Assembly (NCBI RefSeq): GCF_018977255.1
Contig: NW_024704749.1
Location: forward strand, 18,290,001 to 18,354,000
Reading direction: 5' to 3'
DNA length: 64,000 nt
DNA from: Callorhinchus milii
Taxonomy: Eukaryota
In this document: positions 1 to 64,000 of the stretch, in pieces
Numbering within the stretch: position 1 is the first letter of the stretch
Layout: each line of letters opens with the position of its first letter
Position numbers and translations under genes: made by a program
Notes under the pieces: generated by a model
What the model was told of the DNA's origin: nothing
Database searches by the model: none
The model's input: only the letters and a program-made list of their open reading frames with translations

Positions 1-3000
1 AGCAGCTCAATGTCTGACACCTTTGTCTTGGCCTGGAGGAAAAGCTTTGCAAATCGTGCCTCAATCTGCTTCTCATCCAACGTCAGCATGTCATCCAGGA
101 GTAAATTCTCCGTCATGGCATCACCTCCACCCTCGCACTTTACCCTCTCCAGCTCCTTGTTCTCCTCACACGCACTTGCCAATACTCTCATCGGTTTCCT
201 GCCGTCTTCATCCTCGCTATCGCTGCCCAGGTCGAAGACTCGACAGCTTGAGGTAGCTTGCTGTTCGTCATAGTCCAGCAGCAAGTCGGGTGTCTCATGC
301 CTCTTGCAGTCTGCCACCATGACTGTTCGAATGGTGCTGGCATTCAGGTTCTGCAGCTGAAAGAGTCTCTTCACAACATTTAGATTTTCCGATTCTATAT
401 CCTAGGATGGGGAGAAAAGAAAATAGGTGTATTTCTTTTTAAAATTGTTATGATTTTGTGCATCTTAGTTGATCTCAGTTAAAGGAAAATTTACCCCTGG
501 AAAACCCTTCCTGCCTTTGACAAACATGTTTCCCAGGCACATCTTCCAGAGAGCAGCATAGATAGCATCTTGCATTTATTTAGGTAGTGCCTTCATAGAA
601 GGAAGATTGATTAAAAGCACGGTCAAAGAGATTGGTATTTAGAAGGGTTTGGCAAAGTACAAGGCAGACGGATTTGGGGCGAGAGATCCAGAGAGCGGGG
701 AACATAGTGTCTGAAAGCTCTCCAGAAGGAGACATGCAATTAGCCCAAGTTTGTGCAGTGGAGGGAGTGGTGCGGGAGGATAGTCCGGTGAATGGAGAAG
801 GCTGACATAGAGAAACACTTGGCTACTCGGGATTGCTTCCCTGCAGTCAGGGTTCTGGATGTGTTAAGACCGGTGGAGTATAGTATTGTGCTTCCACACC
901 GCAGAGATCTCTAGTGGCAGCAAACCGCTAATACATGGACTGATGTCACATTTTGATCTCACTCAAGTTGTGACCATCATCACTAAAAAGCACAGGCAGT
1001 TGCTAGACCTGGACTGTCCACAGGTTAGGGCTTGTGCAGGACATCTGGGTGACATTACGTGGAAAGATTAAACATTTTCACTACTTATCGCCTGGAGAAC
1101 TGATGGAACGTTTGTATATGAAAGGGAGCTAAGATGGTCAATCTCAAAAGGGACAAGGGGTGGGTGGAGGAGAGTGGGGGGGAAGATAGATAGGAGAGCC
1201 CATAAAGCAATCACTTTTTGTGCCAAATGTGTATCTCGTTATTCACTTGCTTAGACAAATTCCAAGAAAAGTGTGGACTCACTGCAGTCAAAATGAGATT
1301 GAAGAGAAAGAGCTGCACTCACAAAGGAGTATCTTTTGTTAGAAGCATCTCTGAACAAATGTGTAATCAGAATGCATCTTCCATGTTGCCTTTTACATTG
1401 TATATTTTAGCCATCTTTCACTATTTCTTGATCAGCGACTACTATACTATATTAACCTTTATTTTTGTCAGTGCTCACACATTCACTTTCACCTTTTCTT
1501 CCCCTTTGCTTTCTGTAAATCCAAGCTATCTACCAGCGAGGAAGAGAAGGTGCCTCAAGATTCTGTGTAGAGAAGTGCAGTGAACACACCGTGCTGCAGC
1601 AGAAACATAACCAAATAGCAAGGAAACCGGCTATATTTATCCAGGTTTAGTTCTTTACAAAATACAAAACAACATTCAGTGTCAGAAAAGTGCAGGAATC
1701 CACTTCTGCATGACGGGGATACTGGAGGGTAAATAATACTCAAAAGGTTCAGTTGAACAGTGTTCACTAAACCTTAGTTTACCTGGAAGGCCTTGTTTAA
1801 CCAGAGAACAGAACAAGAGGTCATGTTCCCAATCCAGTACAAGTTGCCAGAGATCAAGTGGGTTTCATTCAACCAACAGCCAAAGACGTCATAGGGCTTG
1901 TTCCTCACTCGAGACAGCAGTGTGAAGTCATCTGAAACAAGAGGCGACAAGTACAATTATCTTGGGTGTGAATAAATGGCCAGCACAGCACTATGCAACA
2001 TGGAGTAGTGATGAAGCTATTTTATCTGGAAGTATGTTGGATGTTGCATTAAGCATCAGATCATTGTTCTTTGAGTGAAGCAAGTGACGGAGTCAGTGGT
2101 GTTGCAGGAGGTCTCAGAAGAGGTATGGTGGGGCGAGGCTGAGGAAGGATCATCATTGCATATGTGAAAGCAACTTAAAAATCATTCTATTAACCATGCC
2201 ACAAGCTACAGCTCTAAATTCACTGTGCAGCGGACACTTGTGACTTTCTGGACTGCTGACCTCTCGAGACCCCTCACTGAGACAATTCATTCACCAACTA
2301 AGAGAAGGTAACAGGAGGGTTGGCTATGGTGTACAGCGCTTCCTCTCTCCAGAGACAGAGCTGCATCTTTTCGAATACCGTGGTTGTTGTTGTTGGAGGG
2401 GAGGGGAGGGGTTGGAAACAACAAGATACATTTGCAAACCAAAGCCTCTATGATATTTCTGCCCTGGTCCTGATCTATGTGCCACATCTAGTCTGTTAAC
2501 TGCACAGCAGCAGTTAGCGAACATGCTTGACAATGCCACAAATCTACATAGTGAAGTACCTAAATTGAAGACGGCGATTTCACCAGAGGATGAATTGCGA
2601 GGCCCGATGTAGACTCCCGAAACCAGGAGAAGAGTGTCCTCGGCATTGAACTGGGAGAACTGGGTGTAACTCCAGTTGTACGGGCGCATGTTAGCGCTAT
2701 GCAAGACAGTAATCTCCAGATCATTGTTCCATACCTGGAAAACCAAAGAATCCTCTCAGCATACATTCAACAACAGCTTGCATTTATATAGCGCCCTTCA
2801 TGTCAGACGGCGTCTCAGAAAGCTTGAGTGTAAATCAATACATTAACGCCACCAACGGTCATTGTCACTTCAGTCACTGAACCTTAACCACAAGAAATCC
2901 CCACTTCTACCCCTCAAACCTGAACAGACAGAGGGGACTTCCGTTTAATGTCTTATCTGACAGATGACACCTCTGATAGTTCCCCCAGTGCTGAACTGGA

Positions 3001-4808
3001 GTATCAACCTAGACAATGAGCTCAGTGATGCGAGACTTGAACCCACAATCTTCTGACTCAGAAGTGAGAGTGCTAACCAGACTGAGACTTAGAAATAAAG
3101 AAAACTCAGGTGTTGGGAGCTGTCCTGTGCTACAAGTAAGTGTGGATTTAATTATTAAAGGATTATTGACATTATGTCTGAGCATTAACAATATTTGCAA
3201 GAAACCTTGGGAAAAAAAACTAATAATAATCCTTCATTTAATATAACTCCGAAAATGTCAAAAAACATGTCAAAGCGCTTCGCAAAGGGTTCTGTAAACA
3301 ACAGCAACTTGCATTTATATAACCCTTCACACGGGGTAGTGTCTCAGAGTGCTAAAGAGTAGTGACTGCGTAGTTGTAGCCTTTGTGATCAGGTGCAAAC
3401 ATAGCATGATCCAGTACCTTCACAAAGCAGTCTTTGGAACAGGATCCGAATAAGTAGCCACTATGAGAGAAGCTGACGTGCAAGACCTGGTCACGATGCT
3501 CCTTCAGAACCTCGACCTCCACACACGGAACCGTGTCAAAAAGTCGCCTGAACTCACCGAGCCATGACGTGGCAGCTACAATAACAGAGGCAAGACAGAG
3601 TTAGCTTTGAAGTCTAATTGCATTAAATTTAGCCGGCTCCCTCCATATATTCAATTTAGCCCCATCCCTACACAATCCTAATTATTTTGTATGTAATATT
3701 GGCTTCCAGCAAGCCTTATAACCAGATGCACTAAAAATTCAATGAGTTGGTCACTCATTCCATGACTGTTTGTGGGACACTGCTGTGCAATTGGCTGCCG
3801 CGTTTCACCCACAAAATACAGTCAATTCACTTTAAAGAATATTCTGTGAAGTGCTTTGAGATGTCTCGAAGACCCTATATCAAATGCAAGGATTATTATT
3901 ATTATTATTGAACCATTGACTACAGACCTAAGATGCTGGGAACTCAATCAATCCCGGGAATGAAATGCTCCAAGTCCTAAGTGACACAAGTGACCAAGAG
4001 GTGTACAACACACAAAATACAAATTGGCTTCAGTTTTAGCCCCTAATTTTTCCATCAAGAGTTCTACTCTCACTAAATTACCCTTTTTTTTTTGGTCAGC
4101 CAGGTGTCAGACACGTATGGAAATCCATCGCCAAACTAGATTGAAAATTCCACATATGTATGCACCTACACATGGAAATTTCTCCGTGTCTGGAATGGAA
4201 TGCACACTCTCTCCCCGCAGGATGCACCCATCTTAGCGAATTCTGGAGAGCGTTAGGTTGGCAAGAACCAAGACTAGTGGACTGAGAAGTGTGTTTCATA
4301 GGGGGAGTGTTGGGAATTTAATTAGCTAAACCATACAGCTTACTATTAACACTTATCTTATTGTACCACATTGTGAGCCGTTCTTTCTAATTCTCTCAAT
4401 TTCTTTCTCTGTCTAATTTTGTTTTCCTGCGTTGTGTGTACGTGGGTGAGGCAGAGAGAGAAAGAGATCAAATGGGGGTAAAATGGGTAGCAGAGGAAAT
4501 AGCTTATGTACGAAGAGCAGCACGTTTCAATTACACCAGTTAAGAGGAATGAAAGACGGGGTGAACTGCAGCATCGATATGGAATTGGGGGAAGAAACAT
4601 TTCATTCAGAATAACCTGGGTGGCGGGGAACCGAGCGATTCACATTGTAGTAGCGGTAAAATATCTCCTTCCACAAGAATTCATCGCGGGACACTTGGCA
4701 CCATTGCTTGCAGCTTGTCCCCGCCGCCAAGACGTCCTGGGGTTCTAGATGCAGGAACACCTCAAGCAAGATGCTGTCTGGCAGGTGGGGGAACCCCCCT
4801 TCGTCCAT
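1..4808 (-). CDS. FBXW5: F-box/WD repeat-containing protein 5, first five coding exons; 3' part lies beyond the left edge
   Basis: Minus-strand exons 4808-4616 (ATG; MDEGGFPHLPDSILLEVFLHL...F-box...VPRHP), 3575-3418 (AATSWLGEFRRLFDTVPCVEV...CSKDCFVK), 2734-2560 (VWNNDLEITVLHSANMRPYNWSYTQFSQF...SGEIAVFNL), 1931-1783 (DDFTLLSRVRNKPYDVFGCWL...NKAFQ) and 401-<1 (DIESENLNVVKRLFQLQNLNASTIRTVMVADC...). All introns are GT-AG with consistent phases, and the peptide closely matches human FBXW5 as I recall it. An acceptor at 4835-4834 upstream of the ATG implies a separate non-coding first exon. Confidence 0.96.
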
Positions 4809-5458
4809 CGTATCATTCTGAGCCCAGATAACACTGGGAGTCAATCAACAAACACAACCGAATCAACTTCTTCACTCTTTCTGGATCGGGGGGGGGGGGG
4901 GGGGGGGGGAGAGGAAGGAAGGGGAAAGGACAGAAAACAACGCAAGCCGGGCGGACGCAAATGGGCCGGGCGCGGGTACGCGAGGCGTCTCAAAAGCGCT
5001 TCGCGGAACGCGACCGGGAAGCGGATTGTCGGTAGAGATCTGCACCTTATGCCAAACTCTTGTGACGTTCCGACGCGACGGTCGTTGTGTCGAGCGGAAG
5101 GTTTAGCGCTGTCAGCGTTACCCCGTTGCGCTCTCTCTCTGCCGGCGGTATCCGCTGTGCTGCGTGGTCCCGCGCAGCGCTGGGAGAACGCCTCAAAGTG
5201 TCGCGATAGGGCGCCGTATCCAATGCTGGGATTATTATTATTATTATTATTACTATTATTACTGTTATTACAGTTATTACAGTAGGGGCTGCGCAGCCCT
5301 GGACACGCCCGGAGCTCAGTGGGGGGGAGAGAGGGGGGGAGAGAGAGTTGGGGGGCAACCAGAGAACAGGAGCAAATGGCCCATCGTTCCTCACAGCCTG
5401 AGACAGAGTAAATAAAACAGACTTACAGTAACTGACTGCATGCACCTGATGCACTCAC

Positions 5459-8400
5459 CATAGAGTTTCAGAGTCAGCTTCTGTTTGGGAGTCTGCTGAA
5501 CAGCGATGATTGCGTATTTGCTGTAATCAGTTTCACCAACTGCCATGTAAGTAGTCACTCCCCGTTCTGGAAACAAACAAACACTTGCCTAAACCCCTGC
5601 TAATTGCCAGGAGGGATCTCAGCTCAGGATAATGGCTGGGTTGCATCGCAGAGTTCCAATGGGGATGATCAGATCACCGGATGGTGAAAGTTACATGTCT
5701 TATACACAGCTCCTGAACCCCAACAACAGCTTGGGTTTATATAGACTGCACCTTTCACGTGGGATAACATCTCACCATCCAAGGCAGAAGGCCCCACAGA
5801 TTCCACCTCGTCTTAGCCTGTGATACCATTTTACTTTAAAACATAGAATTGTGGAATATTCCAAAATTCAGTCTCAGATTGAAAGCTGTTTTTTTCTGCG
5901 TTTCTTAAAAGGAATTGGCTTCCCAAATTCAAGACTGAATTCATGACTTTTTCACAATTCTACAACAGTCTTAAATTTTAAGCGGTAAATTGGTCTCACT
6001 GGCTAAAGATTTCAACTTTTTTCCTCCCGATCCCTATTCAGTGACTTTGTAAAAAGAATGTGTTGTATCAGAGTGAATGAACCTGCCTTCACTGCCTACA
6101 TTCACACATACTAATAATCCTGCAAACCATTTCCTGAGCCAGACGGGTCCACAGGACTCCAAGCTCTATCGATGCCAGGCCAGTCCGCCTCGCTCATTGG
6201 CAGGACTTGGAAGAGAGCACTTGGAGCTAGGATTTTTCCCACTCAGCTCCTGTTAACACTAACGGGTAGGGTGGTCCAAGCTGGATAAACAGTGGGAAGC
6301 TCACCAGACAATAATAATCCTTGCATGTAGTCCTCTAGCATCAAAACATTGCAATTTCTCTTCATATCATGGGTAATTGTTGTCACGTGAAGTGACTGTG
6401 TATTTGGGTTTGCTCTCACCCAAGTTAATAATCTTAGCATTTGATATAGCGCCTCTGACATTGGGAGGATACCTCAGACAGCTTCACAGGTTATACTGTA
6501 AAGTGTAGTGACTGTTTTGTAGGCATAAATTGCACACAAAGAGCCATGAAGTGAAAGACCAATTTATCTGGGGGATTTGTTGACCAGTACACCAGGGGGA
6601 AACTTCCTTCTCTCTTCGAATGGAGCCACTGGATCCTCAACGTCCACCTGAACAGGCGGAGATGGGACCTCGGTTTAACGTCTCATCCAAAAGGAAGCAC
6701 CTCGACAATGTGTCAATCTGCCAAACACTGCACCTAGATGTCAGCCTGAATTGTGAGCCCAAGTTCCCCAGCCTGGGCCTTGAACCCACAACCTTTGAAG
6801 AGTGACTGTTTCGAGGCAGCTACACCCACGGAATTGAGATTCAGTGCTTTGAAGAAGGAAGGGGAGAAATAATTGGAAAATAAAACCACGCAAATGGTAA
6901 GCCTGCTGGAAAAAAAAACACAATAAAAAAGACTTGACAAACTTTTTCGGTAGAACTTCCCAATGGTCCTTGTCTTCTTGTACTCCTGTTTGATATCCCA
7001 ACATATTCCTTCCCTGGGAAAGACAAGAAGACAGACTTGTGTGTTATCGTCTCCCATGCAGAGGCAAGTGGCTGTATTTGAGTGCGTTCTTGACACCCAA
7101 TCTGAAATCCAGTCAGCAATCCAATGTCAGCCACCAATAATAATCCTTACATTTGATACAGCGCCTTTCAAGTCAGAAGGACATCCCAAAGCGATTCACA
7201 CCATACATTATAAAGTGCAGTGATTGTAACTTGTAAGCGAACATGGCAGCCAATTTGCACACGGCAATGTCCCACAAACAGCTATGATGTGAATGACCAA
7301 TTTATTACGGGGGATTGTTGGCCAGGAGAGAAATTCCCTTCCCCTGTTTGAATATGGTGAAGGAATCTTTAACGTCCACCTGAACCCCTGAACGCACTGA
7401 GATTAACGTCTCAGCCGAAGGACGACACCTCCGACAATGCAGCACTCCCCGCTTTGCTGATACGCTCTGACGTCTTACCTGGCACACTGAGCCAGAGTTC
7501 TAAGATGCTAGTGCCCAGGCAATGTTTGAACTAGCCTCTATATGAGTTGAAATCCTGTATTCTAAGAAAGAGCCCCATTAACAGCACAGTGTAGATAACA
7601 AAGTCTTGGGGGTACTCACATTTTATGCAATGTATTGGTGCGCACAGTTTCTTTCTCATTGGAAACTTGCATGACAACTGCTTCCACACTGTAGCTGCTC
7701 GATCTCAAATAGGTACAATGAGACGCCACACCAATAAGATACCATTTGCCTGAAAACTAAAAGCTAAAATGTGAAATTCCGGCCAGTCACACAGTCCAGT
7801 CCTCGAGACACTGTTTGTCTGGCCAAAGTCTGATTAAAGTACATCTCCTTTCATGTCTGATCATTGTTGACTTGATTCTTATCCTGTGTTCTGTCCCTGC
7901 AACCACCACAGACAGTAAATACATCAAAGGAAAAGGATGGAGCCATTATCAAATTGTCTGCTGCATTCACAGTCACTGCACTGCAGTAAAATCCTGTGAA
8001 GCACTTTGCTTTGAGAAGATGTCATAAGGTGCTCATTGTTTGCTCAGCTGACACGTGCAGAAATCCATCACCTTGCTTAAGAGTATCTCACCTACACACG
8101 GAAATTCCAGAAATAGTTTGTTGGAATGGAAATGCTCCCTCTCTCCCCTGGAGGGATGCATTGAGCTCAGCTAATTCCAGAAAGGATTAGGTGCAGGTTG
8201 GCAAGAGCCGAGGCTTGGGAACCCCAGAGTGTGCGTTGGGGTAACTACTGTGCTATATCAAATGAAAGGATTAATATTAACTATGAGTGGATGTGATGCG
8301 GATTTCACCCCCACACCTGCTCTAATAGAACAGACCCCGAAGTCTGTCCAGATAAATCGAGATGTCGTCTCTTTGGGAAATCTTGCAATTCAAAGCCCTT

Positions 8401-8544
8401 TGTTACCTGGTCAATGTTAAAGTTTTCCTGTATTTGGACTCCGTCAATGGGGCTGGCCTGCTTTCTGACGTTCCTGCGTCTTTGTCCGGATGAGATAACT
8501 AGAAAGCAAAGGACAATGAAGTAGATGACATGAGCACCCGCCAT
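5459..8544 (-). CDS. C8G: Complement C8 gamma chain (lipocalin), exons 1-4
   Basis: Minus-strand exons 8544-8407 (138 bp; signal peptide MAGAHVIYFIVLCFLVISSG then QRRRNVRKQASPIDGVQIQENFNIDQ), 7756-7620 (137 bp; FSGKWYLIGVASHC..., GxW motif and the Cys that links to C8 alpha), 7013-6943 (71 bp; EGICWDIKQEY) and 5566-5459 (108 bp; VGETDYSKYA...LKLYG). Motifs match human C8G (ASPISTIQ, GICWQVRQLY, ETDYQSFA); the gene sits next to FBXW5 as in human. Confidence 0.92.
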
Positions 8545-8618
8545 GGTGAGGAGAGAGGGATTAGCTCGGAGTCCGAGCTTCCAATAACGGATTAAAAAAA
8601 ATTGCAGCTCGTTTACAA

Positions 8619-8652
8619 AGCACAAAGTTCAACGGTGCGGTTTATCATTAAA
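8619..8652. promoter_or_regulatory. HNF4-like and HNF1-like sites in the C8G proximal promoter
   Basis: AGCACAAAGTTCA (8619-8631, DR1/HNF4-like) and GTTTATCATTAAA (8640-8652, HNF1-like), 75-110 bp upstream of the C8G ATG. Motif match only. Confidence 0.45.
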
Positions 8653-9720
8653 GGAACGTGGGTGACGGTCTGGGTTGGCACCGCGCAGGTTCACCTCTCC
8701 CCCTCTTGAGCGAGGAGCTGTTCTCTGCCGACTGCAGGATAGCTTGTTCGCGCGCGCAATCTGCTCCGACCTTGCTCCCCCCGCCCGCCCGCCCGCCCAC
8801 CCACCCCCAAGCGTCCTGTACCTCAGTGCATATCTGGGTTCGATCCCCGGCAGAGCCAAACTCTGGGCAGGTTTCCTCACTCCGCACGCCCCCGTTTGCC
8901 CGGCAGCGAGTAGGAACCCGGCCGTTGGTCCATTGGCGGATCGCTTTTCCGGGGTCGGGGGGGGGGGGTTAACAATTCCTTTAAAAATAAAAACAGATTG
9001 AGTCGCTTCAATCTACGGGGGAGGATCGCCGCTGCGCGCAATCGGCCGCCGCGTTTCGCCCACGAAACCTACAGTCGGTTGACGCCGCAGCGGATCCTCG
9101 GAGGAGCGTCTTCCGGTCGTCCTCCGAGCGCTTCGCGGGAATGCGCCGCGAAGCCAACGCCGTCCGCGGAGACGGTCATAGTAATGCCGACGGCAACGGC
9201 GACGACGACGACGACAAGAATAAGGCGCTGTATCAAATACACAGGGATTATTATGATAAGTATTACGACTATTGGTATGAAACTCACAGCGAAGTGAACT
9301 GAGACCCTACATTTGGTGGGTGACCTGTAACACAAAAAAAATTATTATTTTTTTTTTTAAAAATGACCTGAAAAACGCAAACGAGTGGTCGTTTTTGTTT
9401 ATTTGTTTTGTTGGGGTAAAAAAAACAACAACTTAAAAACCGAGAGAGAGAGAGACACAGAGAGAGAGAGAGAGAGTCAGGAAATCAAACGCACACCGCC
9501 CGCCCGCCTCACTCCCCACCGGCCGCCGCGACAGGTGAAACACAACGCGACCCCCGACCGGAGAGAGGCTCGGGTTGCCGCGCCCGCGCGACCCTCCGAA
9601 CCGGGGCCCGGCGTCCAGCGCGAGGGGGGAGGGGCCTGGCAACCGGCAACCGGCGCGAGGGGGGGGGGGGAGGAGCCTGGCAACCGGTGCGGGCGGCAGG
9701 TGAGCGCCAGGCCCTGTGGT
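8630..9720. promoter_or_regulatory. CpG island / divergent promoter between C8G exon 1 and the probable FBXW5 non-coding exon 1
   Basis: High CpG density. C8G starts leftward at 8544. A plus-strand GC-rich segment ends in a strong donor GCAG|GTGAGC at 9699/9700. Human FBXW5 and C8G are also head-to-head. Confidence 0.65.
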
Positions 9721-10302
9721 TGGGGGGTTTGGGGGTGGGGTGTGTGTGGGGGTGGGGGTGTGTGGGGGTGTGTGTGTGTGTGTGGGGGGTGTGTGTGTGG
9801 GGGGGGGGGGTGGGGGGGTGTGTGGGGGTGGGGTGTGGGGGTGGGGGTGTGGGGGTGGGGGGGGTGTGGGTGGGGGGGTGTGTGGGGGGGGGGGGGGGGG
9901 TGTGTGGGGGTGGGAGGGTGTGGGTGGGGTGGGGGTGTGGNNNNNNNNNNNNNNNNNNNNNNNNNNNNNNNNNNNNNNNNNNNNNNNNNNNNNNNNNNNN
10001 NNNNNNNNNNNNNNNNNNNNNNNNNNNNNNNNNNNNNNNNNNNNNNNNNNNNNNNNNNNNNNNNNNNNNNNNNNNNNNNNNNNNNNNNNNNNNNNNNNNN
10101 NNNNNNNNNNNNNNNNNNNNNNNNNNNNNNNNNNNNNNNNNNNNNNNNNNNNNNNNNNNNNNNNNNNNNNNNNNNNNNNNNNNNNNNNNNNNNNNNNNNN
10201 NNNNNNNNNNNNNNNNNNNNNNNNNNNNNNNNNNNNNNNTGGTGTGTGGGGGGGGTGTGGGGTGTGGTGTGTGGGGGNNNNNNNNNNNNNNNNNNNNNNN
10301 NN
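9715..10302. other. G/GT-rich low-complexity tract and two assembly gaps
   Basis: (GGGGT/GT)n tract at 9715-9940 and 10240-10277; N runs at 9941-10239 and 10278-10302. Confidence 0.97.
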
Positions 10303-10611
10303 TTTCCCGTTAGGTTTTTAAGTATCTATCTGATTCCCTTTGGAAAACAAATATGGATTCTGCCTCAACTGTTGCTTCCGGCAGGTCATTCCATATACTA
10401 ACCGCTCAGTGAGTGAAAAAGTTCCTCCTAACCTCCCCATTTGCTCATTTGCTGGCTGTCTTAAATTGATGCCCTCTGGTCAATTTGCTCTCTCAGATGT
10501 TTTTCTGGTCATGCTTTCAGCCACTACGCCTCAAAACTTGGGAACTCTCTCCGCCTTGCCCCTCCTTCCCCATCTTCAGGTCATGCTGTTAATAACCTTC
10601 TGTATTTGTAG

Positions 10612-11808
10612 GAAGGAGCACAGAGTTGGATGAGAATATACAAATGAAGTTTCGCCAGCACGTGATCCAGCACAAGATCCCGGAAATCTTCATTTACGAA
10701 TTCCCTTCTTATGGTCAGTCCCTTCCCAGGAACTCTTAGCTTTCTGAGCAAAACCACAAAATATAGAGTCAATTCACAGTTTACAGTATATCCTGTGAAG
10801 CGTTTTGAGATGTCTCGAAGACGTGATGAGGCGCTATATCAAATGCAAGGATTATTATTATTATTATTATTATTACCAGCAATAAAATTGGTCACTCACT
10901 TCGTGGCTGCTTGTGCAGGAGCAAATTAGCTGCCGAGTTCACCTACAAAACACAAGGTCGCTACCGACTGCAGTAAATCCTGAGACGTTTGAGACATTTC
11001 AATATCATAGTGATATATATCAAATCCAAAGATTATTATAATGATGATTACCACTATTATTATTTGTACCAGCAGCCACTGTAATATTATTCCACAGCAG
11101 CACTTGAGGCTTGAGTGTTTGTGAGCTGTTAGCTGAGCTGGGCCCTATTGCACACAACGTTGCGATTGTTGAAAGGTTGATTGATTTTGCTTGTTCTGTC
11201 TCTTTCAGGCCATTGCCAGTCAGCGGATGAATTTCACAGACTGGGTAAATCCATTCTTTCCTTTCAGAGCGTGGGAACTTGGGTGCTGGCCTGCACTGCT
11301 CAGTCAGGAGCACTCTCGCTTCTAAGCCAGAGGAAATCTGCAATTTCCTGATTTGGCCAATTTTTTTTTCAGCAGGGGCGTTGGGGCGGGGGTGGGGTGG
11401 TGGGGCGGGGGTGGTGGGGGGGCGGAGGCATGGTTCAAAAAGAAAAATAGCCGGCCATTCCCTCCTGCACAGTTACATGGAATTATATTGGCACGGAAAT
11501 TGGCCATTTGGGCCAACTAGTGCTGGTGTTTATATTTCAAAGGAACCCCTAATCCCTCAGTCTCCAGAGAGGAAAACTCAATCTATCCAATCTTTTTGTT
11601 CACTTATCCACTCATCCCTGTCTTTTGGAAATGGGATTGACATGATTTGGGAATATTATCCCTGGAATTTCCTATGGAATTCTCTTTGGGCACTAAGTGG
11701 GGAAAAAGTCATCAGACGAGCCTGGCTTCAGCAACAGAAAGGATAACGGAGGGAGATGTGTTCGACTGACGCTCCAATTGTTTTGTTTGTTTTCCAGACG
11801 ACAGTTAA
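10612..11808 (+). CDS. C8G: Complement C8 gamma chain, exons 5-7 (opposite strand to exons 1-4 in this assembly)
   Basis: Plus-strand exons 10612-10713 (102 bp; GRSTELDENIQMKFRQHVIQHKIPEIFIYEFPSY), 11209-11244 (GHCQSADEFHRL; human GFCEAADQFHVL) and 11798-11808 (DDS*). Phases are compatible with exon 4, and joining all seven exons gives a 200-aa protein. AATAAA signals follow near 11966 and 12043. Confidence 0.88.
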
Positions 11809-14800
11809 AACGGGGAAAAGAAGGAAGCAAAGTGTGAGCGAGTGTTGCTCACAGGGTTCCCATGAAGTGGGGCTTTCCATGTAACAGGTCAACAGCAACA
11901 ACAACTTGCATTTACATAGCACCCCTCACGCAGAGCGACCTGTGTTGTTCCATTCAGTTCAACCAAATAAAGCCAAGTGTGATAAGAAATTCATGGTTGT
12001 GTTGTGATCCTCTTGATTGTGCTCCTCTCTCCTCCCACGTTAAATAAAACCTGTCTTTCTCCATCAACCATTCTTGAAGTGAACGAACTGGGACGTTTCC
12101 TAACGACACTGCTTGCTGTACCTTGGGTTGTAATCAACCTCTTTATCTCCGAAACAGGCCCTGCATCAAACGCTATTCATTATCATTTAGGATGACACCA
12201 TCTGCATTCAAGGTGCTAACACCAGCACCCGCTCCTGCAAATATCTGTTCAGTTGTGAAACCAAAGCTAGATAACAGAAAACAGGGTAGTAAACCGGTGA
12301 CTGAAGACACCGGCAAGATTATAGATCTTTTAACATTTTGGAATACACTTTCTATTTAAATTATAATACATATAATAATAATCCTTGCATTTGGTAAGTG
12401 CTTTTAAAATCGTTGCGATGTTGCAAAGCGCTTCACAGAGTATACTGTAAAGTGAATTGACTATATTTTGTGGCCAAAACGCGACAGCCAATTGTGCACA
12501 GCAGCGACCCCACAAACAGTCGTGGATTGAGTGACTTTAAGTTATTATTTTTTGAAGGGATTATCACCTCTGGAATTTGATGCACCAATCGACTAACAAC
12601 CGACTAACGAGGAGGGTGGCCAAAAGCTTGGTCGAAGAGAGGGGGTTTGAGATGCGCCTTGAAGGAGGCAAGGGAGGGAGCGAGGCGAAGAGAATGGAGT
12701 TCCCTAGGGTGGAGGCAGAAAGGCTGAAGGACTGACCGCTGATAGCGGGGCAGGCCGGGTGGGGGATAATACTATTATTAAATAATACTTATACTAATAA
12801 GGAATCACGCAATAGAGCAGCTCTTGTCACTCCTGCTTTGCCTCGAGGGCTCAGTGCTCACTTCCAATGGTCACAGTTATGTGGTGTTTGTTTTCAATCA
12901 ATCCGCTACGGGCTTTGGTGCTTAATTGGTCACAAATGTTGTTTGCACCGTGTTTACAGCACGCTGGATCAGTTCTCGTTGCAGAATAAAAATATACGAT
13001 TCACGTTTATGTTGGGTCTTTCACGTCGGGAGGATGTCTCAAAGCACTTGAAATGTAAGGTCCGAATGATTAGGAAGTTCTTTGCAGCAACTGGGTCTGA
13101 TTCTAAATATTCCTAATTTCCAGTTGATCTAATTCATATTTTACATTTTCTGCAACATATTTATGTTTTCTAATGTTCTCCCCCCTCTACCACCGTGAGG
13201 GAAGTCTCTCGGTATAACTATATAACACGTATATGATACTAATATATATTACTATATAATATAATAATATCCGTATTAAACAACGATTTGTTGGACACGG
13301 TTTGTGCGCAATCGGCTGCCTCGTTGCGCCCACAAAATGCACAGTATATTCTGTGAAGCGCTTTGAGACGTCTCAGTAATGTGATGAGGCAGGCGCAATA
13401 TCAAATGCAAGGATTAGTATTATTATTATTACTACGGTGGTGTTCTCCTGCTATCGATGCGAGATTGCACCTGATTTCTTGGAGCGTGAGTAGCGTCTGC
13501 GAGACCGCCTCCGCTCTCTAGCAACCAGTTGATCGGCCAGTGATCGTGCCTGGCACCGGGAAGGCTGACAAAATGCTGAGGACAGAAACCTCTGTGGAAA
13601 AAAAAGGAGTCAGTTTCGTTGTAAAAACAATGGGATGATTCACTATTTAATCGGTTGCACATGTTGTTTACAGTGTGCATTTACATAACAGCCCTGCTCT
13701 GCCCTCTAGTTCATTCTCGCCTCTCAGTTGTTGCAGAATAAAAATCGCAAACCACATGGCAAAGGGCAGATTCTGCTGGTTAGCACTTCTGTTTGTCATA
13801 CCAGCGTCCACCAACCTCACGGCCGTTTACAACTCCCTAATTTCCAAGTTATTTTACGCTTGAATTTACATCACAGCTCACAGACGTTATGTGAAGTATT
13901 ATTTGTTCATGAGCTTTAACCGCTTTAATAATAATAAATAATCCTTGCAATTGGTGAAGCTCCTCATCATGTCTTTGAGACATCTCAAAGCGCTTCACAG
14001 GAAATACTGTAAAGTGGATTGACTGTGCATTTGGTAGGTGAAACACGGGAGACAATTTGCGCACAGCAGCGTCCCACAAGCAGCCATGGAGTGAGTGAAC
14101 GATTTTATTTGGGGGGATTGTTGGCCAGGACACTGGACGAAACTCCCTTCTCTTTTCGAATAGTGCTATGTCCACTTGAAGTGGCAGATGGGATCTCAGT
14201 TTAACATCTCATCTGAAGGACGATGAGATGTTAAAGTAATCCAGGTGTCAGCCTGGCTCAGTTGGTAGCACTCTCACCTCTGAGTCAGTGGGTTCAAGTC
14301 TCATGTCCGAACTCATAAGTTGGAGGTACATACAGAGCTGGGGGGGATGGGAACTGCCTCACGTTCAGGTGGACATTATAAGATCCCATAACATTATTTG
14401 AAAGGAGAAGGGAGTTTCTCCTGGTGTACTGGCCAACAAACCTCCAAGTAAAACTTGTCATTCACTTTGTGGCTGTTTGCATGTAGATTTGCTGCAAAAT
14501 ACAGAGTCACTATACTTTACAGTAAATCGTGTGAGGCGCTTTGAGGTGTTTCACGCAAGTGAGAAGGCTCTGTATAGTAACGAAGACATTTGATACAGCG
14601 TACTTCAGTCTCAAAGAGCTTCACAGGATTTTACTATAAAGTATAGCATGATAAGGCACTGTATCAATTGCAAGGATTATTATCATTATTATTATTGAGA
14701 AAGTGCAGAGCAATGCCAGTGATGAGAGGTTTTCCTTATGAAGTACCATCGGAGGAACCCTAGAACACAACAGTAAAGAGAAGATTGAGATAAGAGCTCT

Positions 14801-15482
14801 CTTTTTAAATCTATGAAGGAAGTTTGAAATTGTTTTTCTGTAGCCCTTAGAGTAAGAATGTTTGTAGTAATCAGTATTTGTGAGTGAATGTGACAGCTCA
14901 ATTTCACACAGCAATGTCCCACAAACAGCCATGAAACAAATAACCTATTTGATTTGGGGGAATTACTGGTCACAACATCAGGAGAAACTCACTTCTCTTT
15001 TCGGACAGTGCCATGGGATCTTTAAAGTCCACCTGAACAGGCAGACGAGACCTCGGTTTAACTCATCATGTGCCTATCAACTGAGCCAGGCTGACACCTG
15101 GATTGCTTTTAACGTCTCATGAGATCTAACCAATACGCTAGAGAACTCCACATTAGATACTGAATGTATCTATTAAACAAAACTATTATTTTAAGGCATG
15201 GTTATTTATTTCTCCCTGCCGGCTGTGCTCACTTTCGTCCAACCCTTGTGGTGAAATAGTTAATATCTGTTATGCATCCTGACTTTCTGAAAAAATCTTG
15301 ATGTTGTATAACGCATTGAAATGAGTTCAATATGCGTGATGTAAGGTTCATTGTCAGCCACGCTGACGTGAGACACTTTCTGGTGCATAAATAAGTGATC
15401 CCACACACACAGCGCTGTGACAAGGGACGAGCTTTCAGTGTGTGTGTTGAGAGCAACTCTGGTCGCAGCAGCAGCAGCAGCA

Positions 15483-18400
15483 ATGAGAGCAACGGTGTTG
15501 GCGATTGGGGTAATTGTGCTCTGTGCACTGACTGTGCATGGAGATATCCCAGTGCAGAAAAACTTCGACCTCAACCAGGTACTCTCACCAGTTACACCTC
15601 TCTTCTATTGTGGAGTCCCGTAGCATATTGGTTAGCACGTTCGCCTTGCAAGCCAGAGGACCCTCAGAGAGAGGGATTCAAACAAATAGTGAGATGGACT
15701 AAAAACTGGTCACTTCAATCCATGACTGTTTGTGGGACACTGCTGTGCGCAATCCTCTGCCGTGTTTCGCCCCCGCAAAAAATAGTCAATTCACTTTACC
15801 GTATAGTCTGTGATGCGCTTTGAGAGGTCACAACCACATGATAAGGCGCTGTATCAAATGCAAGGATTATTATAATTGTTATTGTTGAGAGGGTGCAGAA
15901 CGATGCCAGGGATGAGAGGTTTTCCTAGAACAGAACAGAACAGATCAGAGAAAATTGAGGTGGAGTTCTTTTTTAAGAAATTACGATGTATTTACAACTA
16001 AAGCGGACGGATTTTTGAGTCTCAGGCAATTTAAGAGCTGGTCACAGGGCTGCCCGGAGTGGCTGCAGGTGTCCGTGTTACTGACGCCTGCGTTTAGTTC
16101 CTAGGGAAATGGTACGTGGTGGGAATGGCCTCGGACGCACAATGGTTCCTGGGGAGGAAGGACAAGTTTAAGATGAGCACCATCATCATGGCACCCGGAG
16201 AAGATGGGCACCTGAACGTCACGCTCATCAAAAACAAGTGAGAACTGAGGCCAATTTTATTGCACCATCTTGCCCCCTCCCCATTAGGGGTTTTGAGCCT
16301 GTAGTCAAGGCTGACTCTCTCTCGAGAGCAGTGCTGGTGGGGGTGGGGGAGGTGGGGGGGATGTAGGGTAGGGGTTGCGCTGTATTGTCAGAGGCATCAT
16401 CCTTCTGCTGATGACAGCACAGCCAGGCTGACTTGGAGGAGCAAGCCAATCACTAGGAGTGAGATTTTTCGTGTCAATCTTACAAACCGAAGCCCTAACG
16501 GTGAGAATGGTCCTAGCTGGATAAGCAGAGGGTAGCTTGCCAGCGAGCGTTCGAAATTTTAGCAGGTTAAACTCCGGCGGTACCCCAATGCACACACTGC
16601 CTGCCTCCTGCCAATCTGCGCCTAATACTTTCCGGAATTAGCTGAGCAGTGTGCATCCCTCCCGGGAGAGAGAGATCTTCCCATTATAGGCGCAGGGAAA
16701 TTTCCATGCGTAGGTGGAACTCTCACTGGAGACTCTTAAGCACGGCGTTGGGTTAACACATGTGTCAGTCACGCTGGCTGGCACGAAACCGTACAACAAA
16801 CAAAATAATAAAGTGGAAAATTGGCTTCCAAATGAACATCCACACCTTAAGACTAAAATGGACACACAGGGTAAGGATAGGTGGAATTTCAGGTCTGATG
16901 TTAATAAATAGTGTAAAATTTCCTTTCCTATCCACCCCCGATGTTTGGTGTATGTGTGAATGTGATGCTGGGTTCTGCAGAGCCGCACAAGCACAACACA
17001 GTAACCATCATTGTTATTTTACAGGGTTGGAGGCTGCTGGCAAATGGACTTTGTGTACAACAAGACAGATCAGGAAGGACGTTTCAAGTACCACAGCAAA
17101 CGTTAGTTGGGGTTTTAACTAGAGCTTCTTCCTCTGTTATCTCTCTCTCTCTCTCAGCACCAGCTTACTCCTGCTAAATGCCCAGAGCCAAGCCCGGCGT
17201 GGAGGGCTCTATAGAAATGCAAGTTGCTGTTGTTGTTACTGGCTTTCACCCTCTGTTTGATTCTCTGCCCATCTCTCCGTCCCATTCATGCCTCACTATT
17301 CCTGTTTCTTTCTCTGACTTTTTCTCTTTCCCTCACACTATGTGGGATGTCCTTCCGACATGAAAGGTGCTATATAAGTGTAATTTGTTGTTATTGCTGT
17401 TGTTGTCTATCTACCCTTCTGTCACTCTGCCCATCTCTCTGTGACTATTTCTCTGTCCTTGTCTTTGCCTGCCTCCCTGTGTCTCTACTTCTCTGTCTGT
17501 ATCTCTGCCTCGCTGTTGCTCTTGTCTCTCTACTCTTATCTGATATAAGACATGTGGATTTCCAATTTATTTGTAGGTTGGAATAATGACAATGATGTCC
17601 GAGTTGTGGAGACTAACTATGATGAGTTTGCCCTGGTTCACAGTATTAAAACCAAAGGCGATGAGGTCACGATGCTGGTGAAAATGCTCAGTGAGTAAAA
17701 GCCCTCACTCCTGCCGGGTCCATGTATCCACCACCATGCTTAAGAGTTTCCAAACTGCACAGCACAGCACATCCTGAAGGGAAGGTGCACAATATTCCCA
17801 ATTTAGCTTCGCCAGTCAGGGTTACACAACGTTTAACCAGTCTGGCCATCAGCTTTTCTGTCCCCACCCTCTGGAACTCCATCCCTGAATCCCTCACCTC
17901 CCCCCTCCCTCGCATCCTTCTAGGCGCAACTCAAGACCTTCCTCTTTGACCGTGCCTTCAGCCACACTCCCACCCCCAATTCTCCTTCCCCTGCCTTGAT
18001 TCTAGCCCCCAACTTGGGTGCAAATGCTTAACTGTCCAGTGTCCTTCGCCATCTTTCTGCTGTGAAAGATGTTATACAAATGTCATTTTTTACTGTTGTT
18101 CACACTGTGATCTCCTTTGACTTGGTGTTGTTACAGGCTTGAGGTCCACACACAGTGTGAAATGCAATAGATCAGATAGTGCTGAATAAATGTAAACATA
18201 CAAAACCTGCTCACCAAAGATCCAGCCTAACTGTCCTTTACTGTTTCCAGGCAGAGGCCAGGAGCTGAGGTCAGAGCTTGTTAAGGAGTTCAGACAATAC
18301 TGTTTTGCCCAAGGACTAAATGAAGATAACATTCAAATGTTCCCCAAAGAAGGTAAAACACAGTTTTACTGAACAATCACATATACACAGTGCGACATAT

Positions 18401-18982
18401 ACACAAACTACATATACATACTACATATATCACATACACCCAGTATTACATCTACACACAACTGCATACACACAGCGCTATGAATACACACTTCTACATA
18501 TACACACCATTGCTAAATATACAGTACACACTGCTACACGTACACACCGCTTCACATGCACACAACATATTCGGACAGACCTCTCTACATGTACACATGG
18601 CTGCATATTCAAATAATTTCAAACAATTCAGCACTTGTCACAACTTTTGTCAAAATGAAATCATCACTTCCCCACCTGTTAATTTTCCGTTTCTTTGCTT
18701 CCCACAGAAGAATGCCAACCAAGCCGCAATTGGGTGAGTGGTCTTAATCCAGTGTCATGTCTCTGCACAAACTGGGTGTTTGCCCACAAAATAAACAGTC
18801 AATACACTTTATATCCTATGGATGGCTTTGAGACGTCTCAACGACGTGATAAGATGCTATATCAAATGCTAGGATAATAATTATTATTGTTATATAGAAC
18901 TATTCATATTGAGAGAATGTCTTAAAGCACTTCACACGCCTCTACGGATCTAAATGTCCCTTTTTTTGTTTTACAGATTTAA
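15483..18982 (+). CDS. Lipocalin, fish-type prostaglandin D2 synthase-like (ptgdsb/LCN15-like), 7 exons, 186 aa
   Basis: Exons 15483-15578 (signal MRATVLAIGVIVLCALTVHG, then DIPVQKNFDLNQ), 16098-16237 (FLGKWYVVGMASDAQWFLGRKDKFKMST...), 17025-17101 (GGCWQMDFVYNKTDQEGRFKYHSK), 17577-17690 (RWNNDNDVRVVETNYDEFALVHSIKTKG...), 18251-18352 (SRGQELRSELVKEFRQYC...), 18708-18733 (EECQPSRNW) and 18977-18982 (I*). Intron phases 0,2,1,1,1 are canonical for lipocalins. CATAAATA TATA-like box near 15387; AATAAA at 19012. Resembles zebrafish ptgdsb (RWGNDNDMRVV, HTIKTKG) from memory; exact orthology uncertain. Confidence 0.9.
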
Positions 18983-20198
18983 ACGCAGAAAATGACAGAG
19001 AAATGTTCAGCAATAAAAGTAGGATTAGTGTTTCAAATATAACAAGATGCAAAGAACATTCACCTGATGGACACACTTTATATTGGAGCGCTGTATTCAC
19101 ACTTTTATGCAATAAACTATAAACAAGTAGCAAACTGTTGCCTTGTCTGTTTCATACTTATCTGTCATTTATGTCCATAATTTCACATGAGTGGGTCGAT
19201 ACAATACACATTTACATTTATACAGTGCCTTTCATCTTGGGAAGACTTCCCAAAGCACTTAACAACATCAACAACAACAACCTACATTTGTCTAGTGCCT
19301 TTCACGTCAGGAGGACGTCCTAAGGCGCTGGACAGTCAGGGATTTGCTCCTGATGATATGTGTTGTTCTTGTTGTTGTCTTAGTACGGATCTAGATTGAC
19401 TCAACTTCACTGCACGCAGAATTTTCTGCAAGATTCTTTGAAAAAACAGAAAATAATGAATTCAAAGTTCCGTCTGAATTCAATAATTTGCCAAGTTCCA
19501 GACTCTCTGAGAAGTAACAAAAAATGATCCTGGAAAGGGGAGTGTGGGTGGGGGGGGGGGGGGGGGGGAAGAGGGTTTTGTTTTCCCCCAGATAGCCCCT
19601 ATTGACAACCACTTCTCACCCACAAAATGCACAGTCACTACACTTTACAGTATACGCTGTAAGGTGCTTTGAGAACGACTTGAAGATGTGATACGGTGCT
19701 ACATCAAATGCAAGGATTATTATTATTATCATTATATGAAATGCACAGATTATTGCTCAAAGCGTTAATGCTGGAGCTAATTTAAAGAATAATTCAAATC
19801 ACCGCTACAATTATGGTGACGCAGCCGGAAAGATAAAAGTTGCTTGTTATAAAACCAGGTTCACTGAAAAGAGTTGCTGATATCTGCAATTTAGGAACGT
19901 GGGATTTTGGGTCAAGGCTTTCTCTGTGACAAACAAATAAACAAACTGATAGTCCCAGTTCATTCTGAGCTCTTGCAATAATTACAAGAGAAAGCCAAGA
20001 CTGACTTTTTTTCCCTGTTCCCTCTCTCACCCACCCCCCAAAAAAGAGGATTGAAGCATTCATGGGAGTGTGAGGTTTTTTGTTATTTTCGTTTGGGGGT
20101 GAGATTTGTCCTCATTCTCTCCTCGTTGTGGGCAGTGAGACAGCTTTGCAAATGTACTGGTCTTCATGTTTTGTTGACTTCTCAGTGGTTTGATCTGG

Positions 20199-20243
20199 GA
20201 TCAGTGATTAACTAGAAATGTCAACGTAGGTACATTGTGCAAT
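20199..20243. promoter_or_regulatory. AMBP proximal promoter: HNF1-like site plus C/EBP site
   Basis: GATCAGTGATTAAC (reverse GTTAATCACTGATC, HNF1-like) at 20199-20212 and ATTGTGCAAT (C/EBP) at 20234-20243, 95-140 bp upstream of the ATG. A FOXA-like AAACAAATAAACAAAC lies near 19930-19946. Confidence 0.55.
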
Positions 20244-20338
20244 CTGACTCCCCACATGACTGAAGGCTGGACACCTGAGATATTAACCTGATTTACTTTC
20301 AATGCCTCAGTTAGTGACTGACCAACACAACTGAGAGA

Positions 20339-21958
20339 ATGGGGCGAGCGTGTCTTCTGGTTTTGGCAATCTCCTCTCTGTGCTTTCTCCTGAAGGCAGT
20401 AACTGGAATGCCTGTTGAAAGTGGCATTCCTGTTCTGGAGAATTTTGACGTCACTCCGGTAATATCTAGTTTTTCTATACAAAATGTTTGATTCATTTCC
20501 GTGGAAGTCCATGACTTAGACTGTAGTTAGACTGGAGAATGGGTTTATAATAATAAGCCTTTGATGTAGCGCCTGTCGTATCGGGTGGGACGTCTCAAAG
20601 CGCTTCACAGGATTTACTTTCTGTGACTGTACTTTTGTGACTGTGCATTTTGTAGAAGAACGTAATTTTTCACAAAGCAACGTCCCACAAAATAACCAGT
20701 ACATAATACAGTATATTCTGTGAAGCGCTTTTGAGATGTATCAACTGCATTGTAAGGTGCTATATCAAATGCACACGTTTAAGCTAGCAGTAAGTAGGAA
20801 TCTGGTTGTTAATCGATCGGCGGATCGCTTTTTGCGGGCTAATAAATCTTTAAAAAAATAAATTGGACACTTCAATTCACGACTGTTTGTGGGACACTGC
20901 TGTGTGCAATTGGCTGCCGCGATTCATCCACAAAATATACAGTCAATTCACTTCACGGTATATTCTGTGAAGCGCTTTGAGACGTCTCGAAGACGTGATA
21001 AGGCGCTATATCAAAGGCAAGGATTGTTATTATTATTATATAAGATGACCGCGTACTTCGCAAAATGAATGCATTTTGTCTGTTTCTTCTCCCAGTTTCT
21101 CGGGAAGTGGAACAGCATTGCCTTGGCAACTGATTACCCCAGGATACAGCAGATCAGGGCCGAATTGAAGATGACAACGTATTCTTTGGAGGAATCTGAC
21201 CAGCCTGGCAAAATCCATGCTTCACATTTGTTTTATGTGTAAGACGCAGGGTTTGTGTGTTCCGTCTTTACTGCAATGCTGGATTTTCATAAAAATAATC
21301 CTTGTGTTCGATGAAAAAAATCCAATGAAACTCAATCCGCTTGTTTTCAGTACACCGCTGTGTACAAAATACAGTCGATCCACTTTACAATATATTCCGT
21401 GAAGCGCTTTGTGACGTCCCAACGACGTGAAAAGGCACTCTATCAAATGCAAGGATTACTATTATTCACCATTGGACGCATCAAAATGCCTCAAAGCACA
21501 TTACAGGGAATTGTTAGCGACTGAGTGTTTGTTGGCAAACATGGCAGCCAATTTACACATAGCCATGAAGTTAACGATTAATTTGTTTTTAATTGTGGGG
21601 AAGGGTGGAGGGGGAATTGTTTACCAGTACACCAGGAGAAATATACCCTTCTCTTTTCTTCCAGGACTGGGCTGGAGTGTCAATCTCGACTGTGTGCTCA
21701 CCAATAGTAGTAGTATTATTATTACTAATAATTATTATTATTATTATTATTAGTAATAATAATAATCCCTCCAAAAAACAAAACAATAATAAAAAATTGG
21801 TCATTTTCAATCCATGACAGTTTGTGGGACGCTGCTGTGCGCAATTGGCTGCCGCGTTCACCCACAAATATACAGTCGATTCACTTTACAGTATATTCTG
21901 TGAAGCGCTTTGGGACGTCTAGAAGATGTGAAAAGCGCTATATCAAATGCAAAGATTA

Positions 21959-21990
<32 letters not shown>

Positions 21991-24900
21991 AGTGTTTCTC
22001 TCTAAAAAAAACAATTAGTGCAGTTCCCATGGTTGTGTAGTGAACCCCATGCTGGTTACAGACTAAAAGTTTGCTCCCTTCTCATTTTCGACGGTGTTGT
22101 GGGGGTGTAACATTATTGGAAAAGAGAAGGGAGTTTCTCTCTCTCTCCCAGTGTCCTGGCCAGCAATCCCCCAGATAAAATTGGTCATTCACTTCATGGC
22201 TGTTTTATGTGACCGAGCAAGCGCAAATCAGATGCTGTATGTGTGTGATGAGTGCGTGTGTATATGCGTGTTTCCAAACCCAGAGGGTAATTAATGACTG
22301 GAACAGGTTCCCAGGAATCCTGATTGAGGCCAAGACACAAGGACTCATTTAAAGAAACAGCTTGATGGATGCTGTGATGGGAAGATGGTTGGGTAGGAAT
22401 TCTGGATGAGATCAAATGGGTCGAAGGACCTTCTTCATCCGAACCTCTCCTGAGGACTTGGGAGGTGAATTATTGGGTGCAGTTGAATGCTTTTTGTAAC
22501 TCCCTGGATTGTGACCCCCATCTCCCCCATTCTCGCCCGACTCCATTGGCTCCCTATCCTTCAGAGGATCCAATTCAAAATCCTGGTCCTCACCTCCAAA
22601 GCCCTCCATGGCCTCGTCCCACCCTACCTCTGCGACCTCCTAACCCCCTATCAACCCGCCCGCTCCCTCCGCTCAGCCGGCTCTGGCCTGCTCCACGTCC
22701 CCCGACTCACCCGCCCCACCATTGGCGGGAGAGCCTTCAGGTACTCTGCCTCCAACCTCTGGAATTCCATCCCCCAATCACTCCGCCTCGCCGTCTCCTT
22801 AGCTTCCTTCAAGTCTCGCCTCAAGACTCTCCTCTTCGACCATGCCTGCGGCCAACCCATTTCCCCTCCCCTCCCTTCTGCTCCCCTGACCCCAGTTTGG
22901 GTCTGAAATGCTGTACACTGTTCAGCGACTTGGGACGTCCTCCCGACGTGAAAGGCGCTAAACAAAAGTAATCTTGTTGTTGTTGTTGTTGATTTTATTC
23001 TTAGAGGAGACAGATGTACGAATATGTCAGTGATGTGTGACAAGCTGCAGCCTCCTGGTCGGTTCGCACTTTCAAGGTCAAGGTCAAGTAAGTCAGTAGA
23101 CTTGTCCTCATTCATGTACCTCATGTCTTCGGTTAATTAAATGTTGATTGATAATAATAATAATCCTTGCATTTTGATATACCGCCTTATCATGTTGTTG
23201 AGACGTCTCAAAGAGCTTCACAAGCTACACTGTGAAGTGGATTGACTGTGTATTTTGTGGGCGAATCGCGGCAGCCAATTGCACACTGCAGCGTTCCACA
23301 AAAAATTGCTATTAGATGTAAAACTCAGTCACTATATTTTACAGTACATTCTTTGAAGCACTTGGAACGCTAACCCGCGTGAAGGGCACTATATAAATGC
23401 AAGTTGTTGTTGTTGATTCCTGACTTGATAGGCTCGATAACAAATGTAAGGATTATCGTATATGGAATGACAGCTGTTCATTTTCTAACCAAAGTTCCTG
23501 ACATATCTCACATTCTGGAACTATAGGAGGAGGTCACTCAGCTACAGAATGCATCAATCACTTTGAGACGTCCTCACAATGCAAAAGGCAAAGATTACTC
23601 CTTATTCTACATTATTTTAATTAATCCACTTTCCAGCTCTCCAGTTTCAATGATCCAGTTCCCTACTGAACGATTCTATTGACTTGCCCGAAGGAGTCAC
23701 TGGTGGTGAAAAATTCCAAACCCTGACAACTCTCTGAGTGAAGAAATTCCTGCTGATTAAACCCTCCGTTGCCTTTTTTGCTAACAATCCTGAGACCCGT
23801 GCCCCTCCTCCTCCCCTCCCTCGTCACTGATTCCCCAACTAAAGGAAGTATATTTTTTCCCTATCTCCTCCGTCATGCCCCTTCAGTGTCTTAATGATCA
23901 CATCCCCTCTCAATCTCCGATGCTCTGCCTTTCTTACTTAGAATTTCCCCATCCTCGTAAAGAGACACAGAGACATTACCCTAATGGTGTTTACACCCCA
24001 CGTGATCATCCACTCCTCTTATTCCCCCTCTCCTACATCCCTCTGTTCCACTCTCTCTCATGCATGCATCGAGCCTCCTCTTAAATACATTGATACTTTT
24101 TGCTTTGACCACACCTTCCGACATTGATATGGTCACTCATTTCATGGCTGCCTGTGGGACGTTGCTGTGCGCCTACAAATACATAGTCAATAACTACACT
24201 TTATAATAAATCCGTGGATTATTTATTTGTTGCAATACTGTGGACCGTGCAAGCCAAAGCCCTAATGGGTAGGGTGGTCGTAGCAGCAAGAATGCTTGCT
24301 AGACAATGATATATTGTTATAATTTCTAACCTTAAGTTTAAGAAAATATGGTTTTGTGGCTAGGGAGGTGGTGTATGTGTGTGTTTGTGTGTGGGTGTGT
24401 GGGAGGGTGGTCTTAAAGCATGAGTGCAAATGCTAATGTTTAAATGTGTCACAGAAAGAATACAAATAGAGAAACCTCTGAAATCTTTATTTTACACCCC
24501 GACCTTAGGCGAAGAATTCCGAGTGATTCGCGGCAAACACCACGAATATGCCGTCGTCGTCTTCTACAGTCATGGGGCAAACAAAACAGTGACTACACTC
24601 AGGTTGTTCGGTAAGAGTTCTGATTCCTGGAAACTTTGGAAAAGGAGTCAGCCGTTCAGTTCCCTTAAGTCTGTTCCGCCATTTTATTAGATCATGGCTA
24701 ATCTGTACCTCAACTCCAATTACCCATCCAATTCCAGTCCACTGATTCCAACCAATCTCAGTCTGTCACACCGTTCTGCTTTAGGCCTTTAACATGGGGC
24801 AGAATTCGGGAAAATTCTTTGGTTCAGGCTTCTTTCAGGAACCAGTTTCTCTACAGTTCTTAAAAAAGGAACAGGCTTCCAAATGCGTGTCAGCCTGGCT

Positions 24901-27900
24901 TGGTTGATAGCAGTCTCACCTCGGAGTCAGAAGGAATGTTAAGCATTATATCAGCATCGCGTCATTACACAGAAATAGTCCTGTAGCTCAGTGGTTAGCG
25001 CATTTGCTTCGCAAGCGAGTGGATCCGGGTTAGATTTCCGGGCGGGGCAAAAGCTGAGGCAAGTTTCCTTACTCCACATGCCTCTATTTACCTAGCAGGA
25101 AGTAGGAACCCAGTTGATAATCAATTGGTGGATTGCTTTCCGGGCTTAATAATTCCTCCACACAAAAAAAAGTGGTCACTAACTCCACGACTGTTTGTGG
25201 GACACTGCTTAATTAGTTCCAGTGTTTCACCCACAAAATACAGTCAATCCACTTTACAGTACATTCTGTGAAGCTTTGAGATGTCTCAACGACGTGATAA
25301 GGCGCTATATCACCTTCAACTTTACAACAAAATCGTCTCGCAAGCTAAGACAAGGCAGAATTTTGAGCCTGGTGTGTTGGTTTGCTGGTTGAGCTTTTGA
25401 CCATTGTGTAATTAACTGATTGACAGGGAGGGCACAGGAGCTGAGGCCGGCCCTTCTGGAAGATTTCCGTCAGATATCCTTGGATCAAGGCATTCCAGAA
25501 GAATGTATTTTCCTGTTGCCTAAGGCAGGTATGTCTGCACGCACCCGCACACGCACACACACACACTCATTCACACGTATGCACACATGCACGCACGCCC
25601 AATAAATATCTTCAAGGTCACAAGAGATTCAGATGAAAAGGCCCTTTGGCCCACTTGATCTCATCTTTCTTGAACACCTCGTCTACCATCCTCTCATTAC
25701 AGCACCAAGACTTAAATGAGTCCATTGTCCTGGCCTCAACGACCCTCTCGGGTAACGCTGTTCCAGTGCTGAATTGCCCTCTGGGTAAAGAAATACTTCC
25801 TAGTGTCTGTCCTGAACTTGCCCCTTGCAACCATGAGCCTATGTCCTCTTGTTCTGCTGCTTCAGTTTATCTGAAATTAGGACTCTATGTAGACCAAGAC
25901 AACTCAGAATTAGACAGCTCCCTTTTTGCAAGTCAAGGTTGGAATTTAGGAGAGGAAAAATTTGCGTTCTTTCTTAAAGCTTTTCCTAAATTAATTCAAT
26001 TTATTTTTTCTGCTTTTCTAAAAGAGTGTTACAAAAGGTGACATTGACCCTGAGTTATTCTTACCTTGTCTATTTTACCAGATGAATGTGTGTCGGACAA
26101 GACTTTACCAGAATCCCAAAACCAGGTGAGCTGGAGATTTGTTCAGTGGTCACTGTTAAGTGCAATGAGACACTGCCTCGCGTTACGCAAATGCAAGTTG
26201 TTGTTGTTAAATTTCATTTTCATACAGCGTCTTTCACATACGAGAGCCCCACAATCAGGAGTTTGGGACATCCTCCCGAAGGCGCTATGTAAATACAATT
26301 TGTTGTTGTTTGAACTTATATAGTCTACCGTCCAGGTAGAGATTTTGCTTCGTCAGAGACGCTGTCTTTTGGATGACACGTGAAAACAAGTGTCTTGTCT
26401 GCCTGTTCAGGTGGACGCTAAGGATCCCATGGCACTATTCGAAAAGAGAAAGGAGTTTCTCTCAGTCTCTGTCCAACAATCTCCCAAATAAAATTAGTCA
26501 TTCACTTCATGGCTGTGGATCTCACCCTCCGAAAAATCCCTCTTCAGAAACTCACCAACCTCGCCTCATCAGAGTATGAAGCTGTTTCATAAATGAGTCC
26601 AGCATCACAGAAAATATTCACGTGTAATTCCAAGACTGAAGAGCCTCAGCTTGTCCAATCGTTGCTCATTACGTTAACACTGGGGATCATCCTCGTGGCT
26701 CTTTTCTTCGCTGCCTGTAGGGCCTGGGAAGTCCGTTATGTCACAGCGACCAGAACTATATTCAGTATTCCAGGCAGACACTGCTCACCTTGACAATGCC
26801 CAATGTGTGAGCGAGATTCACCCTCTCCACTGTTCCCGGAAATATAATTGGGGCTAATATAGTTTATGAAATTCCAGTACCACATACTTTAGTACAACAG
26901 CTTCAATCAGGAGCTGATCGTGTTTTGCTCAAAGAATTCAGCTTCGTTGAGAAAGGAACTTGTATGACAGACACTGACTTTTTTTTCCCCTGTAAGCAAC
27001 GAGTGCGAAGAATGGCTGTGGTCGAACCTGAGGAAGGATCTGGTTTGCTTCCTTCTAATGTCCCCTTCTTCAGCAGAACTGATGTTGAAGGTATGTTAAA
27101 TCCTGGCATTCCAACTCTGGGGCTAATTTGAGCTATTTCTTAATTGGGATTTCTGCTCATTTGCCCCCTTTTGTTAATCAAGATTTTTGCTCATTTGCGC
27201 CATTTGTTAATCATTAAATTAATTTAAATCGAATTAATTTGTTAATTTGCACCATTTGTTAATCATTAAAATGAAGTTAACGATTAACTAATGGTCCAAA
27301 TTAATTTGCAAATTAAATTAATTTAAATCAAATTAATTTGTTCATTTGCAGCATTTGTTAATCCACTCCTTTGCTGATTTACACTGGTTCCTTAACCCGA
27401 TTCCTGACAGCGCTCTCCTCTTTTCGTGTTTTGTTCCTTAAGCGGCGTGCCAGCTGCCAGCCGAGCCCGGGATATGCTTTGGGCACCACGAACGCTTCCA
27501 TTACAACCAGTCGACGATGACGTGTGCGAAGTTTGTTTACGGCGGTTGCTCTGGCAATGGCAATAACTTCCTGACTGAACAGATTTGCCTGCAGAGATGC
27601 AGGACTGTAGGTGAGAGGCTCATGGACCACACCAATAACTTGCAAACCCTTAACTGTCCAGTACCTCCGCACCTCAGGCGCTGACAGCATCAGCATCCAA
27701 GGCTGCACTCTCCACCTCTCAAAGCCATCAGGAACCTCGGGGTTCTGTTCGACCCTGAGCTGTCCTTTCTCCCTCATATCCGCGCCACAACTGGCACTGC
27801 CTTCCATCACCTCCGGAATATCGCCAGACTACGGCACTACCTCACCCCTCACGCTACTGAAACTCTGGTCCACGCCTTTATCACCTCAAGGCTGGACTAT

Positions 27901-30116
27901 GGGAACTCTCTCCTCGCCGGCCTTCCGGCCCTCCCTCCACACTGCAGGTCATTCAGAACTCTGCAGCTCGTGTACTGTCCCGCACCAGGCTTCGGGACCA
28001 CATCACTCCCACCCTCGCTCGCCTCCACTGGCTCCCCATCCCCCAGAGGATCGAATCAAGGTCCTCATCCTCACCTACAAGGCCATTCACGGCCTCGCTC
28101 CCTCCTACCTCTCCGACCTACTACCTACCTATCTGCCCGGACCCTCCGTTCCTCTGGCTCCGGTCTGCTCCACATCCCCCGCCCCAACCGCCCTACCATC
28201 GGTGGCCGGGCCTTCAGCCTCTCAGCCCCGAGGCTCTGGAACTCTATCCCCCAGTGCCTTCGACATGCCTCCTCCCTTTCCTCCTTCAAGGCCGGTCTCA
28301 AGACCTTTCTCTTTGACCGTGTCTTCAGCTCCCCTCTCGACTCTCTACCCCTTCCTCGCTCCCTCCCCTCCCTCCCCTCACCCTGACCATTTCCCCCCTG
28401 CTCGGGTCCTGACCCAGCTGTACAGCGCCTTGGGACGTCCTCCCAACGTGAAAGGCGCTCTATAAATGGAATCTTGTTGTTGTTGTACCTTGAGGCGTCT
28501 TTCCGACATTTTTGGGGGGTAACGGAGTATCTGACACTTGTGGAAACCCAGCACCGTGCTTAAGAGTCTCCAAATCAAACTGAGAATTCCATGCATCCCA
28601 CCTACATGTGGAAATCCCAGAGATAGATTGTTGGAATGGAATACCTGCTTACCTAATTCTGGAAAGCATTTGGGGAAGGTTGTGGAAAAGCGCTATATAA
28701 ATATAATTTTGTTGCACTTGTTGCTGTACTTATATAGCGCCTTTTGATGGAGTCAGACACCGAGGAAGGGAGAGGGGGAGGTGACTATAGATAGAGGTAG
28801 ATTTTAAGTGAGATTTAAAGACCGATAATGAGTAGGTGAATTGAAGGTGTAGTGGAAGGGTGTTTCAAAAGTTAGGGCAGAATGGCACAGATGGGCAGTA
28901 TGTGCACCTGAACCAACATCCTTTTGATCCAGAGGCGAGAGTGCTACTGAGCCAGGCTGACACCTATTTGGGATCTATCATTGACTTTCAATCTATCAAG
29001 TTTCCTGGATCTAGACTTTACCATCTCAGGCAATGTCAGGAGAGTTTCTCGCTGTTTTCAGGTGCCCGATCATGCTGACAGAACCCAAATGCATTTGGAG
29101 AATCCCTACAGAAGTACATTGCAATTTCTTGTGCCATTATTCCTCCAACCCTGTGGTCCAAATCCTTACTAATGTATGTGATTTTCTCTTCTCACAGCCG
29201 CCTGCAGGCTGCCCATAGAAATTGGGCCATGCAAAATTGCAGTAGATCTCTGGGCTTTTGACTCCGTCCTCGGGAAATGCAAACCTTTCATCTACGGTGG
29301 ATGTCAAGGAAATGGCAACAAGTTCTACTCTTTGAAGGAGTGTGAAGAGTACTGTGATGCAGTCCCAGCAGGTACCAACGCTGCTTGTAGGAAATCAGTA
29401 ACAGGAGAGGTCAATGCGGCCCATTCCAGCTTTCCATTTATTATTATTTGTTATTACTATTTTAGGAGTAATAATCCCTCTACTCTCCACCCCCAATAAT
29501 AATAATTTGGTCACTCAATCCACAACTGTTTGTGGGATGCTGCTGTTTGCACTTGGCTGCTGTGTTTCTCCCACAAAATACACGGTCAATTCACTTTACA
29601 GTGTATTCTGTGAAGCACTTTGAGACGTCTCAACGATGTGTTAAGGCGCTATATCAAATGCAAGTATTATTATTCCATGACCATATTTTACAATCTCCCT
29701 TAATCCCACCTTCCTGCAATATCAGCCCCATTGGGACAGCAGACGAGACCTTAGGTTAACCTCTCACCTAAAGGACAACACCTGTGACAGCGCAGTGCTC
29801 CCACTGTCACGTCGGTCTAGACTGTGAGCTCAAAGTCTCCAAAATGGGGCTCGAACAGACAACATTCTGACCCAGAAACGAGAGCGAGAGTGACTGAGCC
29901 AAGCCGACACCTACGCTTGTCAAGTGACTCAGTCATTAGGGTGAGGCTTAAACTCACCCAGCTGCAGGTCAAGGAACATCTTTGAAGCCATTCATATGGT
30001 AGTTCAGAGTGTCTCAGCTCCCCCTCACTTTTTGTTCGTGTTTGCATCACTGCCATTTCTATCACTGTCTTATAACATTGTGTTTTGCAGAAGAGGCTGA
30101 CCTTCTGGCTGTTTGA
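20339..30116 (+). CDS. AMBP: Alpha-1-microglobulin/bikunin precursor, 10 exons, 351 aa
   Basis: Exons 20339-20458 (signal, ...ENFDVTP), 21096-21238 ([15 protein letters not shown]...), 23005-23087 (GDRCTNMS...), 24509-24610, 25427-25528 ([29 protein letters not shown]), 26082-26125 (DECVS...), 26997-27090 (QRVRR furin site; EEGSG chondroitin-sulfate site), 27443-27610 (Kunitz 1, 168 bp), 29198-29371 (Kunitz 2, 174 bp; [13 protein letters not shown]...LWAFD...[21 protein letters not shown]) and 30091-30116 (EEADLLAV*). AATAAA at 30293. The lipocalin + RxRR + EGSG + two-Kunitz architecture is diagnostic of AMBP. Confidence 0.95.
22511..22990 (+). mobile_element. L2-clade LINE 3' fragment (AMBP intron 2)
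   Basis: ORF2 C-terminal peptide [39 protein letters not shown]...[17 protein letters not shown]...[10 protein letters not shown], followed by a 3' UTR and a (TTG)n tail. Confidence 0.85.
24977..25312 (+). mobile_element. tRNA-derived SINE, long form
   Basis: tRNA-like head GTCCTGTAGCTCAGTGGTTAG, the shared body (GACTGTTTGTGGGACACTGCT...CACAAAATACAGTCAA), and a 3' end similar to the L2 tail. Confidence 0.75.
27150..27364. repeat. AT-rich degenerate tandem repeat in AMBP intron 7
   Basis: Recurring CATTTGC...CATTTGTTAATCATTAAA and ATTAAATTAATTTAAATC units with ~50 bp period. Confidence 0.75.
27625..28487 (+). mobile_element. L2-clade LINE, 5'-truncated and frameshifted (AMBP intron 8)
   Basis: Frameshifted RT C-terminal motifs ([68 protein letters not shown]) and a (TTG)n tail. 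Confidence 0.85.
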
Positions 30117-30608
30117 AACACAACATAGAGAAAAATGAAACTAAAGTAGGGCGTTGAGGTGGCGTTCATTCGCACTGTGGGACATCACCATCACTGAACA
30201 GAAGCCTTGTATCCGATCAAGAGATGGGACCCCTTTGTTTCTGTTCTTGTGTTCTTTCTGCACACACAGTATATGCTTAAACCATATAATCAAATAAAGC
30301 ATTAGCCTTCACTGTGTATCTCAGGACACATTATTTTACACAACAACATAGTGACCAAAAAGATTCACCATTAGCCCCCGCTCCTCCTATGCCACTCTCC
30401 CATACCCCTCAATAATCTCCTCTCCCTTAAATATGCATCAAGTTTCACCATGTTGATATATCCATACCATCCTAACAACAACAACTTGCATTTATTTGGC
30501 GCTCTTCATGAGGGACAGAGTCTCAGAACACTTAACAGTGGGGGGGGCTGACGTTGAGCTGGGGGGGAGGAGGGAGGTGACCATAAGCATGGTCAAAAAG
30601 GAAAAAAA

Positions 30609-31495
30609 ATGCAGCGAGACATAGATAGGTTAGGTGATTGGGCAGGTAGGTGGCAGATGAAGTGTAATGTAGGGAAGTGCAAAGTCATCCACCTAGGTAG
30701 CAAAAACAGTAGAGCGGGTTATTTTTTAGAAGGGGAGAGATTGGAATGTGTTAGCGTCCAGAGGGACTTGGGTGTCCTTGTACACCAATCACAGAAAGTT
30801 AGTCTGCAGGTGCAGCAGCAATTAGGAAGGCGAACGGTATGTTAACATTCATTATGAAAGGATTAGAGTGTAAGAGTAGGGAAGTCTTGCTGCAACTGTA
30901 GAGGGCCCTTGAGAGACCACACCTGGAATACTGTGTGCAGTTTTGGTCTCCTTATTTAAGGAAGGATGTACTGCCTTGGAGGGGGTGCAGCGTAGATTTA
31001 TTAGGTTAGTACCAGGGATGAAGGGGATGAGTTACGAGGATAGGCTGACCAATTTGGGCCTATATTCTCTGGAATATAGAAGAATTAGAGGGGATCTTAT
31101 AAAAACCCGTAAGATCGTCAAAGGGCATGATAGAGTAGATAGTGGGAGATTGTTTCCCCTGGTTGGAGCAACTAAAACCGGGGGTCACAACTTTAAAATC
31201 AGAAGCCAACCCTTTCGCACTGAGTTGAGGAACAACTTCTTCACTCAAAGGGCTGTGAATGTATGGAACTCACTACCCCAAAAGGCTGTTGACGCTCAGT
31301 CCTTGAACGTATTCAAGACTGAGATAGATAGATTTCTTATTGCAAAAGTGATTAAGAGATATGGGGATAAGGCAGGGTCAGGTTATTAGCTAGAGTTAGA
31401 TTAGAAGATCAGCCATGATTGAATGGCGGGGCAGGCTCGAAGGGCCGAATGGCCTACTTCTGCTCCTACATGTTATGCTGTGTTATTTTGTTATG
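30609..31495 (+). mobile_element. CR1-clade LINE, 5'-truncated
   Basis: ORF2 fragments QRDIDRLGDWAGRWQMKCNVGKCKVIHLG and [24 protein letters not shown]...RRIRGDLI...NFFTQRAVNVWNSLP, with frameshifts. CR1-type 3' UTR (GGGCCGAATGGCCTACTTCTGCTCC) and a TTATG tail. Confidence 0.9.
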
Positions 31496-33868
31496 AAGGT
31501 CTTCAGTCGTGATCTAAAAGAGGGAAGGAGGGGACCAAGCGGAGGAATTGGGGTCAGAGAGTTCCAAAGCTTTGGGGCGTAGTGGCTGAAAGTATGGCTT
31601 GCCAATGGTGGAGCAGAGGGTGCCTGGTATTCTAATATAGGGCTGCCACCTTTGAGACATAGAAAATGGCCACTGACTTGGATGGCACCTCCTCGCTCAG
31701 CCTGTCACAGCCATTTGGACATAATTCACTGGGTACGGCTGCCATGTAACACCACTCCTCTCAGGACTTTCTGACTTATTTCCTTAAGAGCACCACATAC
31801 AAAATGAAGCACCTCGCTCGATTGAAACATTGGGACAAATTGAAGCTCATTCGTACAGGAACTGCATATTTTGTGACTGGATGTTTCAATGAAGTAAGGT
31901 GTTTGATGGTTCATTCACATTACCTTAGTCCCTGCCTTTCACAGTGTTGGTGGGAGGTAGGTACTGACATAGAATACTTATACAGTAAGCAAAGAACCTC
32001 TAAATAGACCCTATTTATTGTTAGTCGATTGGCGGATCGCTTTTACCCTCGGCCTGATAGGGTGTGCATATGGGCCGATAACTGGCAAATGAAGTTTAAT
32101 ACAGATAAAGGTAAGGTACCGTATATAGGCAGTAAGATTCATTATCAGAGGTGCTGTGCTGTTCATTATTGGAGCATGTGAATACCAGGATGGTCGGAAG
32201 GCGAACTAGATGGACCTTGGCCTTTTCTTGGCTAGCATTTCCTAAGTACACCATGGATGGGACAGAATTTGCCAAGGGGAAAGCTGAAAGAGATCTAGGG
32301 GTAGGTAAAGACAGCAACTCCAACAATGCAGCACTCCCCCAACACTGCATTGGAGTATCACCATAGACTATATGGGTTCCAAGTCTTGAACTGACAAACC
32401 ATCTGATTCAGAGGTGAGAGCGCTACCCATTGACTCTATGTCAATGGATGTTTAATGCACCATCGGGCTAACTGTCAATACCACACAGTGACATACAAAT
32501 CAATCACCAGCATTTCTTTCCCAACATTTTCTCTGCCTATTCTCCACCTCTTGCCCCTTGTCTCTTGACACCCACACACTTACTGTAATTCCAGTTAAAT
32601 CTACCACTGATACCAACAAATTACATTTATGGAGCGCCTTTCACGTCGGGAGGATGTCCCAAGGCGCTGGACAGTCAGGGGTCGGGACCCGAGCATGGGG
32701 GAGGGGTGGGGTAGGGGTGAGGGAAGGCAGAGAGGGAAGGCGGAAGGGCGACTGAAGACATGATCGAAGAGAAGCGTCTTGAGACCGGCCTTGATGGAGA
32801 CAATGGAGGAAGCAAAGCGAAGGGACTGTGGAATACTGATGAAAAGCAATGGGTTGTTGGTACGACCTTTAACCAAATGTGTTGAAACTACTTTCAGGTA
32901 GAGTTCAAAGCCATGTGTTCATGACACGAAACACACTGAAACACTGAACGGCCGGTGAGTGGACATAGATTCAGAGAAACAAAGTTGCTCCATCTCACCT
33001 CATCCCTCTCCACTAGTGCTGACTCAGCCAGCAAAGCAAACAAGTCCTTGTATTTGCACAGCCCTTATCCTGTGGAAAGGTTGGCCTTTACTGGACTGCA
33101 TGTGTCCTGCTTCAAGGTCTGTTGAATAACAGAGCTGTTCAGGAGTAATAATCTTTGCATTTGACACAACATCTCAAAGGACTTTACAGTAATTCCTGCT
33201 CCATCTTACAGTAATTCCTGTAAAGCGGAGTGAGTGAATTTTCTGAAAACGTGGCAACCAACAGTGATGTCCCACAAACAGCCATAGAGTGAACGGCCAA
33301 TTTTATCTAGGAGGAGGGGGGAGAGGGGTTTGGAATTGTGGCCAGGACACCGGGAGAAACTCCATTCTCTTTTTCGAAGAGTGTCTTGGGATCTTTAATG
33401 TCCACCTGAACAGGTACAGACGGAGCCTCTGTTTACCATCTCATCTGAAGGATGGCACCTCTGACAATGGAGCGTTCCCCCCGCTCAGCACAGCGCTGGA
33501 ATGTCAGCTACGACTCATTGATCCCAAGTCCTGACGTGAGGCTCGTTTCACCCAACCTCTGACTCAGAGGCTAGAATGCTACCCACTGGGTCAGACTGAC
33601 GATTTGTAAGTGAGTGTGAGCACGTTAAGCTCAATGTGGCTCTGCTGATTTTTATCTGTGGGGGTAGGGGGTTAGTGCTCAAACTCCCCTTTTCAGGCTC
33701 AGCCACTGTTGAGCGCTCTGAGACTTTACCCTGTATCCTCTCCTCTACCCTGAGGGCACTGTATAAGTGCAAGTTGTTGCTGTTGTTTTCCCTCCAGCTT
33801 AATGATGGAAACTCACAACACAGGGTCAGCAGGAGAGTTATTTCTCTGAGAGGGTTTGATTGAACAAC

Positions 33869-33895
33869 GATCAGTGATTAACTGGAAAGATCAAC
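33869..33895. promoter_or_regulatory. Promoter motif (HNF1-like) shared with AMBP
   Basis: GATCAGTGATTAACTGGAAAGATCAAC matches 20199-20225 at 24 of 27 positions, and lies ~130 bp upstream of the ATG at 34001. Confidence 0.65.
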
Positions 33896-34000
33896 ACAAG
33901 TTGCACCACCAGATCCCGGCACCCAGTCATTGACGTAGGAGGCGCCCAAGCTTAAATCTCTGTCTCTGGACCCAATTGAGATCCCAACCAGACCGAGACC

Positions 34001-37000
34001 ATGAAGGGAAGCCATTTCCTCCTCCTTGCCATATCCTTCCAATTTTTTCTGTTGCAGAAGGCAAAAGGCAGTCCAACAGTGGGCCCTGGACATCTTTTTG
34101 AACCAGGTATGTAGTATAGCACCCACCACCCCTTACATTTACTGTATTTACCCTGAATCTGAGGCTCAGGAAGAGGTTTTAGAGCTTAATCACAAGGAGC
34201 CTCTAAGATGCAGCCAGAATTTGGAGGTTAAAAAAGAACTCGGCTTGACTTTAACTCAATGTTGTACCCAATAGCTTTCTCATAATGTAGTATCTCTAAG
34301 TGCTTCACATAAACACAGTGCAAACCCAGCAAGGTGGGAAGGATGTGGGAGAGTGGAGAAGAGAGTTGACCAAAAGTGTGGTCAGAAGTAGGTTTTCAGA
34401 GGGTTTGGGAAAATGGGGAGGGAATAATAATAATAATAATAATAATCCTTGCATTTGATATAGCGCTTTTCACGTCGGGAGGACATCCCAAAGTGCTTCA
34501 CAGAACACACTGTAAAGTGAATTGACTGTATATTTGTGGGCGAACGCGACAGCCAATTGCGCACAGCAATGTCCCACAAACAGTCGTAGATTGAAAATGA
34601 CCAATTTATTATTGTTTTTTGTTTTGGAGGGATTATTATTAGGCTCTGCGTGGAGTAAGGAAACTTGCCCAAGATTTCGCCCTCTGCCTGGAATTGAACT
34701 CAGATCTCTCGCTTGCAAAGCGAGTGCTCTAACCACTGAGCTACAGGAATAGGGGAAGACTGCAAACTGAGGGAGGGAGGAAAAGGGGGAAGGAGAAGGA
34801 GAAAGAAGGACAGAGAAAGCAAGGGAGAGTAAAGAGAGAGAGATACGGGGTGGGGGGAGGGAGGGATGGAAGGAAGGAAAGAAAAGAAAGACAGAGGAGA
34901 GGAATAAATGATAGAAAAAGAGAGGAAAAGTAGGGTGGAGTGGAAGAAAGTTAAAGAAAGATAGAATTAAGCTTAAGAAAGGGAAAAAGGCAAAATCTGT
35001 GCGAAGTGAAAAGTAAAGACTGGGACAAAATGCAAAAATGGCCCAAGGTGACATGAACAAAGTACAGCGAGGAGGAAAGAGAGCAGCGATGATATTCACT
35101 TACAGTTTTAACTCTCTTTAAAGAACATGAAATAAAAATTACTGATAAAGTTTTACCTGGAGACAGGTCGGTGATCTGGTGATACACAAGCTCAGGGTCT
35201 GCTCCTCTGCACAGAATGAAATTCGTTGGATGTAAGCCGCAAGCTTTACCTGCAACAACAACAACAACTTGCGCTTATATAGCACCCTCCACGCAGGGTA
35301 GCGTCTCAGAGCGCTTTAGCAGAGAGTGGGGTGGGTGAGGTTTCAGTTTCTCCCCTGTTGTATTTCACTGAGATAAACCAGACAGATAAAAAAGACTTAA
35401 CCAGATACAATTTGGAATTTCTCAACATATCCCACAAAACATATATTCACTACATTTTACAGTATATCCTGTGAAGTGCTTTGGGACGTCCTGCCTAACG
35501 TGAAAGGAGCTGCACCATAACGTACAAAACTAACAACTTGCATTTATATAGCGTACTTTAAATAGGGCAGCGTTTCAAAGTGCTTTCCTCTCTCTATCCC
35601 TCCTTTCCTCTCTCTGACTCTTTCCCTCCCCCTCTCCCCTTTTCACAATAACAACATGTATTTATTCAGCATCTTTCATGCTGAGAAATATCTCAAAGAG
35701 CTTTACAGAGACAGTGTGAGAGCACGAGCACTGTGGGAAATGGCAGGGTAAGTGGAATGTGCATTCAGAGAGGCGGGTTTTGAAAGTGAGAAGGGGAGAG
35801 AGCCCGGGCACAGTAGCTGACGGCTCCACTGTTGATGGTAGGGCAGACAGGGTGTGAACAGATCGAGGTGGACGTGGAGGGATTGAAAGGCGAGGATGAG
35901 GGTTTCAGAGTTAATCCACCGGGGGATGGGGAGCCAGGGGAGGATGTGCATGATGGACTCGGGGAGCAGGGTGCAGAAGACGACGTGGGCTACAAGGGGA
36001 TGATGGAGGCGTAGGCGAGGGTTTCAGCTGAATTGGAGGTGAGGTCAGTGGGGTGGAGGCAGGCGACAATAGCAGACGTGGATGGAGGAAAGTGGACTTG
36101 GTCAGGGAACCGATGGAAGGCATGAAGGAGAACGCGGGTGAGGGTCGAAGAAAATACCGAGACTTGGCATTGGCTGCATGAGTTGGAGCGATCAGCCGGG
36201 GAGGTTGACAGGGTTAGCGCCGGAGAAATAAAATAAAATGTGTGTTTGTTTGTAAGATGTCTGCATGATGCCACCTGCGATTGGAAGATGTCATGCTTTA
36301 AAGCCCAGATTCTTCTTCAACCAGTCATCGATGTCCTGCGACTTATTTACCTACGGTGGCTGCGGTGGAAATGGTAACAACTTCATGACTAAAAGGGACT
36401 GCGAGCACACCTGCAACGTGACAGGTAAGAAACGAAAGGCGCTGGGATTTCCAGTATGAAATCAAATCTTCTGGGCTGGGAAGATGGCGTATTTCACTGA
36501 CCGACCTTCTGAAGGTCCAACCTAGAGAATAACAATTCAAACAACAACAACAAAACTTACCACACCACCTTACCAATAAAACTGCTCTCCCCGCACCTCA
36601 GACATGCAAACCCAAGATAGCGGCAGATCACGATTCAAAACTTAGGGGCATTGGGATGGTAGATACTGCCACTAGTGGCCAGTTAGGGTTATTACAGTGT
36701 CTGCTTTTACTTTTTCAAACCCATTTATAATATTATACAACAACAACTTGCATTTATATAGCGTCCTTCACGTGGGGTAGCATCCCGGAGCGCTTATACA
36801 CCTCTCAGGGTTGAAGAGCTCCAGCTTGTCTAATTGTTTGTTGAGACGCATGGGTAAAATGTGTGAGGTTTTATAACTATTGAATGTGATGAGTACAAGA
36901 ATTGACATGAGGCCAGAATCTGTGGGCGTTAGTGCTGGAAATTGGGGGGAGAAGGAACAGAACACAACCAGTCAGGATAATGCAGTATGGTGATAGCTGT

Positions 37001-40000
37001 TCAATCTGCTGTAAAACCCACGAGTGGTCCCGTTGCCCAGTGGATTGAAAGACATCAACACAGAAGAGTTTATGCTCTTCTGATGGTTATTGCCGGCAAT
37101 ATTTATCGCATTGAATCCCGTACATTTAGCAGGTCGTTATTAATTTTTTTAAAAATTTGGTCAGCCGAGTGTCTGACACATGCGGAAAACCATCGCCATG
37201 CTTAATAGTATCCAAACAGGATTGAGAGATCCACATATGGACATTGACATATGGAAATTTCCCCATGTTTGGAATGGAATGCACATGCTCTCCTCAGAGG
37301 GGAGCATTCTGCTTTACCTAATTCCAAAGAGTACGTTAGGCACAGGCAGCAATCTCACCTCTCAATCATGAGGTTGTGGGTTCAAGCCCCATTTCGGCAC
37401 TTTGAACTTGCAGTTTAAGACGACTGGGTTGCATTGTCAGAGGTACTATCTTCCAGATGAGATGTTAAACCAAGGGCCTGCCTGCCTGTTCAGATAGATA
37501 GTAAAGATCCCATGGCCTATTTGAAAACTGACTCGCAATACCCTCAGATAGAATTGGTCACTCTGTTCATGGCCGTTTGTGGGACATGGCTATGCGCAAA
37601 CTGTGTTCAAACACAGAATAAACTTTTCCGTATAACCTGTGCTGCCCTTTGAGCCTTGAGACGTCCTCCCGACATGAAAGGTGCTATATAAATGCAATTT
37701 GTTGTTGTCATTCGTATGGTACTAAACATGATGCTTGTTCCTTTAAGAGCTCTGCGCCCTGGCACCTAAAGTGGGGATGTGCTATGCTCTCATGCACAGA
37801 TACTTCTACAACCAGTCATCAAAAGCGTGCGAGGTATTTATGTACGGTGGCTGCAGAGGAAATGTAAATAATTTTCAAGAAAAGGAGCAATGTGAGGATT
37901 CCTGCGGTGAGCTGGGTGAGAGAAACATTCCTGCTCTGTTTGCAATTAAACCCACCCTACATGCTGGCTTCTTCCAACATAAGGGGCTTTGGTGATACAC
38001 AAGCACGATGGGAGATGCTGGCCAACACCGCCAAAGGCGACAGGAAAAAAAATAATAATAACTTGGCCACTCAATCCATGACGGTTTGTGAGAACTGCTG
38101 TGCGCAATTGGCTGCTGCAAAATATACAGTCAATTCACTTTACAGTATGTTCTGTGAAGCGCTTTGATAATAATAATAATAATCCTTGCATTTGATATAG
38201 CGCTTTTCACGTCGGGAGGACGTCCCAAAGCACTTCACAGAACACACTGTAAAGTGAATTGACTGTATATTTGTGGGCAAACGCGGCAGCCAATTGCGCA
38301 CAGCAATGTCCCACAAACAGTCGTAGATTGAAAATGACCAATTTTTATTATTGTTTTTGGTTTTGGAGGGATTGTTATTAGGCTCTGTGTGGAGTAAGGA
38401 AACTTGCCCGAGGTTTCGCTCTCTGCCTGGAATTGAACTCAGGTCTCTCACTTGCAAAGCGAGTGCTCTAACCACTGAGCTACAGGACTCCACAGGACGT
38501 TGCAACGACATGATATGGCGCTATATCCAAATGCAAGGATTATTATTTTAACTTAATCCCCTTTTTTATAGCATTTTGCAAACTGAAACCTGACAGAGGG
38601 CCCTGCAGGGCAGATTTTGTACGATACTTTTACAACACATCAACAAAGATGTGCGAGCAGTTCAAGTATGGCGGTTGTCTGGGAAACACCAACAACTTTA
38701 TGGATCCAATGGAATGTCATTTCAAATGCGGCGACAAAGGTGAGAAATCACTGCCGACCACTCCATATCTCTATGCACACACTCTCACCCACAAATACAC
38801 AATCACCCACACTTTACAGAACCTCTGTGAAATACAAGGATTATTATTACATATGTAGTGTCACTCACTTACTTACTCACTCACTCCGTTCATGTCGGGA
38901 AGATGTCCCAAGTCGCTGGACAATCAGGGATTTGGACCCGAGCAGGAGGTTGGGATCACAAAGGGAGGAGGGCAGGGAGGGTAGGGGTAGGCAGATGACC
39001 AAAGGCGCGGTCGAAGAGGACTAAAGTGAACAAATGGAAAGAATACCTGCTCTGTAGACTGTACACTAGCTAATGATAGCTCGCTGTGTATTTCTTCCAG
39101 GGGAATGCCTGTTGCCCATTCAAATAGGAAAGTGCAGAGGTGCCATACCGAAATGGAGATTTGATAAAACGATGAGAACATGTGTCGAATTCACGTACTC
39201 GGGATGCGATGGAAATAAGAACAACTTTGATTCAGAAATGGAATGTAAAAAGCACTGCCCGGTTCCAGAGGCGAGAGGTTCCATGCCGAAACACGTTCCA
39301 ATAATATTCAAGTATGAAAGAGTTAAATTCCAAACCCCATTACAGCGCGCCTTAGCTCTGATATAGCACGGTACACAGGCTGTCCTCCGGCGAACTCACA
39401 TTTACCACGAGGTAGAGTGGATGACCGGCCAGAGTCTTGCGCAAGGCGCCGGGCGAGGTGATGTCAGTGGTGACCCTGACCGGATGACAAGAGTCATCTT
39501 ACAATATAGCCTGTTTTAGCACTGGATGTCACTTTAAGACACCACCACCCCCACTCCATCACCATAGCGTTATAACAGAGTCGGACTCAATAAATTGGAT
39601 CTGGAATGCATTGCCTGAAAGGGTGGTGGAAGCCGATTCAATAACAACTTTTAAGAGAGAAGTAGATAATTATTTGCAGGGCTATGTGGAGAGAGCGGGG
39701 GAGTGGGATTGATTTGGATAGCTCTTTTTAAAGAGCTGGCACAGACACGATGGGCCGAATGGCCTCCTTCTGTGCTGTATGATTCTATGAATGGTGAGAA
39801 GTCGTGACCTCAAAATTAGAGCAAAGCTGTTCTGAACCAGGATCAGGGAGGATCTCTCCACACAGAGTGTGACAGGACAGCTCCAGAGAGCCAAAGAGGA
39901 GAGATTGGTTATGATCAGCTATGGAACAGGCTCCCTAGGGAGACTGGGAAAATAATATTTTGGGATACAGTATATGAGTAATTTGAGACATAACATATAG

Positions 40001-40609
40001 TAAGTGTAGTATGGGTTGGATCTAGGCAACTTTGGATCTAAGGTTCCCAAAGATTTCCACTGTGATGGTAGACTAATCCATACAGAATTAATTGCTATCA
40101 ATATCTCCATTATTGTAGCATGCGACTACCAGGATGGTAGACAGCGGACTAGATGGACCTTGGTCTTATTTTGTCTGGCAATTCCTATGTTCCTATCAGT
40201 TGAAGGTTTTAAGAGAGTTGCCCAGATACGTGGATTGTAAGAATATTAAAGGATGGGATTAGGGAGATTTTATTGCCTGGGCCATGGAATGGGCTGTAGT
40301 GGTGCAGTCGATGGACTGAATGGCCTCCTCCCATTCTGGTTTGTGTTTTTTCATAAAATTTGTCAGCCTGGCTCAGTGGGTAGCACTCTCACCTCCGAGT
40401 CAGAAGGCTACGGGTTCAAACCCCACAATGAGCTAGCTCATAGTACTGGTGGAGGGCTGCATTGTCAGGTGTGCCATCCTTCGGATAAGAAATTCAAATT
40501 GAGGTCTTCAACGTCCACCTGAACAAGCAGGTGGGATCTCAGCCTTGACAAAATTCTGAACTAAATGGTTTATTGAATTTCAGGTGAATTACCACATCAA
40601 CTCCCCTAA
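34001..40609 (+). CDS. Secreted four-Kunitz-domain protease inhibitor (bikunin-related, no lipocalin domain), about 270 aa
   Basis: Exons 34001-34106 (signal MKGSHFLLLAISFQFFLLQKAKG), 36257-36424 (DVCMMPPAIGRCHALKPRFFFNQSSMSC...YGGCGGNGNNF...), 37748-37915 (ELCALAPKVGMCYALMHRYFYNQSSKAC...), 38572-38739 (AFCKLKPDRGPCRADFVRYFYNTSTKMC...), 39101-~39277 (GECLLPIQIGKCRGAIPKWRFD...) and a probable last exon 40584-40609 (GELPHQLP*). All four domains keep six Cys; the first three Kunitz exons are phase 1-1. AATAAA near 40698 and 40767. The last donor and the C-terminus are uncertain. Confidence 0.88.
34423..34748 (-). mobile_element. tRNA-derived SINE, young short form
   Basis: Near-identical to the reverse complement of 47517-47851, with a tRNA-like head and a (TTA)n tail. 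Confidence 0.85.
35690..36220 (-). mobile_element. Old L2 LINE fragment
   Basis: The minus strand gives degenerate L2 ORF2 peptides (ILPWLPIPRWINSETLILAFQSLH) and an L2-type 3' region. Confidence 0.6.
38167..38491 (-). mobile_element. tRNA-derived SINE, young short form, nested in an older SINE
   Basis: Near-identical to 47517-47851 in reverse. It interrupts an older plus-strand SINE tail (…GAAGCGCTTTGA | ACAGGACGTTGCAACGACATG…). Confidence 0.85.
39597..39790 (+). mobile_element. CR1 LINE 3' end fragment
   Basis: CTGGAATGCATTGCCTGAAAGGGTGGTGG...GGGCCGAATGGCCTCCTTCTGTGCTGTATGATTCTATG; a similar copy lies at ~55855-56030. Confidence 0.7.
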
Positions 40610-41469
40610 TCGAATTATAGACCGTGTGCTGCAGAACAGAAGACCAGAAGAAAATGCGATGATTAAAGGATTGAGATTGGAAAAAATCAACCAGTTAAAT
40701 AAATCATTAAATATGACTATAAGGCTCATTCACACTTGAGTATGAAAAAGCTGTCTTTCAAAGTAAAATAAAGAGCCTTAATTGAACTTAAAGACGGCAT
40801 GCGAGTCTTTGCATCGAAAATTTGCATCAAAGTATCATGCAGGTGTACAATAACTTTCATTTATATAGTGCCCTTCATGTAGCAAAGGTCTCAGAATAGG
40901 AAGTGGATAATGATAATAATAATCCTTGTGTTTGATACAACGCCATATCGTGTCATTGAGACATCTCAAAGCGCTTCACAGAAAATATGGAAAAGTGAAT
41001 TGACTGTATTATGTGGGCGAAACGCGGCAGACAATTGCACACAGCAGTATCCCACAAACACTCATGGATTGACTGACCAAAGAGATTATTATCCCAGAAA
41101 TTGATCTGTCAATCGACTGACAACCATATTCCTGCTTACTGCTGGGCAATGAGCGGCGTCAGGGTAAGGAAACTTGTCTGAGGATGCGTTTTTCAATAAG
41201 CCTTTAATCATTAGGACAAGGAATCAGAACTTTGGGCCATGCTCTCGCCATTTCCTACTGCCATTTCCTGGGCAGTTTTGGGACTAGCAGAAGGTGGCAA
41301 CCCTTAATGTGGGCAGATTTCATACCCTCTTCTCCCACCCAGTCTTCCCCACTTGCACCAGAGTTTGTTAGGAATTAATATACGTTTAGAGCCCAACGTC
41401 CACCAAATACTAGCCCCCAAAGTAGCCCAATATTTTGCTCTGCCTCCAATGTGGATGGCACCCAACTCT

Positions 41470-42045
41470 ACTTCTCTGCCTCTACCCTTGACTCCAGGAC
41501 CACTGATGTCCTGACTGAATGTCTGTCAGACATCAAGTGCTGGATGAGAGCTAACTTTTTTCATTTGAACTTAACAAGACCGAGACTCTCCTGATTGGCT
41601 CCCGTCAGCGCCTCCTCACTTCAGGCTCTGACAGCATCACCATCCATGGTTGCACGGTCCTCACCTTCAAAGCCCTCCATGGTCTTGCTCCCAGCGACCT
41701 CCTAACCCCCCCACCATCCTGCCCGCTCCCTCTGCTCAGCGGGCTCCGGCCTGCTCCACGTCCCCAGCCTCGCTCACCCCACTGTGGGCGGGCAGGCCTT
41801 CCGCCACTCTGCACCCACCCTCTGGAACCTCACCCCGCAGTCCCTCCGTCTCGCTCCCTCCCTCCCTCGCCACCGTTAAGACCCACCCGAAGACCCTCCT
41901 CTTCGACCGTGCTTTCGATCTCCCTGCTTCCCCCCCCCCCCCCACCCCCCGCTGCCCTCCACACTCCCCCACCCCCGACTCCCAGCTCGGGTCTGTGACT
42001 GTCTGTCCGGCGCTTTCGGACGTCCGCCCGACGTGAAAGGCGCTT
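41470..42045 (+). mobile_element. L2 LINE fragment
   Basis: CLSDIKCWMRANF-type RT segment, an internal deletion, then the same L2 3' end as 22511-22990. Confidence 0.75.
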
Positions 42046-42129
42046 GACACACAGGTTTTACAGGTTTAGATAAATAAAAAAATTAATCGCCAAAGCCTTT
42101 TTTTCACACCCAGTCAACAAAAAACAGCC

Positions 42130-43150
42130 CAACCGAGCGGGAAACCGACATATCTTACCACCATTGTCCTCTCGCTTTCGTCCAATGGCTCTCCTTTACC
42201 AAGATGGCGGCCGGGTCTTCGCCTCCCCCCCCCACCCCACCCCGCCGCCGCTCAAGGTTCTCCTTCACCAAGATGGCGGCCGGGTCTTCGCCCCCCCCTC
42301 CGCCGCTCAAGGTTCTCCTTCACCAAGATGGCGGCCGGGCTCCCCCCCCCCCATGGTTCTCCTTTGCCAAGATGGCGGCCGGGCTCCCCCACCCTTGACT
42401 GCGCCTTTACGAAGATGGCGGCGGCGGTTTGAATGCCAACCGCCAGCCCCGGGCGGTCCGGCCGGGAATTGTTTCCGGGCGGCGGCGGCTTCCGGCGGAG
42501 GGTGATGCGGGCGGACAGCGGGTGCCAGTGAGGGAGGGCAGGTGAGTGAGGAGCTGCCGCCGGGGCTCTCAGTAGCGGAGCGCACGTCAGTCAGAGTCAG
42601 TCAGTCAGGAGGGCCTCACGCACTACACTCGGCGTCAGCTTCAATCACCATCGCCATCCTCCTCCTCTTCCTCCTCTTCCTCTTCCTCCCCGGGTTTTGA
42701 CACAGAGCGTCTCTGCTGTAACGTTGGAAACCTCTCCCAAGCACTTCACCGTGAAGTGTAGTGACTGTGTTGATAATAATGCTGGCGTTTGACCGAACAC
42801 ACGCGCACACACGCACTGACGAGCACAGTGCAAAACACAGTTAATAATAATGATGATGATGATGGTGGTGGTGATGGTGGTGATGATGATGATCTGTGCA
42901 TTATCACGTCCCGGATGTTCTCAAAGCGCCAACGCCGTAGAGACGTCTCAAAGCGCTTCACTGTGGAGTGGAGTGACTTTTTGTTTCGGGTGTTTTGTTA
43001 CGGGCAAACCGTTCGCAAACAATGTCCCCCCCTCCCTCCCCCCTCCCTCCCCTCCCCCCCCCCCCCCCGCGCGCCCACGAACCGCCGTGGGGTGAGTGCG
43101 TGAGTTTAGGCGCTCCGGGAGTTAAGCTACACCCCCGTGTGAGGGGTGCT
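42130..43150 (+). promoter_or_regulatory. CpG-island promoter and probable non-coding first exon (donor at 42541/42542) of an unidentified plus-strand gene
   Basis: Very high CpG density; five same-orientation YY1 motifs (AAGATGGCGGC); ETS-like TTCCGG motifs; consensus donor GCAG|GTGAGT. ATGs in this region open only short ORFs. Confidence 0.75.
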
Positions 43151-44265
43151 ATCAAAATGCAAGTTGTCGTTGAGCGACGAGTTTTTATTTGGGGGGGGGG
43201 GGGGATTGTTGGTCAGAACAGCGGGAGAGAGAAACAAATAATAAGAAGAAGAATAAGTAAATAATAATAACGATCCTTGCATTTGATATCGCGCTTTTCA
43301 CGTCTTCCAGATGTTTCAAAGTGATTAAATAGTGGGAACGAACGTCCACCCGAACAGGTTGACGGGACCTCGGTTTAACGTCTCGTCCAAAGCATCGCCA
43401 ATAATGCAACAGCCCCCCCGCCCCAAGCTCTGCATTGGAGTGTCAACTTAGACTGTGATTCCAAGTCCCGACGTGGGGCTTGAACCCACAACTTTCTGAC
43501 TCAGAGGCGAGAGTGCTACCACTGTGCCAGGCTGACACACCATAGGCAGCCAATTTGCACACAGTAACATATCCCAAACAGCGGTGAGGTGAACAGTCAA
43601 ATTGTAAGTTAGGATTTCTTGGATTGTTGCAGCACAGAACTGGACGTTCGGCTCTCAATTAGTCTGTTAGTCCCTTTTCGAATGCCATGGGATCTTTTAA
43701 CATCCATAGACATAACGGACCTCAGTTTACTGTCTCATTTGAACAGTGCTGTGCATTAGAGTGCCAGCCTGGACTACATTCTACAATAATGTCAGTCTGG
43801 TTGGTGAACTCTCACCTCTGAATTAAAAGGTTGTAGATTGAAGTTCCAATTCGGGACTTCTGCTTTATATTGATATAGTCTATGCTGACACTCCAATGTA
43901 TTTTTCTGGGGGGGGCTGCATTGCCGGAGGTCCTTCAGATGAGTCATTAAACCGAGCTCCCATTTGCCTGTTCAGGTGGGCGTTAAAGATCTCTCAGCAC
44001 TATTTGAAAAGGTTTCCCTAAATTCCCTCAAATAAAATTGGTCATTCACTTCATAGCATTTTGTGGGATGAACAGTGTACACATTGGCTGATGGTTTACC
44101 TTCAAACACAAGTGCACCCTACCTTACAGAAAAACTCGGTGAAGCTCTAGGAATGTTTCAATCTGATGAGGTGCTGTATTAAATGTAAGAATTATTAATA
44201 CCTGTACTAACCGCATGGAACAATGTTAATCATTGAAGGCATTCAGTGCTGAGCTTGGTGGAAAT

Positions 44266-44502
44266 TTAACATTGGCTGTCTCTGTCCCTGTTGTGACACT
44301 GGTTATATTAACCAGAGTCTCTTTCCCATTTGTGAAACTGTATGTATTAGGCACAGTCGTGACACTGGTTGTATTAGCACTGGTTGTCTGGCCCACTTGT
44401 GACATGGATTATACAGTATTTACAATGGCTCTGTCTCTCCGTGCTGTGACACTGGTTGTATTAACACTGGCTGTCTCTGGCCCAGTTGTGACACTGATTG
44501 TT
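44266..44502. repeat. Degenerate ~42-bp minisatellite
   Basis: About 5-6 imperfect copies of TTAACACTGGCTGTCTCTGGCCCAGTTGTGACACTGGTTGTA. Confidence 0.7.
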
Positions 44503-45804
44503 GACCTGGCGTCTGACCTCTACCCGTGTAATTGTGCTGTTACAGATAACTGGCCTTGACTCAAATGAACATTGCAAGTCTTTCAGAGGAAAACAAAAGA
44601 AAGAACCTTTAAGAAGGAGTCATCAAGGTGCGTCTTAATAGCGACACTATGAACGAATAGTGCGGAAATGTAGAACCTTTTAAACCTGGGAGACCGGCAC
44701 GTAAGAGGACAGCTGGTAAAAATTGTGTAGTATGCTTTGCAGCTCGGATACACCTGGCCGAGGCTCTGCCGGTATTGTTTGACTTCATGTCTTGAGTGCA
44801 CTCTCTTGGCCTCCTTTATAACTTTCCCATTTTTCAAGCCACGAATCCTTCCATCCAGGAAACAGCTCGATTGCGTTTCAGTGCAGCATGTGATTCCGAG
44901 TGTGAGAATGGGGTGTGATATTGTCTCAGGCCACTGGGTGGCGAAGGCGAGCTTTTTGGTGTGCCATGTTTACACTTGCCGTTGGTGTCCTCCAGGGGCA
45001 AAGCCTCAGCACTGCGAGTCACTGGCCTCCCTCCACCAGCCCTACCCTAATTACAATGTGATTGCTGGCGTACGAGATCCCCACGTCTCCGTCGAAGGTA
45101 TCAGCCCGGCTCAGTTGGTAGCACTCTTGCCTCTGACGCAGTCCCTCCGCCGTGCCCCCTCCCTTTGCCTCCTTCAAGACCCGCCTCAAGAGCTTCCTCT
45201 TCGACCGTGCCTTCGATCAACATCCTTCCCCCACCCTGCCCCTCCACCCTCCCCGATCCCAAGCTCGGGTCCGAAACACTGATTGTCCAGCGCCTTGGGA
45301 CGTCCTTCCAACGTGAAAGGCGCTATACAAATGTAATTTTTTTTGTTGTTGACTCAGAAGGTTATGGGCTCCAAGTTTGGGACTTTGAGCTCTCAGTCTA
45401 GGCTAACACTGTGCAGGGGATGTGTTGCATTGCTTGAGGTGCCGTCTTTTGGACAAGACGACACTCGCTCCACAATCTTGTCCCCCTCCCTCTGCAAACA
45501 CAGGCCTCGACTCTCCATTGAACTTTGGAACGCTCTCCTCAAATTCTTTCACGATTACACACCTCAGCAGCTTCCCACTGCTGGCACATTCTGGGTGGAG
45601 GGCCTGGTATACGAGCCAACAATCCTCCAGATAAATTGGGTCATTCACGTTATGGATGTATTTGTCTGCAAATGCATAGACCTTAACAATCATCTGTCAA
45701 GTGCTTTGGGAGATATTGAAGTTACAGATGCCATCTTAAATGCAAGGATTAATGTTATACAGCTAACTTTCAGGAACCCCTTAGATGATTTTGGAATCAC
45801 ATAG

Positions 45805-46160
45805 TCTAAGATGACACTCCAATGCATCCCTGGGGAGGTGTTGCATTATCAGAGGTGCCGTCCTTTGAATGAGACGTTAAACCGAGGTCTCGCCTGCCTG
45901 TTAGGTGGACTTTAAAGATCCCATGGCACTATTTGAAAAGAGAATGGAGTCTCTCTCTTGGTGTACCAGCCAACAGTGTCCCAAATAAAATTGTTGACTA
46001 ACTCCATGAGTGTTTGTGGGACGTTGCTGTGCACGACTGGCTACCGCCTGTTTCGCTGACAAAATAACAGTCACTCCACTTTACAGTATATCCTGTGAAG
46101 CGCTTTGAGATGTCTCAGCCACGTGTAGAGTGCTATTATGAAATGCAAGGATTATTGTCG
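45805..46160 (+). mobile_element. Deu-domain SINE (DeuSINE/SacSINE1-like); representative of many copies in the window
   Basis: Central GAGGTGCCGTCCTTTGAATGAGACGTTAAACCGAGG...GGTGGACTTTAAAGATCCCATGGCACTATTTGAAAAGAG matches the Deu domain as I recall it. Related copies lie at ~7140-7490, 14010-14215, 14247-14580, 33150-33600, 43270-43540, 43790-44200, 60120-60340 and 61917-62310. Confidence 0.75.
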
Positions 46161-47516
46161 TTATTTTAGTAGCATTGCGTGCTTGTGAAATATCAGTCAG
46201 ACGGTAGATGCTTTGTGTTTTTGGAGAGCTGCCGAGGGCAGGTGTAATTCCAGCCAAGAGCTGCCCTTGGCCTACGTGGCAGATCAGAGGGTCATTCTCT
46301 TTGTGCTGGAGAGGCTGCGCTGTCCATTTGCAGACCGAGCCCCGAGGGCATGCAGGCCAGGCAGCTGAGCAGGCCTCTGAGGGGTGCTCCAAGCACTGAT
46401 CCGAGCAGGGCACATGTCTTCATTGTCCTCCTAATTGGCAGGGATTTGAATAACAAAGGCTCGGAGCGTCAAGCCTGAAATCTGGGCAGCAGCGTGCCTG
46501 ACTCCATCCTCCGCATTCATAGCCTTCAGAAACAAAAGGGGGGGCGGCGAAGGGTAATGGGAAGCAAATCTCCCCACGCGTGCCTTATCAGTGGCTATTG
46601 GACTGACTCCCAGCACAGAACGGCACGGGCGGGCAGCTGTTCCTCTGGCTGTCTGTGCTGCCAGCTCCTCCACCTGAAAACCTCCCCCCCCACCCCCGCC
46701 CTCCACACACACACACACACACTTCAGAGCAGATGTTACAAAGCAAGCGGTTAAACAGATAGCAGTGCAGATAAAGCTGTAAACGAGGGAGGTGGACCCT
46801 TTCTAACCGAAACCTCCATCTGTCCAAATATTTGTTCCGAGGCAGCTGTAATTACATAGGAAGCGTTCAGGTCTCCGTTACCACCACTACTAAACAGCGT
46901 CCCCGCTTGAGGGGGCAGAAGGAACCCTGTTACACTGCAGTACCCAGAGAGCGAGAGCTTATTAAACCTCTCATTCACTGCCCTTACAGGAAGAATTCTT
47001 TATAGATAATCGAATGCTCTGACGAGTCTTTTTGACACAAAAGGCGCTATGTAAATTGTATTGTCAATTGTATTGTATAATAATAGTAATCCCTGCATTT
47101 GATATAGCGCCTTATCAAATCGTTGAGATGTCTCAAAGCGCTCCCACAGAATATATTGTAAAGTGGAGTGACTATATTTTGTGGACGAAAATGCATTTTG
47201 TGTGTATTTGATAATTGTGCCTTTCACATCGGAAGGATGTCTTAAAGGGCTTTCAAGGAAATTTTTGTGTGTGTATATATATAGGCAAATACACATAATA
47301 GTAATAACATATAAAGCGAATGTATAACAACTTTATTAATGTAAAAGTTAATTGGGGTGATAATATACTCCTGCACATCCAAGCTTCTCCAGCCGTTCCC
47401 CCCTCTCCCCGGCTCGGAGTTGTGCTCCCACTCCCCAAACAGTCTGGGACGTTACCCTGCGCAAGGGGCGCTATGGAAGTGCAAGTTGTTGTAATTTAGA
47501 TGAGCTGTTACACATT

Positions 47517-47851
47517 GGAGTCCTGTAGCTCAGTGGTTAGAGCACTCGCTTTGCAAGTGAGAGACCTGAGTTCAATTCCAGGCAGAGGGCGAAACCTTGG
47601 GCAAGTTTCCTTACTCCACACAGAGCCTAATAATAATCCCTCCAAAAAACCCAAAACAATAATTAAATTGGTCATTTTCAATCTACGACTGTTTGTGGGA
47701 CATTGCTGTGCGCAATTGGCTGCCGCGTTCGCCCACAAATATACAGTCAATTCACTTTACAGTGTGTTCTGTGAAGCGCTTTGGGACGTCCTCCTGACGT
47801 GAAAAGCGCTATATCAAATGCAAGGATTATTATTATTATTATTATTATTAT
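47517..47851 (+). mobile_element. tRNA-derived SINE, young short form (full length)
   Basis: Head GGAGTCCTGTAGCTCAGTGGTTAGAGCACTCGCTTTGCAAGTGAGAGACCTGAGTTCAATTCC (A and B boxes), body, L2-like 3' end and (TTA)n tail. Confidence 0.88.
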
Positions 47852-50800
47852 TGGCATCATTATCCAATGGGCAGTGCCTTTATCCCAAGGACCATTGAGA
47901 GCCCTCGAAACATCTCTTTTTGATAGCCAAACCTTCTCCCCAAAACTTTCAGTCTCTCTGAGCACATCTGCCTGCTTCCTGACCCCGTTTCAACACTGCT
48001 TCAACGCCCTTCCCGCCTAACTTACTCTTTGTTCGATTTCCTAATTTTTTAACTTGTGTCCCTTGATCTTTGAGCCCTTCCCTGGTGCGAGCAATTTGTC
48101 TGCATCAGTGTCGTCAGCCTCCCCTAGAACTCTTCAAGTGAGGTCACCTTGAAGTGATGCCATTGCTCTTTCAGAGAAAAGATGTCCAGTTTCCTTAACC
48201 TCCTCATGTTAATGCCAGGTCTTGTTATCCCCAGTCACCTTGGTTGCTTCCTTAATTACGTAATCCTTACCGGAGCTTTGGCACTATCAGTGGGCAATAA
48301 TATCCTTCCTGAGAAGAGGGGACCCATTTTGTGCACTGATNAAAAAAAATTTAGTCACTCAATTAATGACTCTTTGTGGGACAGCGCTGTGCGCAATTGG
48401 TGTTTAATTGTGTATGTTTGGGGTGGTGGTGGTTGGTGGAGAAGAAAGAGAGAGAGCCAAGAGTATCTTCTCTGTCGCGTCTGATTGGCATGTACTATAA
48501 GGACATATGGCTAAAATAACATGGCTCTCATTACAGGATGGAGCCTCAATAATATAAGAACATCCGTAAAATGTAAATTTGGCTGAAACGCAAGCAAATA
48601 GAATCAACTGTAAGGGATACTTAGCTGGCGTCTCAACTCCAGGAATATTGTTACAATAAAAATCTCATTACTATAAATAATCGACGGGTGGGGAGTTCAC
48701 ATTTCCCATATTACTTGGCCACGTTTTGTTCTGGTTAAAGGACTGTATAGGTTGGCCGGCCCCACTGTTATTCTTTCAAATACGTGATACTTTCAAGCCC
48801 TCAGCAAACCGGTTCCTGATCTGAGCGTAAAATTCCAATGCAGAAACCATTTCCCATTTGCTCCGATTGCCTAGCTATCCTGCTCCAACCACAACATTTG
48901 AATATAAAATTCAATTATCCGCTTCCTTTTTAAATGCTCAGCACATTAACTGTGGTCAGGCCGGTGCCAAGCGTCACCCGCCCGGAGACCGAGGCCGTTG
49001 TTTGGAAGTTGGATTGCCTTAAATCTGCGCAGCATCTCTGCACTGTACAGCCGCGCTGAGCTCTGCTGTGGAACGCCGGTGAGGGGAGTAGTGTACACGC
49101 TCCCCATCTCTGCACACCCTTAGGAGAAAGCACAGAACCTCTGATGGTGCGAATACTGGAGGTGCTCCAGAAAGAGTCTGAGTGGGAATAATAAGCCTTG
49201 CGTTCGAGACAGCGCCTTATCACCTCCTTGAGACGTCTCAAAGCGCTTCACAGGATATTCTGTAAAGCAGATTGACTGTGGATTTTGTGAGGAAAACTTG
49301 ACAGCCATGTCCCGCAGGCAGTCATGGAGCGAGTGACCAATTTTATTTGGAGGATTGTTGGCCCAATAATGCCGTGGGATTTTTAACCTCCACCTGAACA
49401 GGCAGTTAGGACCTCGGTTTAACATCTCATCCAAAAGATGTCACCTCCAACAGTTTCATATGTTTAGAAATGCAGGTTTTAAATATACTCTTGGATAAAA
49501 GGTTTATTTCATGAATTCATTATGAGTTTGCATTATCTTATTACGAATAGTATCCTTATTTTTGATATAATAAAAATAATAATCCTTGCAATTGATATAG
49601 CGTCTTTCATGTCAGGAGGACACCCCAAAGCGCTTCACAGGATTTACGGTGAAGTGAAGTGACTATGTTTGTGGGCGTTAACTATAACGTCTTTCATGAG
49701 TGAGGACGTCTCATAGCGCTTCACAGATTTAGTGTAAAGTGTAGTGACTGTAGGCTATTTATTTCCACTCATATACTGAGAATCAAAGCTGTGAAGTGCT
49801 TTGAGGCACTATGACATTGTAAATAAAATGCAAGGATTATTTTTATTTTAACGTGAGAGCTGATATCCTGACATTTACTTTCTGCTCAATGGGCAACTAT
49901 TCAGCTTTAAGACTGCTCGTGGGATAACATTGGCTGTAAATATTTTTGATATAATGAAAACAGTGTAAGGAACAGGAAGGCCAATATTTCCTTTGCAATG
50001 TCAAGTTTATGAAGGGTTATCATATGGTAAATTATGATTGATTATTTCCAGTGGTCACCAAGTCAGTAACTGGGGCACAAATTGAAATAAAGACTACAAA
50101 AAAATTACATTTATATAACGGCTTTACTTAACCCCCTAATGGGGTGGGGAGGGCGGAATCACAAAATATTTACAGTGGCTATTTATTTACCAATTGCTGC
50201 TGATTACAATTTATAATGTTACCTTGTTATGTTTTCTCCTCTCCCCAGTGTGGACACGTACACATACAATGTGCAAACAAAGTAAGCCTGGATAGTGACG
50301 CAGGTCTGTGTTCCTGTTCTGTGCCACAGGCAGGGTGTTAGCCAGAGACAGAAAACCAATGTCTAGCTAACGTACGGTCAAATTGTGCACTGTCGCTGGT
50401 CACAGACTGACAGGAGAGAATGACTGATGTATAGCGTGTTCACAAAGTCCAGTTACCCCCATTTTTTTTTTACACAGTGCACTGACCAACAACTGAAGCG
50501 TGTGGATGGATGATGTATTTAGAATATGGATGATGGATGTATCGTATTTAGAAGTTCTGAATTGTATTCAGTCCAAGTATTTAACTGTATTTAGACGTCC
50601 AGAGGATTGGTGTGTGTGCATGCGAGTGCCGTCATTTTCATGGCAGATAATGATCCGTTGCCACGTTTGGCGTGACATCTTCCGTAACACGGTTGTAGTG
50701 ACTGGGAAGTTACTGGTTTCAGACATTGTTACACTCGACTCATCTGCAACAGAAAATAAAAATTCATTATAAGAAAAAAAAACCACCTTGGTTTAACAAA

Positions 50801-53800
50801 GGACAACACCTCCGACAGTGCAGCACGCTCCCCCACCACTGCGCTGGAATGCCGAGTCAGCCTCGGCTAGATTTTGCTTGGAGGAGAGGAAGCCTCTCCA
50901 ATATAGCAAATAATTGACATTTTATTGTACATTATACCCGTCACTTTGAAATAGCGATCTGTCCTGATCTGGTCCAGATGAAAGGCTCATGTTCGAGGGT
51001 GTACATCACATCTAATCTACAAGTTCCTTACTCATATTTAAAGAACATGCATTTTTTAAAATTGTATTTTTATGTTCTCTAAATACGAGCCAATAATAAT
51101 AATTTGGTAACCCAATCCCCGACTATTTGTGGGACGCTGCTGTGCGCAGTTGGCTGCCACATTTCGCCAACAAAATATACAGTCAATTCACTTTGCAGCA
51201 TATCCTGTGAAGCGCTTTGAGACGTCTTGAAGACATGTTAAGGCGCTATATCAAATGCAAGGATTATTATTATTATAGATTTCTTTTTAATTATATGGTT
51301 TGTGAGTTGGAAATGAAATATCTCAAAAGTGCTTTGCAGTCAGTAATATCAAGTGTGAGCAAACGTGTCAGCTGTGTTTGCACACAGCAAGGTTCCAACA
51401 AAAAGCCACGTGAATGGCCAACATATCAGTCAGGAAACCACTCTCTGTTCTCGTCCCAAGTGTCATAAGGTTCACTTGCGATGACTGGATTCAGACCGGT
51501 TCGTATTCTTTTGCTCGGTGGCCTCTACAGTCATACAGCACTCTTTGCAGTGCTCATGACATCTGTTAATAATTACCTGTTCCTTTAATAGCTCTGCTGC
51601 TACGGAGAGAAACTGAGCTCAGGGAAGGTGGACAGAACTCTGATTGCTTTTTAAGTTCCAGTTTTCCTTCAACATACTTCCTGTGGGAATGATATTCCTC
51701 TCGAATAGAGCTCCCAAGTCTCTCCCAATTGCCAGTGTGAGCTGTGTAACAGCCGTGCTGTGTAACGAGATTCTACTTAAAAAAATAATAATAAATCAGT
51801 CACTTCAATCTGTGACTGTTTGTGGGACATTGCTGTGCGCAATTGGCTGCTGCGTTTCGCCCACAAAATATGCAGTCAATTATTCTGTGAAGCGCTTTTA
51901 GACGTCTCGAAGGCATGATAAGGCGCTGTATCAAATACAGGGATTATTATTATAAATAATAATATTATTGAGCTTGAGCTTGAACAGTGTACGAAGGGAC
52001 AAGCAGAGGTGACGTTTGGTCACAAGATTGGACTGGATGAAGAATACCCTTCGGCCCACCGTAACCGTATAGCAATCTGTGCTCATCCCACACTGCATAT
52101 TGGAGCATTCATGCAATGCGCCCCCTATCATTGTGCCTCTGCACCATAGCTTCACCCAGCAATGTTTTCTTGTGGAAGTCATTTTGTAATTTTTCACATG
52201 ATGGCTTCAACCGAAGGCCCTTCAGACCATATCTTCCACAATATCAGCCTTGTAATCTTTCCATTGCAGCGTTCTGGCCTCGACCGCACTTGCTGGTAAT
52301 CCCTTCCCACCTTGTGAACAGTCCCCTTTGACAAAATGTCACAGCCTAGAGTCATCTCTGGCCAGTGCTCAGTTTACTGATCTCGACCCTGGTGGCAGCA
52401 GGAGCGCTAAGTGCTGCTGAGTTCTCCTACAAATGACACAGTCACTACACTTGACAGTAAATTCTGTGAAGTGCTTTGAGGCGTCCTCCTGACGTTAAAG
52501 GCCCTGTTTCATTCATTGTCGAGACTCGTTTATAATCGGGGATCTCATCCCAGTACCTGTTCTCAGAATGGAATGAATTGCCAGGGGTGGCTGTTGGAAC
52601 TGAATCGATTGGGGGCATTTTAAAAGGCACAGGCAGAAGAAAGGGTATTTACAGGGTGAAGAAAGATCAGTGAATTGGGGTTAGGATTAGCTGCCTTCAT
52701 TGGATACCGACACTTAATACTGTATAATGACTTGAATGGCCTCCTGCTGTGTTTGTGGATTTTCCTGAGATAATGACTGAGGAAGAGAATAAGAGAGGAG
52801 TAACAGAGAATTTTTTTTATGTATAAAAAGAGTTTGAAAAGGCTTTTCAGTGCTCAGAAAGGGTTAACTGCTGTCTGATTTTTTTTTGAATGAGTTGCTT
52901 ATTTTGGCGGGGTGGCGTGGTGGGGTTGTGTAAGTGGCTGCAGCAGCGTCTGGGATGCTGCTGCCAAGACTCTGTTCGTGGGCAGCCTGTCAGCTGTCAG
53001 ACGCTTGCCTCTTCCTTTCCTCTATCTCCAGCCTGGGAATCACTCCAGGATCCTCCATGGGAAACCGCAGCGGTTCCAGAAGCGTGCAATTGTACGTTTC
53101 CCTGCTTCCCGCTACCCCGGCCCAGCCAAAACCTGGAGACAACATGCACTTTGAGCTTTACCTCATTGTCTGATTTAGGCCTGCTTCACATCCCAGGTCC
53201 CCTCCGACCCACCACCGGTGAGCAAGCTTTTAGACATCTTTCTTTCTCTCTCTCTCTGTCTCTTTCCTCTCTCTGTCTCTTTCCACATCCCTCTGCCTCA
53301 CACCTTTCCTCTGTGCTTTCATCAGTGGCCTGCTTCCTCTGCGTCCACAGTGAAGGGTATTGAGATGGACTCCTTAAGTTTAGCGCCAGCAAAGTTGAGA
53401 TCATAGGAAAACAGGAACATGAGGAGGCCATTGAGCTGTTCGGTCTGCCAGTTTATTAGACTTTGCCAGATCTTTTAATCCTAATGTCCTGCCCTTTCAC
53501 CAGAGCCCTGCACAACCCCCATAAGTTCAAAGGTCTAGCCTCAATGACGAGAAGCCTGTCAGTTTGGTCTATATCCATCCCAGCTGCTGGAGCCTTCTCT
53601 CATCTGCTTTAAACAAAACTTCCAGTTTGTGCACTGTATGCGTTGGGTCATACAAACATCACAAACCTTGGTTTGGAAAATTTGGAAGTATTTTTCAACA
53701 GTTCTTAAAAAGGGTCTGATTTATGACTTGGGGAGCCCTCATTTCCTATGATCTGGCCTCCTAAGGATTAGGAGAGGCACTACTCGAAGTCCTGCGATCA

Positions 53801-56800
53801 CATTTCCCAGTCACCGAGACAGCTACAGAATGGCTCCAGCAGGAGGCTCCAAAGACTGATCCAAACACAGCCCTCAAGTTTCCAGCGCGTTCGTAGACAC
53901 GGGGGGGAGGCATGTGATCGTAGAGCCAAGAACCACCTCTGTGTAAGCGCACAGAGAGGAACGGACGCAAAGAAAACATCCTCTGACTTAGCAACCTAAT
54001 ACACAACCCAGCTGGACAATTTCCTCACTGTTGGCTTCTCAGCCAAGCCAGCCAGCCGCTGCCAAGAGGCACGAGACCAGAGATCATGCCGGGGGAATGC
54101 AGAGACTCCGACCTGTTGGGTCAAATGGCCGCCAATGGAATTTCTCTCATTGCAGTTTTATTTAAAATTTATTGTTAAACGAAATGTTTAAAACATGTAG
54201 GCTAATTTTGAACAAGTCCTCCAACCCAAGTCCCCCTCCCCCAGCATCCTGTGCTAAGATCCCATGTAAGAGGACATAGATTTAGAGTTTTAAAAGGAAA
54301 TTTCAGGACAGACACCAGCCAGAAAGCTTTACGTTACTCAGACACGTACTCATTTAAAAAGCAACTCGATGTTGTGCTGGGGGGATAGTAGGGTGAGTGT
54401 TCTTGAGGGATAGGATCGGATGGGCCGAAGGGTATTCTTCATCCAGTCCAATCTTGTGACCAAACGTCACCTCTGCTTGTCCTTTCGTACACTGTATACT
54501 GCACTGGGTTAAAGCCAGGGATACTGGGTTGCAGCGGGTTCTTGGTTGGCTCCAGGTCATTTGGTGAAACTGTCGGAAGTTCTGGGTCCCAAGCTCTAGG
54601 TTTGCCAGTGTTCAGGGCGATGCAAGTTGTCTTTTTAGATTGATTTTGGAAGTGGAGAAGGGGTGGGGTGTTAGGAGGACGGATATAGGGAGAGTGTTCC
54701 AGAGAACGGGACAAGGAGTCTGAAGAATCGCCCCAATTATGTTAATTATTTACGCACAGCACACCAACAAAATGTCACTCGGGCAAAGGTTGGTTTTGTC
54801 GGTGGGGGAGGGAGGGAGAGGAAAACGCCAACGTTCTGGACATTAGTATGATCTAAAATGTAATGGATACGTAACGCTCAACTTAAAACCTTGTGGTAAT
54901 TTATACACACGTGTCAGGTTACTCTGTTATTTTCAAAATGTCTGGAACAGATGGTAAAATGTTGCATTGCTACATTATGCATAGTCTCTAATTTGGTTTT
55001 ATAGTTGCAATGCTCGTGAATGATACCCAAACTAGTTTCGGGAAACCCCCACCCCCCCCCCCCCCACCCACCCCAGCGTAATTCATCCCCGAATGTCCAT
55101 TTATCTGCATTTTTCCTCGACTGCTTTGACTTTAGTTTCATTTCAAAAAACCTTTCATCCATAGTTCTTTTGAGCGTTCTACAAAAGCTCCAGGAATGAA
55201 TGAATGAATGAATTTCACAAACCTTTCTGCCCTCCCCCCGTTCCCCCCCCCCCCCCTCCCATTCTTCATATTTCTGAATATGAAAGTCAAGTTGCAGCGT
55301 TGAACTTTTCATGACAAATGAAACATTAGCTGAATGCAGAAGGGCTTCTGAAAGCCTCAAAGTCTCTGGAGTAACGCAATATGCCGTCTTGATTCTGTTA
55401 CGAGACCCGCACTTTGCAGATGAGGTGATTTAGCATATGTGCTCAGGTCCATCTGTGGCAGAGTCTGACACTGAGGAAATTTGCTGGCCATGTGCAGAAA
55501 GCCCCCTGTGAGCCTCAAATCTTTAATAGCGGCCAAAGAAAAATGAAATCACCTGTTAATTTTCCCACTGAGAATTCAACTGAGGCGAGATTAATAGTTT
55601 CCAGTAATCTGAGCGGCCTAGACTGTGACCCTGTCCCCCTTCTCGTTTCCCTTCTAATGTGAGGAGCTGTTGGTGCTCAATTCCAGGATTGTATGTATGT
55701 AGCATAAAAAACTTTTGTTTGGGGGATATTTCCTTAACTCTTTAAAGCGCGGAGGTGCTGTCCTTCAGTTGAGACTTTAAACTGAGGACCCATCTGCCTG
55801 TTCGGGCGGATGTTGAAGGTGCTATTGGAAAAGAGAAGGGAGTTAACTATCAAACTGGATGCAGATTCAATAGTAGCTTTCAATAGGGAATTGGATACGT
55901 ACTTGAAAAGGAAAAAAATTGTAAGGCTATTGGGTAAGAGCGGGGGAGTGGGACTAGTTGGATAACTCTTTCAAAGAGCCGGCACTGGTACAATGAGCCA
56001 AATGGCTTCCTTCTGTGCTGTAAGATTCTATGGTTCTCCTAGCGTCCTGGCAGACAATTCCTGAGATAAATTGGTCCATCACATCATGGCCTGATTGTGA
56101 GATATCGCTGTGCTCGAATTAGCTGCTGCTTTTCCCTACAGATAGAGTCGACTTGACAGGAGTTCCCTGTGAAGAGTGTCGAGATGCTTTGACGTTAGAG
56201 ACACTGTTTCAAAATGCAAAGATTATTATTATTACTAAGGGATCGAGACATTGATATCAGATCTGCTCTCCCACACTGCAGACTGCTGTTGTCCTTCAGA
56301 TGCAGAGAATCTGAATGGAAGGGTGATTTTGGCACTTAGTCGAATCTTGTGGTTGTGGGAAAGATGTGAAAGTTCCCATGGTTCACGCCAAAAGGCGATT
56401 GTGATCGTTATGGCATCCTGCTGCACAGAGGATGAAATAATGGAAAAGCTTCACTTTCTGGTGTCAAAATGAAGGGAACTATCGCACTGCTTATAGTATC
56501 TCAAAGTTCTGTCATAGCAACCGAGTTTGATGGATGGCAGTTCAAGTTCTTGCCAAAGGTGGTATCTGAGTTTCTTTTGGCTCAGGAGATGATCATTCCA
56601 TTGTCGCTGCCTGCTTCTCACACTCCTGAAACGAAATGTAGATTCCATTGTGTTGAGATATTTTCAGACAGACAACAGGAAATTGTGGGCAACTGCTTCT
56701 GTGATGATGTAACATTGGGTCAGCCAGCCATTTAACTGAACTGCTAGTGGCCAGTACCAGTATTATAATAACAATAGTAATAATAATAGTAATACTTGCA

Positions 56801-59800
56801 ATTGAGATAGCGCCTTATCCCGTCTTCGAGATGTCGCCAAGCGCTTCACGGAATATACTGCAAAGTGTATATTTTGTTGGCGAAATGTGGCAGGTAATTG
56901 TGTACAGCAGAATCACTATTCATTCTCAGAGGTTACTGAGAGAAAATCCCTTGTGTGTGGAGATAGGCAACTTCTCTAGTTGCCCGCAGCAATGTCCCAC
57001 AGTCAGTCAAAATGACGTGTATATTTATATATCATACAGTGAGGGGGAAAACCATCCCCCACCAGAGATCATCTTTGAGATTTCAGGCACTAAGAGGAAA
57101 ATAAGGACCACGTTTTTTTTGATTAATTTGGAATCGTTGAGCAATTCTGTTTATTCTGCAAGAAAGATTCCTGATTCCTGAGGAAAGAGGAGAAAGGAGG
57201 GAGCAATAAACAAATAATATCTGAAATAGAAACAGAATTCGCTGGGAACACACAGCATTTCAGGCAACATTTTCCTCTCTCCATAGATGCTGCCTGACCT
57301 GCTGCGTGTTCCCAGCGACTTCTGTTTCTATTTAAGTGTAACTTGTGTTTGTGTCCAGTTTATTCAGACAGCAGCAGACGGTATAGAGGGTGCACTTGGT
57401 GTTGGGGGTCAGTGACTATGCAGCGGGATCTATTCTGATATTATTTCTCCTCCAATATTAGGTTGCAGTTGCTGTACTGCTGTTTCCTATAATGTTTCCC
57501 GGTGAAGCTTGCAATTGGCTTGCAGGATCATCTCCTGTCTTTATCATGAACACCTGGATATTATTTCAAAGGAGTTCCAGCGAAGTGCTGTGCAACGGAG
57601 ATTTGGCAAGGCGTTTGAAATGCGGCAGATCAGAAGGAACCCAGTTGAAGCGAGACAGGGACTTACACTACAGCAGATGTCCAAGAGGACAGTGGATTGA
57701 ATTGGGGAACAGTGCAACTTCACAGCCAGAACAGCAGTTGCCCATAGTGGTTTGTCCAGATGTTTCTATGTTTAGGAACAAGAGCCTCAGAGGCTCAATA
57801 AAGTGTGAAAATTCTTCCTGCTCCTATTACTCCTGTTTGGGGAAGACTCACCCACATGATTGCTGAGCACCACTGGATGGCAATGGTGAGGGTCGGGATC
57901 CTGTTTACCGAATCAGGGAAGATTTGACCGTAATTGCTTAAGTGGCTCCTCTAATGGCCCAAGGCAGCACTGCTCCAGCACACAGACGGATTTGATTTGT
58001 GGTCTATGCTCAGTGAGCTGATGTCAGCTGAGCTGCCCTCAGACTGGGAGATCAGCAGTGTTCAACCCGATCACTGGTCTTTGCTGGAAGCCTATATTGG
58101 GACATCAGCTAAGGGCAAGATCATCCATTTCATACCCCTGGGTAGGAATAAGCCGACTGGCTACACAACCTGTGAAGGTTCACACTCTAGAGTTCAGCAA
58201 AAGATTACGTCTTGTGAAACTTTCACAAAACAAAGGGTGTCCGTTGACCCCCTGGTAGAAGATGTGATGGACATAAATGAGACCGACTAAATGACTTGCA
58301 TGACCAAAGATTTTCTCCAGTTGCAAACTGAGTCATACAGCCAGCCCAGAGTTTGTGCTGAGCTGACTAGTCTCAGTTGAGTGGAGCTCCTGGACTAGTT
58401 AGTGAGGGGAATATTTAGCCAGGGTCATGTTCCTGATTGCTGTCTGTGAGTGAGAAACGGTGCCTATAGGAGAGAAAATAAAGTACAGGAAAGGCTTTCT
58501 GCAGGTGAGGCACAAAGTTTAATAAAAAAAATGTATCTGCAAGCTTAAGAAGTCTTTGAAGACTTCCAGGATTAATCAGAGTGAAAAGGTTTTTTTACTG
58601 TGAGGTTGCTGTAATGTACTAAAAGGCACGAATCCCTCATTGCTAACAAAATGTGCTGCTGAATATCTGTGTATTCCCTGAGTGCTGTATTTCTTTTCAT
58701 CTGTGCTGTATGTGAAAGCCTGTCCAAGCTTTTTCTTGGCACCACTAGTGAATTCCACTATAAGGATGCTTTTGATAAGGATGCTTTTGTTCCAGGGCCC
58801 TCCCCTCTCACTTGACTCTGGAAAGCTTTCATTCTCAGACTTGGTTCTGGGCCTCTTCTTTAGGTTCCCAATTCAAGCTAATTTTCGTTTCATCAATAAG
58901 AAACCGATAAATCTATTGTACCCTCGACTCTTTGTGTTATGCTTTTGCTTTGCTGACCAACAAATCCCATGTTTGCTTTGGTTTGGTGTTTTATAAAGAA
59001 AAAGACACAAATTGATGCCAGTTCTTTTTTTTCCACAATTGTCATTGACTGAAGCATTTACTTTGTGTACAAAATAAAATGGGACAACAATGATGTAGTG
59101 ATTTATTACTGGCTTGGATGCTGATCAGACATCTTGTGTGTATTGACAGTGAAATGTGAGGATGTTGAAGTTCATTTGCAATGGGATTGTTTTTTCAACT
59201 CCTCCTTCATTGAGGAGCGGACGGAGCCTTAGATAAAGTCACAAGTTTGAATCCTGCACCGCATTGTTCCAGCTGATCTCAGCAGGACTAGCAACTGAGT
59301 ACAGCATTTGCTATTTTTTGGGCCAGTCGGGTGTCTGGTCTATGTGGAAACCCATTGCCATACTTAAACGTATCCGAACCAAACCATGTATGCCACCTAT
59401 GTGTGGAAATTTTCATGTTTGGAATGCCTTCTTCTTCCCCGAGATGCGTCCTGATTACTTAATGGGAGTATTAGATGCAAGAACCAAGGCTTGGGGACCC
59501 CAGGGTGTGTGTCGCAATAACTGCTGGAGTTTAACCAGCTAAAACCACACTGCTTGCCATTGAGAGCACTGGCTGGCAAGCTTCCCACTGCTAGACCACC
59601 CTTAGGGCTTTGGCTTACAGAGTTAACAGGAGTTGAGAATCCTTGCCCCTACGTGTGTCCTCCAACTCCTGCTAGTGAACCAGTGACTAATGCTGGACGG
59701 TGTGTGTGTATGTGGGATGGAGTCTGACCTGGGATTCCTCAGAATAAATGGTTTATCTTCTTGACAGAGGAGACTGCACTGCGTTCGCACGCACATTTAT

Positions 59801-62800
59801 TTAGCGGTGAAACAATTTGTGCAGTGATATAAGTGCTTCCTCTCCAAGACACATTGGAATGCTTCTTTGGCTTCCCAGCTTTGCTTCTTCCTTTCTCACC
59901 ACTCCCCGTATGAGTCTTTTCATTCTGGCTTCCGCCTTGCACTTGCCACAGCTCTGAAACAGTCCTGACAATGTCACTAACAACATCCTCTCTGTCTGCG
60001 ACCAGGGCTGCTTGTGCCTCCTTGTCTTCCACAATTTCTCCGCCTCTTTGGACAACTTAGGCAAATTCAGCCTTCTCCACAGTCTCTCCTCCCTGGTGCA
60101 TCTCCCTGGTTTTCTTATGTAGACTCAGTTGGTAGCATTCTCACCTTCAAGTCAGAAGGTTGTGGGTTCAAGCCCCACAGCAGGACTTTGAGCTCACATT
60201 CTAGGCTGACATTCCAACACGGTGCTGGGGGTGTTTTGCAATATTGGAAGTGCTGTCCTGAGGATGAGTTGTTAAACTGAGGCCCTGTTTGCCTGTTCAG
60301 GTGGACGTTTAAGATCCCACAGCGCTATTCAAAAAGAGAATAGTTATGCCTCTTAAGGCTAATTCTATTACAAGATATTGGGGGATATTGCAATTGCGCT
60401 TCATCAGGTCATTGAGATGTCTCAAAGCGCTTCACAGAATATACTGTAAAGTGAATTGACTATATGTTTTTGGTGAAACGTGGCAGCCAATTGTGCCCTG
60501 CCCGGGAATTGAACCCGGGTCCTCTCGCTTGTGAGGCGAATGCTCTAACCAATATGTTACAGGTCTCTAAAGTTCCCATCTGCCTTTCAAATGGTGCTTG
60601 ATTCCCTCTCCAAAAGTGTAGGACATGAATATAAAACAGTGGCTAGTAGCCAATCTAATTGGGAGTTTAGGAAGACCTTCTTCACACATAATGAGTGACG
60701 AGAATGTGGAACTTGTTGCCAGAAGTTGTGGTTAAAGCAAATAGTACCAATGTGATTAAGAGGAAGGTTGATACATACACGAGGGAGAAGGGAAACTTGG
60801 GGAATAGGAGAAGGGGAATAGGAGGGGTGAAGGTCTTGTGCGATGTGTAAACACGGGCACAGACTAGTTGAGCCAAATTTTCTGTGCAGGGTGCTATTAA
60901 CGTGCAGTGCATCTCTTTATGTACAGTCATGACCATAAAATCTATCTCCATTAAATCTCCCAGTTGAAAATGTTTCTGTTTGCAGTTTCCCATGAATTTC
61001 ACCTTTGGCAGCTGCTGGCACCCTGACTCAAGTCAGCATTGTGCAGATTGCTCGCTTAACGCTGGAATCAAAACCTTCCCACAAACAACACTTTTGGGAC
61101 AAGCTGGACGATCTCTCCCACGCGGGCGACATGCGACTGTGGTTGGGCTTGCTGCCGAGAGTGCCTGGAACATGTTCAGGGCAATAACTTTCTCTGTAGT
61201 AAGCTACACGGCAAAAGGACCTGAATCTGTTGGTGTGAAGCAGCGTGGGGATGACCCTTTTATAAGGTTCCTCGCTAGATAGACAGAATGCGAGTTTGCT
61301 TATAAAGATAATAATCCTTGCAATAAAAATCCTTTTTTTAATTTCTCCCACAAAACACTTAGTCAATTCCCTTTACAGTATATTCTGTGAAGCGCTTTGA
61401 GATGTCTCGAAGACGTGATAAGGCGCTATATTAAATGCAAGGATTATTATCATTTTTTTATAGCTCCTGTCACATCAGGAGGGTGTCTCAAATCGCTTCA
61501 CAGGAATTACTGTAAAGTGCAGTGAATGTGCAGTTTGGAGGCAAGTGCAACAGTCAGTTTGTTTACAGTTTGTAGCATCCTACAGATGACCATAAAGTGA
61601 ATGGACAATTGTATTTGGGGGATTGTTGCTCAGGAGAAACTCCATTATAACAGAGCTTTTTGTAGATCTGAGATTATATGAAATATGGTGCACTGCTGAA
61701 AGTGACATTAGTTGTTGGCTGGTCAGTCTCCCTCCCTCCCTCCCTCCCTCTTCTTCTATAGATCTCTTATAACATCTAACTTTATTGACAATAAACAGTC
61801 CCATCACAATGGGGTCGCCCTGTGGCTATTTATACCCTAGAAAATATCTGGGTAATGCTTTATTTAAAAAGCATTGGGTTGGAGGTCAGCCAGTTAGTTT
61901 TGATACCTTGATGAGGTGTCAGCTTGCATCAGTTGGTAGCACTTTCACCACTGGGTCAGAAGGTTGTGGGTTCAAGCCCCACGTTGGGACTTTGAGTTCA
62001 CAGTCTAGGTTGATGCTCCAGTGCACTACTGAGAGATGATTGGATGTGCTGTCCTTCAGATGAGGTCCAGACTGCCTGCCCACCCAGATGGACGTTAAAG
62101 ATTGCATGACTCAATACAAAAAGGAAAGGGAGTTTTCTCTTGACGTTCTGGCCAACAATCAGCCAGAACGCTTTGTTAAGCCATTCAGTTCATGGCTGTT
62201 CGTGGGACGTTCAGTCTGCAAATTGCACAGTCACGAAACTTCATAGCAATTCCCTGTGAAGCGCTTTGACTTTTGAACGCTATAAAAGCTGTATCAAATG
62301 GAGGGATTAATATAATCAAAGGAGGTATGGTTTGTTACTGCTTTCTTCCCTCTGGTCCCTCGGGGTTAACAACCGCTAATAGAAGCAGCTGGTACAGCAG
62401 CGTGACCTGAAGAGAAGCCCCTACAGGCCGAGCCAGGCCTGTTCTAGGAAGTGTTTGGAACAGTGACTTTGACTGCATTCTTCTGTGACCAGCTCAGAGT
62501 TTGGCAAGGTGGAATGCAAGGGTTGGCCTCTGTAGCTAATTGCGTATGTTCGTTTTTATATCGTTTTTATATCGTAGACAACAACAGAGTTTATCCAACT
62601 CTGCAAAATGATTGGAGATGTTTGGAACTGACCGTGCCATCAGAATGAGAATACTAAAAATAATGCTTGCGTTTGATGTAGGGCCTTGTCACGTCGTTGA
62701 GATGTCTCCGCAACAAATTACATTGCCTTTCACGTCGGGAGGACGTCCCAAAGTGCTGGGCAGTCAAGGATTTGCACCCGAGCTGAGAGTATGAGAGTAG

Positions 62801-63086
62801 TGAGAGTATCCAAACCAAACTCAGAATTCCATGCATCCCACCTACACATGGAAATTCCAGAGATAGATTGTTCGAAAGGTATGCGCACTCTCTCCCTGGA
62901 GGGATGCATCCTGCTTATCTAATTGCAGAAACTATTAAGATACAGGTTGGCAAGAGCCAAGATTTGGGGGCTCCAAAGTGTGCATTTGGGGTAACTGCCG
63001 GAGTCTAACCGTGCAACAAAACAAAGTGACGGACGGCCGATTTTACAGTGAGAGTTTAATAACCATTTTCTGCTGTTTTATTGTAG

Positions 63087-63152
63087 GAGTCTAACGTGCG
63101 TCCTGCCCACTCCTGGATTTGAGGTTGTCCATCATGAGCTCCAGCTCCACAG
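63087..63152 (+). other. Candidate exon of the gene starting at the 42.1-43.1 kb CpG island; possible start codon at 63134 (MSSSST)
   Basis: Acceptor TTTTATTGTAG, perfect donor CAG|GTGAGT, and an ATG with A at -3. No protein identity recognised. Confidence 0.4.
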
Positions 63153-64000
63153 GTGAGTGACCAGACCCTGGACCATTGTTCCAGTGTTGCTCTGTATCCT
63201 GCAGCTGCCATAGTGTGGGGAAGGCACCTGTTCAGGTAAAACCTGCACTCTTTTCTCCCCTACAACAGAAAAACAGTTTTTCTCATGTTGTACATCTCTC
63301 CCAGGATCCGTTGCCCCTTGTGTACAACTCTCCTGGTTCCCAGTGCCCATCGTGCTCCTGGTAACTATTATTATACAAATAATACTTGCATTTGATATAG
63401 TGCCTTATCGCCTCGTAGAGACATCTCAAAGCACAGTGTCCCACAAATAGTCGTGGATTGAGTGACAATTATTTTTGAGGGATTATTACCCCTGGAAAGC
63501 CATCAACCAAGTGACTGATAACAGAGTTCCTACTTACTGCCAGATAAACAAAGGCATGTGGAGTAAGGAAACTTGCTTAAGGTTTCGCCCTGTCCACGAA
63601 TCGAACCTAGGTCCTCTTGCTTTTGAGGTGAGGTGCAAACATTGCATTACAGGACTCCACAAGCTGTTACTCCGTGCCTCTCTCTCGCTCTCCCTCCTTG
63701 TAAGCGTTAGCTCGTGCCTTTCTCTCTTTCTCTCTCTCCTGGTAACTGCCATTCTTCAGATGCACTTATGTTATTGGGTGTGGTTACGTTGATCAAAGCG
63801 GTGTTCCCCTCTGTCTGAGCTCTATAGCGGTATTTCATGTGAAAGGTAATTTTCTCCTTGGGATCTCCGTTGTGTTCGCAATCTGTCCTGAATTTATGCC
63901 GTTTAATCTCCGCTGTAACAGGCATTGCATGAAATGATCCGACTGATTTTACACGAGGCTTGAAGTTCTCTGGCAACTGTGTGAGGCAGCCGACTGGGCC

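What the first reader, a model, noticed from the sequence alone, without database searches (positions are those of the whole stretch)
5459..40609. AMBP embedded in the C8G/PTGDS lipocalin cluster: possible snapshot of how the lipocalin-Kunitz fusion arose
Seen: FBXW5, C8G, a PTGDS-like lipocalin, AMBP and a Kunitz-only gene lie within ~40 kb, and the last four are co-oriented once the inverted block is corrected. Established: in human, FBXW5-C8G-PTGDS is at 9q34.3 whereas AMBP is at 9q32, and AMBP is thought to come from fusion of a lipocalin gene with a Kunitz gene. Inference: a lipocalin array with a Kunitz gene at its 3' end is the layout in which read-through fusion via phase-1 exons could occur, so this may be the ancestral jawed-vertebrate arrangement.
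Basis: partly seen in the sequence, partly recalled or inferred. Interest (0 to 1): 0.7.

Follow-up and report, generated by a model that had tools for sequence, protein, structure and literature searches.

The report
Chimaera keeps AMBP's ancestral gene neighbourhood
In this chimaera the fused blood-protein gene AMBP sits between a PTGDS-like lipocalin gene and a four-domain Kunitz inhibitor gene that resemble its two halves, which is likely the gene order in which AMBP first formed, although the Kunitz neighbour may be a later copy rather than the donor.

Summary
Observation confirmed. In the elephant shark, FBXW5, C8G, a PTGDS-like lipocalin, AMBP and a secreted four-Kunitz gene lie within 40 kb. 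The last three match cDNA-derived proteins. C8G exons 1-4 are assembled backwards, but RNA contigs of two studies join exon 4 to exon 5, so the flip is most likely an assembly error. No second AMBP was found.

The lipocalin-AMBP adjacency is probably ancestral for jawed vertebrates: a merged hake gene model shows it, and Ensembl IDs of the two genes are close in 5 of 6 ray-finned fishes (a proxy). The Kunitz neighbour looks like bikunin K1-K1-K1-K2: its domains rank first among 30 other chimaera Kunitz domains on both bikunin profiles, with weak statistical support. Whether it is the donor's sister or a copy made from AMBP is unresolved; teleosts have repeatedly exported bikunin exons. Simple phase-1 read-through does not fit, because the lipocalin/bikunin intron is phase 0 and needs the 0-to-1 linker exon 7.

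Origin of AMBP by tandem duplication plus fusion is already published; the positional evidence was not found in nine searches.

The parts
1..4808 (-). FBXW5-like gene, 5' coding part (F-box, WD40); continues left of the window
   Evidence: Pfam F-box-like E=1.7e-14 and WD40; last WD40 exon at C8:18,286,077; gene name recalled
5459..8544 (-). C8G exons 1-4 (8544-8407, 7756-7620, 7013-6943, 5566-5459), in a block assembled in reverse
   Evidence: exon 2 best PDB hit C8 gamma with its Cys kept
5200..10302 (.). approximate extent of the locally inverted block; the right end adjoins N stretches
   Evidence: RNA joins exon 4 to exon 5; split CpG island; exact breakpoints not determined
10612..11809 (+). 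C8G exons 5-7 (10612-10713, 11209-11244, from 11798)
   Evidence: RNA joints 10712>11208 and 11243>11797 (cut +1) in X5 and X6
15483..18982 (+). PTGDS-like lipocalin, 7 coding exons, 186 aa; Ser where PTGDS has its catalytic Cys; intron phases 0,2,1,1,1,0
   Evidence: cDNA protein P0087; PDB 106 bits to PTGDS, 98 to A1M, 96 to LCN15, 54 to C8G
20339..26125 (+). AMBP exons 1-6 (alpha-1-microglobulin); Tyr54 in place of Cys34; intron 6 is phase 0
26997..27090 (+). AMBP exon 7: linker, phase 0 to 1, with the RVRR cleavage site and the EGSG glycan site
   Evidence: site roles from PMC7965949 passages and recall
27443..30113 (+). AMBP exons 8-10: bikunin K1 (27443-27610), K2 (29198-29371) and tail
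   Evidence: bikunin E=4.9e-46
34001..40587 (+). four-Kunitz gene: signal exon 34001-34106 (phase 1), K1 36257-36424, K2 37748-37915, K3 38572-38739, K4 39101-39311, last exon from 40584
   Evidence: identical to P0078 / NP_001279583; Pfam Kunitz x4
42000..64000 (+). likely promoter and 5' part of the next gene, EXD3-like
   Evidence: CpG-rich bin at 42001; Mut7-C exon at C8:18,523,068 (+); exons at 18.40 and 18.42 Mb recognised from recall only; no exon identified inside the window (0 of 98 ORFs passed a Pfam cut-off)

Best explanation
The chimaera has C8G, a PTGDS-like lipocalin, AMBP and a four-Kunitz gene in one co-oriented row, which likely preserves the ancestral jawed-vertebrate array in which AMBP arose. 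Shown: gene order, exon phases, similarity ranks, and a single AMBP found in this genome. Inferred steps: (1) a PTGDS-like gene at the 3' end of the array duplicated in tandem; (2) the distal copy became alpha-1-microglobulin and was joined to a K1-K2 Kunitz module through a phase 0-to-1 linker exon (exon 7), not by plain phase-1 read-through; (3) the same K1-K2 module was duplicated locally, probably early, and the free copy tripled K1 to give today's secreted inhibitor (P1 residues His, Tyr, Arg, Arg, predicted to cover chymotrypsin- and trypsin-like proteases); (4) later rearrangements split the array, moving C8G away in gar and AMBP away in amniotes. My odds: lipocalin-AMBP adjacency ancestral 85%; C8G in the same ancestral array 70%; Kunitz gene specifically related to bikunin 70%; Kunitz gene a relic of the pre-fusion donor 30%.
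For: Hake model P0073 reads lipocalin, lipocalin fragment, AMBP in one direction, and its first lipocalin best matches the chimaera lipocalin (91 bits against 46 to chimaera A1M and 38 to C8G). Frog model P0041 has a lipocalin upstream of AMBP; meerkat model P0070 shows the mammalian KIF12-AMBP order. Ensembl IDs in PMC8420045 supplement 1: AMBP to nearest fish PTGDS differs by 17 (gar), 35 (seahorse), 7 (sea bream), 6 (turbot), 28 (salmon copy 1a); the known chimaera neighbours differ by 3-9 and gar's APOD pair by 15. In that paper's tree AMBP is sister to the same fish PTGDS-3 clade. The chimaera lipocalin outscores C8G against 21 of 21 other A1M domains (profile 170 against 112 bits) and shares the phase-0 intron 6, whereas C8G has phase 1. 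Kunitz K1-K3 rank 1-3 of 30 on a bikunin-K1 profile and K4 ranks 1 of 30 on a K2 profile, while ranking only 15-23 on a generic profile. A K1-like then K2-like pair at these scores occurs in 1 of 1357 control pairs. Paired trees place the gene as sister to all bikunins in 3 of 3 builds. No second bikunin K2: 143 bits self, 54 next, 35 of 35 candidates scored.
Against: The cross-species evidence is indirect: merged automatic models and ID closeness, not coordinates. Zebrafish and salmon AMBP-1b show no close ID, gar C8G is 994 IDs away, and coelacanth differs by 553. No other cartilaginous fish was checked for gene order. The Kunitz signal is thin: margins are 1-8 bits, column bootstrap keeps the top rank in 66-71% (K1) and 26-37% (K2), tree support is 82/93, 91/84 and 54/87, none starred, and AU tests reject only 1 of 15 alternative placements. 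Thresholds were taken from the gene's own scores. No orthologue of the Kunitz gene was found (weak searches). PMC8420045 prefers C8G, not PTGDS, as the direct parent of AMBP.
Confidence: 0.6

Rival explanations
1. The array is ancestral, but the Kunitz gene is a later copy of AMBP's own Kunitz exons that gained a signal exon and diverged fast. It says nothing about the fusion event.
For: Bikunin exons have been re-used repeatedly: cyprinid Kunitz-only and WAP-Kunitz proteins with K2 scores of 82-96 bits, grouper K1-like repeats (63-75 bits), osteoglossid AMBPs with five K1-K2 pairs, and tandem AMBPs in basking shark. AU does not reject the gene as sister to the chimaera's own AMBP (p 0.09-0.22). 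No orthologue was found elsewhere.
Against: Its domains are no closer to the chimaera's AMBP (43-49%) than to shark (45-49%) or bony-vertebrate bikunins (46-50%). The bikunin K2 clade excludes K4 at 100/90.
Confidence: 0.35
2. One reading: the Kunitz gene is the surviving sister of the donor, and AMBP arose by read-through from the upstream lipocalin into it.
For: Co-orientation, K1-before-K2 order, equal 168-nt K1-type exons, and a position outside all bikunins in 3 of 3 paired trees.
Against: Lipocalin exon 6 ends in phase 0 and the Kunitz exons start in phase 1. The Kunitz gene has no Ser-Gly linker exon and its signal exon shows no clear likeness to AMBP exon 7 (judged by eye). An early copy made after the fusion gives the same tree.
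Confidence: 0.3
3. The Kunitz gene is an unrelated multi-Kunitz inhibitor (TFPI-like or other) that sits here by chance or by translocation.
For: AU does not reject TFPI or WFIKKN placements (p 0.18-0.36). The Atlas's nearest clusters by features are TFPI/TFPI2 (0.93-0.94). K3's closest single chimaera sequence is a TFPI-like domain, 61%. 4.5% of 1534 control domains reach the K1 score of its weakest K1-like domain.
Against: It would need both profile winners, in the right order, to lie 4 kb from AMBP by chance (roughly 1 in 300 to 1 in 900 if K1-K3 count as one event).
Confidence: 0.25
4. AMBP moved next to the lipocalins only in the chimaera lineage, or the adjacency is a misassembly.
For: A local assembly error lies 10 kb away. 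ALAD, a human 9q32 gene (position recalled), is only 0.5 Mb off, so a short move would be enough. No reads were laid across 19-20 kb.
Against: No gap in 10.3-48.3 kb. RefSeq model P0086 and Ensembl IDs 15299/15302/15308 show the same neighbours. Ray-finned fishes point the same way.
Confidence: 0.12

Closest known systems
[quoted passage not shown]
   Same: 10 exons, A1M in exons 1-6, bikunin in 7-10, RVRR site, EGSG site, two Kunitz domains
   Different: Tyr replaces Cys34; A1M is on a long branch (0.99 in the PMC8420045 tree); intron 6 is only 871 nt, where PMC7965949 calls it very large; neighbours are a PTGDS-like gene and a Kunitz gene rather than KIF12
Published model of AMBP origin (PMC8420045; two-ancestral-gene theory as reviewed in PMC7965949)
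   Same: tandem duplication from a PTGDS-like gene plus fusion with a Kunitz gene at intron 6
   Different: those papers argue from trees and exon structure; here the genes are physically in a row, the evidence favours the PTGDS-like gene over C8G as closest parent, and a bikunin-like Kunitz gene lies next door
Human 9q34.3 FBXW5-C8G-(LCN12)-PTGDS cluster
   Same: TRAF2-FBXW5-C8G-lipocalin order, with FBXW5 and C8G head to head after correction (human order recalled; C8G at 9q34.3 and AMBP at 9q32-33 from the PMC6381713 table)
   Different: includes AMBP and the Kunitz gene; one PTGDS-like gene without the catalytic Cys
Teleost bikunin-derived Kunitz-only proteins (cyprinid P0006/P0007, grouper P0177)
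   Same: signal peptide plus tandem K1-like or K2-like domains, no lipocalin
   Different: those score 63-96 bits on bikunin profiles against 59-65 here, so the chimaera gene is older or faster-evolving

Membership tests
AMBP | lipocalin plus two Kunitz domains in one ORF of 10 exons | tested here: met
   cDNA-derived P0009
AMBP | basic cleavage site and Ser-Gly glycan site in exon 7 | tested here: met
   RVRR and EGSG aligned
AMBP | K2 groups with gnathostome bikunin K2 | tested here: met
   clade support 100/90
Redox-active alpha-1-microglobulin | free Cys34 | tested here: not met
   Tyr54; Cys in 12 of 12 other AMBPs in A1; script count 27 of 29, one miss a pattern error and one (Denticeps) also lacking it
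C8G | lipocalin with the Cys that links to C8 alpha, next to FBXW5 | tested here: met
   Cys aligned to human C8 gamma, best hit but E=0.024; role of the Cys recalled; listed as C8G_Cmil in PMC8420045 supplement 1
C8G | binds C8 alpha | not tested
   no complex prediction was run
Catalytic L-PGDS (PTGDS) | active-site Cys65 | tested here: not met
   Ser at that column; PTGDS-like carrier, enzyme activity not expected (role of Cys65 recalled)
Fish PTGDS-like lipocalins | best match PTGDS; seven-exon lipocalin layout | tested here: met
   grouped with fish PTGDS-1/2 in the PMC8420045 tree
Bikunin paralogue (Kunitz gene) | K1-like then K2-like domains closer to bikunin than other Kunitz domains are | tested here: inconclusive
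   top ranks but weak bootstrap, unstarred trees and AU not discriminating
Bikunin paralogue (Kunitz gene) | Ser-Gly linker exon for the chondroitin chain | tested here: not met
   absent from P0078
TFPI/TFPI2 (Kunitz gene) | three Kunitz domains with linkers and a basic tail | tested here: not met
   four directly abutting domains; three-domain TFPI-like loci exist on C6 and C2 (labels recalled)
Ancestral gnathostome arrangement | same gene order by coordinates in sharks, bony fishes and an outgroup | not testable with these tools
   no relatives held for G000; only merged models and ID proxies were available

The most novel reading that the evidence does not exclude
The chimaera retains all three ingredients of the AMBP fusion in their original order: the parent PTGDS-like lipocalin upstream, AMBP, and a surviving sister of the pre-fusion K1-K2 Kunitz gene downstream. 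This would identify bikunin's missing free-standing ancestor and make the fusion route testable in sharks and cyclostomes.
Probability: 0.3. Interest if true: 0.62.

Novelty: new variant of a known kind. Interest (0 to 1): 0.42.

Why it matters
Why alpha-1-microglobulin and bikunin share one gene is described as a long-standing puzzle (PMC7965949, passage), and their origin has been argued from trees and exon structure alone. A physical row of C8G, PTGDS-like lipocalin, AMBP and a bikunin-like Kunitz gene gives positional support, favours the PTGDS-like gene as closest parent, and names a candidate relative of the Kunitz donor. It also flags a natural A1M without Cys34, useful for separating its redox role from its proposed chaperone role for bikunin, and an assembly error that splits C8G.

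Tried and rejected
Second AMBP: none by K2 query, Kunitz family (35 matches, six on C8, all in the window) or a shark A1M query (one weak hit, the window's lipocalin; low sensitivity). KIF12: no kinesin hit in 464 kb around the locus or on C8 (only 122 of 242 candidates scored), so it was not located. AKNA search rang nowhere, uninformative. ZNF618 was not searched. Lipocalin family search found only one window exon, too insensitive to count genes. DNA contigs X1 and X2 run 953 letters beyond the left edge of the laid stretch, but the letters are not shown, so the DNA breakpoint was not fixed. No listed run is on record as RNA. Single-domain AU tests were void because the free search was beaten by the constrained trees. 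Orthologue searches for the Kunitz gene: 1 of 1 candidate was itself; the best 150 of 12243 representatives were repeat-rich proteins at 50% identity or less, apart from itself; the Atlas gave TFPI-type clusters. RefSeq merge P0086 (lipocalin plus AMBP) was rejected as evidence of read-through: the bases before its junction are GA, not AG, and separate cDNA-derived proteins exist. Ensembl IDs of zebrafish, chicken and mammals were not usable as a proxy. No structure or complex prediction was run; neither bears on gene order. Paper searches with no relevant hit: 0 papers; no listed paper held 'bikunin'.
Full report
Setting. The window is G000:C8:18,290,001-18,354,000. Its proteins match records named Callorhinchus milii, and the RefSeq records lie on a contig of the same length as C8.

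Observation. Exon models give FBXW5-like (minus), C8G, a 186-aa lipocalin, AMBP (351 aa) and a 274-aa four-Kunitz gene. The last three match cDNA-derived proteins P0087, P0009 and P0078. C8G exons 1-4 lie on minus and exons 5-7 on plus. In both RNA-type runs laid, from two studies, the contig covering exon 5 continues upstream into the end of exon 4 (placed). Flipping about 5.2-10.3 kb would also reunite a split CpG island next to an N stretch. I read this as an assembly error; a private inversion in the assembled animal is not excluded. After correction C8G, lipocalin, AMBP and the Kunitz gene are co-oriented.

Surroundings. Left: a TRAF1/2-type gene (TRAF_BIRC3_bd) and a GRIN1-like gene (recalled). 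Right: an EXD3-like gene (Mut7-C at 18.523 Mb), then NRARP-like and NOXA1-like genes (ankyrin, TPR and SH3; names recalled). By recall these are human 9q34.3 genes, so AMBP is inside that block. ALAD lies 0.5 Mb to the right and fibrillar-collagen ends lie at 13.9, 17.2 and 19.4 Mb, so 9q32-type genes are probably on the same contig but not adjacent. No second AMBP was found and KIF12 was not located.

Is the order ancestral? No other vertebrate genome could be searched, so I used two proxies. First, merged automatic models: hake P0073 runs a lipocalin most like the chimaera lipocalin, a lipocalin fragment and AMBP in one direction; frog P0041 has a lipocalin before AMBP; meerkat P0070 has KIF12 before AMBP. 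Second, Ensembl IDs in supplement 1 of PMC8420045 (read whole). Chimaera AMBP, PTGDS and C8G are 15299, 15302 and 15308, which calibrates the proxy. AMBP to nearest fish PTGDS differs by 17, 35, 7, 6 and 28 in gar, seahorse, sea bream, turbot and salmon, each about 0.05-0.3% by chance using rough gene totals of my own. Zebrafish and salmon AMBP-1b show nothing. C8G is beside PTGDS-1 in sea bream (1) and turbot (15) and beside PTGDS in crocodile (3) and emu (12), not in seahorse or salmon, and gar C8G is 994 from AMBP. AMBP is 48 IDs from C8G in crocodile and 349 in emu. The simplest history is one array, C8G, PTGDS-like gene or genes, AMBP, broken at different points in different lineages. ID closeness is not a coordinate.

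Which lipocalin is the parent? PMC8420045 (part 2 of 4 of the text, passages, supplement 1 and tree excerpts of supplement 2) proposes PTGDS to C8G to AMBP by tandem duplication and fusion, yet its tree makes AMBP sister to fish PTGDS-3. Here the PTGDS-like neighbour outscores C8G against 21 of 21 other A1M domains and even outscores the chimaera's own A1M in 19 of 21. It shares a phase-0 intron 6 with AMBP; C8G has phase 1. I infer a PTGDS-like parent.

The Kunitz neighbour. Of 35 Kunitz matches in the genome, 32 full domains were recovered; three were outside the fetched loci and one partial duplicate was dropped. With profiles from 24 non-chimaera bikunins, K1, K3 and K2 of the neighbour rank 1-3 of 30 non-AMBP domains on the K1 profile (71, 67, 65 bits; next 63) and K4 ranks first on the K2 profile (65; next 60). 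On a generic profile they rank 15-23. Against this: column bootstrap keeps those top ranks in only 66-71% and 26-37%. Paired trees (102 columns, 16 of the 24 species plus chimaera, nine other tandem pairs labelled from recall) place the gene sister to all bikunins at 82/93, 91/84 and 54/87, with an implausible frog-first root inside bikunin that warns of long-branch effects. AU tests reject 1 of 15 alternatives. A control of 1534 domains gave 1 of 1357 adjacent pairs with the same pattern, with thresholds set after the fact. Common descent is likely but not shown. Direction is open: the gene is equally distant from chimaera, shark and bony bikunins, which suits an old duplication, but bikunin exons have been exported or multiplied in cyprinids, groupers and osteoglossids.

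Mechanism. Kunitz exons are phase 1-1, but lipocalin exon 6 ends in phase 0, so splicing past the Kunitz gene's first exon would shift the frame. AMBP solves this with exon 7 (0 to 1), which carries the cleavage and glycan sites. PMC7965949 (passages) also places the join at intron 6. The present Kunitz gene has a phase-1 signal exon and no such linker, so it is not the template as it stands. Exon 7 could derive from the lipocalin's own phase-0 last exon or from a lost exon of the donor; this was not resolved.

Novelty. All genes are annotated, RefSeq even merges the lipocalin with AMBP (P0086), and the duplication-plus-fusion idea is in print. Nine searches found no paper on this gene order or on the Kunitz neighbour; the library lacks most subscription papers, including older AMBP gene papers that I know only through the review. 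PMC6381713 was seen as passages. The scan's earlier notes held nothing on this locus.

Verdict. A real, probably ancestral arrangement that gives positional support to a known hypothesis, plus a plausible but unproven bikunin relative. Interest 0.42.

Noticed in passing
window 21135-21137: Chimaera alpha-1-microglobulin has Tyr where Cys34, the redox residue, is kept in 12 of 12 aligned AMBPs; it carries two extra Cys elsewhere in the lipocalin. Denticeps AMBP (P0035) also lacks Cys34.
   Followed up: partly
window 5200-10302: Local assembly inversion splits C8G and a CpG island; gene models on this assembly may be broken.
   Followed up: yes
window 18733-20318: RefSeq XP_007898560 (P0086) merges the lipocalin with AMBP through a junction without an AG acceptor in this assembly; probably an annotation artefact.
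   Followed up: partly
P0045, P0046 (Scleropages, Arapaima): AMBP-like models with a lipocalin and ten Kunitz domains (five K1-K2 pairs) beside normal AMBP records.
   Followed up: partly
P0001, P0005-P0008, P0177: Cyprinid Kunitz-only and WAP-Kunitz proteins built from bikunin K2 (and K1) copies, and grouper proteins of K1-like repeats: repeated export of bikunin exons.
   Followed up: partly
P0004, P0012, P0016/P0025: AMBP appears tandemly duplicated in several sharks (basking shark model with three copies; two horn shark records on a contig of the same length).
   Followed up: no
P0036, P0073: Teleost models hold an A1M-like lipocalin without Kunitz domains upstream of AMBP.
   Followed up: no
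L051-L052 (C8:18,159,000-18,162,000, minus): Rieske-domain gene resembling cholesterol 7-desaturase (name recalled) between other 9q34-type genes.
   Followed up: no
G000:C8:13.89 Mb and 17.22 Mb: Two similar, weakly scoring fibrillar-collagen C-terminal loci on the same contig, possibly two COL27A1-like genes.
   Followed up: no
G000:C566:44193-44297: A second Mut7-C exon on a small contig, perhaps a haplotype copy of the EXD3-like gene.
   Followed up: no
G000:C6:23.01-23.16 Mb: Five fibrillar-collagen C-terminal loci clustered within 150 kb.
   Followed up: no

What the first reader, a model, noticed from the sequence alone, without database searches (positions are those of the whole stretch)
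33869..40775. Lipocalin-free, four-Kunitz paralog of AMBP directly downstream of AMBP
Seen in sequence: an intact secreted gene with four Kunitz exons follows AMBP on the same strand, and several independent marks tie it to AMBP rather than to TFPI or SPINT genes. (a) The first 25 aa align without gaps at 11 positions ([25 protein letters not shown] vs MKGSHFLLLAISFQFFLLQKAKGSP). (b) A 27-bp promoter motif is shared. (c) Domains 1-3 are 168-bp exons with the bikunin-K1 R(F/Y)x(Y/F)NxS sequon, while domain 4 has the bikunin-K2 signature CxLPIxIGxC...WxFD. (d) The likely last coding exon has 26 nt in both genes. The gene has no lipocalin exons, no RxRR furin site and no EGSG glycosaminoglycan site. 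Established: bikunin needs that GAG chain to carry ITIH heavy chains. Inference: this is a free circulating inhibitor, either an AMBP duplicate that lost alpha-1-microglobulin and triplicated K1, or a surviving relative of the Kunitz gene that fused with a lipocalin to create AMBP.
Basis: partly seen in the sequence, partly recalled or inferred. Interest (0 to 1): 0.85.

Follow-up and report, generated by a model that had tools for sequence, protein, structure and literature searches.

The report
Lipocalin-free bikunin copy beside AMBP
Right behind the blood-protein gene AMBP, a chimaera has a separately spliced gene for a four-Kunitz-domain protein that is likely a partial AMBP copy which lost the lipocalin half and the sugar-chain site, and would therefore act as a free protease inhibitor outside the otherwise constant two-in-one AMBP design.

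Summary
Real gene. Six exons are joined in one 1,061-nt contig of a run guessed to be RNA. The 274-aa product is already filed from cDNAs as 'Kunitz-like' or 'SmCI-like'. AMBP ends at its own last exon.

Ties to AMBP that hold:
- The signal peptide matches this species' AMBP best of 207.
- A 27-bp upstream element occurs only at these two genes.
- Domain 4 groups with bikunin K2 (95/89).
- All three linkers have bikunin's five residues.

'K1 triplicated' rests on exon register and splice sites: protein trees do not place domains 1-3 with K1, and domain 3 is closer to TFPI K2.

Best reading (0.72): a partial duplicate of the already fused AMBP, now likely a free inhibitor with P1 His, Tyr, Arg, Arg. 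A pre-fusion relic is unlikely, because lamprey AMBP is already fused, but the domain-4 tree does not exclude it. Darter proteins look like an independent lipocalin-free AMBP copy. No shark orthologue was found. Activity and tissue are untested.

The parts
33869..33895 (+). 27-bp upstream element shared with AMBP; holds a 9-of-12 match to the recalled HNF1 palindrome
   Evidence: function inferred
34001..34106 (+). Exon 1 coding part: signal peptide plus 12 residues, phase 1 (longest contig starts at 33951)
36257..36424 (+). Exon 2, Kunitz domain 1, P1 His48, AAG acceptor as in AMBP K1
37748..37915 (+). Exon 3, Kunitz domain 2, P1 Tyr104, AAG acceptor and GTGAGA donor as in AMBP K1; one cDNA lacks 3 codons, which fits a donor 9 nt earlier
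38572..38739 (+). Exon 4, Kunitz domain 3, P1 Arg160, GTGAGA donor; protein closest to TFPI K2 / TFPI2 K1
39101..39311 (+). Exon 5 (211 nt), Kunitz domain 4 of bikunin-K2 type, P1 Arg216, plus C-terminal tail
40584..40773 (+). Exon 6: last base of Lys274, TGA, 3' UTR, AATAAA at 40767
20199..20225 (+). AMBP copy of the 27-bp element
20339..30309 (+). AMBP, ten exons, with RVRR and EEGSG kept; own last exon and AATAAA at 30293
27443..27610 (+). AMBP K1 exon (168 nt), inferred template of exons 2-4
29198..29371 (+). AMBP K2 exon (174 nt), inferred template of exon 5

Best explanation
This is a separately spliced gene for a 274-aa protein with four intact Kunitz domains, and it likely arose as a tandem copy of the already fused AMBP gene that kept the upstream element, signal-peptide exon and Kunitz exons, lost the lipocalin and cleavage/glycosaminoglycan exons, and likely multiplied the K1 exon. 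With no Ser-Gly attachment site outside a folded domain, it would not carry chondroitin sulfate or ITIH heavy chains. It would be secreted as a free glycoprotein of about 28 kDa (polypeptide). Each head would inhibit a serine protease by the standard Kunitz mechanism: domain 2 (Tyr) chymotrypsin-like enzymes, domains 3 and 4 (Arg) trypsin-like enzymes, domain 1 (His) an unknown target. AMBP next door keeps the inter-alpha-inhibitor role. Shown: gene, splicing, sequence features. Inferred: history, secretion, tissue, targets.
For: Stand-alone transcript and cDNAs. Signal peptide scores 39 against this species' AMBP, next best 19, among 207 signal-like N-termini, and -8 to 7 against six other AMBPs. 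The 5' region scores 136 against AMBP (0 of 1000 shuffles) and 83 against the neighbouring PTGDS-like gene (225 of 1000). The 27-mer is found only at the two genes. Domain 4 lies in the bikunin K2 clade: 97 SH-aLRT among 128 rows and 95/89 among 62 rows. Domains 3-4 align without gaps over 112 residues with human bikunin 1BIK. Linkers are 5, 5, 5 residues, as in 5 of 5 two-domain AMBPs checked; TFPI 8-41, TFPI2 9, SPINT2 21-85. Exon register 5/10 nt around the cysteines equals AMBP K1; TFPI K2 and TFPI2 K1 are 14/13. Among 29 Kunitz exons of this genome, AAG acceptors occur only at AMBP K1 and domains 1 and 2, and GTGAGA donors only at AMBP K1 and domains 2 and 3. At DNA level AMBP K1's best match is domain 1, and AMBP K2's is domain 4 (tied with one other exon). 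Lamprey AMBP is fused. AMBP keeps RVRR and EEGSG, and ITIH C-terminal exons exist at three places.
Against: Domains 1-3 stay outside the bikunin K1 clade in both protein trees. Domain 2 scores 150 against TFPI K2 and 134 against K1; domain 3 scores 170 and 167 against TFPI2 K1 and TFPI K2 and 146 against K1. The DNA tree joins domain 3 to TFPI K2 at 70/48. Forcing domain 4 beside the chimaera and shark K2 costs 12.5 log-likelihood units (p-AU 0.087), while placing it outside all K2 is 1.7 better than the free tree (p-AU 0.506). The 5' likeness is confined to the 27-mer and the signal peptide: the 5' UTR, the exon-1 tail and the 150 nt upstream are at chance (493, 565 and 137 of 1000). Intron ends and last exons are at chance too; of 11 such comparisons only the domain-4 exon tail reached 40 of 1000. 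AMBP and the PTGDS-like gene also share some 5' likeness (7 of 1000). The splice-site marks were picked after seeing them, and the other exons' borders are predicted, not RNA-checked. The 5/10 register is shared with the APP-like exons.
Confidence: 0.72

Rival explanations
1. Mosaic gene: the AMBP-derived 5' end and domain 4 were combined with one or two Kunitz exons captured from a TFPI/TFPI2-type gene, giving a hybrid coagulation-type inhibitor.
For: Domain 3 is 32 of 56 identical to this genome's TFPI K2, its best non-self match, and domain 2 also leans that way. The DNA tree joins domain 3 to TFPI K2 weakly (70/48). The Atlas's nearest clusters by features are TFPI and TFPI2 (0.93-0.94).
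Against: TFPI K2 and TFPI2 K1 exons have a different register (14/13 nt, 180 nt), while exons 3 and 4 have AMBP K1's 5/10 and its GTGAGA donor. Unrelated domains also score best against TFPI K2 or TFPI2 K1, so these rows attract generic domains. Holding domain 3 with bikunin K1 is not rejected (p-AU 0.281).
Confidence: 0.11
2. Relic: a surviving sister of the Kunitz gene that fused with a lipocalin before lampreys and jawed vertebrates split, whose 5' end was later replaced or homogenised from the neighbouring AMBP.
For: Domain 4 outside all K2, lamprey included, fits as well as the free tree, and a position beside chondrichthyan K2 fits worse. The domains are far from AMBP (87-95 of 168 nt).
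Against: It needs survival for over 500 million years (recalled date), loss elsewhere and a separate 5' capture, since the signal peptide matches only this species' AMBP. No orthologue was seen among the best 120 of 193 hits. A fast-evolving copy is expected to slip to the base of its clade (established long-branch effect).
Confidence: 0.1
3. An unrelated multi-Kunitz gene that happens to lie beside AMBP and shares a liver-type factor site by convergence.
For: Kunitz domains are all alike; a 9-of-12 or better HNF1-like match occurs at 37 positions of the window; 172 of 2853 random pairs reach the 27-mer's score.
Against: The signal-peptide match, the supported K2 placement, the linkers and the splice-site marks are separate features that all point to the adjacent gene; the 27-mer has no third copy.
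Confidence: 0.05
4. The exons are only an alternative 3' end of AMBP.
For: Same strand, 3.6 kb behind AMBP's end, compatible phase-1 exons. Only the best-supported joints were listed (635 more not shown).
Against: Contigs and nine cDNA sequences begin with the gene's own exon 1. AMBP contigs in X3 and X6 splice to their own last exon and end near 30309. No AMBP-to-36257 joint is among those listed.
Confidence: 0.02

Closest known systems
Bikunin / AMBP (PDB 1BIK; this species' AMBP K4GHC2)
   Same: K2-type last domain, five-residue linkers, K1-type exon register and sequon, AMBP-like signal peptide and upstream element.
   Different: No lipocalin, no RxRR site, no Ser-Gly glycosaminoglycan site; four domains instead of two; P1 His/Tyr/Arg/Arg against Phe/Lys in this AMBP; domains 1-3 no longer group with K1.
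Database entries NP_001279583.1 'carboxypeptidase inhibitor SmCI-like' and K4GHJ1 'Kunitz-like protease inhibitor' (Callorhinchus milii)
   Same: This very protein.
   Different: The names reflect a best hit to a three-Kunitz protein (PDB 4BD9) and give no link to AMBP.
Etheostoma 'SmCI / BPTI-Kunitz / AMBP-like' proteins (P0033, P0151-P0153)
   Same: AMBP-type signal peptide, no lipocalin, repeated domains with five-residue linkers, no acidic Gly-Ser-Gly site.
   Different: Signal peptide matches teleost AMBP (14 of 25) and not this gene (4 of 25); domains sit inside the K1 clade; no K2; keeps an exon-7-like stretch. Position beside ambp not checked.
TFPI and TFPI2
   Same: Secreted multi-Kunitz build; domain 3 resembles TFPI K2 and TFPI2 K1.
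   Different: Three domains with longer linkers and other exon registers; this genome has its own TFPI- and TFPI2-like loci on other contigs.

Membership tests
Kunitz/BPTI inhibitors (PF00014) | Six cysteines in Kunitz spacing and Kunitz fold | tested here: met
   Four domains over the Pfam cut-off, 24 Cys, single domains superpose on solved Kunitz domains at 0.5-2.0 A
Kunitz/BPTI inhibitors (PF00014) | Inhibits a serine protease through the P1 loop | not testable with these tools
   P1 residues read from sequence only
AMBP | N-terminal alpha-1-microglobulin lipocalin | tested here: not met
   No lipocalin match in the gene; the transcript joins exon 1 to domain 1
AMBP | Basic cleavage site between the two parts | tested here: not met
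   No R-x-[RK]-R in the protein
Bikunin | N-terminal Ser-Gly site for chondroitin sulfate and heavy chains | tested here: not met
   The only SG is at 237 inside domain 4; the role of Ser10 is from passages of PMC9889512
Bikunin | K2-type domain | tested here: met
   Clade support 97 and 95/89; signature in 9 of 11 K2 and 0 of 90 others
Bikunin | K1-type domain | tested here: inconclusive
   Exon register, splice sites and sequon agree; trees do not place them there but do not reject it
Bikunin | Five-residue link between domains | tested here: met
   5, 5, 5; ungapped to 1BIK
Bikunin | Liver expression under HNF factors | tested here: inconclusive
   HNF1-like match 9 of 12 to a recalled consensus; run tissues are not given
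TFPI/TFPI2 | Three domains with long linkers and 180-nt-type exons | tested here: not met
SPINT1/2 (HAI) | MANEC or LDLa domains and a membrane anchor | tested here: not met
   Only PF00014 on the protein, short polar tail, no grouping with SPINT2 rows; no row labelled SPINT1 was in the trees

The most novel reading that the evidence does not exclude
Bikunin has escaped its lipocalin partner at least twice independently, in chimaeras and in darters, each time as a copy that reuses AMBP's first exon, multiplies the K1 domain and drops the glycosaminoglycan site. This would mean that alpha-1-microglobulin is needed for the proteoglycan and heavy-chain route, not for folding Kunitz domains, and it would offer natural constructs to test why the two proteins are made together.
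Probability: 0.4. Interest if true: 0.65.

Novelty: new variant of a known kind. Interest (0 to 1): 0.5.

Why it matters
[quoted passage not shown] Here AMBP itself is intact, so that rule stands. A well-expressed sister gene without the lipocalin and without the glycosaminoglycan site is a natural version of that knockout, and the darter proteins suggest a repeat. It also corrects a misleading database name. Lineage-specific duplication with domain loss and Kunitz expansion is itself a familiar process, which caps the score.

Tried and rejected
The joint seen is at 39311.

The idea that exon 1 is a fusion of AMBP exon 1 with exon 7 was tested and is at chance (745 of 1000; 967 of 2000). Intron and last-exon homology with AMBP is at chance.

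The catshark 'SmCI-like' protein P0044 was considered as an orthologue and rejected: it groups with a lizard WFDC-Kunitz domain (96/82) and has seven-residue linkers.

The AlphaFold model (pLDDT 85.7, pTM 0.42) does not fix the domain arrangement; rmsd to 1BIK is 11.9 A, so it says nothing on bikunin-like packing.

The one search of protein representatives was sent with P0138, the PTGDS-like lipocalin, when the AMBP lipocalin was meant. It still returned AMBPs used in the trees but was not a search for orthologues of this gene.

No listed run is on record as RNA and tissues are not given. Contig depth cannot rank genes, so the high depth in X1 is not used. Run X4 holds a contig of this gene with no cover over several AMBP exons; this is not counted as evidence.

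An exon-1 protein search of the genome found only itself. Pfam found nothing in 150 of 214 open frames scanned from the rest of the window, so the downstream neighbour is unnamed. Atlas searches gave only generic Kunitz clusters. Earlier scan notes held nothing.

The careful tree of 128 rows did not finish, so the quick tree is reported. Two planned clade tests were not run: domain 4 with this species' K2 alone, and domain 3 with TFPI K2 on the protein tree.
Full report
Setting. The window holds six Kunitz exons, two in AMBP and four in the finding. The genome has 35 Kunitz matches, a lower bound. Database names for the matching proteins give the chimaera Callorhinchus milii. A PTGDS-like lipocalin gene lies upstream of AMBP.

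The gene is real and separate. One contig of run X5 (1,061 nt) covers 33951-40773 in six pieces, and the same joints appear in X1 and X2. These runs are guessed to be RNA, but they skip GT-AG introns. The protein cluster has nine members, all named cDNA or RefSeq entries such as NP_001279583.1. Eight are 274 aa and differ from the window by at most two residues; one is 271 aa. AMBP contigs in X3 and X6 splice to AMBP's own last exon and end near 30309, behind an AATAAA. No joint from AMBP into the new gene is among those listed; 635 joints were not shown. The paper on this cDNA set (PMC3466250) has no occurrence of 'Kunitz' in its text (search listing; passages). Its four supplements could not be read and may give the tissue.

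(a) 11 of 25 residues hold. Among 207 fetched proteins that passed a simple signal-peptide filter, after leaving out the gene's own cluster and four duplicate AMBP entries, this species' AMBP scored 39 and the next 19. Shark, lamprey, bichir, turbot, arapaima and marsupial AMBPs scored -8 to 7. (b) The 27-mer is 24 of 27 identical. Shuffles never reached it (0 of 3000), but 172 of 2853 random window pairs did, because of repeats. A pattern built from both copies finds only those two in the genome. It contains a 9-of-12 match to the recalled HNF1 palindrome, a level reached at 37 positions of the window. One AMBP contig runs through the element (X3, from 19995), so 'promoter' is inferred. (c) See below. 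(d) is wrong: exon 5 ends at 39311, and exon 6 adds one base and the stop.

Domain ancestry. From the genome's Kunitz exons and fetched proteins I cut 135 domain readings and dropped 7: two frameshifted readings, one broken model and four duplicates. Domain 4 falls in the bikunin K2 clade in the quick tree of 128 rows (97) and in the careful tree of a 62-row subset that I chose (95/89, bootstrap not fully settled). Its signature occurs in 9 of 11 K2 and 0 of 90 non-AMBP domains. Domains 1-3 do not enter the K1 clade. By mean score domain 1 is nearest K1 (150 against 133), domain 2 nearest TFPI K2 (150 against 134 for K1), and domain 3 nearest TFPI2 K1 and TFPI K2 (170 and 167 against 146); unrelated domains are drawn to the same rows. 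Holding domains 1-3 with K1 is not rejected (p-AU 0.356; domain 3 alone 0.281; DNA, 26 of 29 exons, 0.283). With 56 columns these tests are weak both ways.

Gene structure favours K1. Exons 2-4 have 5 nt before the first and 10 nt after the last cysteine, as in AMBP K1 and the two APP-like genes; TFPI K2 and TFPI2 K1 have 14 and 13 (borders predicted by splice-site score). Of 29 Kunitz exons, AAG acceptors occur only at AMBP K1 and domains 1 and 2, and GTGAGA donors only at AMBP K1 and domains 2 and 3; two exons had no valid donor (post hoc Fisher p 0.008 and 0.009). All three linkers have five residues, as in bikunin, and domains 3-4 align ungapped with human bikunin over 112 residues.

Duplicate or relic. 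Lamprey AMBP already joins lipocalin, K1 and K2, so a pre-fusion relic must be older than that split. The domain-4 tree cannot decide: outside all K2 fits (p-AU 0.506), and beside chondrichthyan K2 fits worse but is not rejected (0.087). The 5' end weighs most for me. AMBP's exon 1 carries the start of the lipocalin (passages of PMC7965949). A gene whose exon 1 matches this species' AMBP most simply descends from the fused gene. A later 5' capture could rescue the relic, hence 0.10. No shark or ray orthologue was seen among the best 120 of 193 hits. That search is word-limited, and no other animal genome was available.

How it likely works. The protein has 24 cysteines, four N-glycan sequons, no RxRR and no exposed Ser-Gly; the mature chain would be 251 residues if cut after Gly23 (cut site inferred). 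Bikunin binds heavy chains through the chondroitin sulfate on Ser10 (passages of PMC9889512), so this protein would circulate or act free. P1 residues are His, Tyr, Arg and Arg, against Phe and Lys in AMBP. By the established Kunitz rule this points to one chymotrypsin-type and two trypsin-type heads; the target of the His head is unknown. AMBP keeps RVRR and EEGSG, and ITIH exons are present, so a division of labour is plausible. The model confirms four Kunitz folds but not their arrangement.

A parallel. Darter proteins have a teleost-AMBP signal peptide (14 of 25 with turbot AMBP, 4 of 25 with this gene) and a stretch like AMBP exon 7 (2 of 2000 shuffles) that breaks off where Gly-Ser-Gly follows in turbot. 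They then carry one to three domains inside the K1 clade. They are gene-model predictions, and their position was not checked. They look like an independent origin of the same design.

What is in print. Ten searches of the paper library (listings and abstract starts) showed no description of this gene or of a lipocalin-free AMBP paralogue. Subscription journals are largely missing from that library. Passages of PMC8420045 report a single AMBP group in fish and propose duplication plus fusion as its origin.

Verdict. Observation partly confirmed; interpretation partly supported; a new variant of a known kind; interest 0.5.

Noticed in passing
window 21096-21238 (AMBP exon 2): The alpha-1-microglobulin part lacks the cysteine that aligns with human C34 (reads A-T-D-Y-P, also in cDNAs); the bichir and Triplophysa rows lack it too, 3 of 11 lipocalin rows besides arapaima, which has it. 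A review calls this thiol the driver of the protein's chemistry (PMC7965949 passages).
   Followed up: partly
protein P0130 (Arapaima gigas): AMBP model of 823 aa with five K1-K2 pairs and no cleavage or Ser-Gly linker; a real expansion or merged genes.
   Followed up: partly
proteins P0033, P0151-P0153 (Etheostoma): Lipocalin-free proteins with AMBP-type signal peptide and bikunin-K1 repeats.
   Followed up: partly
window 15483-30116: RefSeq XP_007898560.1 (543 aa) merges the PTGDS-like lipocalin with AMBP, whereas separate cDNAs exist for each; likely a gene-model error.
   Followed up: partly
window 5500-7800, minus strand: Lipocalin-like exon pieces (GKWY and TDY motifs), probably a C8G-like gene, which would make a three-lipocalin cluster with the PTGDS-like gene and AMBP; the name is recalled, not tested.
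   Followed up: no
window 23076-23087: AMBP exon 3 ends in a short tandem repeat with three in-frame GT sites; contigs and cDNA use the last, adding Ser-Arg repeats.
   Followed up: partly
window 42190-42620: GC-rich stretch with short repeats that looks like the start of the next gene; no Pfam match in the scanned frames.
   Followed up: no
L020 (G000:C12:14327100-14328400): A Kunitz exon whose halves lie in different frames, so a frameshift or an assembly error.
   Followed up: no
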